From: Halomonas salifodinae
GTDB taxonomy: Bacteria > Pseudomonadota > Gammaproteobacteria > Pseudomonadales > Halomonadaceae
Length of the DNA stretch: 64,000 bases
Assembly: GCF_039522585.1 (NCBI RefSeq)
Contig: NZ_BAAADR010000010.1
Reading direction: 5' to 3' (one strand)
This document shows, in pieces, positions 1 through 64,000 of the stretch. How positions within the stretch are numbered: position 1 is the first letter of the stretch; every line of letters starts with the position of its first letter. A program made the translations under genes and the position numbers. The notes beneath the pieces are model-generated. The model was not told the origin of the DNA. It did no database searches and saw only the letters and a list, made by a program, of their open reading frames with translations.

Positions 1-10
1 CAGGCGGCAG

Positions 11-1204
11 GTGGCGCCCCGTGAGGTCCTGCGGCTACGCCACCATGCGCTGCTGCCGGGGCTGATCAACGCCCATAACCATGCCGGCATGAGCCTGATG
101 CGGGGTTATGCCGACGACCTGCCACTGATGACCTGGCTCAACGAGCATATCTGGCCCGCCGAGGGTTCCCTGGTGGATGCCGATTTCGTCGCCGCCGGGA
201 CGCGCCTGGCCTGTGCCGAGATGCTGTGCAGCGGCACCACCACCTTCGCCGATATGTACCTGGCCCCCGAGGCGGTGGCCGAGGTCGCCGACGAAATGCG
301 GATGCGGGTCCAGCTGTGCACCCCGCTGATCGACTTCCCCACTTCCTGGGCCGCCGACTTCGCCGAGGGCCTGGAACGCACCCAGGCACTGATCGAGCGC
401 TACGCCGAGCATCCCCGGGTGCATCTGGCCCTGGGCCCCCACGCCCCCTATACGGTGGGTGACGCCAGCCTGGCCAGGCTGGCCGAGGCCCGGGAGCGCT
501 GGGGGTTGCCGATCCAGATGCATGTCCACGAGACCCGCGACGAGATCGACCAGGCCCTGGCCCGGGATGGCCGCCGCCCATTGCGCCGGCTCTTCGAGGC
601 CGGCCTGCTGGGCCCCCACTTCCAGGCGGTGCATATGACTCAGGTGGATGATGATGACCTGGCGCTGCTGGCCGAGACCGATACCCGGGTCATCCATTGC
701 CCCCAGTCCAACCTCAAGCTGGCCAGCGGCTTCTGCCCGGTGGCACGGCTCCAGTCGGCCGGCATCACCGTGGGCCTGGGTACCGATGGCGCCGCCAGCA
801 ACAATGACCTGGATCTGTTCGACGAGCTGAAGAGTGCCGCCCTGCTGGCCAAGGGGGTGAGCGGTGATGCCGCCGCCCTGCCCGCCATGGCGGCCCTGGC
901 CATGGCCACCCGCGACGGTGCCCGTGCCCTGGGGCTGGACGACCACCTGGGCCAACTGCGCGAAGGCTTCGCGGCGGACCTGGTTGCCGTGGACCTGGAA
1001 CACCTCAATACCCTGCCGGTGCATCATCCCGCCTCGGCGGTGGTCTATGCGATGCACAGCCACCAGGTGAGCCATGTCTGGGTGGCCGGGCGCCCCCGCC
1101 TCGTCGAGGGGAAATTTATCGATATCGAGCCGGACACCATTCGCGCCGCCACCGAGCATTATCGGCGGCGCCTGGCGTCCCTGCCCGCACAAGGAGAGAG
1201 TTGA
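11..1204 (+). CDS. mtaD: Amidohydrolase of the MtaD / TRZ-ATZ family (5-methylthioadenosine/S-adenosylhomocysteine deaminase-like). The N-terminus probably lies before the window start.
   Basis: Metal-binding HxH motif ([10 protein letters not shown]). Family-typical length. Stop overlaps the ubiG RBS, and the mtaD-ubiG-mupP synteny matches Pseudomonas. Confidence 0.75.
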
Positions 1205-1205
1205 G

Positions 1206-1985
1206 ATGCCGCACACAGCCGATGTCGGCGACTACCGCCATAATAGCGATGCCGCCGATACCAGCGATGCCGGCGACTACCGTGGTAACGTCGATGCCGC
1301 CGAAATCGCCAAGTTCGAGGCCCTGGCCAGCCGTTGGTGGGACAGCGAGGGGGAGTTCAAGCCCCTCCACGAGATCAACCCATTGCGGCTGGACTTCATC
1401 GATGCCCGGACCCGCCTGGCCGGCAAGTCGGTGATCGACGTGGGCTGCGGCGGCGGCATCCTGGCCGAGGCCATGGCCCATCGCGGCGCCCGGGTCACCG
1501 GCATCGACATGGGCGAGGCGCCGCTGGCGGTGGCCCGGCTGCATCTGGCCGAGAGCGACGCGGAGGTGGACTACCGTCGGGCCAGCGCCGAGGAGATGGC
1601 CGCCGAGGCCCCCGGCCGGTATGACGTGGTCACCTGCCTGGAGATGCTCGAGCATGTCCCCGACCCGGCGGCGGTGGTACGCGCCTGCATGACCCTGGTC
1701 AAGCCCGGTGGCGATGTCTTCTTCTCCACCATCAATCGCAACCCCAAGGCCTATGCCTTCGCCATCCTCGGCGCCGAGTATGTGCTGCGGATGCTGCCCA
1801 AGGGCACCCATGACTACCGCAAGTTTATCCGCCCCGCCGAGCTCTCCCGCTGGGCCCGGGAGGCGGAGCTCAAGGTGTGCGAACAGAGCGGCCTGGTCTA
1901 CAACCCGCTGACACGTCGCTACCGCCTCGACCCTCGCGATGTCTCGGTCAACTACCTGATGCACTGCCGCCGGGAGGTTGAATGA
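1206..1985 (+). CDS. ubiG: Ubiquinone biosynthesis O-methyltransferase UbiG.
   Basis: Conserved [14 protein letters not shown]...[14 protein letters not shown] segment and a SAM-binding [13 protein letters not shown] motif. RBS AAGGAGAG precedes the ATG at 1206. The N-terminus carries a 14-aa in-frame tandem duplication. Confidence 0.9.
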
Positions 1986-2073
1986 GCCCCTTGAGTCGCG
2001 CCCTTTGCTACGATCGCTTGGATGCCCGGGACGTCTCGGTGAATTATCTGATGCACTGCCGCCGGGAGGCGCC

Positions 2074-2739
2074 GTGACCGTGAGCGCCCTGCCCCGTGGC
2101 CTGCTCTTCGACCTGGATGGCACCCTGGTGGATACCGCGCCGGACCTGGCCCGGGCCACCAATGCCCTGCGCACCCACCATGGCCTGGCGGCCCTGCCCT
2201 TCGAGACGATCCGCGCCCAGGTCTCCAACGGCGGCAGCGCCCTGGTGACCCTGGCCCTGGGCCTGGCCCTGGAGGCGCCGGGGCACGGCGAGGCAAGGCA
2301 GTTCCTGCTCGACGCCTATGCCCGGGACCTGGCGACCCATAGCCGCCTGTTCCCCGGGCTGCAGCGGCTGATCGACCACTGGAGCCAGGCGCCGCGGGCC
2401 TGGGGCATCGTTACCAACAAGCCCCGCGCCTACACCGAGCCCCTGGTGGCGGCCCTGGGGCTCGATCCCGGCGCCCTGCTGTGTGCCGACGACCTGCCGG
2501 TGAAGAAGCCCGCGCCGGAACCGCTCTGGGCCGCCGCCGAGCGCCTGGGAATCGCCCCGGCGGCGTGCTGGTATATCGGCGATCACCGCCGCGATATGGA
2601 GGCGGCCCGGGCCGCCGGCATGACCGCGGTGGCGGTGGGCTATGGTTACCTGGACGCGACGGACGCCATCGAGGAGTGGCCGGCGGAGTTGCGCTTCGCC
2701 ACCCCCGAGGCCCTGGTTAGCGCCCTGCTCGATCGCTGA
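2074..2739 (+). CDS. HAD-family phosphatase, phosphoglycolate phosphatase/MupP-like (N-acetylmuramic acid 6-phosphate phosphatase).
   Basis: HAD motif I FDLDGTLVDT and motif IV GDHRRDMEAARAAG. GTG start at 2074 preceded by GGGAGG. The earlier ATG at 1978 would add about 32 non-HAD residues. Position downstream of ubiG matches Pseudomonas. Confidence 0.8.
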   Translation: MTVSALPRGLLFDLDGTLVDTAPDLARATNALRTHHGLAALPFETIRAQVSNGGSALVTLALGLALEAPGHGEARQFLLDAYARDLATHSRLFPGLQRLIDHWSQAPRAWGIVTNKPRAYTEPLVAALGLDPGALLCADDLPVKKPAPEPLWAAAERLGIAPAACWYIGDHRRDMEAARAAGMTAVAVGYGYLDATDAIEEWPAELRFATPEALVSALLDR

Positions 2740-2758
2740 TAGGTCAACTACCCAATGC

Positions 2759-2793
2759 AGAACGGGCCCCATGATGGGGCCCGTTCTTGCGTT
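2759..2793. terminator. Rho-independent terminator-like hairpin between the convergent mupP-like and yciK-like genes.
   Basis: gaacgggcccc-atgat-ggggcccgttc stem followed by ttgcgtt. Confidence 0.5.
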
Positions 2794-2892
2794 AGCGTGG
2801 CTCGAGCAAGTTACGCCTTGGGCGGCTGGGCGTCGAAGCCTTGGCCGGTGAGACCGGTGACGCCGCGGCTCTCCTGGCCCATTCAGCCAAAG

Positions 2893-3654
2893 TCAGCCCT
2901 TGGGTGGCTGGGCATCGAAGCGCTGGCCAGTGACCCCGCGGCTGTCCGGGCCCATCAGCCATAGATAGGTGGGCATGATCTCTTCCGGGGTGCGCAGGGT
3001 ATCGGGATCCTCGGCGGGATAGGCACTGCGCCGCATCTGGGTGCGGGTGGCGCCCGGATTGAGGCTATTGACCCGTACCGCGGTGAGGTTCTCCAGCTCG
3101 TCGGCCAGCACTTCCATAAAGCCTTCGGTGGCAAACTTGGAGACCGCGTAGGCGCCCCAGAAGGCCCGCCCCCGGCGCCCCACGCTGGAGGAGGTGAGGA
3201 TCACCGAGGCGTCCTCGGAGGCCTTGAGCAGGGGCAGCAGGGCCTGGGTCATCCAGACCGGGCCATTGAAGTTGACCTGCATCACCTGCTCCCAGAGCTG
3301 GGGGTTGTACTGGTCGAAGGGGGTCAGGCGCCCCAGCAGGCCGGCATTATGCAGGATGCCATCCAGGCGTCCGAACTCCCGCTCCAGGGTCTCGGCCATG
3401 TCCTGGTAATCCTTGAGGGTGGCGCCCTCGAAGTTGAGCGGAAAGATCGCCGGCTGGGGCCCGCCCGCCGCCTCGATCTCGTCGTAGACCTTCTCCAGCT
3501 TGGCGATGGTACGGCCCAGCAGGATCACGGTGGCCCCATGGCGGGCGTAGGCCAAGGCCGCGGCGCGGCCGATACCGTCGCCGGCGCCGGTCACCAGCAC
3601 GATACGCCCCGCCAACAGGTCCGTAGGGGGCCGGTAGTCGATCTTGCAATTCAT
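2893..3654 (-). CDS. Short-chain dehydrogenase/reductase, YciK-like.
   Basis: Rossmann motif TGAGDGIGRA and catalytic YxxxK (YAVSKFA). The MNCKIDY start fits the family length. Confidence 0.8.
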   Translation of the reverse strand: MNCKIDYRPPTDLLAGRIVLVTGAGDGIGRAAALAYARHGATVILLGRTIAKLEKVYDEIEAAGGPQPAIFPLNFEGATLKDYQDMAETLEREFGRLDGILHNAGLLGRLTPFDQYNPQLWEQVMQVNFNGPVWMTQALLPLLKASEDASVILTSSSVGRRGRAFWGAYAVSKFATEGFMEVLADELENLTAVRVNSLNPGATRTQMRRSAYPAEDPDTLRTPEEIMPTYLWLMGPDSRGVTGQRFDAQPPKG

Positions 3655-3667
3655 CGAGGATGACTCC

Positions 3668-4441
3668 TTAGAGGCCGGCGTCGTTGAGGAAGTCACGCCC
3701 CATGACGGCGGCATTGCTGTCCGGGTAGTCGGCGATCAGCCGCTGCAGCAGTTCGCGGCTGGTATCCGGCTGCCCCTGGCGCGCCTTGAGCAGGCCCAGC
3801 TTGTAGAGGGCATCGGGCACCTTGTTGCTCTCGGGGTAGTCGTCCAGCACCGTCTGGAAGGCCGCCGCCGCGGGCTCCAGGCGGGTCTCCGCGGAGTAGA
3901 GCTCGCCCAGCCAGTAGTGGCCATTGGCGGTCAGGTTGGTGTCCGGATAGTCCGCCACGAAGGCCTCGAAGGCGGCGATGGCGGCCGGAAAGTCCCGCGC
4001 CTGGACGCGCTGGAAGGCGGCCTGATAGGCGGCCTGGGCATCGGCACCGGGTGCCGCGCTGCCATCCCCGGCGCTGGCCTCGGCCACCTGGCGGGCCGCC
4101 TCGGCGTCCACCTCCTGGGGGGCCTCGCCGCTGCTGGCCAGCCGCTGCTCCAGATCCAGGTAGCGGGCCTGGGAGTCACGACGCAGCTGCTCCAACTGAT
4201 GGCGAAGCTCCTCCACCTGACCGCGCAACTGCTGGATCTCGCGTTGCTGCTCGTCGAGCTGGTTGAGCAGCATCAGGTTGCCGGAGGCGCCCTCGCGTAC
4301 CTCGGCCTGCTCATAGAAGGTGCGCGAGCGATCCGACAGATCCTCGATCACCGGTTGGGCCAGTACGGAAAGCGGGAGCACCAGGGCTCCCGCACCGCAC
4401 AGTCGGGCCAGACGGCGGCCCCTGTGACTGTGATTCATCAC
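3668..4441 (-). CDS. cpoB: Tol-Pal system protein CpoB/YbgF (TPR).
   Basis: Signal peptide, then a coiled-coil (QQLRGQVEELRHQLEQLRRD) and C-terminal TPR-like repeats. Sits immediately downstream of pal. Confidence 0.85.
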   Translation of the reverse strand: MMNHSHRGRRLARLCGAGALVLPLSVLAQPVIEDLSDRSRTFYEQAEVREGASGNLMLLNQLDEQQREIQQLRGQVEELRHQLEQLRRDSQARYLDLEQRLASSGEAPQEVDAEAARQVAEASAGDGSAAPGADAQAAYQAAFQRVQARDFPAAIAAFEAFVADYPDTNLTANGHYWLGELYSAETRLEPAAAAFQTVLDDYPESNKVPDALYKLGLLKARQGQPDTSRELLQRLIADYPDSNAAVMGRDFLNDAGL

Positions 4442-4454
4442 TCGCTCCTCGGCC

Positions 4455-4982
4455 TCAGTAGGAGAACACCACGCGGCGGTTCTGGGCGTAGGCATCCTCA
4501 TTGTAGCCGCTCACCGCCGGCCGCTCCTCGCCATAGCTGACCACCTCCAGTTGGGAGGGGGAGATGCCCTGCACCGAGAGGAAGCGCTCCACGGACTTGG
4601 CGCGACGCTCGCCCAGGCCCAGGTTGTACTCGCGGGTACCGCGTTCGTCGGTATGGCCCTGCAGCACCACCCGGGCATTGGGGTTATTGCGCAGGTACTG
4701 GGCATGGGCACTCAGCACCGGCTCGAATTCGCCGCGAATGCGCTCGCTGTCATAGTCGAAGTAGATGGTGCGCACGCTGGGAATCCCGGCCTGCTGACCA
4801 TTCTGGTCGCTACCGCCGACCCCGACGCCGCCGACCTGACCACTACCTACCCCACTGGTGCTGGCACCGTCGCGGCTGCCATCCATGGAGCCGTCCTGGG
4901 TGCCGCCCGTGCTGGAACAGCCGGCCACGAAGGCGAGAGAGAGCGCGACGGCCAGGCTCCTGGCATAAGGCTTGAATTGCAT
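4455..4982 (-). CDS. pal: Peptidoglycan-associated lipoprotein Pal (OmpA-like).
   Basis: Lipobox LAFVAGCSS and OmpA-domain motifs (NLGLGERRAKSV, NRRVVF). Confidence 0.9.
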   Translation of the reverse strand: MQFKPYARSLAVALSLAFVAGCSSTGGTQDGSMDGSRDGASTSGVGSGQVGGVGVGGSDQNGQQAGIPSVRTIYFDYDSERIRGEFEPVLSAHAQYLRNNPNARVVLQGHTDERGTREYNLGLGERRAKSVERFLSVQGISPSQLEVVSYGEERPAVSGYNEDAYAQNRRVVFSY

Positions 4983-5008
4983 TTTCCACTCCTTGATGAA
5001 TGACAATA

Positions 5009-6292
5009 TCAGTTCAGAAACGGCGACCATGCGGGCTCCCGCACGTCGCCCTGGGCCGCCGGCAGGCGGAAGGAGGCGCGCCCATCCGCCGACACGGCCC
5101 CTAGTATCCCGGCATTACCCTGCTGGGTGGCGAAGAGTACCATGGCCCCGTTGGGGGCAACACTGGGGGATTCGTCCCAGCGGCCCTCGGTGAGGGTCAC
5201 CAGGCGGTCGGTCTCCAGGTCCTGGCGGGCCACCTGATAGCCCTGGTTGCCGCGATGGATCATGAACAGTGCCTCGCCGTCCGGGCTGACGCGCCCCCGG
5301 GCATTGTAGTTGCCGGTAAAGGTGAGGCGTTCCACCTGGCCACTGGCGAGGTCATAGCGATAGAGCTGGGGACCACCGCTGCGATCCGAGGTGAAGACCA
5401 GGCTGCGGCCGTCCGGGGCAAAGCTGGGTTCGGTATCGATGGCACTGTTGTTGGTCAGCCGCCGGAAGTCGCGGCTGGCGATATCCATCAGATAGATTTC
5501 CGGCTGGCCATCCCGGGACAGCGACATGGCCAGTTGGCGGCCGTCCGGCGACCAGGCCGGGGCGCTGTTGATCCCGGTGAAGGAGCTAGCCCGGACCCGC
5601 TGGCCGCTACCCACGTCCTGGATATAGATGGCCGGGCGTTCGGTCTCGAAGGAGACATAGGCCAGCTTGCCGCCATCCGGCGACCAGGCCGGGGACATGA
5701 TCGGCTGGTCCGAGTCGAGGATCTGCTGGCTATTGCGACCATCGGCATCGGCGATATGCAGGCCATAGCGACGCGCGTCGCCGGCGCCCTGGGCGGTGAC
5801 ATAGGCGATGCGGGTGGAGAAGGCGCCGCGGATGCCGGTGATCGCCTCGAAGATCTGGTCGCTGATGTAGTGGGCGGCGGCGCGCAGGCGCTGTGGGTCG
5901 GCGGTGACCACCTCGCCCAGCTCGCGGCGTTCGCCGTAGACATCGAGGAGCTCGAAACGCACCCGATAGGTGCTGCCCTCGGCCTCGACGTCGCCCACCA
6001 CCAGGTAATCGCTGTCCACGGCCCGCCAGTCGCGATAGTTGACGTCCTCGCTGCGGCTGGGCCGGGAGATCAGCGAGTCGCGGGACAGCGGCTCGAACTG
6101 GCCGCTGCGCGCCAGATCATCGCCGATGATCCGCGCCAGGTCCTCCGGCAGCGCCTCGCCGCCGAAGGGCACGATGGCGATGGGGATGGCGCGGTCGCTG
6201 CCGCGGGTAATCTCGATGGTCAGATTGGCCTGGGCCTGCTGCACGAAGAGCAGCAGGCAGGCCGCCAGCCATAGGCCAAGATAGCGTTTCAT
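5009..6292 (-). CDS. tolB: Tol-Pal system beta-propeller protein TolB.
   Basis: Signal peptide and repeated beta-propeller blades (PAWSPDG...). Position between tolA and pal. Confidence 0.9.
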
Positions 6293-7407
6293 CAGCGGAT
6301 ATCCCCCGGTCGAAATCTCAGATTGAATTGGCGGAACTGGTGCTGTGCCGCCGGCGGCAATTGGCGCATCTCGCGGAAGGGCGCGGCACGCTCGACGGCC
6401 TGCAGCGCCGAGCGATCGAAGCCGGCATCCCCACTCCCGCGCAGGACACTCGCGCCCACCAGTTCCCCGGTGGGCAGGAGATTGAGTTGCAGCGTCGCCT
6501 CCAGGCCATTGACGCTACCCGGCGGAATGATCCAGGCCTGCTCCACCGCGCGGCGCACCAGACTCTGGAAGCCATTGGCCGCCTCCGAGGCCTGGCGCGC
6601 ATTGGCGATGGCCTCCTGCTCGCTCTCGATCAGGCTATCCAGGCTACCATTGGCGGCTTCGGCGGCCCGGCGGGCGGCTTCCTCCTGACGGCGCTGTTCC
6701 TCGGCCTGGCGCTGGCGTTCGGCCTCTTCCTCCTGGCGGCGCTGCTCCTCGGCCTGGCGTTGGCGTTCGGCTTCTTCCTCCTGGCGGCGTTGCTCCTCCG
6801 CCTGGCGCTGGCGTTCGGCCTCTTCCTCTTGACGGCGCTGTTCCTCCGCCTGGCGTTGGCGTTCGGCCTCTTCCTCCTGGCGGCGTTGCTCCTCGGCCTG
6901 GCGTTGGCGTTCGGCCTCTTCCTCCTGACGGCGCTGTTCCTCCGCCTGGCGCTGGCGTTCGGCCTCTTCCTCCTGGCGGCGCTGCTCCTCGGCGGCCTGC
7001 TCCTCACGTAGCCGCGCCTGACGTTCGGCTTCCTCGGCGCGCCGCCGGGCCTCGGCCTGGGCCTCTTCGGCCGCCTGGCGCTGGGCTTCGGCCTCCTCGG
7101 CCACCTGTGCCTGCCGGCGCTCCTGCTCGGCGGCCTGCTCCTGAGCCTGGCGTTCCGCCTCCTGGGCCGCCGCCTCCTCCTCGGCCTGACGGGCCGCGGC
7201 ACGAGCCCGGGCCTCCTGGGCGCGCTGGGCCTGGTCGGTGGCGGTCTCGGTGCTGACCAGGGTGGCCTGGACCACCGTGGCGGAGGGGGGCTCCGTCTTG
7301 GCGCTGGGCACCAGGCTCAGCATGCTCACGGCCACCACCAGCACATGCACGCCGATGGCAAGCAGGGTGGGCAGGCCATAGCCGACACGACTCTCCTTTC
7401 TGGCCAT
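6292..7407 (-). CDS. tolA: TolA, carrying a long charged helical repeat region.
   Basis: N-terminal TM anchor, a highly repetitive E/A/R/Q-rich domain, and a C-terminal TolA domain. Position between tolR and tolB. Confidence 0.85.
6690..7010. repeat. In-frame 48-bp tandem repeat array (about 6-7 copies) inside tolA, encoding [16 protein letters not shown] units.
   Basis: Near-identical 48-nt periodicity is visible in the DNA, and 16-aa periodicity in the translation. Confidence 0.85.
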
Positions 7408-7414
7408 GGCGCCC

Positions 7415-7855
<441 letters not shown>

Positions 7856-7868
7856 GCTGTCGTCTCCG

Positions 7869-8549
7869 TCAGGCCGCCGCGCTCTCGCCGCGACCCTGCA
7901 GGTTACGGTGCAGGATGGAGTGGAACTCCTCGGCGAAATCCTCATACTTGCCGAGCAGGCGGCCGGACTCGGCGGAGAGGCGGTTATAGAAGATCACCGC
8001 CGGGATGGCCGCGAACAGGCCCATGGCGGTGGCGATCAGCGCCTCGGCGATCCAGGGGGCCACGGTGGCCAGGGTCGCCTGCTGGGCCATGGAGAGTGAC
8101 TGGAAGGAGCCCATGATGCCCCAGACGGTACCGAACAGGCCGATATAGGGGCTCGCCGAGGCCACGGTGGCCAGGAACACCAGATGCAGGTTGAGGCGCT
8201 CCTCCTCCCGGGACCAGGCCACCCGCATGCTGCGTTGCACGCCGTCGAGGATCGCCTGGGGGCTCTTGGCCTTGGGCAGCAGGCGATTGAATTCTCGGAA
8301 GCCGGCACGGAAGACGTGCTCGGCGCCCAGGGTCTCCTGGTCGGCGGGGGTCTCGCGATAGAGGTCGTTGAGGTCGACCCCGGACCAGAAGCGCTCCTCG
8401 AAGGCCTTGTGGGCCTTCTTGGCGCGACTCAGCACCAGGCTGCGCTGGAAGATCGCCACCCAGGAGAGGATGGAGCCGAGCACCAGGATCAGCATCACCA
8501 ACTGCACCACGGTGCTGGCATTCATGATCAGGTGGGGAATGGACATGGA
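7869..8549 (-). CDS. tolQ: Tol-Pal system protein TolQ (MotA/ExbB family).
   Basis: Three TM helices and MotA/TolQ/ExbB signatures. Start ambiguous among three in-frame ATGs (8573/8549/8528). Confidence 0.85.
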
Positions 8550-8566
8550 GTCGTTCACGGGCGTCC

Positions 8567-8986
8567 TCATTGAAACTCGGGGGTTAGGGCCGCGGCCAGG
8601 GCCGCCGGCCAGCGGCGGGGCCGCAGGGTTTGGGCATCCAGACAGGCGATGTCGACACTCGCCTCGCACAGGGGTTCCCCGGCGCGCTGCACCTGCTGGA
8701 TAAAGGTGGCCCGACAGGCGCCCCGCTCGGTGACCCTGGCGGTGGCCACCAGGTCATCATCGAGGTGCGCCGGCTGGGCATAGCGGCACTCCAGGCGATG
8801 TACCACCAGTTGCACGCCCTCGGCAAGCAGTTCCCGCTGGCTATGGCCGAGGCGCCGGAGCCACTCGCTGCGGGCGCGCTCCATGAATTTCAGGTAATTG
8901 ACGTAGTAGACGATGCCGCCGGCGTCGGTGTCCTCGATATAGACCCTGACCGGCAGCCGAAACTCGCTCGTCGGGGCCGGGGTCAT
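8567..8986 (-). CDS. ybgC: Tol-Pal-associated acyl-CoA thioesterase YbgC (hotdog fold).
   Basis: 4HBT hotdog motifs ([24 protein letters not shown]). Located upstream of tolQ. Confidence 0.85.
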
Positions 8987-10020
8987 GGGCGCACCTCGCC
9001 GCTGGCATCCGGGGTGGCGGAATCCGGCACCAGTTCGAAGTGGGCATAGGCCTGGCGGGTGACTATCCGCCCCCGGGCGGTGCGCATCATCAATCCCTGC
9101 TGGATCAGGTAGGGCTCGATCACGTCTTCGATGGTATCGCGCTCCTCGCCGATGGCGGCGGCCAGGGAGTCGACCCCCACCGGGCCGCCATCGAACTTCT
9201 CGATCATCGCCAGCAGCAGGCGGCGATCCATATGATCGAGGCCATGGTGATCCACATGCAGCATGTCCAGGGCGCGGTCGGCCACCTCGACATCGATCAC
9301 CCCGCGACCGCGCACCTCGGCGAAATCGCGCACCCGGCGCAGCAGGCGATTGGCGATGCGCGGCGTGCCGCGGGCGCGGCGGGCGATCTCGGCGGCACCG
9401 GCGGCATCCGCCTCCACCCCTAGCAGCCGCGCCGAGCGGGCGACGATGCCGGTCAGGTCCTCGATGCCATAGAACTCCAGGCGCTGGACGATGCCGAAGC
9501 GATCGCGCAGCGGCGAGGTCAAAAGCCCCGCCCGGGTGGTGGCCCCCACCAGGGTGAAGCGCGGCAGGTCGAGCTTGATCGAGCGGGCCGCCGGCCCCTC
9601 GCCGATGACGATATCCAGTTGGAAGTCCTCCATGGCCGGATAGAGCACCTCCTCCACCACCGGCGAGAGGCGATGGATCTCGTCGATAAAGAGCACGTCG
9701 CCGGGCTCGAGGTTGGTGAGCATGGCGGCCAGGTCGCCGGGGCGCTCCAGCACCGGGCCGGAGGTGGACTTGATATCGACGTCCATCTCGGCGGCGATGA
9801 TATTGGCCAGGGTGGTCTTGCCCAGCCCCGGCGGGCCGAAGACCAGGGTATGGTCGAGGCTCTCGCCTCGCCCCCGGGCGGCCTGGATAAAGATCTCCAG
9901 CTGTTCGCGCACCCGCGGCTGGCCGATATAGTCCGCCAGCCGCCTGGGGCGAATGGCATGATCCTGGACCAGCTCCCCTCCCTGGGGCACGGCGGCGATC
10001 AGTCGATCATTGTCGAGCAT
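8983..10020 (-). CDS. ruvB: Holliday junction branch migration ATPase RuvB.
   Basis: Walker [12 protein letters not shown] and AAA+ motifs. Overlaps the ybgC start (ATGA). Confidence 0.95.
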
Positions 10021-10089
10021 AATGGTTTCCGAACTTGCGGCGCCTAGTCACCCCGAGCCACGGGGGCTGCCATATCCTTGGGTAGCGCC

Positions 10090-10710
10090 CTAGCCCGCCA
10101 GCTTGCGGGTCAGGGCGGCCTTGATCAGGGCCTCGGTGGAGAGGCCACGATCACAGCCACTGAGCATCTTGGCGGCCTCGGCGGGCTTGTAACCGAGGGC
10201 CACCAGGGCGGCCTCGGCATCGGCCAGGGGGTCGCTCCGGGGTGCGGCCTCCTGCCCCGCCGCCGCGGCTTCCAGGGCCTCCAGGCCGCCGCCCGCCTCG
10301 CCGGTCCAGTGGGGGAAGCGGTCGCGCATCTCGATGATCAGCCGCTCGGCGGTCTTCTTGCCCACCCCGGGCAGCCGGGTCAGCGACTTGATGTCGTCCT
10401 CCCGCACGCAGCGCACGAAGGCCGCCTCGTCCATGCCAGAGAGGATCGCCAGGGCCAGCTTGGGCCCCACGCCGTTGACCTTGATCAGGGCGCGAAACAG
10501 CTCCCGTTCCTGGCCCCGGGCGAAGCCGTAGAGCAGGTGGGCATCGTCGCGAATGCTGAGGTGAGTGTGCAGGGAGACCGTCTCCCCCACCGCCGGCAGC
10601 GCCATCTGGGTGGTCAGGGAGGCTTCCAGTTCGTAACCGACGCCGCCGACGTCGACCACCAGCCAGGGGGGCTGCTTCTCCAACAGGGTGCCGCGCAGGC
10701 GTCCAATCAT
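10090..10710 (-). CDS. ruvA: Holliday junction DNA helicase subunit RuvA.
   Basis: MIGRLRG N-terminus and HhH motifs. Confidence 0.95.
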   Translation of the reverse strand: MIGRLRGTLLEKQPPWLVVDVGGVGYELEASLTTQMALPAVGETVSLHTHLSIRDDAHLLYGFARGQERELFRALIKVNGVGPKLALAILSGMDEAAFVRCVREDDIKSLTRLPGVGKKTAERLIIEMRDRFPHWTGEAGGGLEALEAAAAGQEAAPRSDPLADAEAALVALGYKPAEAAKMLSGCDRGLSTEALIKAALTRKLAG

Positions 10711-10810
10711 GCCGTGAGTCGATCCTTGCCAAGACTGGCGACCACTATACTGGCCGCCCCGGAGGCTGACCAGAGGGCAAAATCGTCATCTAGTGTGCAT
10801 CTCTTGCCCG

Positions 10811-11359
10811 TCAGGAGGCGGGGGCATCCGGGTCGAAGGCTCGCCATCCCTTACCGCCGCCGCGGCGGCCGCCATAGCTGCCACGGCTGATCAACCCGAG
10901 GCGCGCATGGGCATGGGTCAGGGCGATGGCCAGGGCGTCGGCGGCATCCGCCTGGGGGGTACCGTCGAGGCCCAGCACGGCGGTGATCATATGCTGCACC
11001 TGGGCCTTGTCGGCGGCGCCGGTGCCGGTCACCGCCTGCTTGATCTGGCGTGGCCCGTATTCGCTCACCGGCAGGCCATGATTGGCGGCGCAGACGATGG
11101 CGGTACCCCGGGCCTGACCCAGCTTGAGGGCCGAGTCGGGGTTCTTGGCCATGAAGACCTGTTCGATGGCCAGCTCCCCCGGGCGATGCACCCCGATCAG
11201 CTCGCTGATGCCGGCATAGATCTGCGCCAGGCGCTGGGCCAGGTCGTCGCCCCGGGTGCGGATGCAACCGCTGGCCACGTAGCGGGGCCGCGTCTCGCCG
11301 ACGTCGAGCACCCCGTAGCCGGTGATCCGCGAGCCGGGATCGATCCCCAGGATCAGCAT
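10811..11359 (-). CDS. ruvC: Crossover junction endodeoxyribonuclease RuvC.
   Basis: [15 protein letters not shown] catalytic N-terminus. Start set at MLILGID. Confidence 0.9.
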
Positions 11360-11633
11360 ATCTCGGTGCCTCTGCATATGCCGCTATCTGTCATGCCATC
11401 CTTCCTGGTTTTTACGGGGCTAGCCTGGGGACAGCCCCCGGAAGGCCGGCCCCGCACAAAGACGCTGTAAATCCTTCCCTGGAAGCTCGACTTTATCGTC
11501 CATGATAAAGACGCTTTGCTCTACCCTGCCCCCAGTGTCCCTCAGCCATTCTAGCTGCGATAACCGCGGCCCCCAACGACAGACCGGCGCCTCTGGGGCG
11601 CCGGTATGCTGGTACGTTGCTGGAAGCCTCGCC

Positions 11634-13412
11634 TTACTCGGCGGCCTCCGGCTTGGCCTTGGCCCGCAGGCGGATATTGAGCTCCTTGAGCTGCTCGCCG
11701 CTGACCGTGCCCGGGGCGTCGGTCATCAGGCAGGCGGCGCTCTGGGTCTTGGGGAAGGCGATTACCTCACGGATGGTCCGCGCCCCGGTCATCAGCATCA
11801 CCAGGCGATCGAGGCCGAAGGCCAGGCCACCGTGGGGCGGCGCGCCATACTTGAGGGCGTCGAGCAGGAAGCCGAACTTCTCCTCCGCCTCGGCCTGATC
11901 GATGCCCAGCACCTCGAGAACGACCCGCTGCATTTCCTGGTCGTGGATACGGATCGAGCCGCCGCCCAGCTCGGTGCCGTTGAGCACCATGTCGTAGGCC
12001 CGGGAGAGCGCCTGGGCCGGATCGGCCTTGAGGGCCGCCACGTCGCAGGAGGGCGCGGTGAAGGGGTGGTGCAGGGCCTGCATGCGGGCGCTGCCGTCGT
12101 CCTCGAACATCGGGAAGTCGACCACCCACAGCGGCGCCCAGGCCTGGGTGTAGAGGTCCAGGTCCTCGCCCAGCTTGACCCGCAGGGCACCCAGGGCCTC
12201 GTTGACCACGCGGGCCTTGTCGGCGCCGAAGAAGATGATATCGCCGTCCTGGGCGTCGAGACGCTCCAGCAGCTCGTCGATCACGTTCTCCATGAACTTG
12301 ACGATGGGCGACTGCAGGCCCTCGAGCCCCTTGGCGCGCTCGTTGACCTTGATCCAGGCCAGGCCCTTGGCGCCATAGATGCCGACGAACTTGGTGTACT
12401 CGTCGATCAGCTTGCGGGAGAGCTCGGCGCCGCCGGGCACCTTGAGGGCGGCGACGCGGCCGTCCTCGGCCTTGGCCGGGCCGGAGAAGACCTTGAAGTC
12501 CACCTGGGCCATCAGATCGTCGACGTCGACCAGCTCCAGGGGGATGCGCAGGTCCGGCTTGTCGGAGCCGTAGCGGCTCATCGCCTCGCTATAGGGCATG
12601 CGCGGGAACTCGGGCAGCTCGACCTCGAGGACCTCCTGGAACAGCTGGCGGATCATCGACTCGGTGATACCCATGATCTCGTCTTCGTCGACGAAGGAGG
12701 CCTCCAGGTCGATCTGGGTGAACTCCGGCTGACGGTCGGCGCGCAGGTCCTCGTCGCGGAAGCACTTGGCGATCTGGTAGTAGCGGTCGAAGCCGGACAC
12801 CATCAGCAGCTGCTTGAACAGCTGCGGCGACTGCGGCAGGGCGAAGAAGCTGCCGGCATGAGTGCGGCTCGGCACCAGGTAGTCCCGGGCGCCTTCCGGG
12901 GTGGCCCGGGTCAGGATCGGCGTCTCGATATCCAGGAAGCCCTGGCCCTCGAGGAAGGCCCGCACGCTATGGGAGATCCGCGAGCGCAGGCGCAGCTTGT
13001 CGAGCATCTCCGGGCGGCGCAGGTCGATATAACGGTGCTTGAGGCGGACCTCCTCGCCCACCTTGCCGTGCTCGTCGAGCTGGAACGGCGGGGTGGCGGC
13101 GGTGTTGAGGATCTCCACCTCCTTGGCCAGCACCTCGATCATGCCGGTGGGCATATTGGGGTTCTGGGTGCCCTCGGGGCGCGGCCGCACGCGGCCGACG
13201 ATGCGCAGCACGAACTCGTTGCGGCAGCGGTCGGCATTGGCGAAGGCCTCGGCGGTATCGGGATCCACCACGACCTGGGCGATGCCGTCACGGTCACGCA
13301 TGTCGAGGAAGATCACCCCACCGTGGTCACGGCGACGGTGCACCCAACCACAGAGGGTGACCGTCTGATCCACCAGTGTCTCGTTAAGCTGGCCGCAATA
13401 ATGGCTGCGCAT
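11634..13412 (-). CDS. aspS: Aspartate--tRNA ligase.
   Basis: Class II aaRS motifs and an OB-fold N-terminus. 592 aa. Confidence 0.95.
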
Positions 13413-13461
13413 GTCGAATCCTGTTTTCTAGCGTTTATCGAAGAGGGGGAGTCGGGCCGCC

Positions 13462-13713
13462 TCAGGCGGCGGCCCCGTCCTTGGTCGGCGCCTTGCTGGC
13501 CGCGCCGTCACCGGCCAGGTTCTTCTTGCTGCCGGACTTGAAATCGGTCTCGTACCAGCCGCCGCCGGCCAGGCGGAAGCCCGCCGCGGAAACCAGGCGG
13601 GAGAGCTCGGCGGCCTCGCAGCTGGGGCAGTCGGTGAGCGGCGCGGCGCTGACCTTCTGCAGCTTCTCGAGACGGTGGCCACAGGCCTTGCACTCATATT
13701 CGTAGATGGGCAT
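13462..13713 (-). CDS. FmdB-family zinc-ribbon regulatory protein.
   Basis: MPIYEYECKACGH...CPSC CxxC-x-CxxC zinc ribbon. Confidence 0.7.
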   Translation of the reverse strand: MPIYEYECKACGHRLEKLQKVSAAPLTDCPSCEAAELSRLVSAAGFRLAGGGWYETDFKSGSKKNLAGDGAASKAPTKDGAAA

Positions 13714-13880
13714 GGTTCTAATCACTCCTGAATACGCTATTGGCCTGGAACACACCCCGACCAGGCCGGCGATGGCCAATATGGGGCCTGACGCCGGCCT
13801 TTCCAAGGCCACCGGAAAGCCCCGCATTATAGCGCGTCGCGCCCCCATGGGGGCAAGGTGCCGACGTTACTCGAGGAATT

Positions 13881-14816
13881 GTGATGAAAGCCGTGCTACT
13901 CGATGCCGCCAGCCTCGGCGAGGATATCGACCTTACCCCCCTGCGTGAGCGGGTCGACCAGTTGGCGGTGCATGCCGCCACCGCCCCGGAGCAGTGCCGG
14001 GAGCGCCTCGAAGGCGCCCGGGTGGCGATCGTCAACAAGGTGGTCCTGGATGGCGAGCTGCTCGAGCGCCTGCCGGAGTTGAAGCTGATCTGCGTGCTGG
14101 CCACCGGCACCAACAATATCGATATGGCCGCCGCCGAGCGCCTGGGGATCAGGGTGCGCAACGTCAGCGCCTATGGCACCGCCAGCGTGGCCCAGCACAC
14201 CCTGATGCTGATGCTGGCCCTGGCCAACCGCCTGCCCCACTACCAGCGCCGGGTCGCCGCCGGCGACTGGGGGCGCAGCGATTTCTTCTGCCTGCTCTCC
14301 CCCACCACCCTGCAACTGGAAGGCAAGCGGCTGGTGATCGTCGGCCAGGGCGAACTGGGACGCCGCGTCGGCGAGCTGGCCGGGGCCTTCGGCATGCGCG
14401 TCGACTATGCCGCGCGTCCCGGTCGGGAGGCCACGGACCCCCGCCCCGCCCTCGCCGAGCTGGCCCCCCGGGCCGACGTGCTGAGCCTGCACTGCCCGCT
14501 CACCGAGGCCACCCATCACCTGGTCGACGCGGCGTTACTGGCCCGGCTCAGGCCCGGCGCCCTGCTGATCAACTGCGCCCGGGGCGGCATCATCGACGAG
14601 GCGGCGGCGCTCGATGCGCTGCGCGAGGGACGCCTCGGTGGCCTGGCAGTCGACAGCCTGCCGGAGGAGCCGCCCCGCCGAGGCCATGCGCTGATCGATG
14701 CCCTCGACGAGCCCCTCAACCTGATCGTCACCCCCCATAACGCCTGGATCACGCCGGAGGCGCGGGCCCGGGTGGTCCAGTTGACCGCCGAGAACCTGGC
14801 GCGACCGCTGCCCTAG
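13881..14816 (+). CDS. D-isomer-specific 2-hydroxyacid dehydrogenase (glycerate dehydrogenase/hydroxypyruvate reductase-like).
   Basis: NAD-binding GxGxxGxxxA (VGQGELGRRVGELA) and a conserved catalytic region. Confidence 0.8.
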   Translation: MMKAVLLDAASLGEDIDLTPLRERVDQLAVHAATAPEQCRERLEGARVAIVNKVVLDGELLERLPELKLICVLATGTNNIDMAAAERLGIRVRNVSAYGTASVAQHTLMLMLALANRLPHYQRRVAAGDWGRSDFFCLLSPTTLQLEGKRLVIVGQGELGRRVGELAGAFGMRVDYAARPGREATDPRPALAELAPRADVLSLHCPLTEATHHLVDAALLARLRPGALLINCARGGIIDEAAALDALREGRLGGLAVDSLPEEPPRRGHALIDALDEPLNLIVTPHNAWITPEARARVVQLTAENLARPLP

Positions 14817-14934
14817 CTCGTGACATCGCTCGGCTGCGTGAAAGCACGCGAAGCGCTCCCCGGCTAGGCTAGTACCAGCCAGACCTCTCCGCTTTTTCTT
14901 TCCGGCCATCAGGCCGGACAGCAGGAAGGACGCC

Positions 14935-15855
14935 ATGCTCTATAACCTGGGCTCCATCAATATCGATCATGTCTACCGGGTGCCGCATCTGGTGCGTCCC
15001 GGCGAGACCCTGGCCAGCCGCGACTACCAACGGGTGTTGGGCGGCAAGGGCGCCAACCAGTCCCTGGCCCTGGCCCGGGCCGGCGGGCGCGTCACTCACT
15101 GGGGGCGCCTGGGGCGCAGTGATGCCTGGGCGCTGGCGCCCCTCGAGGAAGCCGGGGTGGCGCTAGGCGACATCGCGCTGGTCGACGCGCCCAGCGGCCA
15201 TGCGCTGATCCAGGTGGACGACGATGGCGAGAACGCCATTATCCTCTACCCCGGCGCCAATCATGGCTTCGCGACGCCCACCCTGGAGGCCCTGATTGCC
15301 AAGGCCGAGGCCGGCGCCACCCTGCTGCTGCAGAACGAGTGCAACGGCCTGGCCGCGGCCATGGCGGCCGCCAAACAGCGGGGCCTGACCCTCGCCTTCA
15401 ACCCGGCGCCCATGGACCAAGCCGTCGGGGAACTGCCACTGGAGTCTTGTGACCTGCTGTTCGTTAATCGGGGCGAGGCCGCGGCCCTGGCCGGCCTCGC
15501 CGAGACCAGCCCCGCCTCGGCGCTGCTCGAGGCCCTGGCCGAGCGCCTGCCCGAGGTGACCCTGGTGCTGACCCTGGGCGCGGACGGCGTGCATTACCGC
15601 CATCAGGAGACGCGCCTGCGCCTGGCCGCCCATCGGGTCGAGGCGGTGGATACCACCGCCGCCGGCGACACCTTTATCGGCGCTTTCCTGGCCGCCCGTC
15701 AGGCCGGCGCCGATATCGAGACCTGTTTGCGACGGGCCAGTGCTGCCGCCGCCCTCTGCGTCCAGGCTCCCGGTGCCGCCCCCAGCATTCCCTGGGCGGA
15801 GGCGGTGGATGCCGCCCTCGCCGAATGGCCGGAGCTGCCCCTCGACACCGACTGA
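14935..15855 (+). CDS. rbsK: PfkB-family carbohydrate kinase, ribokinase-like.
   Basis: N-terminal GSINIDHVY and C-terminal DTTAAGDTF(I)GAF PfkB signatures. Confidence 0.75.
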   Translation: MLYNLGSINIDHVYRVPHLVRPGETLASRDYQRVLGGKGANQSLALARAGGRVTHWGRLGRSDAWALAPLEEAGVALGDIALVDAPSGHALIQVDDDGENAIILYPGANHGFATPTLEALIAKAEAGATLLLQNECNGLAAAMAAAKQRGLTLAFNPAPMDQAVGELPLESCDLLFVNRGEAAALAGLAETSPASALLEALAERLPEVTLVLTLGADGVHYRHQETRLRLAAHRVEAVDTTAAGDTFIGAFLAARQAGADIETCLRRASAAAALCVQAPGAAPSIPWAEAVDAALAEWPELPLDTD

Positions 15856-15902
15856 AACCACCAGCCCGCCGTCTTCGATTCATTCCCCACGGAGAAAGCC
15901 CC

Positions 15903-16844
15903 ATGAGTTATCCGATTATCTTCGATACCGACCCGGGCGTGGACGACGCCCAGGCCATCGCCATCGCCCTGCGTCACCCGGAGATCGAGCTGCTGGGCCT
16001 GACCACCACCTACGGCAACGTCGATATCGATGTCGCCACCCGCAATGCTCTGCTGCTCAGCGAGCTGGCCGGGCGCCGCATCCCGGTGGCCCAGGGCGCC
16101 GCCGGCCCCCTGGTCAAACCCCGGCACCCGGCCCCGGCGCATATCCATGGCGCCAACGGCCTGGGCAATATCGCGCTGCCGGAGGTTCAGGGTCAGGCGG
16201 AGCCGATCAGTGCGGCCCAGTTTATCGTCGAGACGGTACGTGCCCGGCCCAATGAAGTGACCCTGGTGGCGGTGGGCCCCCTAGGTAACCTGGCCGCCGC
16301 CCTGCAGCTCGATCCGGGCATCGTCGAGGCGGTCAAGCGGGTGGTGATCATGGGCGGCTCCATCAAGGAAGGGGGCAACGTCTCGCCGGTGGCGGAGGCC
16401 AATATCTTCAATGATCCCCATGCCGCCTCGCGGGTGCTCACCGCCGGCTGGCCGCTGACCCTGGTGGGCCTGGACGCCACCCATCGCTGCGTGCTGAGCC
16501 CCGCCGACATGGACGCCATCGCCGCCGGCCAGGGCGAGCTCGGCGCCGTGCTCAAGGGCAGTTACGCCTTCTACCGGGAATTCTACCAGCAGGCCCTGGG
16601 CATCGATGGCTGCTGCCCCCACGACAGCTGTGCCCTGGCCTGGCTGCTGCGCCCGGAGCTCTTCACCACCGCCCGGGGCCACCTGAGCGTGGTCACCGAG
16701 GGGGATGCCGCCGGCCAGACGCTCTTCGCCCCGGAGGGCCGCGCCTTTATCGACGAGCGCTGGTCCCGGACGCCCCTGGTGGAGGCCTGCCTGGGCGCCG
16801 ATGGCCCCGCCGTGGTGCAGTGGATCGTCGATACCCTGAAGTAG
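15903..16844 (+). CDS. Inosine/uridine-preferring nucleoside hydrolase.
   Basis: N-terminal DTDPGVDDAQAI Ca-binding motif. Confidence 0.85.
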   Translation: MSYPIIFDTDPGVDDAQAIAIALRHPEIELLGLTTTYGNVDIDVATRNALLLSELAGRRIPVAQGAAGPLVKPRHPAPAHIHGANGLGNIALPEVQGQAEPISAAQFIVETVRARPNEVTLVAVGPLGNLAAALQLDPGIVEAVKRVVIMGGSIKEGGNVSPVAEANIFNDPHAASRVLTAGWPLTLVGLDATHRCVLSPADMDAIAAGQGELGAVLKGSYAFYREFYQQALGIDGCCPHDSCALAWLLRPELFTTARGHLSVVTEGDAAGQTLFAPEGRAFIDERWSRTPLVEACLGADGPAVVQWIVDTLK

Positions 16845-16858
16845 CTCAAGGAAGGCAC

Positions 16859-17131
16859 CTAGAGGGTGATAAAGGCATCCGGGTCGCGGGGCGCCGCCTC
16901 TTCCAGGCTGACCTGGCTGACCCGGGCCTCGGGGGGGCCCTGCCAGAGCCACTGGGTCACGGCCCGGACCGCCTCCTCCTCGCCGCACAGCAACACCTCG
17001 ACGCGACCATCCGGCAGGTTCTTGGCATAGCCGGTCAGCCCATGCTGCAGGGCCTGCTCCTGGGTCGCCCGGCGGTACCAGACCCCCTGTACCCGACCGC
17101 TGACCCAGGCCTTGATGCACTGCTTGCTCAT
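16859..17131 (-). CDS. acyP: Acylphosphatase.
   Basis: VSGRVQGVWYR and GYAKNLPDGRVEV signatures. About 90 aa. Confidence 0.8.
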   Translation of the reverse strand: MSKQCIKAWVSGRVQGVWYRRATQEQALQHGLTGYAKNLPDGRVEVLLCGEEEAVRAVTQWLWQGPPEARVSQVSLEEAAPRDPDAFITL

Positions 17132-17347
17132 GCTGGCTCCTCCCTTCGGCGACTCCGCCCGCGGCGGCCCGTTGCCCTCCTGTTCTAGCACCCGGCTTGT
17201 CATCCGCCAAGGGCTGGTCATTGTTACCCCCTAGGCAGCGGCATCGCCGTTGGCTAATCTGAGGCACAGGGCCATAAGCCCGATAAGGCGACGCCACTAC
17301 CCCTGGCGCTCGCATAACAATGAGTCACCCCACGAAGGGACCCTGCC

Positions 17348-18400
17348 ATGTTCGATCATCCCGATTTCGACCACCATGAACAGGTGGTCTACGGCTGTGA
17401 CGAGGCCAGCGGCCTCAAGGCGATCATCGCCATCCACAATACCCACCTGGGCCCCGCCCTGGGTGGCCTGCGCATCTTCCCCTACGCCAGTGACGGCGAG
17501 GCCCTCAGCGATGTGCTGCGACTGTCCCGCGGCATGACCTACAAGTCGGCCCTGGCCGGCCTGCCCCTGGGGGGCGGCAAGGCGGTGATCATTGCCGACC
17601 CCAGGCGCGACAAGACCCCGGAGCTGCTGCGCGCCATGGGTCGATTGGTGGAACGCCTGGGCGGACGCTATATCACCGCCGAGGACTCCGGCAGCAGTGA
17701 GACGGACATGCAGTGGATCGCCGAGGAGACCGCTTATGTCACCGGCCTGCGCCGCAGCGCGGGCGAGTCCGGCGACCCCTCGCCCTTTACCGCCCTGGGG
17801 GTCTTTCACGGGCTGCGCGCCGCGGTGCGGCACGGCCTGGGACGCGATGATCTCGAGGGGGTACGCGTCGCCGTCCAGGGCGTCGGCAGCGTGGGGGCCC
17901 ACCTGGCCCGCTCGCTCGAGAAAGCCGGCGCCAAGCTGGTGATCAGCGATATCGATGCCAGCGCCGTGGCGCGGCTCGCCGAGGAGCTCGGCGCGGCTAC
18001 CCTCCCCCCCGGCGAGATCCTCGATGCCGAGGTGGATGTCTTCGCCCCCTGCGCCCTGGGTGGCGCCATCGATGAGGCCGCCTGCCGGCGACTCAAGGCC
18101 AGGGTGGTGGCGGGGGCGGCCAATAACCAGTTGGCGACGCCCGCCGCCGGCGAGGCCCTGCACCGTCGCGGCATCCTCTATGCGCCGGACTACGTGGCCA
18201 ACGCCGGTGGCGTGATCGAGGTCGCCTGGCAGCGTCGCAGCGACTACGATCGCCAGGCGGTACTGGCCCAGGTGGAACGCATCGGCGCCACCCTGGAGAC
18301 GATCTTTGCCCGCGCCAAGCGAGAGGGCAAGCGCCCCGAGCAGGTCGCCGACCGCCTGGCCGAGGAGCGCTTTCGCCCGGATCACCCGCGAGCCGCCTAG
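17348..18400 (+). CDS. Glu/Leu/Phe/Val dehydrogenase family protein (leucine dehydrogenase-like).
   Basis: GGGK catalytic-lysine region (LPLGGGKAV) and NAD-binding GVGSVGAHLA. Confidence 0.8.
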   Translation: MFDHPDFDHHEQVVYGCDEASGLKAIIAIHNTHLGPALGGLRIFPYASDGEALSDVLRLSRGMTYKSALAGLPLGGGKAVIIADPRRDKTPELLRAMGRLVERLGGRYITAEDSGSSETDMQWIAEETAYVTGLRRSAGESGDPSPFTALGVFHGLRAAVRHGLGRDDLEGVRVAVQGVGSVGAHLARSLEKAGAKLVISDIDASAVARLAEELGAATLPPGEILDAEVDVFAPCALGGAIDEAACRRLKARVVAGAANNQLATPAAGEALHRRGILYAPDYVANAGGVIEVAWQRRSDYDRQAVLAQVERIGATLETIFARAKREGKRPEQVADRLAEERFRPDHPRAA

Positions 18401-18470
18401 CTCATAGAACAGCTCCAACGACAGAGGCCGCGCCCTTAGGGCGCGGCCTTGGCGTCTCTAACCGCTGGGG

Positions 18471-18640
18471 CTATTCCAGCAGCTCGTGTTTGACCATCAG
18501 GGCGGTTATTGACACCGGCACCATCACTCCAGCAGTTCGTACTTGACCACCAGGGCGGTTATTGACACCGGCACCATCACTCCAGAAACTCGTGCTTGAC
18601 CACCACGGCGGTATTACGCGGCACGATGGTCTTGTTGCGG
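18471..18640. repeat. Three tandem ~57-bp units duplicating the last 19 codons and stop of the yihY-like gene.
   Basis: Reverse-strand translations of the three copies: ...VVKHEFLE*, ...VVKYELLE*, ...MVKHELLE*. Confidence 0.85.
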
Positions 18641-19479
18641 GCCAATAGATGGCACTTGGTAAAGGCCGCGCCATAGAGAAGAATCAGTGATGAGTAATAA
18701 ACCCACAGCAGAATGATCACCACGGAGCCGGCGGCGCCATAGGTGGAGGCGGTGGCGGTATAGGCCAGATAGCTGGCGATGCCGTAGCGACCCAGGGCGA
18801 AGAGCACCGCCGTAACCAGGGCGCCGACCAGCACGTCCCGCCAGCCCAGCACCACGTCCGGCAGCACCTTGAAGATGGTCGCAAAGAGCGCCGCGATCAT
18901 CGCCAGGGAGAGCAGGAATTCGGCACTGCCGGCCAGCATCCCCACCGCCGGCACCAGGTTCTCGGCATGCCCGAGCAGGCTCTTCACCATGACACCGAAG
19001 GCCAACGAGACCAGCAGGATAAAGCCGATGGCCAGCACGATGGTCAGCGACAGCACCCGATTCTTGATAAACACCAGCAGGCTGTTGCTGCTGGGCTTGG
19101 CGGTCACCCCCCAGAGAGTATTCAACGAGAACTGCATCTGGGCGAAGACGGTGGTAGCACCCACCAGCAGGGCACCGACGCCCAGCAGGGTCGGCAACAG
19201 CCCCGACTCTTCGATCCGCGACTGAGCCACCGCCTGCTCGATGGCGGTGGCGGCATCGTGACCCATGGTGCCCTGCAGCTGCGCCACGATCTGTCCCTGG
19301 GCGGCTTCCTCGCCCAGCACCACGCCGATCACGGTGACCGCGATAATCACCGTGGGAGCCAGCGAGAAGAGGGTATAGAAGGCCAGCGAGCCGGCATAGC
19401 TGAAGGCGTTGCGCTCCAGCCATAGGCGAATGGCGTCATGCACGACACGCCACCAGAAGATCACCGTTTCCTTGATCAC
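18577..19479 (-). CDS. yihY: YihY/virulence factor BrkB family inner membrane protein.
   Basis: Multi-TM protein with YihY signatures (AGSLAFYTLFSLAP). GTG start preceded by AAGGAG, 6-nt spacer. Confidence 0.7.
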   Translation of the reverse strand: MIKETVIFWWRVVHDAIRLWLERNAFSYAGSLAFYTLFSLAPTVIIAVTVIGVVLGEEAAQGQIVAQLQGTMGHDAATAIEQAVAQSRIEESGLLPTLLGVGALLVGATTVFAQMQFSLNTLWGVTAKPSSNSLLVFIKNRVLSLTIVLAIGFILLVSLAFGVMVKSLLGHAENLVPAVGMLAGSAEFLLSLAMIAALFATIFKVLPDVVLGWRDVLVGALVTAVLFALGRYGIASYLAYTATASTYGAAGSVVIILLWVYYSSLILLYGAAFTKCHLLARNKTIVPRNTAVVVKHEFLE

Positions 19480-19618
19480 ACCGCACTCCTTTGTCTTGGC
19501 CAAGGCGCTCAGCATACCGTAAGGCCACCTCGGATGCCGAACGCTGGCCTCGCGGCTCGGTTGCCGCCTGCCGGAGGGCTCTCCATAATAGGCGCCACCG
19601 ATCCTGGCGGAGTGCCCC

Positions 19619-20704
19619 ATGCCCCCTACCCCCTCCGGGTACGATTTCGATTGCCTGGTCTTTATCGGCCGCTTCCAGCCCCCCCACCTCGGCCATCTGG
19701 CGGTGATCCACGAGGCCCTGAAACGGGCCCGGCAGGTGATCGTGCTGGTGGGCTCGGCCTGGCAGGCCCGTTCTCTGCGCAACCCCTGGCGCTTCGAGGA
19801 GCGTCACGACCTGCTGCGTAGCTGTTTCGATCCCGAGGAGAATGCCCGCCTGGAGATCGCGCCCTTGCTGGACGCCCTCTACAACGACGATGTCTGGGTG
19901 CGGGACGTGCAGCGCAAGGTGCGGGATATCGCCAGCCCGAGCCACGGCAAGCTGCCGCGCATCGGCCTGATCGGCGCCAGTCGCGGCCAGTCCAGCTACT
20001 ACCTGACCCTCTTCCCCCAGTGGGAATCGGTGAGCGTGCCCCTGGTGGAAGGGATCGCCGCCACCCAGATCCGTGAGCGGCTGTTCCGCTCGCCCTCCTC
20101 CGCCGCCGACTACCTCACCACCGGTGCCCATCACGACCTGCCGCCCAGCGTGCACCACGCCCTGGAGGCCTTCGTGGAGCAGTCGGAGGCCTTCCAGCGC
20201 CTGCTGGAGGAGCAGCACCTGCTCAACCAGTACCGCAAGGCCTGGGAACAGGCCCCCTACCCGCCGATCTTCGTGACCGTCAATGCGGTGGTGGTACAGT
20301 CGGGGCATGTGCTGCTGGTGCGTCGCGCCGCGGCGCCGGGCAAGGGGCTGCTGGCCCTGCCCGGCGGCTTTATCAATTCCCATGAACGCTTGCTTGACGC
20401 CTGCCTGCGCGAACTGCGTGAACGGGTGCGCCTCAAGGTGCCGGAGCCGGTGCTCAAGGGCTCGCTGCGCGGCCAGCGCCTCTTCGACGAGCCCCACCGC
20501 AGCTGGCGGGGGCGCACCCTGGCCGAGGCCTTCTACTTCGCCCTGCGTCCCGAGCAGCAGCTCCCCCAGCTCAAGCCCGCCAAGGGCGGCGAACAGGCCC
20601 GCTGGGTGGCCCTGGCCGACCTCGAGCCGGAGACCCTGTTCGAGGACCACTTCTTTATTATCCAGAATTTCCTGGGGCTGCCCGCCGATTTCGGCACCCC
20701 CTGA
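19619..20704 (+). CDS. nadM: Bifunctional NMN adenylyltransferase / Nudix hydrolase (NadM-Nudix).
   Basis: Nucleotidyltransferase motif [13 protein letters not shown]-terminal Nudix-like segment ([22 protein letters not shown]). Confidence 0.75.
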
Positions 20705-20874
20705 ACGCCTCGGGGGCGCCCCAAGGCGCCCCCGATGGTTTATCTCCCGGCCTCACCCCCTGCAGGAAGTCCCGCGGCAGCTTCATCATCTGCCGCCACA
20801 GTTTCTCGACGCCGGGTTTATGCACCGGGGAGCAGTGGCCGACGAGAGCGCGTATTTCACGCCCGGCCTCTCTC

Positions 20875-21792
20875 CTAGCCCTGCAGGAAGTCCCGCGGCA
20901 GCTTCATCATCTGCCGCCACAGTTTCTCGACGCCGGGCTTGTGCACCAGGGAACAGCGATAGAGACGGATCTCCAGCGGCACATCCCAGGCCATATCACC
21001 GGCACGCACCAGGCGCCCGCCGGCCAGCTCCTCGCGGATACAGAAGTCGGGGATCCAGGCCATTCCCACCCCCTGCATCACCATGCCCTTGAGGCCCTCC
21101 GCCATGGCGGTCTCGTAGACGGTGCGCAGGCGCAGGCGCAGCGGGTCATTCTTGAGCAGCATGCGCACGCTGCGCCCCAGGAAGGCACCCTGGGTATAGG
21201 AGAGATAGGGAATCGAGCCTTCGCCCTCCAGGGAAAAGCGGGGAGCGCCCTCGCCGTCGGGCAGGCAGACCGGAATCATCTTCACCTGGCCGATGGAGAA
21301 GGAGGGGAAGACCTTGGCGTCGAGCTGCATGGTGGCATAGGGGTCATAGTAGCCCAGCATCAGGTCACAGTTGCCCTCCCGCAGCACATGAATTGCCTCC
21401 CCCATGTTCATGGCCACCAGCCGGGTGGGCAACTCGCCGGTGCCCTGCTGCAGGCGCGAGATCCACTGAGGATAGAAGGTCAGGGCCAGGGAGTGGGCGG
21501 CGACGATATCCAGGGCCTCGTTGGCCATGGAGACGCCGCGCAGATGCCCCAGGCACTCGTTGAGCTGCTCCACCAGGTGACGCGCCGTGACCAGGAACAG
21601 CTGCCCCTCGGGAGTCAGCCCCACCGGGGTGGTGGAGCGATCCACCAGGGTCACCCCCACGGCCTGTTCCAGGGAACGAATGCGCCGGCTGAAGGCGGGC
21701 TGGGTCACATGGCGCTGGCGCGCCGAGGCCGAGAAACTGCGGGTATTGGCCAGGGCGACGAAGTCTTCCAGCCATTTGGTTTCGAGGTTCAC
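20875..21792 (-). CDS. LysR-family transcriptional regulator.
   Basis: N-terminal HTH (FVALANTRSFSASARQRHVTQPAFSRRIRSLE) and a LysR substrate-binding domain. GTG start after GGGAG. Confidence 0.85.
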   Translation of the reverse strand: MNLETKWLEDFVALANTRSFSASARQRHVTQPAFSRRIRSLEQAVGVTLVDRSTTPVGLTPEGQLFLVTARHLVEQLNECLGHLRGVSMANEALDIVAAHSLALTFYPQWISRLQQGTGELPTRLVAMNMGEAIHVLREGNCDLMLGYYDPYATMQLDAKVFPSFSIGQVKMIPVCLPDGEGAPRFSLEGEGSIPYLSYTQGAFLGRSVRMLLKNDPLRLRLRTVYETAMAEGLKGMVMQGVGMAWIPDFCIREELAGGRLVRAGDMAWDVPLEIRLYRCSLVHKPGVEKLWRQMMKLPRDFLQG

Positions 21793-21879
21793 CACGACTC
21801 CCGATGGACGACAGGGCAACAGGCGGCGGGACGCCGCACCGAAGCGGGTAATTTAGCGGTAAGTCGATAATAGGCCAAG

Positions 21880-22070
21880 GGGCGGCGTCGGCTTTTCGCA
21901 AGCCGTCCGTCCGCCGACACAAGCCTCACTGTATCGTTGATATCGGGTAGCCGGCATCGGCTTTCCGAAAGCGCCCCCTCCGCCGACACAAGCCTTACTG
22001 TATCGTTGATATCGGGTAGCCGGCATCGGCTTTCCGAAAGCGCCCCCTCCGCCGACACAAGCCTTACTGC
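21880..22070. repeat. Intergenic tandem repeat of a 69-bp unit, about 3 copies, directly downstream of the cls stop codon.
   Basis: CCGCCGACACAAGCCTTACTG... unit starts at 21911, 21980 and 22049. The last copy merges with the cls stop. Confidence 0.85.
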
Positions 22071-23482
22071 ATGGGCGACATCAGATAGGCGGCGCGGGAG
22101 ATCAGCTTGCGCCACAGGGCACGCCCCTCGATCTCCTCGTAGCCGATGCGCCGGCAGGCGGCGAAGTCCTGCTCCAGCATCAGGCGAACCTCGGCGGCGA
22201 AGCGGCGATCCGGCACGAAGGCGGTGATCTCGAAGTTGAGCCGGAAGGAGCGGTTATCGAGGTTGATGGTCCCCACGCTGGCGCTATGATCGTCGATCAG
22301 CATCACCTTCTGGTGCAGGAAGCCCGGCTGGTAGCGGTAGACCTTGACCCCCGCCTTGAGCATATCCGGCAGGAAGGAGAAGGCCGAGAGGAAGACCAGC
22401 AGATGGTCGGGGCGTTCGGGGATCATGATGCGCACGTCCACCCCACGCATGGCGGCCAGGCGCAGGGCATCCTGGACCCCCTGGTCCGGGACGAAATAGG
22501 GGCTGGTCACCCAGAGCCGTTCCTCGGCGCTATGAATGGCCTGCTGCACCAGCAGGCTGGCGGTGTCCTGGCGATCGGCGGGCCCCGAAGGGACGATCAC
22601 CACGTTCTGGCACTCCTCGCAGGTGCTGCGCGGCTCCCACGCCAGGCTCAACACCTCGTCGGTGGCCCAGTGCCAATCCTCCCAGAAAGCCTCCTGCAGG
22701 CCCAGCACGCTCGGCCCCTCCAGCTTCAGGTGGGTATCCCGCCAGGCACCGTGCCTGGTGCCCTGCCCCAGGTACTCCACGCCCACGTTGAAGCCGCCCA
22801 GCCAGCCCTGATGACCGTCCACCACCAGCACCTTGCGGTGATTGCGGAAATTGAGCTGGAAACGGTGCCGCCAGCCGCGGGAGGAGTTGAAGGCGCTGAC
22901 ATGCACCCCGGCCTCCGTCAGATCCCTGAGGTAACCGTCGCCGAGCTTGTGGCTGCCGATCTCGTCGTAGAGGAAGTAGACCCGCACGCCCCGCTCCGCG
23001 GCTCGCTCCAGGCGGCGCTTCAGCTCATGGCCCAGGGCATCGTCGCGGACGATAAAGAACTGCACCAGCAGATACTCCTCCGCCGCCTCGATACCGGCGA
23101 AGAGGCTTTCGAAGGTGGCCTCGCCATCGATCAGCAGTTGGGCGCGGTTGCCGCTGGTCAGCGGCATCATGGCCAGTTGCTCCACGGCGCGGATATCGCC
23201 ATGACCGGGATCGGCCCGATAGGGCTCCAGGCGCTCCCGGTAGCCGATCAGCACCCGGCGCAGCACGGTGTCGCGCTCGCCCCGGGCGGAGACATAGCCG
23301 TAGAAGCGTGGACGACCGAAGACCCAGTAGGCGGGCAAGGCCACATAGGGAAAGGTGACCAGGGAGATGATCCAGGCCACGGCGCCCTGGGAAGTGCGAC
23401 TGGACATCAGGGCAAGCAGCGCCGACAGGATACCCAGCACATGTATCAGGAAGATACCCAGGCCCAGTAACCAGGCGGTCAT
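22064..23482 (-). CDS. cls: Cardiolipin synthase.
   Basis: Two HKD motifs (HRKVLVVDG and HQKVMLIDD) and N-terminal TM helices. Confidence 0.9.
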   Translation of the reverse strand: MTAWLLGLGIFLIHVLGILSALLALMSSRTSQGAVAWIISLVTFPYVALPAYWVFGRPRFYGYVSARGERDTVLRRVLIGYRERLEPYRADPGHGDIRAVEQLAMMPLTSGNRAQLLIDGEATFESLFAGIEAAEEYLLVQFFIVRDDALGHELKRRLERAAERGVRVYFLYDEIGSHKLGDGYLRDLTEAGVHVSAFNSSRGWRHRFQLNFRNHRKVLVVDGHQGWLGGFNVGVEYLGQGTRHGAWRDTHLKLEGPSVLGLQEAFWEDWHWATDEVLSLAWEPRSTCEECQNVVIVPSGPADRQDTASLLVQQAIHSAEERLWVTSPYFVPDQGVQDALRLAAMRGVDVRIMIPERPDHLLVFLSAFSFLPDMLKAGVKVYRYQPGFLHQKVMLIDDHSASVGTINLDNRSFRLNFEITAFVPDRRFAAEVRLMLEQDFAACRRIGYEEIEGRALWRKLISRAAYLMSPMQ

Positions 23483-23608
23483 GAATGACTCCTTCTACGA
23501 GACGACGGCGGCCCCGCGGCCCCGGCCGCTTCGCTTGCGCAAAGGCGGTCGAGGCCGGCGGGGCCAACCCAAGATATCAGAATAAGCGGCGTCTTATCGC
23601 CTCCGGGC

Positions 23609-25119
23609 TCAGGAAGCCTTGGCGGCGATGATCTCCTTCCACTTGGCGGGCCCGGTCTGGTGCACCGAGGTACCCTGGCTGTCCACCGCCACGGTCACCG
23701 GCATGTCCTCCACCTCGAACTCATAGATGGCTTCCATGCCCAGATCCTCGAAGCCCACCACCCGGGATTGCTTGATGGCCTGGGCCACCAGATAAGCGGC
23801 ACCGCCCACGGCCATCAGATAGACCGCCTGGTTATCGCGGATCGCCTCGATGGCGACCGGGCCACGCTCGGCCTTGCCGACCATGCCCAGCAGGCCGGTC
23901 TCCTCGAGCATGGTGCGGGTGAACTTGTCCATGCGAGTCGCCGTGGTGGGACCGGCCGGCCCCACCACCTCGTCACCCACCGGATCCACCGGGCCCACGT
24001 AATAGATAAAGCGCCCCTTCAGGTCCACCGGCAGCGGCTCGCCCTTGCCGATCATGTCGACCATGCGCTTGTGGGCGGCGTCGCGGCCGGTGAGCAGCTT
24101 GCCGTTGAGCAGCAGGGTGTCGCCGGGCTGCCAGCTCTGCACCTCTTCCGGGGTGACTTCGTCCAGGTTGACGCGCTTGACGTTGTCGCCGGCCTCCCGG
24201 GTGATCTCCGGCCAATCCTCCAGCTTGGGTGCCGGCAGGGCCGCGGGGCCGCTGCCATCCAGGCTGAAGTGGGCGTGACGGGTCGCGGCGCAGTTGGGGA
24301 TGATCGCCACCGGCTTGTTGGCGGCATGGGTCGGATAGTCCTTGACCTTGATATCCAGCACCGTGGTCAGGCCGCCCAGGCCCTGGGCACCGATGCCGCT
24401 CCGGTTGACCTTGTCGAACAGCTCCAGGCGCAGCTCCTCGGCACGGTTGGAAGCGCCGCGGGCCTGCAGCTCCTGGATGTCGATGGGATCGAGCAGCGCC
24501 TCCTTGGCGATCTCCATGGCCTTCTCGGCGGTGCCACCGATGCCGATGCCCAGCATGCCGGGCGGACACCAGCCGGCGCCCATCTTGGGCAGCTGCTCCA
24601 GCACCCAGTCGACCACGTTGTCGGAGGGGTTGAGCATGGCGAACTTGGACTTGGCCTCGCTGCCGCCGCCCTTGGCGGCCACATGCACCTCGACGCTGTC
24701 GCCGGGAACGAGCTTGTGGTGGATGATCGCCGGAGTATTGTCGCCGGTGTTCTTGCGAGCGCCGTCCGGGTCGGCCAGCACCGAGGCGCGCAGCACGTTG
24801 TCGGGGAGCTGGTAGGCGCGACGCACCCCTTCGTTGATCATGTCGTCGAGGCTCATCTCGGCATCCCAGCGCACGTTCATACCGACATGCACGAAGACGG
24901 TGACGATGCCGGTGTCCTGGCAGATCGGACGATGGCCCAGGGCACACATCCGCGAGTTGATCAGGATCTGGGCGATGGCATCCTTGGCCGCCGGATTCTC
25001 CTCCCGCTGGTAGGCTTCATGCATGGCATCGATGAAGTCCTTGGGGTGGTAGTAGGAGATGTACTGGAGGGCGTCGGCCACGCTCTGGATCAGGTCATCC
25101 TGGCGGATCACGGTCATTA
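23609..25119 (-). CDS. fumA: Class I (Fe-S) fumarate hydratase.
   Basis: Fe-S hydro-lyase alpha and beta regions (CQDTGIV...). GGAGGA RBS before ATG MTVIRQ. Confidence 0.9.
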
Positions 25120-25258
25120 GGAGGAACTCCTTGGCTAGTCGGGTCGTGCCTATGGCCGTCGGGTCGCGAGCCATTAGGCGGCGAAGATTATACCCGATCC
25201 CCCCTGCTCACGGTACGGACTTACCCCAAGGTCGCATTGGCATAGGGTGGGCAACCGA

Positions 25259-25273
25259 AAGATAACGGTATAA
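25259..25273. other. 15-mer AAGATAACGGTATAA, copy 1 of 3, in the fumA upstream region.
   Basis: Exact 15/15 match with the copies at 27574 and 50063. Confidence 0.8.
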
Positions 25274-25507
25274 TTTGCGATCCGCTCTCACAGGCTCCCC
25301 ATCCCTCTCGGGTCGCCGCCACGCCAGGGGCCCTAGGTTTTGTACGAAAAGTCGGCGAGCGATGGCCAGACAAGGCAAAAATCGGCGAAAAGACGGACCG
25401 GGCTCGCGTGCGAGTTTACGCGGTGTAAATGAGTACTTTGATCGGACTCGCGCACGAGCCGATTTTTAACGCCGTATGGGCGAGCGCAGGCAGTTTTCGT
25501 ACAGAGC

Positions 25508-27535
25508 CTAGACCGCGCCCAGCGCCAATTGCCGCTCTTTCAGCTCATGGAGACGGTCGCGCAGCCACGCCGCTTCCTCGAACTCCAGGTTCTGGGCCGC
25601 CTCGAACATGGCGTCCTCCAGGCGTGACACCTCCTTGACCAAGGCCTCGGGAGACAGTGCCGCGGGGTCGTAGATACCCTGGGGTTCGGCCACCTTGCGC
25701 TCGCCGCGTCGGCGGCTGCCCTTCTTGCCCGGTGTCTGGGCCGCCTCGAGGATATCGGCCACCGACCGGGTCACCGTCTGCGGGGTGATACCGTGCTCTG
25801 CGTTATGGGCCAGCTGCTTGGCCCGGCGCCGCTCGGTCTCGTCCATGGCACGGCGCATGGAGTCGGTGATGCGATCGCCATAGAGTAGCGCCTTGCCGTT
25901 GGCGTTGCGCGCCGCCCGGCCGATGGTCTGGATCAGCGAGCGTTCGGCGCGCAGGAAGCCCTCCTTGTCCGCATCGAGGATCGCCACCAGGGAGACCTCG
26001 GGAATATCCAGGCCCTCCCGCAGCAGGTTGATCCCCACCAGCACGTCGAACTCGCCGAGGCGCAGGTCGCGGATGATTTCGACCCGCTCCACGGTATCGA
26101 TATCCGAGTGCAGGTAGCGCACCCGCACGCCGTGCTCGTCCAGGTAGTCGGTGAGGTCCTCCGCCATGCGCTTGGTGAGGGTGGTCACCAGCACCCGCTC
26201 CCCCACTGCGGTGCGCAGGTGAATCTCCGAGAGCAGGTCATCCACCTGGGTGGAGGCCGGGCGCACCTCGATCTGCGGGTCGACCAGGCCGGTGGGGCGC
26301 ACCACCTGCTCGACCACCTGGCCGGCGTGCTCCGCCTCATAGTTGCCCGGCGTGGCGGAGACGAAGATGGTCTGGGGGCAGATCGACTCCCACTCCTCGA
26401 ACTTCATGGGGCGATTGTCCAGGGCCGAAGGCAGGCGGAAGCCGTACTCCACCAGGGTCTCCTTGCGGGAACGGTCGCCCTTGTACATGCCCCCCACCTG
26501 GGGAACGCTGACGTGACTCTCGTCGATAAACAGCAGCGCATCGTCCGGCAGGTAGTCGAAGAAGGTGGGCGGCGGCTCCCCGGGATTGCGCCCGGAGAGG
26601 TAGCGGGAGTAGTTCTCGATGCCGTTGCAGTAGCCCAGCTCCAGCATCATCTCCAGGTCATAGTGGGTGCGCTGCTCCAGGCGCTGCGCCTCCACCAGCT
26701 TGTCGTGCTTTCTCAACCAGTCGAGGCGCTCCACGAGCTCCGCCTTGATCGACTCGGTGGCCTCGAGAATGGTCTCCCGGGGCGTCACATAGTGACTCTT
26801 GGGGTAGATGGTCATGCGCGGCACCTGCCCCCGCACCTCGCCGGTCAGGGGATCGAAGAGGCGAATGGAGTCGATCTCGTCGTCGAAGAGCTCCACCCGC
26901 ACCGCCTCGTCCTCGGCGTCCGCCGGGAAGATATCGATCACATCGCCGCGCACCCGATAGGTGCCGCGCCGGAAGTCCATGTCGTTGCGGGTGTACTGCA
27001 GCTCCGCCAGGCGGCGCAGGAAATCGCGCTGATGGATCAGCTCGCCGCGGGTGAAGTGCAGGCGCATCTTGAGGTACTGGTCGGGGTCACCCAGGCCGTA
27101 AATCGCCGACACCGAGACCACGATCAGCGCATCGCGCCGCTCCAGCAGCGCCTTGGTGGCGGAGAGACGCATCTGCTCGATATGGTCGTTGATCGAGGCG
27201 TCCTTCTCGATAAAGGTGTCCGAGGCGGGCACATAGGCCTCGGGCTGGTAATAGTCGTAGTAGGAGACGAAGTACTCGACGGCGTTATCGGGAAAGAAGG
27301 CCTTGAACTCGCCGTAGAGCTGGGCCGCCAGGGTCTTGTTGGGCGCCATGACGATGGTCGGACGCTGCAACCGCTCCACCACATTGGCCATGGTGAAGGT
27401 CTTGCCGGAGCCGGTCACCCCCAGCAGCGTCTGATGCGCGAGCCCCGCCTTCAGCCCCCCGACCAGTCCATCGATGGCCGCGGGCTGATCGCCGGCGGGC
27501 TGGAACTTGGATGCCAGTCGAAAGGGCTTGCTCAT
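25508..27535 (-). CDS. uvrB: Excinuclease ABC subunit B.
   Basis: Walker A GVTGSGKT, helicase motifs and a C-terminal UvrB/UvrC interaction domain. 675 aa. Confidence 0.95.
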
Positions 27536-27573
27536 GCTGTTGCCTCCATCAGGGTGCCAAAGGAGCGTCTCTC

Positions 27574-27588
27574 AAGATAACGGTATAA
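27574..27588. other. 15-mer AAGATAACGGTATAA, copy 2 of 3, 38 bp upstream of the uvrB start.
   Basis: Exact match to the other two copies. Confidence 0.8.
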
Positions 27589-27601
27589 GGCGACAAGGGG
27601 G

Positions 27602-27799
27602 CTACTTGGCCTCGACCCCGAGCTTCTTGACCTCGCCGATCAGCGCCTGGCGACTGACCCGCCCCTCCACTTCGGCGCCATGACGCCCCACCTCGACGCT
27701 TTCGACGCCCTCCATCATCATCAGGGCGGTGGTGATACGGTTGATCAGTTCGACGTCTTCGACGCCCTCGAATTCCAGAGAGTAGTGAGCCATGGCCAC
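27602..27799 (-). CDS. Hypothetical 65-aa protein.
   Basis: ORF with a plausible start. Tentative resemblance to the ferredoxin-like HMA fold, with no Cys. No homology confirmed. Confidence 0.3.
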   Translation of the reverse strand: MAMAHYSLEFEGVEDVELINRITTALMMMEGVESVEVGRHGAEVEGRVSRQALIGEVKKLGVEAK

Positions 27800-27972
27800 A
27801 CCTTGCTGTCGGAGGGAAAGACGCCCAGTTTACCATGGCCGCGGCGTCGGCTTGAGCCCCGATGCCCAGGGCTCGCCGATGTCGATAGCAAGAAACCGAG
27901 GATCGGCCCGGGAGAGCGCCTGCGGTATCATGGCCTGATGATGACGACGCATCGCCGACTAGGGAGATCCCG

Positions 27973-29010
27973 ATGATTGATTGGAGCATTTTGGACGAGG
28001 CCCGGCTGCTCGATGCCGAGCGTCTCGACTTCCCCACCCCCGAACCGGCCCGGCGCGCCCTGGACGCCACGGTGGTTGCCCCGCTCGCCCACCTGGGCGT
28101 GCTGGAGGTCGGCGGCGCCGATTCGGCGCGCTTCCTGCAGGGCCAAGCCAGCGCCCAGGTCGACCTGGCCGATGGCGACTTCGCCCCCCTGACCTGCTTC
28201 TGCTCCGCCAAGGGACGCATGCTGGCCAATGCTCAGTTGCTGCGCCGCTCGGAGCATAGCTACTGGCTGATCCTCTCCCGGGACCTGGTGACGCCCCTGG
28301 CGGAGCACCTGGGCAAGTTCGCCCCCTTCTACAAGACCAGCCTGACGCCCCGGGACGATATCGCCCTGCTGGGGCTGATCGGCCAGGAGGCGCCGGCCCT
28401 GGCGGAGGCCCGGCTGGATATCGTGCCACCGGCGACCTGGCATCAGGTGGTTCATGACGATCTGCTGGTGCTGCGCCACCCGGGGCCACGCCCGCGGCTG
28501 CTGCTCGCCCTGCCCGAGGCACGCCTCGCCGAGACCTGGCGGGGCCTTAGCGCCCAGGCCCTGCCGGTGGGCAATGCCATCTGGCGCCTGCACGATATTC
28601 AGGCAGGCCTGGCCTGGATTCGCGCCGAGCAGGCCGACGCCTATCTGCCGCAGATGGTCAACTGGGAGGCCCTGGGCGGCATCAGCTTCAAGAAGGGCTG
28701 TTATACCGGCCAGGAGGTGGTGGCCCGGGCGCATTTCCGCGGTCAGGTAAAGAAGCGCCTGGTGCGCGCCCAACTGGAAGGCGACAAGCTGCCGGCAGCG
28801 GGGAGTGCGGTAGAGGATGCCACCGGCAAGGCCATGGGGGACGTGCTCTCCGCGGAACTGGACGCCTATGGCCAGGCAGAGATCCTGGCGGTGCTCAGCA
28901 CCAAGGAGGACCCGGGCCCCTTGACGGTGGAGGGTCAGGCCCTCAAGCGCCTCAAGCTGCCCTACGCCATCGAGCGCCTCGATCCCGAGTCCCTGGCCGA
29001 CAAGGGCTGA
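27973..29010 (+). CDS. ygfZ: YgfZ tRNA-modifying / Fe-S cluster repair folate-binding protein.
   Basis: GcvT-like fold. Confidence 0.8.
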   Translation: MIDWSILDEARLLDAERLDFPTPEPARRALDATVVAPLAHLGVLEVGGADSARFLQGQASAQVDLADGDFAPLTCFCSAKGRMLANAQLLRRSEHSYWLILSRDLVTPLAEHLGKFAPFYKTSLTPRDDIALLGLIGQEAPALAEARLDIVPPATWHQVVHDDLLVLRHPGPRPRLLLALPEARLAETWRGLSAQALPVGNAIWRLHDIQAGLAWIRAEQADAYLPQMVNWEALGGISFKKGCYTGQEVVARAHFRGQVKKRLVRAQLEGDKLPAAGSAVEDATGKAMGDVLSAELDAYGQAEILAVLSTKEDPGPLTVEGQALKRLKLPYAIERLDPESLADKG

Positions 29011-29028
29011 GTCCCGCCGGGCGGCTCG

Positions 29029-29820
29029 CTAACCGCGCGGCAGCCGCTCGGGGCCGAAGAGCCGTCGAACGGTGGCGGTGCTATCCGCCGCCACCCGCGC
29101 CACCGATTGCCCTCGCAGCCTGGCTACCTGGTGACACACCTCCAGGACGCGGGCCGGCTCGTTGCGCTCCCCGCGATGCCCCGCCGGGGGCATATCGGGG
29201 CTATCGGTCTCCAGCACATAGCCATCGTCCGGTAGCGAAGCCACGGCGCGATGCAAGCGCTGGGCGCGTTCATGGGTCAGGGCGCCGCCCAGCCCCACCA
29301 CGAAGCCCAGGTCGATAAAGTGCCTGGCCTGCTGGGGCGAGCCGGCGAAGGCATGGATCAGCCCACCGGCGGGCGGCGCCAGCTCACGCAGCCGCTTGGC
29401 CACCTCGTCATTGACGCGAACGCAGTGAATCACCAGGGGCAGGTGGTGCGCCTTGGCCAGGCGCACCTGGGCCTCGAAGAGCCGCCACTGGGCGTCCAGG
29501 GTCTCACTGAGGCGCCCATCCACGCCGCACTCCCCCACCGCCACGATCGGCGGACCGACGCTTCGGGCCGCCAGGGCCTCCGCCAGGGCGTCCAGGTCGT
29601 CATCGCCGTGCTCGTCGATAAAGTAGGGATGCAGGCCCAGGCAGACGCTGACGTCGTCACGACGTCCCAGCGCCAGCACGCCCGGCCAGCGGGCCCGGGT
29701 GGTGCCGGGCACCACGATATGCTTGACGCCGGCGGCATGCGCCCGCGCCAGCACCGCCTCGCGGTCGGCGTCGAAGTCGGGGAAGTCGAGGTGGCAGTGG
29801 GCGTCGATCAACATAGCCAT
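29029..29820 (-). CDS. TatD-family metal-dependent hydrolase/DNase.
   Basis: N-terminal IDAHCHLDF and C-terminal LLETDSP TatD motifs. Confidence 0.85.
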   Translation of the reverse strand: MAMLIDAHCHLDFPDFDADREAVLARAHAAGVKHIVVPGTTRARWPGVLALGRRDDVSVCLGLHPYFIDEHGDDDLDALAEALAARSVGPPIVAVGECGVDGRLSETLDAQWRLFEAQVRLAKAHHLPLVIHCVRVNDEVAKRLRELAPPAGGLIHAFAGSPQQARHFIDLGFVVGLGGALTHERAQRLHRAVASLPDDGYVLETDSPDMPPAGHRGERNEPARVLEVCHQVARLRGQSVARVAADSTATVRRLFGPERLPRG

Positions 29821-29895
29821 AAGCTACAAGGGGCAAGCGCCAAGGAGCAAGGATGGCGCTCCCGGGCACTGGCCCCTCGAGGCTCGACGCTTCGC

Positions 29896-31485
29896 TTAGT
29901 GCTCCCGGGTCGGCTGGAAGCGGATCTCCGGCCAGCGCTCCTGGGTCATCTGCAGATTGACCCGGGTGGGGGCGATATAGGTGAGGTAGCCGCCGCCGTC
30001 GATGGCCAGGTTGGCGCTGGCCTTGCGCTTGAACTCCTCGAGCTTCCTGGCGTCGTCGCTATAGACCCAGCGGGCGGTCTGGACGTTCACCGCCTCGTAG
30101 ACGCAATCGACCTTGTACTCCTCCTTGAGGCGGTGGGCCACCACGTCGAACTGTAGGCTACCCACGGCACCGAGGATCAGGTCGTTGTTGACCAGCGGCA
30201 TGAACAGCTGGGTAGCGCCCTCCTCGGAGAGCTGCTGCAGCCCCTTCTGCAGCGCCTTCATCTTCAGCGGATCCTTGAGCTGGACGCGCTTGAAGAGCTC
30301 CGGGGCAAAGTGGGGGATGCCGGTGAAGCGCATGTCCTCGCCCAGGGTGAAGGTATCACCGATCTGGATGGTGCCGTGGTTGTGCAGGCCGATGATATCG
30401 CCGGACCAGGCCTCTTCCACCTGGGAGCGGTCCGAGGCCATAAAGGTCAGGGCGTCGGCGATCTTGACGTCCTTGCCGAGACGCACATGGCGCATCTTCA
30501 TGTTCTTCTCGTACTTGCCGGAGCAGACCCGCAGGAAGGCGATGCGATCCCGGTGCTTGAGATCCATGTTGGCCTGGATCTTGAACACGAAGCCGGTGAA
30601 GCGACCGTCCTCGGCCTCCACCGTACGGGCATCGGTCTCCCGGGGCTGGGGCGCCGGCGCATACTCCACGAAGCCGTCGAGCATCTCGCGCACCCCGAAG
30701 TTGCCCATGGCGGTGCCGAAATAGACCGGGGTCAGCTCGCCGCGGCGATAGGCTTCCAGGTCGAACTCGTGGGAGGCACCGCGTACCAGCTCCACCTCCA
30801 TGCGCAGCTCCTCGGCCTGATCCTCGCCGAGCACTTCGTCCACCTCGGGATTATCGAGTCCCTCGATGCGCCTGTCCTCGGGAATGCGGTTGCCCTGCCC
30901 CTGGGTATAGAGGTGGATGGTGTCGTTGTAGAGGTGGTAGACGCCCTTGAAGTGGCGACCCATGCCGATGGGCCAGGTCATCGGCGCGCACTGGATATTG
31001 AGCACCGTCTCCACCTCGTCCATCACCTCGATGGGATCGCGGATATCCCGGTCCATCTTGTTGATAAAGGTGAGGATCGGCGTGGTGCGCAGGCGACACA
31101 CCTCCATCAGCTTGATGGTGCGCGCCTCGACGCCCTTGGCGCCGTCGATCACCATCAGCGCCGAGTCCACCGCGGTCAGGGTGCGGTAGGTATCCTCGGA
31201 GAAGTCCTCGTGACCCGGGGTATCGAGCAGGTTGACGATGCGCCCGCCATAGGGGAACTGCATCACCGAGGTGGTCACCGAGATGCCCCGCTCCTGCTCC
31301 ATCTTCATCCAGTCGGAGGTGGCGTGGCGGTCGGCGCGCTTGCTCTTCACCGACCCGGCCAGCTGGATGGCGTTTCCGAACAGCAGCATCTTCTCGGTGA
31401 TGGTGGTCTTGCCCGCATCCGGGTGCGAGATGATCGCGAAAGTCCTACGAAGCCCGACCTCATGGGCCAGCTGTTGCTCTGTCAT
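29896..31485 (-). CDS. prfC: Peptide chain release factor 3.
   Basis: GTPase motifs ([20 protein letters not shown]). Start at MTEQQLAHE. Confidence 0.9.
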
Positions 31486-31715
31486 TATCCAGTATCGCTT
31501 ATTTGCTCTCACCCCCGCGCTCGGACAAACCGTGGCCGGGGCGATAGGTGACGGTTGGCGCGCATTGTATCGCGGCACCCCCGGGCTTGTCGCCAGGACC
31601 GCTTGGCGGGCGCCTCGGCAGCAAAAAGCCGCCCGGCTGGGCGGCTCAGACTGAAAGATTGGCGATTGAGGGGACGATATTCGATGGCCCCCGGCCGCCC
31701 GGTGCAGGGGCGCCC

Positions 31716-32243
31716 TTACTCCGCGGGCTTGGCGGTGGCCTGGTCGAGAAACTCTTCGCTGAGGTAGAGCTCGTCGTTGCTGTTGACGCTGACGCCGCGG
31801 GCGATGATCTGCTCGGCGATGGCCTTGGCCTCGTCCAGGGAGTGCATGGTGTAGGTGCCGCACTGGTACTCGTTGAGCTCGGGGATCCGGTCCATGCCGG
31901 GCACCTGGAGCACGTCCTGCATGGCGGCCTTCCAGGCCTCGGCGACTCGAGCCTCCTCGGGGGTGCCGATCAGGCTCATGTAGAAACCGGTGCGGCAGCC
32001 CATGGGCGAGATATCGATGATCTCCACACCATCGCCGTTGAGATGATCACGCATAAAGCCGGCGAAGAGGTGCTCCAGGGTATGGATGCCCTTCTCCGAG
32101 AGCAGCTCCTCGTTGGGTACGCAGAAGCGCAGGTCATAGACGGTGATGGGGTCGCCGGAGGGGGTCTGCATGGTCTTGGCGATGCGCACCGCCGGGGCCT
32201 GCATACGGGTATGATCGACGCGAAAACTGTCCAGCAGGGGCAT
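31716..32243 (-). CDS. luxS: S-ribosylhomocysteine lyase LuxS.
   Basis: Metal-binding HTLEHL motif and a conserved C-terminal region. 175 aa. Confidence 0.9.
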
Positions 32244-32331
32244 TGAAACGCTTCCTTATCCTGGTCGGATCGACGAATGGGGTAACTGGAGTGCTATGGT
32301 AACGCCATCGTTACCCACAAGGAACTCACCC

Positions 32332-32775
32332 ATGGAGTGGAACCCCGCCTATCTCTGGCTGCTGCTGGCGCTGGCCCTGGGCGTCGCCGAACTGCTCTCC
32401 GGCGGGCTGATCCTGCTGGCCCTGGCGCTGGCCGCCGGCCTCACCGCCCTGGCGGCCCTGACCGGCGCCGGCCTCAGCCTGCAGTTGCTGACCCTGGGGC
32501 TGGCCTCGGGGATCCTGGTGCCCCTGGCCATCAAGGTGATCAAGCCGCGTTTCTCGCCCCGGGGCGTCGCCTATGGCACCACCGGCACCGGGGTGGAACG
32601 CGGGCGGCACTACCCGGTCCTGCGGCGCGACTTCGACGGCGCCAGCGGCATCAAGATCAACGGCGACTTCTACCGTATCCGCCTGCCCGATGGTACCACC
32701 GACCTGCCGGAGGGCACCCGGGTGACCTTCCGGGCCTTCGACGGCACCACCGCCCAGGTCACCCTGGACGACTGA
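32332..32775 (+). CDS. NfeD-family membrane protein (partner of the SPFH protein).
   Basis: N-terminal TM helices plus a C-terminal OB-like beta domain. Immediately upstream of the SPFH gene. Confidence 0.7.
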   Translation: MEWNPAYLWLLLALALGVAELLSGGLILLALALAAGLTALAALTGAGLSLQLLTLGLASGILVPLAIKVIKPRFSPRGVAYGTTGTGVERGRHYPVLRRDFDGASGIKINGDFYRIRLPDGTTDLPEGTRVTFRAFDGTTAQVTLDD

Positions 32776-32802
32776 GTTTTCCCCCACGCAAGGAGCAAGA
32801 CC

Positions 32803-33834
32803 ATGGAACTGATTTCCCCCGGGTTGATTGCGGCCCTGATGATCGTGGCGATCGGCGTGCTGATCGTCGCCAAGGGGCTGGTGATCGTGCGCCAGTCCGA
32901 GGTGATGGTGATCGAGCGCCTGGGCTCCTTCAACCGGGTGCTCGAGAGCGGCATCAATATCATCGTCCCCTTTATCGACCAGCCCCGCGCCATCACCATG
33001 ATCCGCTACCGCAAGATGGGCGACGAGTACCACCCCATCACCAGCAGCGAGACGCGCATCGACCGCCGCGAGACGGTAATGGACTTCCCCGGCCAGCCGG
33101 TGGTGACCACCGACAACGTCACGGTGAATATCAACGGCGCCCTCTACTATCAGGTCATCGATCCCAAGCGCGCCGTCTACGAGGTGGAGAACATGAGCCA
33201 GGCGGTGGAGGTGCTGGCCAAGACCACCCTGCGCTCGGTGGTAGGCAAGATGGAGCTCGACAAGCTCTTCGAGTCCCGCGCCGAGGTCAACAACGAGATC
33301 CAGGCCGCCATGGAGGAGGCCGCCTCCAAGTGGGGGGTGAAGATCTCCCGGGTCGAGGTGCAGGATATCGCCATGCCCGAGGAGGTGGAGTCGGCCATGC
33401 GCCTGCAGATGGCCGCCGAGCGCAAGCGCCGCGCCACCGTCACCGAGGCCGAGGGCGAGAAGGCCGCCGCCATCGCCATGGCCCAGGGCCAGCGCGAGTC
33501 GGCGATCCTCAACGCCCAGGGCGACAAGGAATCTGCCATTCTGCGTGCCCAGGGCGAGCAGGAGTCGATCAAGCTGGTGCTTAGCGCCATCGGCGACAGC
33601 GAGGAGAACAAGCGCACCGTGGTCGGCTACCTGCTGGGGCAGAGCTATATCAAGGCGCTGCCGACCATGGCCCAGGAGGGCGAACGGGTCTTCGTGCCCT
33701 ATGAATCCAGCGCCCTGCTGGGCTCCATGGGCATGTTCCGCGAGATGGCGGGCAGTCCCGAGGAGGCCCTGACCAAGGCCGGCGAACGCCGCGGCCTGGC
33801 CGGCGGCATGCTGGGTGCCAGCGCCGGGGAGTAA
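32803..33834 (+). CDS. SPFH/band 7 (stomatin/paraslipin-like) protein.
   Basis: N-terminal TM helix, an SPFH domain (VRQSEVMVIERLG...) and coiled-coil repeats. Confidence 0.85.
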   Translation: MELISPGLIAALMIVAIGVLIVAKGLVIVRQSEVMVIERLGSFNRVLESGINIIVPFIDQPRAITMIRYRKMGDEYHPITSSETRIDRRETVMDFPGQPVVTTDNVTVNINGALYYQVIDPKRAVYEVENMSQAVEVLAKTTLRSVVGKMELDKLFESRAEVNNEIQAAMEEAASKWGVKISRVEVQDIAMPEEVESAMRLQMAAERKRRATVTEAEGEKAAAIAMAQGQRESAILNAQGDKESAILRAQGEQESIKLVLSAIGDSEENKRTVVGYLLGQSYIKALPTMAQEGERVFVPYESSALLGSMGMFREMAGSPEEALTKAGERRGLAGGMLGASAGE

Positions 33835-33988
33835 TTCCAGGACTTGGCTTGACCACCCACCCGCGCCGGGATTCCTCGGTGCGGGTGCGACAACCTGCCC
33901 CGGTCCCAGGCCCACCCCCAGGCCCGCGGGCCACGCCGAGCGCTCCGGCATTGCGGTATCATGGGGCCACCGATCGGATGGAGCCCCT

Positions 33989-35278
33989 ATGCAAGCCGCC
34001 CTGCCCCTGCCGTTGTCGACCCCCAACCGCAACCTGGTGCGCCTGACCTTCGTGCGCGGCATCACCTGGACCGGTTTCCTGGGCATGATCATCTTCGGCA
34101 TCGAGGTACTGGGCTTCGAGCTCAGCACCCTGCCGGTGGTGGCGGTAATCATCGCCATGGGGCTGATCAATATCGCCACCTGGTGGCGACTCAGCCGCCC
34201 CCGAGCGGTCACCGACACCGAATACCTCTGTCACCTGCTCGCCGATATCGCCGGCCTGACCCTGCTGTTCTATTTTACCGGCGGCTCCACCAACCCCTTT
34301 ATCACCTACTACCTGGTGCCGGTGACCATCGCCGCCGCCACCCTGCCCTGGCTCTATGCCTGGATCACCGCCAGTGGCGCCATGGCCGGCTACACCTTCC
34401 TGATGGTCTTCTACGAGCCGGTGCCCCAGCTCAGCCACGGCGTCCTCGGCCCGGGGGCCCTGATCGGCGACGTCAACCTGCATGTGCTGGGGATGTGGAT
34501 CAACTTCGGCCTCTCGGCGAGCCTGGTGACCTTCTTTATCTTCAAGATGGCCCACGCCCTGCGACGCCGGGACCAGACCCTGTCGCGCACCCGGGAGGCG
34601 GCGCTGCGCAACGAGCAGGTGCTGGCGGTGGCCACCCAGGCGGCGGGTACCGCCCACGAGCTGGGCACGCCGCTCTCGACCATGGCGGTCCTGCTCAAGG
34701 AGATGCGCCAGGACGCCACGGGCCACCCCCACCTGGAGGCGGATATCGACCTGCTGCGCCAGCAGGTCGATACCTGCAAGGCGCGCCTCCAGGCCCTGGT
34801 GGCCAACGCCGACCGGCGGCGCCTGGCGGAGCCGGAACTCGCCCCGGTCGAGGCCTGGCTGCGCGAGGTGATCCAGCGCTGGCTGGTGCTGCGCCCCGAT
34901 GTCAGCCACCGTTTCGAGGTCGCCGACAAGCGCGGCACCCCCAGCATGGCGGTGGATACGACCCTGGAGCAGGCGCTGCTCAACCTGCTCAACAATGCCG
35001 CCGATGCCAACCCCCATGACATCACCATCAGCCTCGACTGGAGCGGCGAGGAGGTGATCATCGATATCCGCGACCATGGCCCCGGCGTGGCCATGTCCAT
35101 CGCCGATCAACTGGGCGACACCTTCGTCTCCACCAAGTCCAAGGGCATGGGCATCGGCCTGTTCCTGACCCACTCCACCATCAACCGCTTCGGGGGCGGG
35201 GTCAGCCTGTATAATCACGAAGAGGGCGGCACCCTCACCGAGGTGAAGCTGCCCCGCCAGGCGCCCGGCGACGCCTGA
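33989..35278 (+). CDS. regB: Redox-responsive sensor histidine kinase of the RegB/PrrB/ActS type.
   Basis: Multiple N-terminal TM helices, H-box AHELGTPLS, and a HATPase_c domain (LLNNAADA). Confidence 0.75.
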   Translation: MQAALPLPLSTPNRNLVRLTFVRGITWTGFLGMIIFGIEVLGFELSTLPVVAVIIAMGLINIATWWRLSRPRAVTDTEYLCHLLADIAGLTLLFYFTGGSTNPFITYYLVPVTIAAATLPWLYAWITASGAMAGYTFLMVFYEPVPQLSHGVLGPGALIGDVNLHVLGMWINFGLSASLVTFFIFKMAHALRRRDQTLSRTREAALRNEQVLAVATQAAGTAHELGTPLSTMAVLLKEMRQDATGHPHLEADIDLLRQQVDTCKARLQALVANADRRRLAEPELAPVEAWLREVIQRWLVLRPDVSHRFEVADKRGTPSMAVDTTLEQALLNLLNNAADANPHDITISLDWSGEEVIIDIRDHGPGVAMSIADQLGDTFVSTKSKGMGIGLFLTHSTINRFGGGVSLYNHEEGGTLTEVKLPRQAPGDA

Positions 35279-35299
35279 CCCCGACGAGAAGAGGACCCC

Positions 35300-35839
35300 A
35301 TGAGCAAGAGCCCCGAACGACTGCTGATCATCGACGACGACGAGATGTTCTGCCATGTGATGGAGCGCGCCATGAGCCGCCGTGGCTATGAGGTGCTGGT
35401 GGCCCACGATGCCGAGGAGGCCCTGGCCAAGGCGCATCAGGCGCCACCGGCCCTGGCCACCCTGGACCTCAAGCTGGAGCACGACTCCGGCCTCAAGCTG
35501 TTGCCGGAGCTGCTGGAGGCGGTACCCGACTGCCGGGTGGTGGTGCTCACCGGCTACTCCAGCATCGCCACCGCCGTGGAGGCGATCAAGCTGGGCGCCG
35601 TCAACTACCTGTGCAAGCCCGCCGACGCCGACGAAATCCTCGCCGCCTTCGACAAGCAGGCCGGCGACCCGGGCGCCGAACTGGCCGATAACCCGCCCTC
35701 CATCAACCGGGTCACCTGGGAGCATATCCAGAAGGTGCTCCAGGAGCATGACGGCAATATCTCCGCCACCGCCCGGGCCCTGGGCATGCATCGCCGGACG
35801 CTGCAGCGCAAGTTGCAGAAGCGTCCCGTACGGCGATAA
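35300..35839 (+). CDS. regA: Response regulator of the RegA/PrrA/ActR type (REC plus Fis-type HTH).
   Basis: REC domain with phospho-acceptor Asp and a C-terminal Fis-like HTH. Confidence 0.85.
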   Translation: MSKSPERLLIIDDDEMFCHVMERAMSRRGYEVLVAHDAEEALAKAHQAPPALATLDLKLEHDSGLKLLPELLEAVPDCRVVVLTGYSSIATAVEAIKLGAVNYLCKPADADEILAAFDKQAGDPGAELADNPPSINRVTWEHIQKVLQEHDGNISATARALGMHRRTLQRKLQKRPVRR

Positions 35840-35900
35840 GGCGCCGCACCCTCGACATGGCAAGTGACGGAAGCGCCCGGTACGGCGATAAGGCGCCGGG

Positions 35901-36320
35901 CTACTCCGCCGACTTCGCCGGAGTCATCACCCGCGCCAGCAGATGCTGGGCCATCCGGTTGGCCTCGGCCAGGGAGCCCAGGTCGCGAAGGTCATCGAGG
36001 AGCTCGCAGCACCACAGCCCTTCCCCCTCGCCCAGGTCCACTGGCTCGAAGGGATAGCTGCCGCCGGGCAGGGTGACGCGGCGCGGCGGTGCCTCGGCAG
36101 CGAAGCCCCCCGGGGTCGGCGAGACCAGGGCCAGGGAGAGCGAGACGGGGGTCAGCAGGGCCCCGCAGAGCTCCCCCGCGAAGGGCTGGAAGCAGAGCAG
36201 GTCCACGGTGAGCTGCGGGTTGCGCCGGGGCGAGCGATAGATGTCGGTGGCGAAGCGGTGCTGATAGCGGCGCACCAGCTGCTGGAGGCGGGCATAGTCA
36301 TCGACGCTCAGGGCCTGCAT
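35901..36320 (-). CDS. Hypothetical protein, possibly HybE-like ([NiFe]-hydrogenase assembly chaperone family). Weak assignment.
   Basis: Recalled similarity of LTPVSLSLALVSP... and ...LPGGSYPFEPVDLGEGEGLWCCELL to HybE. No hydrogenase genes nearby. Confidence 0.3.
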   Translation of the reverse strand: MQALSVDDYARLQQLVRRYQHRFATDIYRSPRRNPQLTVDLLCFQPFAGELCGALLTPVSLSLALVSPTPGGFAAEAPPRRVTLPGGSYPFEPVDLGEGEGLWCCELLDDLRDLGSLAEANRMAQHLLARVMTPAKSAE

Positions 36321-36447
36321 GGCATCTCTCCTGCGGTGGGAGCGGCCAGTATAACGGCGCCCTCGAGTCCATCCCAGGGAGGAGCTGCGGAGGCTCGCCG
36401 CGCTCTGCTAGGCTTGGCAGGCCAGCCCGGTTACTCAAGGAGTCAGC

Positions 36448-37281
36448 ATGGACCTCTCCCAACGCCTCGCCCGCGCCCAGGCCCTGGCCGAAGAGGCCGG
36501 CGAGATGATTATCGCCGCCCGTCGCGATCACGGTTTCTCCACCCGCCTGAAGCACGGCCATGAGCTGGTCACCGACGTGGACCTCGCCGTGGACAAACGA
36601 ATTCGCGACGGCCTGGATCGGGACTTCCCCGATGAGGCCCGGCTGACCGAGGAGCTCACCCCGGATCACGAGGCCCTGGAGACCGACGGCCCGCTCTGGG
36701 TGGTGGACCCCATCGATGGCACCGTCAACTTCGCCCATGGCCTGGCCCATGTAGCGGTCTCCATCGCCTGGATGGAGCATGGCAAGGCGCGCCTGGGCGT
36801 GGTTCACGCGCCCTTCCTCGGCCAGACCTTCACCGCCATGCGGGGCCAGGGTGCCTACCTCAATGGCCAGCGCATCGAGGCGAGTCGCGCCGACACCCTG
36901 TCCCATAGCCTGGTGGCCACCGGCTTCCCCTATCGCCGCGATAGTCGCGCGCCCCTGCTCAGACGCCTGGCGGCGGTACTCGATCAATGCCGCGATGTGC
37001 GTCGCAACGGCTCCGCGGCCCTGGACCTGTGCGACGTGGCCTGCGGGCGCCTCGACGCCTACTACGAGAGCGTCTCGCCCTGGGACTTCGCCGCCGGCCT
37101 GCTGATCGCCCGCGAGGCCGGCGCCAGCGCGGGCCACCTCTATCCCTGCCCCAGCGGCCTCCACGAGGAGCTCTACGGCGAGAACCTGCTGGTCACCGCC
37201 CCGGGGATCCATGGCGCCCTGGGCGAGCTGCTGCGCCTGGCCGATGAAGACCGCTACCAGCCGGGCCGGGGCGACGACTAG
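36448..37281 (+). CDS. Inositol monophosphatase family protein (SuhB-like).
   Basis: IMPase motifs WVVDPIDGT and a C-terminal region. Confidence 0.85.
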   Translation: MDLSQRLARAQALAEEAGEMIIAARRDHGFSTRLKHGHELVTDVDLAVDKRIRDGLDRDFPDEARLTEELTPDHEALETDGPLWVVDPIDGTVNFAHGLAHVAVSIAWMEHGKARLGVVHAPFLGQTFTAMRGQGAYLNGQRIEASRADTLSHSLVATGFPYRRDSRAPLLRRLAAVLDQCRDVRRNGSAALDLCDVACGRLDAYYESVSPWDFAAGLLIAREAGASAGHLYPCPSGLHEELYGENLLVTAPGIHGALGELLRLADEDRYQPGRGDD

Positions 37282-37429
37282 CCGGCATGCCTCGGCAGGC
37301 CGCCCCATGGCAGCTGATAAGCCTGCCCAATAGCCGATGTAGCCAGGCCCTATTGGCCAAGCGCCGGGGGATCGGAGAGAATGGCGCCAGTTTTTTCGAC
37401 ACCCCGGTTTTTTTTCAAAGGAGAGAACT

Positions 37430-37705
37430 ATGTTCGTCGCCATCTTCGGTCGTCCCGGTTGCCCCTTCTGCGTGCGTGCCAAGGAGCTCGCCGAGCGCCT
37501 GAGCGAAGCCAAGGCCATCGAAGGCTTCCGCTACATCGATATTCACGAAGAGGGGATCACCAAGGCCGATATGGAGAAGACCATCGGCAAGCCGGTGGAG
37601 ACCGTGCCGCAGATCTTCGTCGGCCAGACCCATATCGGTGGCTTCACCGAGTTCGACCAGTATGTGCGCGTCCAGGCCCTGCTGCCGGAAGCCTCCGCCC
37701 AGTAA
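37430..37705 (+). CDS. grxA: Glutaredoxin 1.
   Basis: CPFC active site (GRPGCPFCVRAKELAE) and VPQIFVGQTHIGGFTEF. Confidence 0.9.
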   Translation: MFVAIFGRPGCPFCVRAKELAERLSEAKAIEGFRYIDIHEEGITKADMEKTIGKPVETVPQIFVGQTHIGGFTEFDQYVRVQALLPEASAQ

Positions 37706-37859
37706 GCGCCACTCCTCGCCACACCCACGGCCCCACCCGGGGCCGTTTTTCGTTGTCTTTCCCCGCCAACGCTGATCTGCATCAAGGCGCCCCCCTTACC
37801 CCCGACCCCGCCATGACCTAGAGTGGGATTCTCGACCACCATCTGAGGGAGTCAGCGTC

Positions 37860-38807
37860 ATGGAAGTTCAGTCCCGGCCCGGTGAGCGCCATCGCCGCCT
37901 GATCGACGATGCCCATGGCCTGCCGGCCCTGCGCACCGCCGTGGTTCATCCCTGCGACGAGGCCTCCCTCGGCGGCGCCCTGGCGGCCTGGCGCGAGGGG
38001 CTGATCGACCCCGTGCTGGTAGGCCCCCGGCGACGCATCACGGCCACCGCCGCGGCCATCGACTGGGACCTCGACGGCATCGAGCTGATCGACACCCCGC
38101 ATAGCCACGCCTCCGCCGAGCGCGCCGTGACCCTGGCCGCCGACGCCGAGGTGGAGGCGCTGATGAAGGGCGCCCTGCATACCGACGAGCTGATGTCGGC
38201 GGCGCTCTCCCGCCACGCCGGCCTGCGCACCGAGCGTGAGATGAGCCATGTCTATGCCCTGGACGTGCCCAGCTATGGCCTGCCGCTGCTGATCACCGAC
38301 GGCGCCCTGCATATCACCCCGGACCTGGTCGCCAAGCGCGATATCGTCCAGAACGCCATCGACCTGGCCCGGGCCATGGGCATCACTCGACCTCGGGTGG
38401 CCCTGCTCTCCGCGGTGGAGACGGTGCGTCCCAATATCCCCTCCACCCTGGAGGCCGCCGCCCTGTGCAAGATGAGCGAGCGGGGCCAGATCGAGGGCGG
38501 CCTCCTCGACGGCCCCCTGGCCATCGACAATGCGGTCTCCCTGGCCGCCGCCAGGAGCAAGCGGCTGCACTCCGAGGTGGCGGGCCAGGCCCATGTGCTG
38601 GTGGCGCCCGACCTGGAAGCCGCCAATATGATCGCCAAGCTGCTGATTCACCTGGCCGGCGCCCAGGCGGCGGGCCTGGTGATCGGCGCCCGGGTGCCGA
38701 TCATGCTGACCAGCCGCTCCGACGACTGCCAGTCGCGCCTGGCCTCGGCGGCCCTGGCCCTGCTGCTGGCCCGCTATTACGAGACGCGAAGCCATGACCC
38801 TGAGTGA
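37860..38807 (+). CDS. pta: Phosphate acetyltransferase (short PTA_PTB family).
   Basis: PTA_PTB domain signatures. Directly upstream of and overlapping ackA. Confidence 0.75.
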   Translation: MEVQSRPGERHRRLIDDAHGLPALRTAVVHPCDEASLGGALAAWREGLIDPVLVGPRRRITATAAAIDWDLDGIELIDTPHSHASAERAVTLAADAEVEALMKGALHTDELMSAALSRHAGLRTEREMSHVYALDVPSYGLPLLITDGALHITPDLVAKRDIVQNAIDLARAMGITRPRVALLSAVETVRPNIPSTLEAAALCKMSERGQIEGGLLDGPLAIDNAVSLAAARSKRLHSEVAGQAHVLVAPDLEAANMIAKLLIHLAGAQAAGLVIGARVPIMLTSRSDDCQSRLASAALALLLARYYETRSHDPE

Positions 38808-39975
38808 GTCGGGGCCCGGCCCCTGCGGTGCGCGCCTGATCCTGAACGGGGGCTCCTCGACCCTCAAGTTCGCCCTCTACCAGGGCGAAGCACGCCGCCT
38901 GCGCGGCACCCTGGAGCGCATCGGCGGCGCACCGCGGCTGCATCTCGGCGAGGCACCGGCGGGGCTGGTGCCCCCCGCCACCATCGAGGCCCCGGATACC
39001 CCCGCCGCGGCCGGGGCGCTGCTCGACTGGCTGGAATCCAGTGGCGAGCTGGCCCACCTCGAGGCGATCGTTCACCGTATCGTGCATGGCGGGCGCGACT
39101 TCGCCGCCCCGGTGGTGCTGGATCAGGCCACCCTGTCCCGCCTCGAGACCCTCTCGCCCCTGGCGCCGCTGCATCAGCCCCAGGCGCTGGCGGTGGTCCG
39201 CGCCTGCCGCGAGCGCCTGCCCGGGACGCACCAGATCGGCTGCTTCGACACCGCCTTCCACCGCCGCCAGCCGCGGCTCCATCAGCTCTTCGGCCTGCCC
39301 CGGGCACTCAGCGATGAGGGCATCCTGCGCTACGGTTTCCATGGCCTCTCCTATGCCTATATCGCCCGGCGCCTGAGGGCGCTGGAGGGCGATGAGGCCG
39401 GCGGTCGCGCCATCGTCGCGCACCTGGGCCAGGGCGCCAGCCTGTGTGCCATGCACCGGGGCGAGAGCCGGGCCACCACCATGGGCTTTACCGCCCTGGA
39501 CGGGCTGATGATGGGGCGCCGTTGCGGCGCCCTGGATCCGGGGGTACTGCTCTACCTGCAGCAGCAGCGCGGCTGGGATGCCGCCCGGATCGAGCGCCTC
39601 CTCTACCAGGAGAGCGGCCTGCTGGGCGTCTCCGGCCACTCCGACGATATGCGCGACCTCCTGGCCAGTCATGAGCCCGCCTGCCAGGAAGCGGTGGATC
39701 TCTTCGTGCACCGCATACTGCGTGAAATCGGCGCCCTGGTGGCGGTCCTCGGTGGCCTCGACACCCTGGTCTTCACCGCCGGTATCGGCGAGCATGCCGC
39801 GCCTGTTCGCCAACGGGTCTGCGACCAACTCGGCTGGCTCGGCGTCGAGCTGGACCCACGGCGCAACGCCGAGCAGGGCCCGCGCCTGGATCGCGGCCGG
39901 GGGCCACGGCTATGGGTACTGGCCACCGACGAGGAAGCGGAAATGAACCAGGCCGCCGCCCTGCTCAAGGCCTGA
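38794..39975 (+). CDS. ackA: Acetate (or propionate) kinase.
   Basis: N-terminal ILNGGSSTLKFALY and acetokinase signature regions. Confidence 0.85.
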   Translation: MTLSESGPGPCGARLILNGGSSTLKFALYQGEARRLRGTLERIGGAPRLHLGEAPAGLVPPATIEAPDTPAAAGALLDWLESSGELAHLEAIVHRIVHGGRDFAAPVVLDQATLSRLETLSPLAPLHQPQALAVVRACRERLPGTHQIGCFDTAFHRRQPRLHQLFGLPRALSDEGILRYGFHGLSYAYIARRLRALEGDEAGGRAIVAHLGQGASLCAMHRGESRATTMGFTALDGLMMGRRCGALDPGVLLYLQQQRGWDAARIERLLYQESGLLGVSGHSDDMRDLLASHEPACQEAVDLFVHRILREIGALVAVLGGLDTLVFTAGIGEHAAPVRQRVCDQLGWLGVELDPRRNAEQGPRLDRGRGPRLWVLATDEEAEMNQAAALLKA

Positions 39976-40059
39976 TGCCGCGTCCCTCTCTCGTTGAAAG
40001 CTCAAGGGCGCCGGGCGCCTATACTCGAGCCATACCACGGGGTGAGGAGCGGTCAGGCA

Positions 40060-40827
40060 ATGCAACGGGACGAATTTCTACAACAGCTGTGGCTCGACTA
40101 TGTGCACCAGCATCCCGAGATCGGTGCGCTACGCCTGTGGCCCCTGGAGCAGCCGCCGGAGTATCTGGCCCTGCTGACCCTCAATCACGGCAATCTCGCT
40201 GCCGGGGCCTTGCTGCCTACCCTGAGCCATTTCGGCTATCGCAGCTGCGAACGCTACGCCATGGCCGATCGAGGCCTGCTGGTCACCCTGCTGGCGCCAC
40301 CGGATGACGGCCCCTGGCTGGCCCTGGGCGAACTGCAGCTGGGCACCCTGACCCGGGAGCCTCGGGCCGAGCTTCAGGCCCTGATCACCCAGGCGCATCG
40401 AGAGGATTGCCGCGGGCAGAACCTGCTATGCCGTGGTCGTCCCTGGCCGATGCCTAGCTGGGCCACCTATCAACGCCTCCAGGCGGCCCATCCCATCGCC
40501 GCCTGGCTGTCGGTCATGGGGCCTCGTTTGCATCATGTCGGCTTCGACTGCGATCGCCTGGGCAGTCCCATCGATCGACTGAATGCCCAGCTGCAGCAGG
40601 CCGGCCTCCACGGCGATGCGGATCGCCACCACGGTATCTTCCCGGTCTCGCCGCTGCTCCAGTACCGCTTCTATGCCACCTGCTCCCAGCGCCTGCCCTT
40701 CGCCGAGGGCGACGAGCACCGCATCCCCCTGGGCGGCTTGGCCCTGGTACAGAAGTGCCTGGCCGGCGGTCAGGAGCGCGCCGCCGAGTTGCTGCTACCC
40801 AGTCATACTCGCTGCGAGCTGGCCTAA
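40060..40827 (+). CDS. Hypothetical protein, possibly DUF1338/VOC-like metalloenzyme. Weak.
   Basis: ORF with GAGGAG RBS. His-rich HHVGFDCD segment. Family assignment uncertain. Confidence 0.3.
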   Translation: MQRDEFLQQLWLDYVHQHPEIGALRLWPLEQPPEYLALLTLNHGNLAAGALLPTLSHFGYRSCERYAMADRGLLVTLLAPPDDGPWLALGELQLGTLTREPRAELQALITQAHREDCRGQNLLCRGRPWPMPSWATYQRLQAAHPIAAWLSVMGPRLHHVGFDCDRLGSPIDRLNAQLQQAGLHGDADRHHGIFPVSPLLQYRFYATCSQRLPFAEGDEHRIPLGGLALVQKCLAGGQERAAELLLPSHTRCELA

Positions 40828-40854
40828 GCCTGTCGCGAGCCGGCCTAGCCATTG

Positions 40855-40880
40855 GTTATGCACAGTTTCTGTGGATAACG
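40855..40880. promoter_or_regulatory. Inverted pair of DnaA-box-like 9-mers.
   Basis: TTATGCACAG-ttt-CTGTGGATAA. The second half is a perfect TGTGGATAA (TTATCCACA). Confidence 0.3.
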
Positions 40881-41053
40881 CTGTGCAAAGTGGCTGCATA
40901 GGGTGGGCCCGGCAAGAGCCTCAGGGGCGCAGTCACGACTTGGTCAGTTTTTCGTCATCAGGCGTTCAATAACCCGTGCTCCCCACGACAAACGCCCGGG
41001 CAGGCCCGGGCGCATAAAACGGCTCATCCTTTTCTCGGTCTTGAGCGGTCCCC

Positions 41054-41713
41054 TTAGTCGAAGGTCATCTCCGGCACCTCGTCCGGGACGATCAGGCGAC
41101 CGGCGGTCTTCTCGGCGATCTCCTCGACGCTGACCCCGGGGGCGCGCTCCTTGAGGATAAAGGCGCCATTCTCGATCTCCAGGTAGGCCAGATCGGTGAG
41201 CACCCGCTTGATGCAGCCGGCGCCGGTGAGCGGCAGGCTGCACTCCGACAGCAGCTTGGATTCGCCATGCTTGGAGGCATGGGTCATGGTGACGATGATG
41301 TTATCCGCCCCGGCCACCAGGTCCATGGCGCCGCCCATGCCCTTGATCAGCTTGCCGGGCACCATCCAGGAAGCGATATTGCCCTGCTGATCCACCTCGA
41401 AGGCGCCCAGCACGGTGAGATCCACGTGGCCGCCACGGATCATGGCGAAGGACTCCGCCGAGGAGAAGATCGCCGCCCCGGGACGGGCGGTGACCGTCTG
41501 CTTGCCGGCGTTGATCATGTCCGGATCCACTTCCTCTTCGGTGGGAAAGCGGCCCATGCCCAGCAGGCCATTCTCGGACTGCAGCATCACGTCCATGCCC
41601 TCGGGCACATAGTTGGCCACCAGGGTGGGAATGCCGATGCCGAGATTGACGTAGAAGCCGTCCTGGAGTTCGCGCGCCACGCGCTGCGCCATCTGTTCGC
41701 GGGTCAGTGCCAT
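41054..41713 (-). CDS. scoB: 3-oxoacid CoA-transferase subunit B.
   Basis: CoA-transferase family I beta-subunit motifs. Confidence 0.9.
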   Translation of the reverse strand: MALTREQMAQRVARELQDGFYVNLGIGIPTLVANYVPEGMDVMLQSENGLLGMGRFPTEEEVDPDMINAGKQTVTARPGAAIFSSAESFAMIRGGHVDLTVLGAFEVDQQGNIASWMVPGKLIKGMGGAMDLVAGADNIIVTMTHASKHGESKLLSECSLPLTGAGCIKRVLTDLAYLEIENGAFILKERAPGVSVEEIAEKTAGRLIVPDEVPEMTFD

Positions 41714-41798
41714 GCTGTGTTGCCTCTTGTCTTGGGGAGGAGCCCGGCGATGCCGGCCTCTCGGAGTCGCTGTCGTCGCGGTGCCTTGGGTCGCGGTC

Positions 41799-42497
41799 TC
41801 AGTCGCGCACGGTGCGCTTCTCGATGCGCTTCTCGAAGCTGCCCTGGATAATGCGATCCACATAGATGCCGGGGGTATGGATCTGGCTGGGATCCAGCTC
41901 GCCGGGCTCGACGATCTCCTCCACTTCCACCACGGTGATACGCCCGGCGGTGGCGGCCACCGGATTGAAGTTCTGGGCGGTATGGCGATAGACCACGTTA
42001 CCGTAGCGGTCGGCCTTCCAGCCCTTGACGATGGCGAAGTCGCCGGTGATGGCCTCCTCGAGGATATGCGGGCGGCCGTTGAACTCGCGCACCTCCTTGC
42101 CCTCGCCCACCGGGGTGCCGTAGCCGGTGGCGGTATAGAAGGCGGGGATGCCGGCGCCGCCGGCGCGCATCTTCTCGGCCAGGGTGCCCTGGGGTGTCAG
42201 CACCACCTCGATCTCGCCGTCGAGCATCTGGCGCTCGAAGAGGGCGTTCTCGCCCACGTAGGAGGCGAGGATCTTGCTGATCTGGCGATCCTCCAGCAGC
42301 ACGCCGAGGCCGAAGCCGTCCACGCCGCAGTTGTTGGAGACCACGGTGAGGTCGCGCACGCCGCGGCGCTTGATCTCGTCGATCAGGTTCTCGGGGATGC
42401 CGCACAGCCCGAAGCCCCCGGCGATCACGGTCATGCCACTCTCGATGCCGTCCATCGCCTCCTCAAAGGAGTAGACCCGCTTGTCGAATCCGGCCAT
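41799..42497 (-). CDS. scoA: 3-oxoacid CoA-transferase subunit A.
   Basis: Start [14 protein letters not shown]. Confidence 0.9.
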
Positions 42498-42539
42498 TGC
42501 TCTGCCTCGTCTTGTCGTCGGAGAAGTGGTTCCAGTGTT

Positions 42540-42618
42540 GCCCCGGACAATATATTTGTTAAGTTTGTTTTTTTTATGGATTAATTTAATGGACATATAA
42601 ATAGCGAGGCCGGATGCG
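42540..42618. promoter_or_regulatory. AT-rich divergent promoter region between scoA and a lysR-type regulator.
   Basis: Uniquely AT-rich stretch (tttgttaagtttgttttttttatggattaatttaatggacatataaata) in an otherwise ~68% GC context. Confidence 0.4.
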
Positions 42619-43509
42619 ATGACCGTCAAACAGCTGCGGGCCTTCCTGGCGGTGGCCCAGTCCCTGAGCTTTACCCAGGCCTGCGAGCGCCTGCACCTCT
42701 CCCAGCCGGCCCTGAGCCTGGCGATCAAGGGGCTGGAGGAGAGCCTCGGCGGCCCGCTTTTGACCCGCAGCACCCGCAGCGTGCGCCTGACCCCGGAGGG
42801 CGAATCCCTGGTGCCACTGGCCAAGCGGCTGCTGGCGGAGTGGGACAACACCGAGGAGCTGTTGCGCCAGCGCTTCACCCTGCAACTCGGCCGAGTGGCG
42901 GTGGCCGCCATGCCCGCCTTCGCCTGCAACCTGCTGCCCGCGGCGCTGATGGCCTTCCGCCGCCGCCACCCGCGTATCACGGTGACGGTGCACGACGTGA
43001 TCAACGAGCAGGTGATCGAGATGGTGCGCCGCGGCCAGGTGGAGCTGGGCATCGCCTTCGCCCCGGAGGCCGACCGGGGCCTGACCTTTACGCCGCTGTT
43101 CGAGGATCGCTTCGTGGCGGTGGTGCCCGCGGACTCGCCGCTGGCCGAGGCCGGCACCCTGCGCTGGGCCGACCTGCTGGCCTATGATCTGATCACCCTG
43201 CAGCGCCCCTCCATGGTGCGCCTGCTGCTGGAGTCGGAGCTGGCCGCCCAGGGCATCGAGCTGGCCGTGACCTTCGAGAGCCACCAACTGGTCACGGTGG
43301 GGCGCATGGTGGCCAGCGGCCTGGGGGTCAGCGCGGTGCCGGCCCTGTGCCGCCAGCAGATGCACGAGCTGGGCGCCCGCTGCCTGCCCCTGGAGGCGCC
43401 GGTCATCTCGCGCCCGGTGGGGGTGCTCTCCCCGGCCGGCCAGGAGCTCTCGGTGGCGGCCCAGGCGCTCCGGGAGATCCTCGCCGAGCCGCTACGGGGC
43501 ATGGCGTAA
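42619..43509 (+). CDS. LysR-family transcriptional regulator, divergent from scoAB.
   Basis: HTH and a LysR substrate-binding domain. Confidence 0.85.
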
Positions 43510-43595
43510 GACGGTGACAGGGCGTGATAGCAGAGTGGGAGGCCAGGCCGCCCCTCCCTGCTAGGGTATAGGTAAAGCCCATAAGGGAGGCCGCC

Positions 43596-45548
<1,953 letters not shown>

Positions 45549-45642
45549 CCTCTCCTCCCGGCAGCGTGAGCGCCCGGGCTGGGCAGCCCGGGCGGCTTAC
45601 AGTAGCATTGGCACGGTTGTTTCAGCGCATCGAGGAGCGCGC

Positions 45643-46515
45643 ATGCCAATACTCAAGGGGAGCGTCAGCCTGTTCCTGCTGACCCTGACCACCCTGCTCT
45701 GGGGCCTTCCGCTGATGGTCCTGACCCTGGTCAAGGTGATCACCCCCGGTCACCGGCTGCGTCTCAGGGTGCTCCAGGGGCTGAATTTCATCGCCCTCAA
45801 CTGGATCGGTCTCAACCTCTGGTGGATGCGCCACTGGCTCAAGCCCCGGCTTCAGGCCGAGGTGCCCGAGGGACTGAGCCAGGACCAGCGCTGGCTGGTG
45901 CTCTCCAATCACCGCAGCTGGACCGATATCTTTATGCTGCAGCTGGTGCTGCATCGACGTATCCCCATGCCACGCTTCTTCCTCAAGCGCCAGCTGATCT
46001 GGGTGCCCATCGTCGGCCTGGCCTGGTGGGCCCTGGAGTTCCCCTTTATGCGTCGCCTCAATCGCGAGCAGCGCGAGCGCCATCCGCACCTGGCCCGGCG
46101 TGATCGCGAGGCCACCGAGCGCATGTGCGAGCGCGCCCGGGAGCTGCCCATCGCCATCTATAACTTCGTCGAGGGCACCCGCTTTACCCCCGCCAAGCAT
46201 GATGCCCAGCAGAGTCCCTATCGTCACCTGCTCAGGCCCCGGGCCGGTGGCACCGCCCAGGTGCTGGGCCTGCTCGGTGACCAGCTCAGTGGTATCCTCG
46301 ATGTGACGCTGGACTATGCCAGGCCCGATCCCACCTTCTGGGACTTCCTGTGTGGCCGCGAGGGCGAGATTCGGCTATATGCCCGGCGCCTCGAGGTACC
46401 CAGTTGGATGCCGGGGGGCGACTATCACGAGGATCCGGACTACAAGGAACGCTTCCACTCATGGCTCAACGCCCTTTGGCAAGACAAGGATCGGCGTCTC
46501 GACGACTGGCGCTGA
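45643..46515 (+). CDS. Lysophospholipid acyltransferase family protein (PlsC/YihG-like).
   Basis: Acyltransferase HxxxxD motif (SNHRSWTDIFML), N-terminal TM and a FVEGTRF motif. Confidence 0.7.
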   Translation: MPILKGSVSLFLLTLTTLLWGLPLMVLTLVKVITPGHRLRLRVLQGLNFIALNWIGLNLWWMRHWLKPRLQAEVPEGLSQDQRWLVLSNHRSWTDIFMLQLVLHRRIPMPRFFLKRQLIWVPIVGLAWWALEFPFMRRLNREQRERHPHLARRDREATERMCERARELPIAIYNFVEGTRFTPAKHDAQQSPYRHLLRPRAGGTAQVLGLLGDQLSGILDVTLDYARPDPTFWDFLCGREGEIRLYARRLEVPSWMPGGDYHEDPDYKERFHSWLNALWQDKDRRLDDWR

Positions 46516-47393
46516 TCCTGATCCTGCTGGCCCTCCTGGTCAGCGGCTGTGCCGGCCACTCGGGGGAGACCCGCCGCCTGGGCCAGGCCCCCATCGCCGG
46601 CAACTGGATCACCATCCAGCGCGGCGACACCCTGGGCGCCATCGCCCGCCGCGCCGATGTGCCCCTGGCCCGGCTCCAGCGCTTCAACCCCGGTGTGGAT
46701 GCCCGCCGCCTGGCGGTGGGCCAGCGGCTCCTGGTGCCCACGGCCAACGAGCGCGCCCCCTCCGGCGGCCCCTACCGCTACCAGATTCGTCCCGGCGACA
46801 CCTACTCCTCGGTAGCGCGTCATTTCGGTTCCACCAGCGCCCGTATCCAGGCCGCCAACCCCGGCCAGCAGCCCAATCGCCTGCGGGTCGGTCAGGTCAT
46901 CCAGGTGCCCCTGCGCGGCGGCGCGCCCAGCCGAAGCACCGCCAGCCGTCCCGCGAGCGGCGGTTCGTCACGCCCCGCGTCCACTCCCGCTCGCCCGGAT
47001 CCCGGTGACCTGCCATCGTCGGCACGCAACTGGCCCTGGCCCCTCAACGACTACCGGGTGATTCGCCACTACGGCACCGACAGCCGCGGTACCCTGCAGC
47101 CCATGCTGCTGGCCACCGGCAATGGCGCCCAGGCCAAGGCCGTGGCGGATGGCGAAGTGCGCTTCGCCGGCAGCATGCGCCAGCTCGGGCGGGTGGTCAT
47201 CGTCCACCATGACGGCAACCTGCAGAGCGTCTATGCCCAGTGCGAACGGTTGTCGGTGGAGGTGGGGCGCCGGATCAGCCGCGGCACCCCGCTATGCACC
47301 GTGGGACGCCATGGGGAGACCGGGCGCTACGATCTCTTGTTCGATATGCGCCATGGCGGCAGGCCCATCGATCCGCGGCGGGTCTTGCGCTAA
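46461..47393 (+). CDS. Lipoprotein with two LysM domains and a C-terminal M23 peptidase domain (NlpD-like).
   Basis: Lipobox LLVSGC and two LysM repeats. Start uncertain; the ATG chosen overlaps the upstream gene by ~55 nt. Confidence 0.75.
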   Translation: MAQRPLARQGSASRRLALILILLALLVSGCAGHSGETRRLGQAPIAGNWITIQRGDTLGAIARRADVPLARLQRFNPGVDARRLAVGQRLLVPTANERAPSGGPYRYQIRPGDTYSSVARHFGSTSARIQAANPGQQPNRLRVGQVIQVPLRGGAPSRSTASRPASGGSSRPASTPARPDPGDLPSSARNWPWPLNDYRVIRHYGTDSRGTLQPMLLATGNGAQAKAVADGEVRFAGSMRQLGRVVIVHHDGNLQSVYAQCERLSVEVGRRISRGTPLCTVGRHGETGRYDLLFDMRHGGRPIDPRRVLR

Positions 47394-47590
47394 CGCCTCC
47401 TGTTCGGCGCTTCCGGTTCCCGCCATGGCGGCAGACCCATCGATCCGCGGCGGGTCTTGCGCCGATAGCCACACCAAACACGGGGCCTTCGGGCCCCGCT
47501 GTCATCCCGCCGTCATCCCATCGCCCCACCCCTGTCATCGCCGAGACTCAGGCTAGGCGCTATAACGAGCGATGATAGTCAGGAGTGGCG

Positions 47591-48754
47591 ATGCGTATCT
47601 GTCTGGTCAGCGAGACCTGGGCGCCGGAGGTCAATGGCGTGGCCCATACCCTGGGACGGCTTGGTGAGGAGCTACTGGCGCGAGGCCATCAGCTTCAACT
47701 GATTCGACCGCGCCCCGATGACGGTTTGCGCCAGCCCGGCATGCAGGCCGAACTTCAGGTCAGGAGCCTGCCCCTGCCCGGCTATCGACAGGTGCGCCTG
47801 GGCTGGCCGGCGCGCCGCGCCCTTCACCGCTTCTGGCGCCGGCAGCGCCCCGATATCGCCTACCTCGCCACCGAAGGCCCCCTGGGCTGGGCCGCCCTGG
47901 GCGCCGCCCGACGGCTAATGATCCCCACCGCCAGCGGCTTCCATACCGACTTCGATCATTATGCCGGGGCCTATGGGATGGGCCTGTTCAAGCCGCTGGT
48001 ACGCGCCGGGCTACGCCGCTTCCATAACCGCACCGGCGCCACCCTGGTACCGACACCGGAGCAGGCTCGCCGGCTAGCGGAGCAGGGCTTTGCCAACCTG
48101 GCCGTGATGGGTCGCGGCGTCGATACCGGGCGCTTTGCTCCGGATAAACGGGATGCGGCGCTGCGCCTGGCCTGGGGCGCCCAACCCCATCAGCCGGTGG
48201 TGCTGCACGTGGGGCGCCTGGCCAAGGAGAAGAACCTGGCCCTGCTGGTGCGCACGGTACGCGCCATGCAGGCCCTGCGGCCGGACCTGGTTCAGGTCAT
48301 TGTCGGCGATGGCCCCCAGCGTCAGGCCCTAGCCGCCGAGCTCCCCGAGGCCCACTTCTGCGGCTTCGTGCCCCCGGACGACCTGCCCCGCCACTATGCC
48401 AGCGCCGACCTGCTGCTGTTTCCGTCGCTCTCCGAGACCTATGGCAATGTGGTGACCGAGGCCATGGCCAGCGGCCTGCCGGTAGTGGCCTTCGCCACCG
48501 CCGCCGCGGCACTGCTGATCGAGGCGGACCATAACGGCGTCAGCGTGGCGCCCGAGGATGACGAGGCCTTTATCGCCGCCGCCTGCCGACTCTGCCAGAG
48601 CCCGGCACGCTGGGGCCAACTGGGTCGAAGCGCCCGCCTGACGGTCGCCGAACAGAGCTGGTCACGAATCGCCGATGACTTCCTGGCCATCCTCGAGGGG
48701 GTCCGGCAAGTGCGTCCTGCCCCCACCCACCGAGTGCCGACCTCGGCCCGCTAG
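47591..48754 (+). CDS. Family 1 (GT4) glycosyltransferase.
   Basis: GT-B fold with a C-terminal E-x7-E region (LFPSLSETYGNVVTEAMASGLPVV). AGGAG RBS. Confidence 0.8.
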   Translation: MRICLVSETWAPEVNGVAHTLGRLGEELLARGHQLQLIRPRPDDGLRQPGMQAELQVRSLPLPGYRQVRLGWPARRALHRFWRRQRPDIAYLATEGPLGWAALGAARRLMIPTASGFHTDFDHYAGAYGMGLFKPLVRAGLRRFHNRTGATLVPTPEQARRLAEQGFANLAVMGRGVDTGRFAPDKRDAALRLAWGAQPHQPVVLHVGRLAKEKNLALLVRTVRAMQALRPDLVQVIVGDGPQRQALAAELPEAHFCGFVPPDDLPRHYASADLLLFPSLSETYGNVVTEAMASGLPVVAFATAAAALLIEADHNGVSVAPEDDEAFIAAACRLCQSPARWGQLGRSARLTVAEQSWSRIADDFLAILEGVRQVRPAPTHRVPTSAR

Positions 48755-48762
48755 GAGGCCCC

Positions 48763-49335
48763 ATGATGATCACGCCCCGCACCCCTGCCCTCTTCCGGCG
48801 CCTGGATCTGCTGGAGTGGTCGCTGTGCCACCGCCTGGCGGTAGCCACCAGCGCCGCGCCCTTGCCCCTCGGCCTGCTGCGCCTGGCCAGTCGAGTGGGG
48901 GACTGGCCCGCCTGGGTGCTGCTGATCGCCCTGCAGCCGCTGCTGCATGGTGCCCTGGGCTGGCGCTTGATGCTGCACTTCAGCCTCACCGCCCTGGTAG
49001 CGGTCAGCCTCTACCGCCTGATCAAGACGCGGCTCTGCCGCGAGCGCCCCTCCATCACCTTCCGGGCCATTCCCTGCCGGGAACCGCCGCGGGATCGCTA
49101 CAGCTTCCCCAGCGGCCATACCCTGCATGCGGTGATCTTCAGCCTGCTGACCGCGGCGACCCAGCCCTGGCTGTTGCTGCTGGTTCTGCCCCTGGCCCTG
49201 CTGATCGCCCTCTCCCGGGTGGGCCTGGGGCTGCACTATATTTCCGATGTGATCGGCGGCGCCCTGCTGGGCCTGACCATCGGCCTGATCAGCCTGTACT
49301 GGCTCCCTGTTACGACCCAGGCTCTGGCACACTAG
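48763..49335 (+). CDS. PAP2-superfamily membrane phosphatase.
   Basis: Tripartite PAP2 motif KxxxxxxRP / PSGH / SRxxxxxHxxxD. Confidence 0.85.
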   Translation: MMITPRTPALFRRLDLLEWSLCHRLAVATSAAPLPLGLLRLASRVGDWPAWVLLIALQPLLHGALGWRLMLHFSLTALVAVSLYRLIKTRLCRERPSITFRAIPCREPPRDRYSFPSGHTLHAVIFSLLTAATQPWLLLLVLPLALLIALSRVGLGLHYISDVIGGALLGLTIGLISLYWLPVTTQALAH

Positions 49336-49356
49336 GGGCTCCACGTTCATTGGCGA

Positions 49357-49992
49357 GTGCCCATGCCAAGCCCCTCTTGCTGGCAGCTGCTGCTGGATGA
49401 CCCGCCGCTATGGCGACGGGACGGCGTGCTGGGTGAGCCCACGGCGACCCGGCTATTGCAGCGCCTGGACGCCGAGGTGTCCTGGCAGCGTCCCACCCTC
49501 AGGCTCTATGGCCGCGAGCACCCGATCCCCCGCCGCCAGGCCTGGATGGGCGAGCCCGACGCGCACTACCGCTATTCGGGCCGCGACTTTATCCCCCAGC
49601 CCTGGCATCCCGAACTGCCCGGGATCAAGGCCGAGATCGAGTCATGCCTGGCGGCACTGGGCTTGCCCCGCGCCTTGAATAGCGTACTGCTCAATCGCTA
49701 TGGCGACGGCCAGGAGCGCATGGGCTGGCATAGCGACGACGAGCCCGAGTTGGGCGAGGCGCCGGTGATCGCCGCCCTCTCCCTGGGCGCCGAGCGGCCG
49801 CTGCGCTTCCGCTGGAAGGACCGCCGGGGTCCCGCCTTCAATCTCTGGCTACCCCACGACAGCCTGCTGGTCATGGGTCCCGGCTGCCAGGCCGTGCTGC
49901 AGCACGCCCTCTTGCCCCGCCAGGGGCGAATTCACCAACCCGGGCTGCGGATCAACCTCACCTTCCGCCATATCCAGCCGCGCCGGCCCTAA
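49357..49992 (+). CDS. alkB: Alpha-ketoglutarate/Fe(II)-dependent dioxygenase AlkB (alkylated DNA repair).
   Basis: HxD...H Fe-binding motif (WHSDDE ... H), RxNxTxR 2OG-binding motif (RINLTFR). 211 aa. Confidence 0.8.
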   Translation: MPMPSPSCWQLLLDDPPLWRRDGVLGEPTATRLLQRLDAEVSWQRPTLRLYGREHPIPRRQAWMGEPDAHYRYSGRDFIPQPWHPELPGIKAEIESCLAALGLPRALNSVLLNRYGDGQERMGWHSDDEPELGEAPVIAALSLGAERPLRFRWKDRRGPAFNLWLPHDSLLVMGPGCQAVLQHALLPRQGRIHQPGLRINLTFRHIQPRRP

Positions 49993-50003
49993 CCCCCATC
50001 AAC

Positions 50004-50046
50004 GCCGAAGGCCGAACGCATCGCGTTCGGCCTTCGGCGTTTCTGC
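50004..50046. terminator. Bidirectional rho-independent terminator between the convergent alkB and gcvT.
   Basis: gccgaaggccgaacgc-atc-gcgttcggccttcggc perfect 16-bp stem followed by gtttctg. Confidence 0.7.
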
Positions 50047-50062
50047 CCGGGTCAAGGGAAGA

Positions 50063-50077
50063 AAGATAACGGTATAA
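50063..50077. other. 15-mer AAGATAACGGTATAA, copy 3 of 3, just after the alkB/gcvT bidirectional terminator.
   Basis: Exact match to the other two copies. Confidence 0.8.
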
Positions 50078-50093
50078 AAAGGGGTGCGATAGA

Positions 50094-51206
50094 CTAGCCG
50101 CGATAGTAACCCGGCGTCACGAAGGGCATCCTGGTCACCGTCATCGGCAGGCGCTTGCCGCGCACCTCGGCGAACACCTGGGTCTCGGGGTCACTGGCCT
50201 CGATGCTGACATAACCCATGGCCACCGGCTTGCCCACGCTGGGGCCGAAGCCGCCGGAGGTCACCACGCCGATGCGTTCGCCCTCGGCGTTATACAGCTC
50301 GGCACCCTCGCGCACCGGGGCACGCCCCTCGCCCAGCAGGCCCACCCGCTTGCGGCGGTGATCCTTGTCCTGCACCTGCTGCAGGATCAGCTCGGCGCCG
50401 GGGAAGCCGCCGGCACGCTCGCCGCCCAGCCGGCGCGGCTTGCCGATGGCCCAGATCAGCCCCGCCTCCACCGGGGTGGTGGCGGTATCGATATCATGAC
50501 CATAGAGACACAGGCCCGCCTCCAGGCGCAGGGAGTCCCGCGCCCCCAGGCCGATGGCCTCCACCTCGGCCTCGGCCAGCAGGCGCCGGGCCAGGGTCTC
50601 GCTGTCGGCGGCGGCCACCGAGATCTCGAAGCCATCCTCGCCGGTATAGCCGCTGCGACTCACCCAGGCCTCGATGCCATCGATCGTGAAGTGTCCGTGC
50701 TGCATAAAGACCAACTCGCCGGCCGCGGGGCAGAGGCGCTTCATCACCTCGGCGGCCTGGGGGCCCTGCAGGGCCAGCAGGCCCCGATCGAGCGGCTCGA
50801 GCGTATGGCCCGATGCCAGGTTGGCCTCCAGGTGGGCGATATCCTGAGCCTTGCAGGCGGCATTGACCACCAGGTAGAGGTGATCGCCGGCGTTGACCAC
50901 CATCAGGTCATCGAGGATGCCCCCCTCCGGGTTGGTAAAGAGCGCGTAACGCTGCATGCCTTCCGGCAGGCCGACGATATCCGCGGGCACCAGAGCCTCG
51001 AGGGCCGCCGCCGGGTCCGGCCCACGCAGGATCAGCTGCCCCATATGGGAGACATCGAACAGGCCGCAGGCGCTGCGGGTATGCTCGTGCTCCTTCTTGA
51101 CTCCCAGGGGGTACTGCACCGGCATCTCGTAACCGGCGAAGGGCACCAGCTTGGCCCCCAGCTCCACGTGCAGGTCGTACAACGGCGTCTTGTCGAGTTG
51201 GCTCAT
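50094..51206 (-). CDS. gcvT: Glycine cleavage system aminomethyltransferase T.
   Basis: GcvT signatures (LFDVSHMGQL). Confidence 0.95.
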   Translation of the reverse strand: MSQLDKTPLYDLHVELGAKLVPFAGYEMPVQYPLGVKKEHEHTRSACGLFDVSHMGQLILRGPDPAAALEALVPADIVGLPEGMQRYALFTNPEGGILDDLMVVNAGDHLYLVVNAACKAQDIAHLEANLASGHTLEPLDRGLLALQGPQAAEVMKRLCPAAGELVFMQHGHFTIDGIEAWVSRSGYTGEDGFEISVAAADSETLARRLLAEAEVEAIGLGARDSLRLEAGLCLYGHDIDTATTPVEAGLIWAIGKPRRLGGERAGGFPGAELILQQVQDKDHRRKRVGLLGEGRAPVREGAELYNAEGERIGVVTSGGFGPSVGKPVAMGYVSIEASDPETQVFAEVRGKRLPMTVTRMPFVTPGYYRG

Positions 51207-51269
51207 GGTGTTTTCCGTGACAGGTTGGGGTCGAGCGGTGGCGGGCGACGCATGCCGCCCGCCGGCCGC

Positions 51270-52646
51270 TTACTTGGGCAGATCCTCACCCGGCAGGACG
51301 TCCTTGCCGTCGAAATAGTCTCGGGTCAGCTTGAAGACCATGGGCGACAGCAGCGCCAGGGCGATCAGGTTGGGAATGGCCATCATGGCGTTGAAGGTAT
51401 CCGCCATCAGCCAGATGAAGCCCAGCTGAGCGATGGCCCCCAGCGGAATGGCCAGCACGAACAGCACCCGGTAGAGCATGATGGAGCGGGTACCGAACAG
51501 GAACTGGAAACACTTCTCGCCATAGAAGGACCAGCCGAGGATGGTGGTGAAGGCGAAGATCGCCAGGGCCAGGGAGACGATCTGATTACCGTATCCCGGT
51601 AGCGCCGCCTCGAAGGAGAGCGCGGTCAGCGAGGCCCCCGCCTCGCCCTCGACCCACACCGTGGAGGTGAGGATCACCAGGGCGGTGATGGTGCAGACCA
51701 TGATGGTGTCGATAAAGGTACCCAGCATGGCGATCAGCCCCTGACGCACCGGGTTCTTGGTTTGCGCCGCGGCGTGGGCGATGGGCGCGCTGCCCAACCC
51801 CGCCTCGTTGGAGAAGATCCCCCGGGCCACCCCGAAGCGGATCGCCGCCATCACCGCGGCCCCGGCGAAGCCACCCATGGCGGCATGGGGATTGAAGGCG
51901 TAGTAGAAGATCATCGAGAAGGCATCGCCGATCTGGCTGGCATTCACCGCCAGCACCACCAGGCCCGCCAGGATATAGAGGATACCCATGATCGGCACCA
52001 GCTTACCGGCCACCTTGGCGATACGCTTGATACCGCCCAGGATCACCGCCCCGGCCAGTACCATGATCACCACCCCGGTGAGCCAGTGGGGCAACCCGAA
52101 GGTGGAGTCGAGGGCATCGGCCACCGAATTGGACTGCACGGTGTTGCCGATACCGAAGGCCGCCACGGCGCCGAAGAAGGCGAAGGCGCCCCCCAGCCAG
52201 GCCCACTTCTTGCCCAGGCCGTTCTTGATATAGAACATCGGCCCGCCGATATGGTTGCCGGTGCTGTCCACCTCCCGATAGCGCACGGCGAGCACCGCCT
52301 CGGAGAACTTGGTGGCCATCCCCACCAGGGCGGTGATCCACATCCAGAACACCGCGCCCGGCCCCCCCAGGGCGATGGCGGTGGCCACCCCGGCGATGTT
52401 CCCGGTACCGATGGTGGCGGAGAGCGCGGTCATCAGGGCATTGAAGGGCGAGATCTCCCCCTCCTTCTCTTCGCCCTTGGCGGCGCGCCCCTGGAACATC
52501 AGCTTGAAGCCGGTACCCAGCTTGCGGATCGGCATCAGCTTGAGACCCAGCTGCAGGTAGAGACCCACCCCCAGCAACAGGATCAACATCAATGGCCCCC
52601 AGACCACGCTATTGATCGCACTGAACAGATTCGTTAAGGCTTCCAT
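51270..52646 (-). CDS. agcS: Alanine/glycine:cation symporter (AGCS family).
   Basis: AGCS signature (ATIGTGNIAGVATAI) and about 11 TM helices. Upstream of gcvT. Confidence 0.9.
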   Translation of the reverse strand: MEALTNLFSAINSVVWGPLMLILLLGVGLYLQLGLKLMPIRKLGTGFKLMFQGRAAKGEEKEGEISPFNALMTALSATIGTGNIAGVATAIALGGPGAVFWMWITALVGMATKFSEAVLAVRYREVDSTGNHIGGPMFYIKNGLGKKWAWLGGAFAFFGAVAAFGIGNTVQSNSVADALDSTFGLPHWLTGVVIMVLAGAVILGGIKRIAKVAGKLVPIMGILYILAGLVVLAVNASQIGDAFSMIFYYAFNPHAAMGGFAGAAVMAAIRFGVARGIFSNEAGLGSAPIAHAAAQTKNPVRQGLIAMLGTFIDTIMVCTITALVILTSTVWVEGEAGASLTALSFEAALPGYGNQIVSLALAIFAFTTILGWSFYGEKCFQFLFGTRSIMLYRVLFVLAIPLGAIAQLGFIWLMADTFNAMMAIPNLIALALLSPMVFKLTRDYFDGKDVLPGEDLPK

Positions 52647-53110
52647 GGGATCGTTCCCCCTTGACTATTCTTGTTGGGCACACGTGGTTCGCGTGCGATG
52701 TCTCGACTCGCCGCCCCTGGATCAGTCAGGGGATCGGCAGAGAGTGCGTAACATAGCGGATCCCTCCGCCTTTTCTCCAGTCCACTATAAGAAATTTTTG
52801 CCTTGCTACGTCTAATGTAGAATAGCAGATGACCCATGCCAGGGACCGTTGAGGCATGGGGGCGTCTCGGCCGGCCATTGACGAGAAATTTGTTTCCGAT
52901 AGGAAACATGGGCTACATTATCGAGCCTGGAGCGGGACCACAAGTCCTCGGCGGAGGATCACCTCCCCCTGCCTGGACACCCCGCCGGGGGAAGACCACC
53001 CTGTAATAAGCCTCGACGCACCCACCAGGCCGCCGTCGACATGGCCAAAACGGGCGTTAGGGGTTAGGATTCGCCCGATCTGAAAACCTTTTCGTATAGG
53101 AAAACCTGCG

Positions 53111-53500
53111 ATGAGCAATATCCCCGCCAACCTGCGCTACACCGACAGTCATGAATGGGTGCTGGACAACGGCGACGGCACCGTAACCCTCGGTATCACC
53201 GACCATGCCCAGCAGGCCCTGGGCGACGTGGTCTTCGTCGAGCTGCCCGAGGTGGGCCGTGGCCTGGACGCCGGCGAGGAGTTCGGCGTCATCGAGTCGG
53301 TGAAGGCCGCCTCCGACCTCTACGCGCCCCTGGCCGGCGAGGTGATCGAGGCCAACGAGGCCCTGGAAGACGCCCCGGAAACCGTCAACGAGTCGCCCTA
53401 CGAGGATGGCTGGATCGCCAAGCTCAAGCTGGCCGATGCCGGCGCCCTGGAGGGCCTGCTCGACGCCGAGGCCTACGCCAAGCTGGCCGACGCCGAATAA
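53111..53500 (+). CDS. gcvH: Glycine cleavage system protein H.
   Basis: Lipoyl-lysine motif ESVKAASD. 129 aa. Confidence 0.95.
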
Positions 53501-53584
53501 GCCGTCGTTTCGCCGGGTGACCCCCTCACCCGGCCTCTCCCCTCGCTGCCCCGGGGCCGCGCCCCGCTTGCCTACAGGTGTTCC

Positions 53585-56479
<2,895 letters not shown>

Positions 56480-56488
56480 TCCGCCTAA

Positions 56489-56533
56489 TAATATCGCCCC
56501 GGCCAAACCTGGCCGGGGCGATATTGTTTCTAT
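56489..56533 (+). terminator. Rho-independent terminator after the current gcvP stop.
   Basis: atatcgccccggcc-aaacct-ggccggggcgatat perfect stem, then tgtttctatt. Confidence 0.65.
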
Positions 56534-56572
56534 TGATGTAACTTGAGACCGCCCCCTGTACGTGTATCATGA

Positions 56573-57856
56573 CTAGGGTGACAGTCTCCGCCCCCCCACC
56601 TGCTCATTCACCCATGCTGCCAACCTGCCCAATGCTGCCACAGCACCTGCAGTGGTGTATTCTCGGGGCCAGACGTCGATAAATAGAAAGCGTCCACCGC
56701 TTTCATAAGCGGCATCCTTACCGCCATCCCGGTAGAACACCAACTCCGTACTTTTCTGCGCGGGAATCCGCTCAAGGAATGCCTGTTCGATCGCTTTCAG
56801 ATCGTAGCCATCGGCTCGCTCAATATACGCCCTGACGTAAAAGCCGATGCTCTCGTCAGCTTCGGATTCCCCTACTTCAGGGTAGTACACCAGACACACC
56901 TGTGTAGCCCTCTCCCAACCAACAGGAAAAAACCGCAACACACGGGTCTGATCTTTCCAGGTATTACGTGACTGGCTAACATCCGCCGGAGCCATCCCCA
57001 GCGCCTCAGCCACTTTCGCTTGACCTTCCTCCGCCAGCTCATTCTCCAGGCGATTAAGGTACTCCACCGCTTCACGCAGCTGGCGAAAGTGCCTCAAGGA
57101 GAAATCTCGTTCGTGCTGTTCCATGGTCTTGGCCTCCTTGGGCTTGGCGATATTTTGCATATGCTGCAACAGTTCTTGGTAGAAGGGCTGCCACTTGGCA
57201 TAGCCCTCTTCTTCCGCACGGGAAATCTGTTGGCCATACAGCTCATAGGCCACATCAATCAACTGCTGATACGATACCACCGGCCAGTTATCCGGCACAT
57301 GCCTACGATCATCGTTCGGCCTTAACACGCAGCGCACTTTCTGCTCCTGCTGATAGCTGTCAATCAAACGATCATAGTCGCCAAAGGGATTGTGCTCGGC
57401 AGAAGCCCATACCTTGTGCTCGATGCCCGCCACAAAGCGATCATCGTAAATTACAAAATCCAGCCGTTTGGCAGTACATTGGAGAACATCAGCGGATATC
57501 TCGCTATAAACCGACACCTCGCGTTCGGCCACCACGTCGTTCCAATCAGTTTCCTCCCGCACCGCCGGCAGCAACATAGCATCCGCTTCCGCCCCGAAGG
57601 CGCTCGCGTGATATCGCACCAGGCAAACCCACAACGCCTCGACCAGCCAACGCGGCGCCCCCGCGTGGCTACCCATAAAGAACGCCATCAAATCAGATAA
57701 GCGATTTTCGTCTTGCCCCGGCCCCACCGCCGAGAACAGGTTGGGTACCGGTGTTTCCGGCACTGGCATCTGATCAAGTGCCTGGAAGAAGTCTTGAAAG
57801 AAGACTTCAGGAAGGACTGCACTGGATTCTTTTTGAATCGAAGTCTGATTGCTCAC
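56573..57856 (-). CDS. Island protein A (427 aa) with a PD-(D/E)XK nuclease-like motif. Function unknown.
   Basis: Candidate D...(E/D)xK arrangement (RLDFVIYDD ... GIEHKVW). GC about 54% versus ~68% in the host. No confident family match from memory. Confidence 0.5.
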   Translation of the reverse strand: MSNQTSIQKESSAVLPEVFFQDFFQALDQMPVPETPVPNLFSAVGPGQDENRLSDLMAFFMGSHAGAPRWLVEALWVCLVRYHASAFGAEADAMLLPAVREETDWNDVVAEREVSVYSEISADVLQCTAKRLDFVIYDDRFVAGIEHKVWASAEHNPFGDYDRLIDSYQQEQKVRCVLRPNDDRRHVPDNWPVVSYQQLIDVAYELYGQQISRAEEEGYAKWQPFYQELLQHMQNIAKPKEAKTMEQHERDFSLRHFRQLREAVEYLNRLENELAEEGQAKVAEALGMAPADVSQSRNTWKDQTRVLRFFPVGWERATQVCLVYYPEVGESEADESIGFYVRAYIERADGYDLKAIEQAFLERIPAQKSTELVFYRDGGKDAAYESGGRFLFIDVWPREYTTAGAVAALGRLAAWVNEQVGGRRLSP

Positions 57857-57910
57857 TTGCTCTCCTTATCACGCCTCTCCGAACTAAAAACCACCCAACC
57901 ACAAACCACT

Positions 57911-58321
57911 TCATCGTGATGTTTTCAAAACACCCTCATAAGAGAGAAAAAGAAAATCAACCCCCGAAAAGACACAACCCCCTTTCTCATCCTCCAGAAA
58001 TCCAAGCAACTCATTATATTTTTCATTAGACTTATCGGGTGGCACGTCGACATATATAGCCCCCTCATACGGAGCAATTATCGTTCCAGAATAGATATAA
58101 AAGCACTCTTCCCAGCCTATGTCATTCGCCCCCAACCAGTGAATGACTTCCTTGCGAGAAGGCATACTTTCCCACACATCACTCATTGGCTTACCGCCCC
58201 ACGAGGCTCCGGTAAACGGATCCCCGCCGTCCTCCTCACCCATATGACCAAATGTGAGAAACACAATATCCTGCTGCTCGCGCAGGCAAATTTCGCCAAC
58301 CTTATAGACTAATTTCGGCAT
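57911..58321 (-). CDS. Island protein B (about 136 aa). Hypothetical.
   Basis: ORF in the low-GC island, co-oriented with protein A. No recognisable motifs. Confidence 0.4.
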   Translation of the reverse strand: MPKLVYKVGEICLREQQDIVFLTFGHMGEEDGGDPFTGASWGGKPMSDVWESMPSRKEVIHWLGANDIGWEECFYIYSGTIIAPYEGAIYVDVPPDKSNEKYNELLGFLEDEKGGCVFSGVDFLFLSYEGVLKTSR

Positions 58322-58431
58322 GGTCCCCACATTCTGATCCCAAGGTTTTCAGCAGTCCATCTCAACCATGCAACAGAATGTGTCGCATGATAGCATTACC
58401 CTGAATTTTCTAATATATCAAGAGGTACCCG

Positions 58432-59619
58432 ATGAATCAATCCAGCACGCTAGAGGCTGATGCTACTTTCCCCTGCCAGAAGCGGGTTACCATGGAATTC
58501 GAAGGAATGATGGGCTACCCACTGAGGCTGCATCTATCTCCGTGGCAGTCGGCATCACCGCTTGCATGGGAAAGTCGCCTTGATGGCGAGCTGCTTGCCG
58601 AGGGTAATTTTCTTTCTTCCCCTGGCATCAGCTGGGACATTCTGGCTTACGAATATGCTGACTCATTGCTGCATGGAATGCCTGATGATCTACGAGACAC
58701 CATTGCCCTTGTCCCGAGCCTGGGTATCGAGATGGCACAGGTATGCGGCCAGTTCAGTGCTGCGTGCGAGCTAGCCAGCTCGTCTCCCTTATTGCTGATT
58801 CTTCTCGTACAGCGAGGGATTGAGGAGCAATGGGATGGCCAGCAATTTACTGAGCTGCTAGGAAAGCGACAAGCCGACATATGTAAAGCGGTGGGGCTAT
58901 CCGGAACCAGAAGCAGTGCCAAACTCTTGAGAAGGCTACAATTACAGCCTGTTAGCCAAGCTGACCTCCACGCCACCCTGCACATGCTTCATCAAGAAAG
59001 CGATGTAGCGATTCTTCGTCATCATACACCCCTGAATATTGCTCATATTCTGTTTCTTGCTGACTACCATGGAAAACTCTGGCCGGGTCTATTGAAGATG
59101 GTAGACGAAGCTTTAGAGGAAAAAAATGCTCACGCCAGAACCAAGTCTTGGCTACGTCACATGCTGACCGACACCTTGCAGATATTACCTTCCGGATCAA
59201 CGGCGTTACAGAAAACAAGCTCCTTCTCTGAACTACAATCCCTGCATGATCGTCTAATCGAGAAATTCAATGCCCGGATGTCGGAAGGCAAAGGCCTGGA
59301 GGGAGCAGACAGGCTCTTTCATCAGCACGGGCACTATCCCGCTCCGCCGCTACCGGGCACTCAAGCCATCACCCCAATCACCTCTTGGCAGGAATTGCTC
59401 CAAGAAGGTCAGCGTATGAAGCACTGCGTAGGTAGCTATGACCGAACGGTTGCACTAGGCCACCTTGCTATTTATCACATGGATCACCCGCAAATGCTAA
59501 CAATTTCTATTTCACCACAGGGAAAACGCTGGGTACTCAACCAAGCAAGAGGGATATGCAATGCAATACCAACGATTGAAGCACAAGAGGCAATTCAATC
59601 CTGGTTGGATAAGCAATGA
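58432..59619 (+). CDS. Island protein C (395 aa). PcfJ-like protein (DUF). Function unknown.
   Basis: C-terminal [29 protein letters not shown] resembles the conserved EGxxLxHCVGSY core recalled for PcfJ-like domains. RBS agaggta. Low GC. Confidence 0.5.
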
Positions 59620-59674
59620 ATGGCGATGGCAATTGATTATCCATCTCGAAAGTTGGTTCTTCGGCGTAGCCGTA

Positions 59675-59827
59675 GAGCGCCCCCCCTACTCCCGCGAGCT
59701 GGGCGCCTTCCCCTCCGAGGCGGTGAAGGCCGGCAAGTACTGGCCGGCGGTGAATCGGGTCGACAATGTCCATGGCGACCGCCACCTGATCTGCACCTGC
59801 CCGAGCATCGATAGCTATCGCGAGTGA
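59675..59827. repeat. Direct repeat copy 2: displaced original gcvP 3' end (about 50 codons plus stop) after the island. Putative attR.
   Basis: About 93% identical to 56330..56479. Followed by a strong terminator. Encodes ...IDSYRE*. Confidence 0.85.
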
Positions 59828-59853
59828 TCGCGTCCCGCCAATACGACGGACCG

Positions 59854-59895
59854 AAAACAACGAGCCCCGCCATCTGGCGGGGCTCGTTGTTTTGG
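59854..59895. terminator. Strong bidirectional rho-independent terminator.
   Basis: aaaacaacgagccccgcc-atct-ggcggggctcgttgtttt, with an A-run on the 5' side and a T-run on the 3' side. Confidence 0.8.
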
Positions 59896-59945
59896 TTCAT
59901 CGTCGATCAGGATGACGCCGGGAGTCACCGCGCCCCGGCCCGGTC

Positions 59946-60854
59946 TCAGTCGCCAGCCTCGGAATAGCCGTAGAGATCGTGGCGACGCTGTTCCCTGAAC
60001 TCCTCCAGCAGCCGCCGATAGCGCCGCGGCAGTTCGGTGCTGGAGTGGGTCACCAGGTAGAGGGTCTCGTGGACCACCTGGGGCAGGCTCAGTTCCTTGA
60101 CCTGGCGTTGCCAGGGCGAGGTCTCCAGCACCAGACGCGAGACCACGCTGAAGCCCAGGCCCCGGGCCACGGCGTCCATCACCATGGACACCTCGTTGGT
60201 AAAGCCCTGGCGGGGGCAGCGGCTCATGGAGCGGAATTCATCCGGGAAGTTGGCGCGCAACAGCTGAGTGGCATGTTGCAGGCCATCCGAGTAATTGACG
60301 AAGCCCAGCGCCACCAGGTCGTTCCAACCGGTACCGGTGAAGTCCGCCGGCACCACCAGGCACAAGGGCTCCTGATGCCACAGTTCGCAGTTGAGTTCCG
60401 GGTGGCGCACCGGTTCGGTAATGATCCCCAGGTCGTGGCGACCGCCCAGGACATCGGCGACGATCTCGCTGTTGAAGGCGAAGCTGTAGTTGACCGTCAG
60501 CCCAGTATGCATCTGCTGATAGCCGAGAATAAAGGGGTAGAACATCAACCCCACGCTGCCCGGTGACGCCAGGCGGCATTCGCCGGAATCCAGCGACTCG
60601 TCATCCAGGGAGTGGCGGAAATGCTCATGTTCGGCAAACAGCTTGACCGCATAGTCATAGGTGCGCCGCCCCGCCTCGGTGAGGGTGAAGCGACGCCCGT
60701 GGCGATTGAGCAACGACTTCTGCAGATACTGTTCCAACTTGCGTATGTGCTGGCTGACCCCCGGCTGAGTCATCTCCAGGCGTCGCGCGGTCTGGGTGAA
60801 ACTGCCGGTCTCCACCAGGGTAATAAAGGTACGAAAATAGAGGGCATTGAACAT
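59946..60854 (-). CDS. LysR-family transcriptional regulator, divergent from ppnN.
   Basis: HTH TFITLVETGSFTQTARRLEMTQPGVSQHIRKLE and a LysR substrate-binding domain. Confidence 0.85.
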   Translation of the reverse strand: MFNALYFRTFITLVETGSFTQTARRLEMTQPGVSQHIRKLEQYLQKSLLNRHGRRFTLTEAGRRTYDYAVKLFAEHEHFRHSLDDESLDSGECRLASPGSVGLMFYPFILGYQQMHTGLTVNYSFAFNSEIVADVLGGRHDLGIITEPVRHPELNCELWHQEPLCLVVPADFTGTGWNDLVALGFVNYSDGLQHATQLLRANFPDEFRSMSRCPRQGFTNEVSMVMDAVARGLGFSVVSRLVLETSPWQRQVKELSLPQVVHETLYLVTHSSTELPRRYRRLLEEFREQRRHDLYGYSEAGD

Positions 60855-61055
60855 GAGGCGGGGCCGCTTGACCGAGGGGGAAGACACGACAGCAGGTAAC
60901 AATCCTACCAGAAGTCGCGGCGCGAGGCAGCGCCGCGCTTCTTGGTTGAATTCAGGCGCGAAGCCCGTGGTACCATTCGAAAATAGTGTTACTGCCTTCA
61001 GCGCCCGTGGCAGGCGCTACGCGCCCGCCCCGCCGCCCCTGACAAGGAAGCCGTC

Positions 61056-62417
61056 ATGCCCGATACCATTTCCGCCACCATCTCCCCCGAGGGCAGCCTC
61101 GAAGTGCTCTCCCAGGCCGAGGTCAACCGCCTGCGCGACACCTCGGCCGCCGGCCTCCACGACCTGCTGCGCTGCTGCGCCCTGGCGGTCCTCAACTGCG
61201 GCAACCCCACCGACGATGGGCGCGCCGTGATGGAGACCTATCGCGATTTCGATATCGAGGTGCTCCAGGAGGATCGCGGCATCCGCCTCAAGCTGACCCA
61301 GGCCCCCGCCGAGGCCTTCGTCGACGGCAAGATGATCCGCGGCATTCGCGAGCTGCTCTCCGCCGTGCTGCGCGATGTGATCTACGTCTACAACGAGATC
61401 CAGACCCAGCGCCGCTTCGACCTCTCCACCGGCGAGGGCACCACCAACGCGGTCTTCCATATCCTGCGCAAGGCCGGCGCCCTCAAGCCGGGCCGTGACC
61501 CCAGCCTGGTGGTCTGCTGGGGCGGCCACTCCATCAACCGCGAGGAGTACGAATACACCAAGGACGTGGGCTATCACCTGGGCCTGCGCGATATGGACAT
61601 CTGTACCGGCTGCGGCCCCGGGGCCATGAAGGGCCCCATGAAAGGCGCCAACGTGGCCCACGCCAAGCAGCGCCGCAAGGAGGGACGCTACCTGGGCATT
61701 TCGGAACCGGGCATCATCGCCGCCGAGTCGCCCAACCCCATCGTCAACGAGCTGGTGATCATGCCCGATATCGAGAAGCGCCTGGAGGCCTTCGTGCGGG
61801 TGGGTCACGGTATTCTGGTATTCCCCGGCGGGGTCGGCACCGCCGAGGAGATCCTCTATCTACTGGGCATCCTGCTGCATCCCGACAACCGCGACATGCC
61901 CTTCCCGGTGGTCTTCACCGGGCCGTCGAACAGCGCCGACTACTTCGCCCGGATCGACGAATTCCTCGCCTATACCCTGGGCGAAGAGGCCCGGGGCCGC
62001 TACCAGATCCTGATCGACGATCCCGCCGGGGTGGCCCGGGCCATGCGTCGCGGCATCGACGAGGTCACCGCCTTCCGCCGCGAGCAGCAGGACGCCTTCT
62101 ATTACAACTGGCGGCTGACCATCGACCGCGACTTCCAGGAGCCCTTCGAGCCCACCCACGAGGCCATGGCGGGCCTGGCACTCAACCGCGAGTTGCCGGT
62201 CCACGAGCTGGCCGCTAACCTGCGCCGTGCCTTCTCCGGCATCGTTGCCGGTAACGTCAAGGACAAGGGCGTGCGCGCCATCGAGGCCAAGGGCCCCTTC
62301 CGCCTCAGCGCCGAACCCGAGCTGATGCGTCGCCTGGATGAGCTACTGACCTCCTTCGTCGGCCAGGGCCGCATGAAGCTAAGCGGCGACTATGTGCCCT
62401 GCTATACGCTGGGCTAA
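61056..62417 (+). CDS. ppnN: Pyrimidine/purine nucleotide 5'-monophosphate nucleosidase PpnN (LOG-family, YgdH-like).
   Basis: 453 aa. LOG-domain motifs GGGPGAMKGPMKGA and PGGVGTAEEI. Confidence 0.8.
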   Translation: MPDTISATISPEGSLEVLSQAEVNRLRDTSAAGLHDLLRCCALAVLNCGNPTDDGRAVMETYRDFDIEVLQEDRGIRLKLTQAPAEAFVDGKMIRGIRELLSAVLRDVIYVYNEIQTQRRFDLSTGEGTTNAVFHILRKAGALKPGRDPSLVVCWGGHSINREEYEYTKDVGYHLGLRDMDICTGCGPGAMKGPMKGANVAHAKQRRKEGRYLGISEPGIIAAESPNPIVNELVIMPDIEKRLEAFVRVGHGILVFPGGVGTAEEILYLLGILLHPDNRDMPFPVVFTGPSNSADYFARIDEFLAYTLGEEARGRYQILIDDPAGVARAMRRGIDEVTAFRREQQDAFYYNWRLTIDRDFQEPFEPTHEAMAGLALNRELPVHELAANLRRAFSGIVAGNVKDKGVRAIEAKGPFRLSAEPELMRRLDELLTSFVGQGRMKLSGDYVPCYTLG

Positions 62418-62544
62418 GGAGCAAGGAGCAAGGAGCAAGGAGCAAGGAGCAAGGAGCAAGGAGCAAGGAGCAAGGAGCAAGGAGCAAGGAGCAAGGAGCA
62501 AGGAGCAAGGAGCAAGGAGCAAGGAGCAAGGAGCAAGGAGCAAG
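62418..62544. repeat. Perfect heptanucleotide microsatellite (GGAGCAA)x~18 immediately after the ppnN stop codon.
   Basis: About 127 bp of uninterrupted 7-bp period, no mismatches seen. Each unit contains AAGGAG. An inverted TTGCTCCTT copy lies ~30 bp downstream. Confidence 0.95.
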
Positions 62545-62585
62545 GCAGTATGTCCCCCTTGCAGCTTGTGGCTTGCTCCTTGGTG

Positions 62586-62957
62586 CTAGGCGCGCTCGCG
62601 CTTCCACCAGAGCCCCATCACATGCAGCAGCAGGCCCAGGGCCAGGCCATGGGAGAGCAGTTGTTGCCAGCCCACCCAGCTCGCCGCCAGGGCATACCAG
62701 GCGGTCATCAGCGCCAGACCGGTGCCCAGGCCATAGGCCAGGCGGCGTAACAGCCCGGGCAGCTCGGCCCGCGCCTCGGCCGCCATCAGGCGCCAGTGGC
62801 CGACCGCCACCACCGCCACCACCACGGCGGCCAGGGACAACAGCAGCAGATGCGAGTCATGCCCGCCCTGCAGATAACGCGGCAGGGTGCCCAGCATGGC
62901 CGCCAGCAGCCCCAGCAGGATACTCAGGCGTTCGGGGTTGGGTGCGGCCCGCATCAT
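62586..62957 (-). CDS. Small integral membrane protein (DUF2069-like).
   Basis: Four hydrophobic helices. Start overlaps the flavodoxin stop (ATGA). Confidence 0.55.
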   Translation of the reverse strand: MMRAAPNPERLSILLGLLAAMLGTLPRYLQGGHDSHLLLLSLAAVVVAVVAVGHWRLMAAEARAELPGLLRRLAYGLGTGLALMTAWYALAASWVGWQQLLSHGLALGLLLHVMGLWWKRERA

Positions 62958-63418
62958 GCCACCTGCAGCTGTTGCTCGGCGATCCACGCCTCGGCCCAGG
63001 GCAGGGCCGCATCGTCGGCCATAAAGGTCTCCATGGCGTCTATCTCGAGGCGCTCACCGAGGCGGCTCGCGCCCTGGTCGGCCAGTAGCGCGTCCAGATA
63101 GCGCCCGGCGCCACAGAAGGTGTCGCCATAGGAGCTGTCGCCGAGGGCGATCACCCCGTAGCGCAGATCGACCAGCCCCGGGCTCTGCTCCTCCAGCTCC
63201 CGTACCAGCGGCACGATATTGCCGGGGAAGTCGCCACTACCGGTGGTGGAGACGCAGAACAGCGCCAGATCGGGCGCCTCCTCGACCAGATCGGCCAGGC
63301 TGGGCTGCTCCAGGACGGTCACCCGGTAGCCCGCCTGTTCGAACAGCGGGGTGATCTGCTCGGCGACGTCCAGGGCGCCGCCATACATGGTTCCAACGAA
63401 GATCTTGAGCGTAGGCAT
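62954..63418 (-). CDS. Flavodoxin (MioC-like, FMN-binding).
   Basis: KIFVGTMYGGA N-terminus. 154 aa. Confidence 0.85.
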   Translation of the reverse strand: MPTLKIFVGTMYGGALDVAEQITPLFEQAGYRVTVLEQPSLADLVEEAPDLALFCVSTTGSGDFPGNIVPLVRELEEQSPGLVDLRYGVIALGDSSYGDTFCGAGRYLDALLADQGASRLGERLEIDAMETFMADDAALPWAEAWIAEQQLQVA

Positions 63419-63620
63419 GGGCTTGCTTTGCTTGAGGAATTTGCTCGGATATTACCATAACCCCCGCCATGACCGAATCCATCGACGGCATAGCCGGGCG
63501 ATGTCCAGCGGCCGGATCAAGGAAAGCCGTTCCCCACCTGCGGCATCGCGTCGCGGCCCGGCCACTGAAGCGCTTCGGTGGGCGAGGTAGAATGGCGCTT
63601 ATTTCTCGCCGGGAGGCAAC

Positions 63621-63830
63621 ATGCTGGAGACCTTCGAGGCCTGGATCACGCCGATCATGATCGGCAGCCTGATCCTCTTCATGACCTTTATCATCTGGGA
63701 CCTGTCCCGCCGCTCCAAGGCCGGCAAGTTCGGCACCCTGATGCTGTTCGTCGTGCTGGGTGCCGGCATCATGGGCTATCTGTTCAAGGTGATCATCACT
63801 TATCTGATGGAAGGCGGGGGCCTCGTCTAG
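63621..63830 (+). CDS. Small membrane protein (DUF2788-like).
   Basis: 69 aa with two TM helices (IMIGSLILFMTFIIW..., LMLFVVLGAGIMGYLF). Confidence 0.5.
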   Translation: MLETFEAWITPIMIGSLILFMTFIIWDLSRRSKAGKFGTLMLFVVLGAGIMGYLFKVIITYLMEGGGLV

Positions 63831-63864
63831 CCAAGCCCCCTCCTCCCGTCCAGACGACAAGGCC

Positions 63865-64000
63865 CCGGCAGTTTGAACTGACCCCCAATAGTTGGACGGT
63901 TCACTCAGCCGGTGCTCAAGGCCTGAGTCCTGTACTGCACAGGGCTCAGGCCTTTTAGTTTCATCTTGATGCGCTCGTGGTTGTAGTAATGGATATAACG
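63865..64000 (-). mobile_element. 3' end of an IS3-family insertion sequence (transposase OrfB C-terminus plus terminal inverted repeat), truncated by the window edge.
   Basis: Reverse-strand translation ...[31 protein letters not shown] is a typical IS3-family OrfB C-terminus. IS end TGAACTGACCCCCAATAGTTGG at ~63865. Confidence 0.7.

What the first reader, a model, noticed from the sequence alone, without database searches (positions are those of the whole stretch)
1200..47470. Pervasive short imperfect duplications at gene termini (at least 9 loci in 64 kb)
Direct repeats of 28-150 bp sit at or just beyond the stop codon, or within the first codons, of many genes. 3' duplications: yciK-like (2819-2890 vs 2893-2960), ubiG (1929-1972 vs 2026-2069), yihY (three copies, 18471-18640), lysR (20745-20830 vs 20870-20950), cls (69-bp array 21880-22070), regA (35805-35835 vs 35862-35895), M23 peptidase (47350-47400 vs 47417-47467), gcvP (150 bp). 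A 5' duplication lies inside ubiG (1218-1301), and a 48-bp array inside tolA. Copies are 85-95% identical, so they are not recent assembly artefacts. Such density of terminal duplications in core genes is unusual. It points to a lineage-specific process: slippage or template switching at terminators, or repeated element insertion/excision at gene ends.
Basis: seen in the sequence. Interest (0 to 1): 0.7.

Follow-up and report, generated by a model that had tools for sequence, protein, structure and literature searches.

The report
Tandem duplications straddling gene stop codons
In this Halomonas genome about one gene in ten carries a short leftover copy of its own tail just past the stop codon; these are unstable tandem duplications that survive where they do no harm, and they are unusually frequent here but not a new kind of element.

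Summary
At seven loci (ubiG/gph, yciK, yihY, lysR, cls, regA, M23 peptidase) the last 30-100 nt of a gene, stop codon included, is repeated head-to-tail 52-121 nt downstream. The first copy keeps the gene intact; the later copies are decaying remnants.

The repeats appear in an independent short-read assembly of the same strain. Copy number differs among strains 97-99% identical: M23 2 vs 4.5, regA 2 vs 1, lysR 2 vs 1, yihY 3 vs 2. Two remnants (yciK, yihY) are shared in degenerate form with sister species.

The density is lineage-specific: 6 of 59 genes here against 1 of 1,248 in 80 related Halomonadaceae loci. Four of 11 convergent junctions are hit and none of 11 divergent ones.

Best explanation: microhomology-mediated tandem duplication with later expansion and contraction, filtered by selection so that only copies spanning a stop codon or lying in frame survive. 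The ubiG "filler" is a copy of the start of the next gene, gph, so no stop-codon-specific mechanism is needed.

gcvP is a different event. A 3.2-kb low-GC defence island is integrated in its 3' end and brought its own 147-nt gene tail, as prophage e14 does in icd. The ubiG 5' and tolA repeats are ordinary in-frame coding repeats.

Why this lineage has so many is unexplained.

The parts
1220..1303 (+). In-frame 18/27-nt repeats in the N-terminal extension of UbiG, which lies ahead of the conserved domain.
   Evidence: The TIGR01983 UbiG profile starts at residue 33. UbiG length varies: 259 aa in the window, 253 aa in strain L095, 244 aa in sister species L098.
1894..1985 (+). ubiG 3' end, functional copy (unit 0 of a 92-nt duplication). 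Stop codon TGA at 1983-1985.
1986..2077 (+). Remnant unit: a copy of the gph 5' end (~30 nt) fused to a copy of the ubiG 3' end. It forms a 31-aa ORF (1982-2077) whose ATG overlaps the ubiG stop (ATGA) and whose stop overlaps the gph GTG start at 2074 (GTGA).
   Evidence: Sister species L098 has the ubiG stop overlapping the gph ATG, with no duplication. The 31-aa ORF is called as a gene in L085 and L095.
2893..2974 (-). yciK (SDR) 3' end, functional copy. Stop at 2893-2895.
2811..2892 (-). yciK remnant, starting directly after the functional stop. It forms an intact 23-codon ORF and carries a 9-nt internal insertion.
   Evidence: left part homologous to the upstream coding sequence, p<0.001. 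Present in L095 and, degenerate and split by a ~240-nt insertion, in L098.
6678..6993 (-). In-frame 48-nt (16-codon) array, 6.6 copies, inside tolA.
   Evidence: TolA is 371 aa here, 354 aa in L095 and 370 aa in L098.
18471..18629 (-). yihY 53-nt array. Functional unit 18577-18629; remnants 18524-18576 and 18471-18523. Each remnant is an 18-codon ORF whose ATG overlaps the preceding TGA (TGATG).
   Evidence: Strain L105 has one remnant fewer. B. pacifica L002 has two degenerate units and L001 none.
20754..20995 (-). lysR (HypT-like) 121-nt duplication. Functional unit 20875-20995 (stop TAG). The remnant 20754-20874 is 95% identical over 78 nt, with its stop shifted by 1 nt.
   Evidence: Absent from L001-L006 and from the same-species strain L105. 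No lysR hit in the other loci except an independent duplication in L058.
21857..22132 (-). cls 69-nt array. The unit is the last ~25-30 nt of cls plus ~40-45 nt of downstream hairpin region. Gene end 22064-22132; two full extra units; a native terminal unit.
   Evidence: L001 and L002 have only the terminal unit.
35788..35891 (+). regA 52-nt duplication. Functional unit ends at the TAA at 35837-35839; remnant 35840-35891. CGCCG(G) microhomology at both borders.
   Evidence: Present in L091, absent from L092 and L093, where regA and the convergent gene are 9 nt apart.
47322..47468 (+). M23/LysM peptidase 72-nt duplication. Functional unit ends at the TAA at 47391-47393. The 42-nt core of the remnant is 98% identical. 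A GC-rich hairpin follows at 47480-47499.
   Evidence: Strain L082 has about 4.5 units.
56335..56481 (+). gcvP 3' end, attL-like: native left part plus island-borne right part (protein ends ...INEYRD*).
56482..59682 (.). 3.2-kb low-GC island with three genes: a PD-(D/E)XK nuclease (PADLOC PDC-S26), a 139-aa hypothetical protein, and a PcfJ-like protein. No integrase domain found.
   Evidence: GC 0.52-0.57. Pfam, PADLOC and NCBIfam results. Island absent from strain L082.
59683..59829 (+). gcvP 3' remnant, attR-like: island-borne left part plus native right part (...IDSYRE*, as in the empty site of L082).

Best explanation
Seven loci (ubiG/gph, yciK, yihY, lysR, cls, regA, M23) are short local tandem duplications of 50-120 nt.

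Inferred mechanism. During replication, a segment bounded by a few bases of microhomology is copied twice, by slipped or switched template. Once two copies exist, misalignment between them adds or removes units, so each locus behaves as a small variable-number tandem repeat.

Inferred filter. Duplications arise anywhere, but most inside genes or in promoter regions are removed by selection. A duplication that spans a stop codon leaves the first copy reading through to its own stop, so the protein is unchanged. The second copy is a dead tail in the 3' untranslated region, upstream of the terminator hairpin where one is present. This filter gives the 3'-end and convergent-junction bias. It also explains why the only internal repeats are in frame (ubiG N-terminal extension, tolA).

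Shown: the remnants then decay by substitutions and small indels.

gcvP is a separate event. A 3.2-kb defence island carrying its own 147-nt copy of the gcvP tail recombined once with the chromosomal tail (Campbell-type integration). The result is two chimeric copies flanking the island.

Unexplained: why this lineage accumulates so many duplications.
For: - Head-to-tail units with no foreign DNA between copies.
- The ubiG 'filler' is a copy of the gph 5' end. Sister species L098 shows the undisturbed ATGA stop/start overlap.
- The left parts of the yihY and yciK remnants are homologous to the coding sequence upstream (p<=0.001).
- Copy number differs among strains of 97-99% identity: M23 2 vs 4.5, regA 2 vs 1, lysR 2 vs 1 and yihY 3 vs 2.
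- Remnants evolve freely: 3/52 differences between the window and L091 at regA and 5/82 between the window and L095 at yciK. The copies in L002 and L098 are degenerate.
- Microhomology at the borders: CGCCG(G) at regA, GCCG..GGAGAT at lysR, CT at yciK.
- Junction bias: 4/11 convergent, 3/39 co-directional, 0/11 divergent (p=0.016).
- Units at different loci are unrelated.
- The same strain assembled from short reads is identical.
- gcvP: chimeric pattern and an empty site in L082.
- Published precedent: microhomology-mediated tandem duplication is reported as the dominant source of tandem repeats, with GC-rich arms favoured (bioRxiv 10.64898/2026.02.28.708716).
Against: - The roughly 100-fold excess over other Halomonadaceae in the same orthologous region is not explained by this model.
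- Third codon positions carry 26 of 39 differences between functional and remnant copies. That exceeds a simple expectation of ~0.48 (p=0.015), though not one of 0.55 that allows for GC3 bias.
- In lysR, M23 and regA the part of the remnant nearest the junction is far more diverged than the rest (95-98% vs ~50-65%). This needs gene conversion or junction-associated mutation to explain, and neither was shown.
- Right borders lean towards the stop codon (KS p=0.04, before allowing for detection bias).
- Microhomology arms cannot be recovered at the older loci.
Confidence: 0.7

Rival explanations
1. A mutational process tied to the ends of transcription units creates duplications preferentially just past stop codons. 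Candidates are breaks or template switching where convergent transcription, R-loops or termination stall the fork. Under this view the 3' bias is mechanistic and not due to selection.
For: - Six 3' ends against no 5' ends.
- Convergent junctions hit 4/11.
- Right borders skewed towards the stop codon (KS p=0.04).
- The same lysR 3' end is independently duplicated in H. stenophila L058.
Against: - Borders range from 0 to +45 nt past the stop. The ubiG event spans an overlapping stop/start junction with no terminator and no convergent partner.
- Both gene orientations are affected equally, four on each strand, in a window of uniformly negative GC skew.
- In-frame repeats in the ubiG 5' region and tolA show that tandem duplication also occurs inside genes.
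- The skew is weakened by detection bias towards units holding at least ~35 nt of coding sequence.
Confidence: 0.15
2. The short repeats are footprints of integrative elements that each carried a replacement 3' end for their target gene, as at gcvP, and later lost their cargo.
For: - The same window holds a clear case at gcvP.
- Differences between copies are biased towards third codon positions, and stop codons often differ between copies (TGA/TAA, TAG/TGA), as between orthologues.
Against: - No foreign DNA lies between the copies.
- The ubiG spacer is gph sequence.
- Units are head-to-tail and vary in number like tandem repeats.
- No chimeric native/foreign pattern was seen at regA or lysR when empty-site strains were aligned.
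- Nine different target genes would need nine specificities.
Confidence: 0.05
3. The remnants are kept by selection because they function. They might serve as small translated ORFs that preserve translational coupling (ubiG-ORF31-gph, the yihY TGATG ORFs), or as donors for gene conversion that varies protein C-termini.
For: - Intact ORFs with overlapping stop/start codons at ubiG and yihY, also in B. pacifica.
- Nine of the 28 window-versus-L095 differences in yciK fall in the last 52 nt, and some match the remnant.
Against: - The remnants at regA, lysR and M23 are not intact ORFs in the homologous frame.
- Units are gained and lost freely between strains.
- The second yihY unit in L002 is frameshifted.
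- Short ORFs stay open by chance in 68% GC DNA.
- This rival would explain retention, not origin.
Confidence: 0.08
4. Assembly or mixed-strain artefact.
For: Diverged tandem copies can arise when contigs from different strains are joined.
Against: - Independent short-read contigs of the same strain are 100% identical across three of the loci.
- Four other datasets carry the same loci with their own copy numbers.
Confidence: 0.01

Closest known systems
Microhomology-mediated tandem duplications that grow into tandem repeats; bacterial VNTR/minisatellite loci as used in MLVA typing
   Same: Head-to-tail units of tens of bases, short GC-rich homology at the borders where these are still readable, reversible gain and loss of units between close strains, and expansion to arrays of 3-4.5 units. 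The mechanism is described in bioRxiv 10.64898/2026.02.28.708716 and PMC8639346.
   Different: Here nearly all units contain the stop codon and tail of the adjacent gene. The density is about 100 times that of the same region in 80 related species.
MIRU (mycobacterial interspersed repetitive units)
   Same: Tandem units of 50-100 nt between genes in a GC-rich genome, holding small ORFs whose ends overlap the stop and start codons of the flanking genes. The MIRU properties are from my own knowledge of Supply et al. 1997, which was not retrieved here. The ubiG-ORF31-gph and yihY arrangements show this architecture.
   Different: MIRUs are one dispersed family of related units. Here each locus has its own unit, copied from the neighbouring gene, with no similarity between loci.
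Prophage e14 (and phage 21) integration in the 3' end of icd
   Same: For gcvP only. The element brings a partial copy of the gene tail (163 bp for e14, 147 nt here). Integration leaves an intact gene with a partly foreign C-terminus and a pseudo-tail at the far end (PMC6379469).
   Different: The island has no integrase gene among its three ORFs and is only 3.2 kb. Its cargo is a candidate defence nuclease plus a PcfJ-like protein.
REP/BIME and MITE intergenic repeats
   Same: Short repeats lying between genes, often between convergent genes.
   Different: Those are dispersed and palindromic. These are local direct copies of the adjacent coding sequence and are found nowhere else in the window.

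Membership tests
Microhomology-mediated tandem duplication / bacterial VNTR | Direct head-to-tail copies with no unrelated DNA between them | tested here: met
   Register plots. The ubiG spacer was identified as a copy of the gph 5' end. The left parts of the yihY and yciK units are homologous to the upstream coding sequence.
Microhomology-mediated tandem duplication / bacterial VNTR | Copy number varies between closely related strains | tested here: met
   M23 2 vs 4.5 units, regA 2 vs 1, lysR 2 vs 1 and yihY 3 vs 2.
Microhomology-mediated tandem duplication / bacterial VNTR | Short identical arms at both borders of the duplicated segment | tested here: inconclusive
   CGCCG(G) at regA, GCCG..GGAGAT at lysR, only CT/CC at yciK and yihY. 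The borders are eroded at ubiG, M23 and cls.
Microhomology-mediated tandem duplication / bacterial VNTR | Arises de novo and reverts at measurable frequency within a population | not testable with these tools
   Needs deep sequencing of cultures.
MIRU-type interspersed repeat family | Units at different loci are related to one another | tested here: not met
   All-against-all blastn of the units gives only 8-12-nt chance matches.
MIRU-type interspersed repeat family | Unit ORFs overlap the stop and start codons of the flanking genes | tested here: met
   ATGA and GTGA overlaps at ubiG-ORF31-gph. TGATG overlaps at yihY. Not seen at the other loci.
REP/BIME/MITE | Dispersed copies and palindromic or terminal-inverted structure | tested here: not met
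   Gene tails have no other match in the window. Units are unrelated between loci.
Diversity-generating retroelement (template/variable repeat pair) | Mismatches confined to adenines of the template copy | tested here: not met
   The substitution spectrum is mixed: C>T 9, T>C 7, C>G 6, G>A 5, and others.
Diversity-generating retroelement (template/variable repeat pair) | Reverse transcriptase gene nearby | not tested
   Not all window ORFs were scanned. None of the annotated neighbours is a reverse transcriptase.
Integrative element in the 3' end of a protein gene (e14/icd type) - gcvP only | Partial gene copy as a direct repeat on both sides of the inserted DNA | tested here: met
   56335-56481 and 59683-59829, 93.8% identical.
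Integrative element in the 3' end of a protein gene (e14/icd type) - gcvP only | Reciprocal chimeric pattern (native/foreign, foreign/native) and an empty site in a relative | tested here: met
   Alignment with strain L082, which lacks the island.
Integrative element in the 3' end of a protein gene (e14/icd type) - gcvP only | Element-encoded integrase | tested here: not met
   The three island ORFs give PDDEXK_4/PDC-S26, no hit, and PcfJ.
Transposon target-site duplication | Short identical duplication flanking a mobile element | tested here: not met
   No element lies between the short copies. The copies are 50-120 nt long and diverged.

The most novel reading that the evidence does not exclude
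This Halomonas salifodinae-type lineage has a still-active, lineage-specific mutational process that makes 50-120-nt duplications preferentially at the 3' ends of transcription units, especially where two genes converge. Under this reading the bias is not simply ordinary duplications being filtered by selection. The remnants would then feed variation back into protein C-termini by gene conversion.
Probability: 0.12. Interest if true: 0.6.

Novelty: new member of a known kind. Interest (0 to 1): 0.35.

Why it matters
- It gives a clear natural example of where short tandem duplications can persist in a compact bacterial genome: across stop codons, above all between convergent genes.
- It shows how such duplications lengthen intergenic spacers, separate overlapping genes (ubiG/gph) and create small chimeric ORFs.
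- The loci are ready-made strain-typing markers for this species.
- The roughly 100-fold excess over relatives points to a difference in replication or repair, or in population history, that could be found by comparing whole genomes.
- For annotation, these remnants can be miscalled as genes. The 31-aa ORF already is.

Tried and rejected
1. A stop-codon-precise mechanism. In register every unit ends with a stop codon, which at first looked like a border fixed at the stop. This is trivial, because both copies contain the stop. The ubiG 'filler' proved to be gph 5' sequence. The lysR and regA spacers begin with copies of the native downstream sequence. Borders therefore range from 0 to +45 nt.

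2. Replacement by foreign alleles (homology-facilitated illegitimate recombination). This was suggested by the third-position bias and by the differing stop codons. It was rejected for the short repeats: lysR remnant changes are unique to the remnant, the yciK insertion is an internal 9-nt slip, and no donor-like spacer was found.

3. Gene conversion between remnant and gene. It is only weakly indicated at yciK: of nine clustered differences, two or three match the remnant. It is not claimed.

4. Context of the island. PcfJ homologues were fetched. They sit in larger defence islands elsewhere, not beside gcvP, and no integrase was seen. The integration machinery remains unknown.

5. Extending the sampled genome. 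Look-ups returned only short contigs that break at the repeats. The one 5.5-kb extension held no further case.

6. Literature. Full-text searches for a prior description of stop-spanning terminal duplications found none. The general mechanism papers were found.

7. Rfam and tRNA scans of the window were empty.


Full report
**Source and setting**

The window is 64-72% GC apart from one low-GC stretch. It comes from a Halomonadaceae genome.
- Its Gph protein is 100% identical to an NCBI 'Halomonas salifodinae' entry.
- The closest species representatives are H. salifodinae IM328 (L001, Cls 96% aa) and Bisbaumannia pacifica (L002, 93%).

**Checking the observation**

Every listed repeat is present. 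I called genes with a codon-usage model trained on the window and checked doubtful calls against Pfam.
- Comparing the last 90 nt of each gene with the next 400 nt gives six clear hits out of 57 genes, with scores of 39-136. The reversed-sequence control never exceeds 28. No 5' end matches its upstream region.
- cls has a 69-nt array that overlaps only the last ~25 nt of the gene.
- The last 145 nt of gcvP recur 3.2 kb downstream at 93.8% identity.
- A protein-level scan found no older remnants.
- The repeats are not assembly errors. Short-read contigs of run DRR723593 are 100% identical to the window across the ubiG, yciK and M23 loci, and other strains carry the same loci.

**Anatomy**

Printed in register, each locus is a head-to-tail array whose units each end with a stop codon. 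Periods are 92 (ubiG), 82 (yciK), 53 (yihY, three units), 121 (lysR), 69 (cls), 52 (regA) and 72 nt (M23). The first unit is the real end of the gene. The later units lie in the 3' untranslated stretch. Where a GC-rich hairpin is present (yciK, yihY, lysR, M23), the remnants lie upstream of it.

I first read this as a border fixed at the stop codon, but that does not hold.
- **ubiG.** The sister lineage (L098) has the ubiG stop overlapping the gph start (GAATGAGCCCCCTGCCC...). The 29-nt 'filler' after the window's ubiG stop is a copy of that gph start. The duplicated segment therefore ran from ~60 nt inside ubiG to ~30 nt inside gph. The product is a 31-aa chimeric ORF, with a Gph N-terminus and a UbiG C-terminus. 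Its ATG overlaps the ubiG stop and its stop overlaps the present gph GTG start. Gene callers annotate it.
- **regA and lysR.** The spacer begins with 7 and ~10-18 nt copied from the native downstream sequence.
- **cls.** The unit includes ~45 nt of downstream hairpin region.
- **yihY and yciK.** Only here does the copy start within 0-3 nt of the stop. The whole unit is homologous to the coding sequence upstream.

Right borders thus range from 0 to +45 nt past the stop. The lean towards the stop is marginal (KS p=0.04) and is partly a detection bias.

**Dynamics**

Strains 97-99% identical to the window differ in unit number.
- M23: 2 units here and about 4.5 in L082, with the distal units more degenerate.
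- regA: the duplication is present here and in L091 but absent from L092 and L093, where regA and the convergent gene are 9 nt apart.
- lysR: duplication absent from L105, which also has one yihY remnant fewer.
- ubiG and yciK: duplications present in L095.

Older events are shared with sister species in degenerate form.
- The yciK remnant is in L098, split by a ~240-nt insertion.
- Two yihY remnants are in B. pacifica, but none in IM328.
- The lysR duplication is absent from L001-L006 and scored no hit in the other orthologous loci, apart from an independent duplication in L058.

Remnants drift freely between strains: 3/52 differences at regA and 5/82 at yciK.

**Enrichment**

- The same scan on 80 orthologous 21-kb loci of other Halomonadaceae gives one strong hit in 1,248 genes, against six in 59 here (p=4e-8). 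That one hit is an independent, perfect 94-nt duplication at the same lysR end in H. stenophila.
- TRF finds four non-tolA arrays of period 40 or more in 1.6 Mb of those loci.
- Within the window, 4 of 11 convergent junctions are hit, 3 of 39 co-directional and 0 of 11 divergent (p=0.016).

**Mechanism**

The shown facts are these:
- local direct copies;
- borders at variable positions;
- short GC-rich identities at the borders that are still readable (CGCCG(G) at regA, GCCG..GGAGAT at lysR);
- unit gain and loss between strains;
- neutral decay of remnants;
- no similarity between units of different loci;
- no adenine-specific mismatch pattern.

These fit microhomology-mediated tandem duplication followed by expansion and contraction. 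That process is reported as the main source of tandem repeats and is favoured by GC-rich arms. The step from mutation to the observed distribution is inferred. A duplication spanning a stop codon leaves the protein unchanged and touches no promoter, so it is tolerated. The same reasoning explains the convergent-junction bias and why the only internal repeats are in frame, in the ubiG N-terminal extension and in tolA. Both of those also vary in length between strains.

**What this does not explain**

- The large excess in this lineage.
- The third-codon-position bias of differences between copies: 26 of 39, p=0.015 against 0.48 and 0.10 against 0.55.
- The much stronger divergence of the junction-proximal part of the lysR, M23 and regA remnants.

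Gene conversion between the gene and its remnant could account for the last two. The evidence is thin: differences between strains cluster in the duplicated zone of yciK and at the edge of the lysR zone.

**gcvP**

This locus is a different kind of event. The two copies flank 3.2 kb of 52-57% GC DNA. That DNA encodes three proteins:
- a PD-(D/E)XK nuclease matching the PADLOC candidate system PDC-S26 (E=1.5e-31);
- a 139-aa protein with no family match;
- a PcfJ-like protein.

Strain L082 has an empty site. Against it, the gene-proximal copy is native on the left and foreign on the right (the protein now ends INEYRD instead of IDSYRE). The distal copy is the reverse. That is the signature of one reciprocal crossover between a circular element carrying a 147-nt gcvP tail and the chromosomal tail, as for e14 in icd. 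No integrase is present. PcfJ homologues elsewhere sit in larger defence islands, not next to gcvP.

**Verdict**

- The kind of feature is known. The density in this lineage is the interesting and unexplained part.

Noticed in passing
window 62416-62545: A perfect 7-nt microsatellite, AAGGAGC x18.6 (a Shine-Dalgarno-like unit), begins inside the TAA stop of ppnN (61056-62417). The short-read contig L102 of the same strain breaks there.
   Followed up: no
window 56482-59682: Low-GC island of three genes: a PD-(D/E)XK nuclease matching PADLOC candidate system PDC-S26, a 139-aa unknown protein, and a PcfJ-like protein. Homologues at 56% identity or less lie in larger defence islands (GmrSD, HipA) of Vreelandella and Halomonas.
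   Followed up: partly
L098 about 6700-6990 (sister species, downstream of yciK): An insertion of about 240 nt flanked by the 9-nt direct repeat CTGAATAAG splits the old yciK remnant. It looks like a small mobile element with a target-site duplication.
   Followed up: no
L058 12507-12696 (Halomonas stenophila): An independent, perfect 94-nt x2 tandem duplication at the 3' end of the same lysR orthologue, next to a stretch masked as N.
   Followed up: partly
window 17348-18400: An ELFV-type amino-acid dehydrogenase gene (best match tryptophan dehydrogenase ScyB, below cut-off) lies between yihY and acyP here and in L001 and L002. It is absent from L003-L006, where acyP follows yihY directly.
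   Followed up: no
window 2893-2945 and 20957-20980: Differences between strains cluster in or at the edge of the duplicated zones. Nine of 28 yciK differences against L095 fall in the last 52 nt. Six synonymous lysR differences against L105 fall within 20 nt. This may reflect gene conversion with the remnants or imported alleles.
   Followed up: partly
L001 11512-11661: H. salifodinae IM328 has about 150 nt between cls and lysR that have no counterpart in the window.
   Followed up: no
L072 2693-2927 and L006 2483-2610: Other Halomonadaceae show a 90-nt x2.6 array, a 42-nt x2 array, and short microsatellites (CTTACGG, GCGCCCA) right after the stop codon of the same upstream gene.
   Followed up: no
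window 1-64000: No Rfam family reaches its gathering score, not even a glycine riboswitch near gcvT/gcvH/gcvP, and there is no tRNA gene.
   Followed up: no

What the first reader, a model, noticed from the sequence alone, without database searches (positions are those of the whole stretch)
56573..57856. Island protein A: 427-aa protein with a PD-(D/E)XK-like motif, no family assignment
The segment RLDFVIYDD...GIEHKVW fits the D-x(n)-(D/E)-x-K catalytic arrangement of PD-(D/E)XK nucleases. A long helical segment and a C-terminal beta-rich region follow. I cannot place it in Shedu/Hachiman/Cas4/RecB-type families from sequence alone. It may be a new nuclease-effector arrangement.
Basis: inference. 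Interest (0 to 1): 0.65.

Follow-up and report, generated by a model that had tools for sequence, protein, structure and literature searches.

The report
Catalogued PD-(D/E)XK nuclease, untested defence candidate
The 427-residue protein is a real, probably active DNA-cutting enzyme, but it belongs to a family that is already catalogued (Pfam PDDEXK_4, PADLOC candidate PDC-S26) and has never been tested, so it is a fairly ordinary find on a small foreign DNA island.

Summary
The ORF (56573-57856, minus strand, 427 aa, GTG start with an AGGAG ribosome-binding site) is real. It is identical to an NCBI protein named "PD-(D/E)XK nuclease family protein [Halomonas salifodinae]".

D133, E146 and K148, plus E50, E113, N156 and Y161, are invariant in 48 homologs down to 17% identity. 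The AlphaFold model matches only PD-(D/E)XK nucleases in its N-terminal half.

"No family assignment" is wrong. The protein scores above the Pfam PDDEXK_4 threshold (51.7 bits against 22.3). It also matches PADLOC PDC-S26 (E=1.5e-31), one of 145 untested phage-defence candidates. The family has about 1,600 representative clusters.

Relatives sit between hsdR and mrr in enterobacteria, and next to Zorya/Druantia-like genes or Cas9 elsewhere. Many Halomonadaceae copies stand alone among housekeeping genes.

In the window the gene lies on a 3.2-kb low-GC island bracketed by a 147-nt duplication of the gcvP 3' end. A PcfJ-like gene on the island co-diverges with it in other Halomonadaceae.

Most likely it is a stand-alone defence endonuclease: a new member of a known, uncharacterised kind.

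The parts
56573..57856 (-). Gene A: 427-aa PD-(D/E)XK nuclease family protein (Pfam PDDEXK_4, PADLOC PDC-S26)
   Evidence: ORF. Identical NCBI protein. Pfam hit. PADLOC hit.
57862..57866 (-). Ribosome-binding site AGGAG, 5 nt upstream of the GTG start
   Evidence: Read directly from the sequence.
57218..57742 (-). PDDEXK_4 domain (aa 39-213): N-terminal helices plus the restriction-endonuclease-like beta core
   Evidence: Pfam envelope. Model secondary structure. PD-(D/E)XK structural matches.
57413..57460 (-). Catalytic core D133 ... E146-H-K148. The other invariant acidic residues are E50 (57707-57709) and E113 (57518-57520).
   Evidence: Invariant columns.
57002..57271 (-). Long helical hairpin (aa 196-285). 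It includes invariant K221 and W222. Dimerisation through it is inferred, not shown.
   Evidence: AlphaFold2 model. Conservation.
56576..57001 (-). C-terminal alpha/beta domain (aa 286-427, order b-b-b-b-a-b-b-a) with a T3SS-chaperone / YbjN / MotA-CTD-like fold
57911..58330 (-). Gene B: 139-aa (or 136-aa) ORFan, 54 nt upstream of A on the same strand. It may be co-transcribed with A.
   Evidence: ORF. No family hit. The only match among 5.8 billion proteins is itself.
58432..59619 (+). Gene C: 395-aa PcfJ-domain protein, divergent from B-A. Its homologs lie next to A-homologs in other Halomonadaceae.
   Evidence: Pfam PcfJ, E=7e-14. Adjacency and co-divergence.
56335..56481 (+). Left copy of the 147-nt direct repeat. 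This is the functional 3' end of gcvP (protein ends ...SINEYRD, then stop).
59683..59829 (+). Right copy of the 147-nt direct repeat (94% identical). This is a detached remnant of the gcvP 3' end (reads ...SIDSYRE, then stop).
56487..56528 (.). 19-nt inverted repeat between the convergent gcvP and gene A. It is a terminator-like hairpin.
   Evidence: Inverted repeat I2.

Best explanation
Gene A encodes a metal-dependent DNA endonuclease of the restriction-endonuclease (PD-(D/E)XK) fold. It is a divergent member of the Pfam PDDEXK_4 family, which PADLOC lists as the single-gene phage-defence candidate PDC-S26.

Shown:
- The fold and the family membership.
- An intact active-site constellation: E50 on the first core helix, E113 on strand 1, D133 on strand 2, E146-x-K148 on strand 3, and N156/Y161 on the following helix.
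- The domain order: nuclease, helical hairpin, then a C-terminal alpha/beta domain.
- Location on a horizontally acquired 3.2-kb island.

Inferred:
- It acts as a stand-alone anti-phage or anti-plasmid nuclease.
- Most loci have no methyltransferase or antitoxin partner. It must therefore spare host DNA in one of two ways. It could recognise a feature of foreign DNA through its C-terminal domain, as type IV or type IIS enzymes do. Or it could stay inactive until that domain binds a phage-derived ligand.
- The helical hairpin probably mediates dimerisation, so that both DNA strands are cut.
- In the Halomonadaceae clade the adjacent PcfJ-like protein may be an accessory partner.
For: Family:
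- Pfam PDDEXK_4 scores 51.7 bits against a cutoff of 22.3.
- PADLOC PDC-S26 model PDLC04981 gives E=1.5e-31, covering aa 20-361 and 301 of 358 profile positions.
- All 48 diverse homologs hit both libraries.

Active site: E50, E113, D133, E146, K148, N156 and Y161 are invariant down to 17% identity.

Defence association:
- PDC families were defined by being embedded in BREX, DISARM or type I RM systems.
- In 13 enterobacterial loci, 7 have HsdR next door and 8 have Mrr_cat and YgjP-like neighbours. PDC-S25, PDC-S12, MzaA, HEC-06, ThsA and SspE also occur nearby.
- The Citrobacter locus reads HsdR, YgjP-like, a 163-aa gene, the family gene, then Mrr-like.
- The closest named homolog (H. desiderata, 53% identity) lies between ZorE/DruE-like/UvrD genes and a WYL regulator.
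- The Deefgea homolog lies next to a resolvase and Cas9-Cas1-Cas2.
- A Marinobacter PDDEXK_4 gene directly follows hsdR.

Horizontal acquisition:
- GC is 0.517 against 0.65-0.66 in the flanks, with flanking 147-nt direct repeats.
- The distribution is patchy. The family is on 53 plasmids and on no phage record.

The co-resident PcfJ-like family also sits in defence islands with GmrSD, McrBC, Eco57I-like and NERD-UvrD genes.
Against: - No member of PDC-S26 or PDDEXK_4 has been tested experimentally, as far as the searchable literature shows.
- Nuclease activity is predicted, not measured.
- In the Halomonadaceae and other Pseudomonadota batch, defence neighbours are sparse: 148 ORFs from 25 loci gave only scattered single hits.
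- Several copies sit alone between housekeeping genes, for example uvrA|A|rplQ and dnaX|A.
- The window island carries no recognised defence gene.
- The match to PDC-S26 is weaker than for typical members: 108 bits against up to about 1e-143.
- The full-length model has pTM 0.52, so domain packing is uncertain.
Confidence: 0.55

Rival explanations
1. The working unit is an obligate two-gene module. The PDDEXK_4 nuclease needs the PcfJ-like protein (gene C) as sensor, regulator or co-effector, and A alone is inactive or incomplete. This is still a defence reading, but it would be a new system type that PADLOC does not list.
For: - PcfJ-like genes lie immediately next to A-homologs in L010, L013, L018, L019 and L026. 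The same holds in metagenomic loci L063, L064 and L068.
- The two proteins co-diverge. Among four species of three genera, A is 73-80% identical and C 72-79%. Against the window, A is 50-53% and C 36-38%.
- The pair sits at three or more different chromosomal sites.
- Adjacency survives a change of arrangement. The genes are convergent with overlapping stops elsewhere, and divergent in the window.
Against: - The closest A homolog (53%) has no PcfJ neighbour.
- Two of the three PcfJ homolog loci examined have no PDDEXK_4 gene within 7 kb.
- V. neptunia keeps an intact A without C, at the same site where V. maris has A plus C.
- No PcfJ neighbour was found outside the Halomonadaceae clade among 109 loci that carry A.
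- Both families are common defence-island cargo, so some co-location is expected anyway.
Confidence: 0.2
2. The nuclease serves the cassette itself, not the host. A, with or without PcfJ, would be the insertion, homing or addiction function of a small integrase-less mobile cassette that lands at the 3' ends of conserved genes.
For: - Low-GC cassettes carrying A are bracketed by imperfect direct repeats that duplicate the 3' end of the upstream core gene.
- In the window the repeat is 147 nt of gcvP.
- At a FAD-monooxygenase gene the repeats are 24-80 nt, in L010, L011, L016, L019 and L026. At a terminator hairpin in L018 the repeat is 63 nt.
- No integrase or transposase lies inside these cassettes.
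- The best Foldseek hit is the endonuclease domain of R2 retrotransposons.
Against: - Five of the repeat-flanked loci share one site, so they may record a single ancestral insertion.
- Repeats of 24-147 nt at 77-96% identity look like att-type or Campbell-type junctions made by a recombinase acting in trans. They do not look like target-site duplications made by a nuclease.
- Enterobacterial members sit stably inside the hsdR-mrr region.
- Several loci have no repeats at all.
- A homing nuclease would be expected to use one target site, not several.
Confidence: 0.12
3. It is a housekeeping or stress-related DNA repair or recombination nuclease of Halomonadaceae, not an immunity gene.
For: - In two Halomonas species the gene lies between uvrA/ssb and the ribosomal protein cluster.
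- In others it lies near a DNA glycosylase and a DinB-type polymerase.
- PD-(D/E)XK enzymes include many repair nucleases, and NucS and Bax1 are among the structural hits.
Against: - The distribution is patchy, with different sites in different species. That does not fit a core repair gene.
- GC is anomalously low.
- There is no hit to any NCBIfam repair family.
- Some copies are disrupted (213-aa and 212-aa ORFs in L026 and L027), so the gene is dispensable.
- Other clades show strong embedding in RM systems and defence islands.
Confidence: 0.08

Closest known systems
Pfam PDDEXK_4 (PF14281), equivalent to PADLOC phage-defence candidate PDC-S26
   Same: - The HMM score is above the curated threshold.
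- The length class is the same (340-430 aa).
- The domain order is the same: nuclease, helical hairpin, C-terminal domain.
- The E/E/D/ExK/N..Y residues are invariant.
- The gene mostly occurs on its own.
   Different: - The window protein belongs to a divergent Halomonadaceae subclade, scoring 108 bits against the best PDC-S26 model.
- It has a 15-residue insertion at about aa 116-130 that other members lack.
- It is not embedded in a BREX, DISARM or type I RM system here.
- It has a PcfJ-like neighbour that the wider family lacks.
Type IIS and type IV single-chain restriction nucleases (FokI, R.BspD6I/Nt.BspD6I, MspJI, Mrr, McrC)
   Same: - The modular layout is similar, with a cleavage domain joined to a separate recognition domain.
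- No cognate methyltransferase is adjacent, as for type IV enzymes.
- Relatives are neighbours of hsdR and mrr.
   Different: - There is no sequence-level relationship: no Pfam or PADLOC hit to Mrr_cat, MspJI or McrBC models.
- The putative recognition domain has a different fold (T3SS-chaperone/YbjN-like, not SRA, winged-helix or FokI D1-D3).
- DNA binding and modification dependence are untested.
Shedu (DUF4263), Hachiman HamA, Cas4/RecB-family nucleases
   Same: These are PD-(D/E)XK nucleases used as defence effectors. The N156...Y161 helix after the ExK strand recalls the QxxxY motif of RecB/Cas4-type nucleases. That resemblance comes from memory and was not tested.
   Different: - No HMM hit to any of these families in Pfam, PADLOC or NCBIfam.
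- There is no helicase partner, unlike Hachiman.
- No hit to the Cas4 profile.
- The flanking domains are different.
Type III secretion chaperones, the YbjN family and the T4 MotA C-terminal domain (C-terminal domain only)
   Different: Sequence identity is only 6-12%, with no sequence-profile hit, so homology is unproven. Here the domain is fused to a nuclease and is not a free-standing dimeric chaperone.

Membership tests
Pfam PDDEXK_4 (PF14281) | Full-sequence HMM score above the curated gathering threshold | tested here: met
   51.7 bits against 22.3, E=1.3e-13, aa 39-213 on profile positions 2-170 of 183. The precomputed PF14281 label is on all 34 homologs.
Pfam PDDEXK_4 (PF14281) | Conserved D...(D/E)xK catalytic motif on consecutive beta strands | tested here: met
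   D133, E146 and K148 are invariant in 48 sequences. They lie on modelled strands 124-137 and 141-147.
Pfam PDDEXK_4 (PF14281) | Restriction-endonuclease-like fold | tested here: met
   [not shown]
PADLOC PDC-S26 (phage defence candidate, single gene) | Match to the PDC-S26 HMMs with high coverage | tested here: met
   PDLC04981 gives E=1.5e-31 and 108 bits, covering 80% of the protein and 84% of the profile. Four further PDC-S26 models also hit.
PADLOC PDC-S26 (phage defence candidate, single gene) | Embedded in or adjacent to BREX, DISARM or type I RM (the criterion by which PDC families were found) | tested here: not met
   The window island holds only A, the ORFan B and PcfJ-like C. None of the neighbours has a PADLOC hit. 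The criterion is met by relatives: HsdR neighbours in 7 of 13 enterobacterial loci.
PADLOC PDC-S26 (phage defence candidate, single gene) | Confers resistance to phage | not testable with these tools
   PDC systems are described as 145 untested candidates. No paper reporting a test was found.
Shedu / Hachiman / Cas4-RecB nucleases | Match to the family profiles (DUF4263, HamA, Cas4/RecB) | tested here: not met
   No such hit at E<=1 in Pfam, PADLOC or NCBIfam.
Type IV / type IIS restriction endonucleases | DNA-recognition domain and (modification-dependent) DNA cleavage | not testable with these tools
   [not shown]
T3SS chaperone / YbjN-like fold (C-terminal domain) | Structural similarity strong enough to infer homology | tested here: inconclusive
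   [not shown]

The most novel reading that the evidence does not exclude
In Halomonadaceae, the PDDEXK_4 nuclease and the PcfJ-like protein would form a previously unlisted two-gene immune module. It would travel as a roughly 2.6-3.3-kb integrase-less cassette that inserts at the 3' ends of conserved genes (gcvP, a FAD monooxygenase gene, a terminator hairpin), leaving 24-147-nt duplications of the target. The T3SS-chaperone-like C-terminal domain of the nuclease would be the sensor that gates DNA cleavage.
Probability: 0.2. Interest if true: 0.6.

Novelty: new member of a known kind. Interest (0 to 1): 0.3.

Why it matters
As it stands, the finding adds one divergent member to a catalogued but experimentally untouched family, so the immediate payoff is small.

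It would matter more if someone tests it. PDC-S26/PDDEXK_4 is widespread, with about 1,600 clusters at 50% identity, and it sits in the classic hsdR-mrr immigration-control region of enterobacteria. No activity, trigger or self/non-self rule is known for it.

The analysis gives concrete handles for such a test:
- the residues to mutate: E50, E113, D133, E146, K148;
- a separable C-terminal domain that probably carries specificity;
- a candidate partner (the PcfJ-like protein) that co-diverges with the nuclease in one clade.

The repeat-flanked, integrase-less cassettes also bear on how small defence islands move between core-gene hotspots.

Tried and rejected
- PDB sequence searches with the protein and with the 24-sequence profile found nothing at E<=10. 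There is no solved relative by sequence.
- The Foldseek afdb50 library was unavailable. No comparison with AlphaFold-database annotations could be made.
- NCBIfam gave no hit for A. PHROGs gave only insignificant hits on the helical region. The weak Phage_CII hit (E=0.21, aa 268-307) was dismissed as helical-segment noise.
- tblastn against 50,697 phage records gave no match. A prophage or phage origin for A was dropped.
- The literature search for 'PcfJ' was swamped by C. elegans pCFJ plasmids. The refined search gave nothing informative.
- The 3,281-bp Logan contig carrying A was checked as a possible excised circle. It is window 56432-59712 with no terminal overlap, so it is most simply an assembly break at the flanking repeats.
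- Gene B was considered as an operon partner, antitoxin or immunity protein. It has no homolog anywhere and none in any other A locus, so it cannot be a conserved component.
- Shedu, Hachiman and Cas4 membership was rejected on HMM evidence.
- The promoter and terminator scans did not exceed chance, so no regulatory claim is made from them.
- Neighbour scans used my own crude greedy ORF calls and only family-level counts. They are lower bounds and not per-locus annotations.

Full report
**1. The observation**

The ORF at 56573..57856 (minus strand) encodes 427 aa from a GTG start. An AGGAG sits five bases upstream. An identical 427-aa protein is in NCBI and UniRef as "PD-(D/E)XK nuclease family protein [Halomonas salifodinae]". 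That result also identifies the organism.

G144-I-E146-H-K148. In an alignment of 24 homologs (33-54% identity), D133, E146 and K148 are invariant. In a second alignment of 48 representatives, reaching 17% identity, only ten columns are invariant: E50, E113, D133, E146, K148, N156, Y161, W191, K221 and W222. The motif is therefore a conserved active-site signature and not a chance D-x12-E-x-K.

The AlphaFold2 model (pLDDT 81, pTM 0.52) shows four parts in order:
- N-terminal helices, aa 17-102;
- a three-stranded meander plus helix and strand, aa 109-195;
- two long helices, aa 196-285;
- a C-terminal alpha/beta domain, aa 293-420.

**2. Family assignment**

The statement that the protein has no family is wrong.
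- Pfam PDDEXK_4 (PF14281) matches aa 39-213 with 51.7 bits. The gathering score is 22.3.
- PADLOC's PDC-S26 model PDLC04981 matches aa 20-361 at E=1.5e-31, and four more PDC-S26 models also hit.
- NCBIfam has no model for it.

PDDEXK_4 is listed as 'function unknown' in the 2012 PD-(D/E)XK superfamily survey (PMC3424549). PDC systems are 145 untested 'phage defence candidates'. They were found because they are embedded in BREX, DISARM or type I RM loci (bioRxiv 10.1101/2024.01.29.577857). The only papers that mention PDC-S26 by name are a preprint and its published version, which report it as frequent in pipolins.

A profile search of 1.84 billion cluster representatives gave 1,619 hits at E<=1e-3 and 653 at E<=1e-10. 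Most are 340-420 aa and match over most of the profile. All 48 sampled members hit both PDC-S26 and PDDEXK_4. The window protein is a divergent member of a large, architecturally uniform family.

**3. Structure**

No PDB chain matches by sequence, even with a profile.

- Group (i), PD-(D/E)XK nucleases: R.BspD6I small subunit 6.7, AF1548 6.6, Hna 6.4, FokI 6.4, Nt.BspD6I 6.3, NucS 6.0, McrC 5.6.
- Group (ii), small alpha/beta proteins: YktB/DUF1054 7.8, Pfu-178653 7.4, T4 MotA C-terminal domain 7.2, type III secretion chaperones about 7, YbjN family 6-7.

Foldseek against the PDB returns almost only PD-(D/E)XK nucleases near the top. These are the R2 retrotransposon RLE domain (E=3.6e-4, prob 0.96), MspJI, McrC, VC1899, R.BspD6I, Bax1, Can2 and the arenavirus and bunyavirus cap-snatching endonucleases.

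**4. Genomic setting in the window**

Gene A lies on a 3.2-kb segment of GC 0.517, between flanks of 0.65-0.66. The segment holds three genes:
- A (minus strand);
- B, a 139-aa ORF 54 nt upstream on the same strand;
- C, a 395-aa PcfJ-domain protein (Pfam E=7e-14), transcribed divergently.

The segment is bracketed by a 147-nt direct repeat at 94% identity. The left copy (56335-56481) is the working 3' end of gcvP. The right copy (59683-59829) is a detached duplicate of that end, followed by its own hairpin. There is no integrase or transposase on the island, and the next genes are a LysR regulator and a PpnN-like gene.

A 3,281-bp Logan contig equals window 56432-59712. It most likely reflects an assembly break at the repeats.

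B has no relative in 5.8 billion proteins other than itself, and none in any other locus examined.

**5. Context of relatives**

Lookups and two collection scans gave 109 loci carrying a family member.

*Enterobacterial branch (about 27% identity).* Here the gene sits in the hsd-mrr region. Among 13 loci, 7 have a type I HsdR neighbour and 8 have YgjP-like and Mrr_cat neighbours. PDC-S25, PDC-S12, MzaA, HEC-06, ThsA and SspE also appear nearby. Citrobacter L040 reads HsdR, YgjP-like, a 163-aa gene, the family gene, then Mrr-like.

*Other defence contexts.*
- The H. desiderata homolog (53% identity) lies among ZorE-like HNH, a 2,183-aa DruE-like helicase, a UvrD helicase and a WYL regulator.
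- The Deefgea homolog lies next to a resolvase and a type II CRISPR-Cas locus.
- A Marinobacter PDDEXK_4 gene follows hsdR.

*Non-defence contexts.* Many Halomonadaceae copies are solitary insertions between housekeeping genes: uvrA|A|rplQ in two species, dnaX|A, and FAD-monooxygenase|A|hydrolase in several. The PADLOC scan of 148 neighbour ORFs from those 25 loci gave only scattered hits.

*Replicons.* The family is on 53 plasmids, including Cupriavidus pMOL30 and Klebsiella conjugative plasmids. It is on none of 50,697 phage records.

Overall the family behaves as a single-gene accessory cassette. Its defence association is clear in some clades and weak in the window's own clade.

**6. An unexpected partner**

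A local tblastn showed full-length PcfJ-like homologs of gene C immediately next to A-homologs in five other genomes: Vreelandella aquamarina, V. maris, V. lionensis, Chromohalobacter beijerinckii and Billgrantia zhangzhouensis. HMM searches added three metagenomic contigs. In those loci the genes are convergent, with overlapping or nearly abutting stop codons. In the window they are divergent, with B between them.

The two proteins co-diverge:

| Comparison | A identity | C identity |
|---|---|---|
| Among four species of three genera | 73-80% | 72-79% |
| Window against those four | 50-53% | 36-38% |

The pairs occupy at least three different chromosomal sites. This is reasonable evidence that A and C travel together.

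The link is not obligate:
- The closest A homolog lacks C.
- Two of the three close C homologs examined lack A within 7 kb. They sit in GmrSD / McrBC / NERD-helicase islands with recurrent Metallophos and OGFr_N neighbours.
- V. neptunia keeps A alone at the site where V. maris has both.
- No PcfJ neighbour occurs outside this clade.

**7. Repeat-flanked cassettes**

The window's target duplication is not unique. These cassettes are low in GC (0.50-0.57), and I saw no recombinase gene inside them.

| Loci | Cassette content | Repeat | What is duplicated |
|---|---|---|---|
| L010, L019, L026 | A + C | 35-39 nt | Last codons and stop of the upstream FAD-monooxygenase gene |
| L011, L016 | Different cargo plus A, same site | 80 nt and 24 nt | The same gene end |
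| L018 | A + C | 63 nt | A terminator-like hairpin |

At least three independent sites show the pattern. The simplest reading is att-like junctions left by integration through a recombinase acting in trans, or by a single crossover of a circular intermediate. A role for A or C in this movement cannot be excluded, but I rate it low.

**8. Mechanism**

Shown:
- family membership and fold;
- an intact and invariant acidic/lysine constellation;
- the three-part architecture;
- horizontal acquisition.

Inferred: the protein is a metal-dependent DNA endonuclease used against invading DNA. Two acidic residues upstream of the D...ExK (E50 on the first helix, E113 on strand 1) resemble the arrangement in cap-snatching and other two-metal PD-(D/E)XK enzymes. 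The N156...Y161 helix recalls the QxxxY motif of RecB/Cas4-type nucleases. Both comparisons come from my own knowledge and were not tested.

Most loci have no methyltransferase or antitoxin. Host DNA must therefore be spared by target discrimination (type IV or type IIS-like, through the C-terminal domain) or by ligand-gated activation.

My probability estimates are:
- nuclease activity: about 0.85;
- a defence role: about 0.55;
- either specific gating mechanism: 0.25 or less.

**9. Verdict**

The 'no family / new arrangement' reading is not right. The protein is already annotated by NCBI, passes a Pfam threshold and matches a PADLOC candidate family.

It is a new, divergent member of a known but experimentally uncharacterised kind. 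Interest is modest at 0.3. The more interesting by-products are the co-diverging PcfJ-like partner and the repeat-flanked, integrase-less cassettes at core-gene 3' ends.

Noticed in passing
window 56335-56481 and 59683-59829: A 147-nt direct repeat (94% identical) duplicates the 3' end of gcvP on both sides of the 3.2-kb low-GC island. The first ~83 nt are identical and the mismatches cluster near the stop codon. Each copy has its own downstream hairpin (56487-56528 and 59849-59898). There is no integrase on the island.
   Followed up: partly
window 58432-59619 (+); L010 11215-12420, L013 11221-12483, L018 11152-12330, L019 11206-12468, L026 11218-12462, L063, L064, L068: The PcfJ-domain protein is a recurrent immediate neighbour of the PDDEXK_4 gene in Halomonadaceae and co-diverges with it (A 73-80%, C 72-79%; window A 50-53%, C 36-38%). 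The arrangement is convergent elsewhere and divergent in the window. PcfJ has no PADLOC model.
   Followed up: partly
L010 9920-9954/12501-12535; L019 9914-9952/12495-12533; L026 9911-9945/12507-12541; L011 8087-8164/11310-11385; L016 8076-8099/11178-11201; L018 9659-9721/12327-12389: Low-GC cassettes carrying the family gene in other Halomonadaceae are also bracketed by imperfect duplications, either of the upstream core gene's 3' end (a FAD-dependent monooxygenase) or of a terminator hairpin. No recombinase lies inside them. The mechanism is unknown.
   Followed up: partly
window 57911-58330 (-): The 139-aa ORF upstream of gene A (called as 136 aa elsewhere) is an ORFan. It has no Pfam, NCBIfam, PADLOC, PHROG or PDB hit, and it is the only member of its family among 5.8 billion proteins. 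Whether it is expressed is unknown.
   Followed up: yes
L059 1579-9983; L060 715-12377: Close PcfJ-like homologs sit in dense defence islands: paired GmrSD genes, McrBC, an Eco57I-like RM gene, a NERD-UvrD helicase and WYL. Metallophos, OGFr_N and DUF2201_N genes recur next to PcfJ, so this may be a multi-gene system in its own right.
   Followed up: no
L035, L037, L039-L041, L043, L045 (about 5300-12400 in each): A conserved enterobacterial block reads HsdR, YgjP-like metallopeptidase, a 163-aa protein with no family, the PDC-S26 gene, then a Mrr_cat/NA-iREase1 protein. The family gene thus sits inside the classic hsd-mrr immigration-control region. The 163-aa gene is a constant unannotated neighbour.
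   Followed up: partly
L026 10116-10757; L027 10471-11109; L015 10067-11167: In Vreelandella lionensis, Crenobacter oryzisoli and H. sulfidaeris the longest ORF over the family gene is truncated (213, 212 and 366 aa). This suggests frameshifts or pseudogenes, so the gene is dispensable.
   Followed up: no
window ~62390-62590: ORF translations on both strands show a perfect heptapeptide repeat (KEQGARS about six times on the plus strand, LLLAPCS on the minus strand). This implies a 21-nt tandem repeat array just after the gene at 61056-62417.
   Followed up: no
Genome-contig scan: The scan of one genome per species returned no Halomonas salifodinae locus, although the window protein matches one of the search patterns. 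The species representative may lack the island, which would make the island strain-specific. This was not verified.
   Followed up: no
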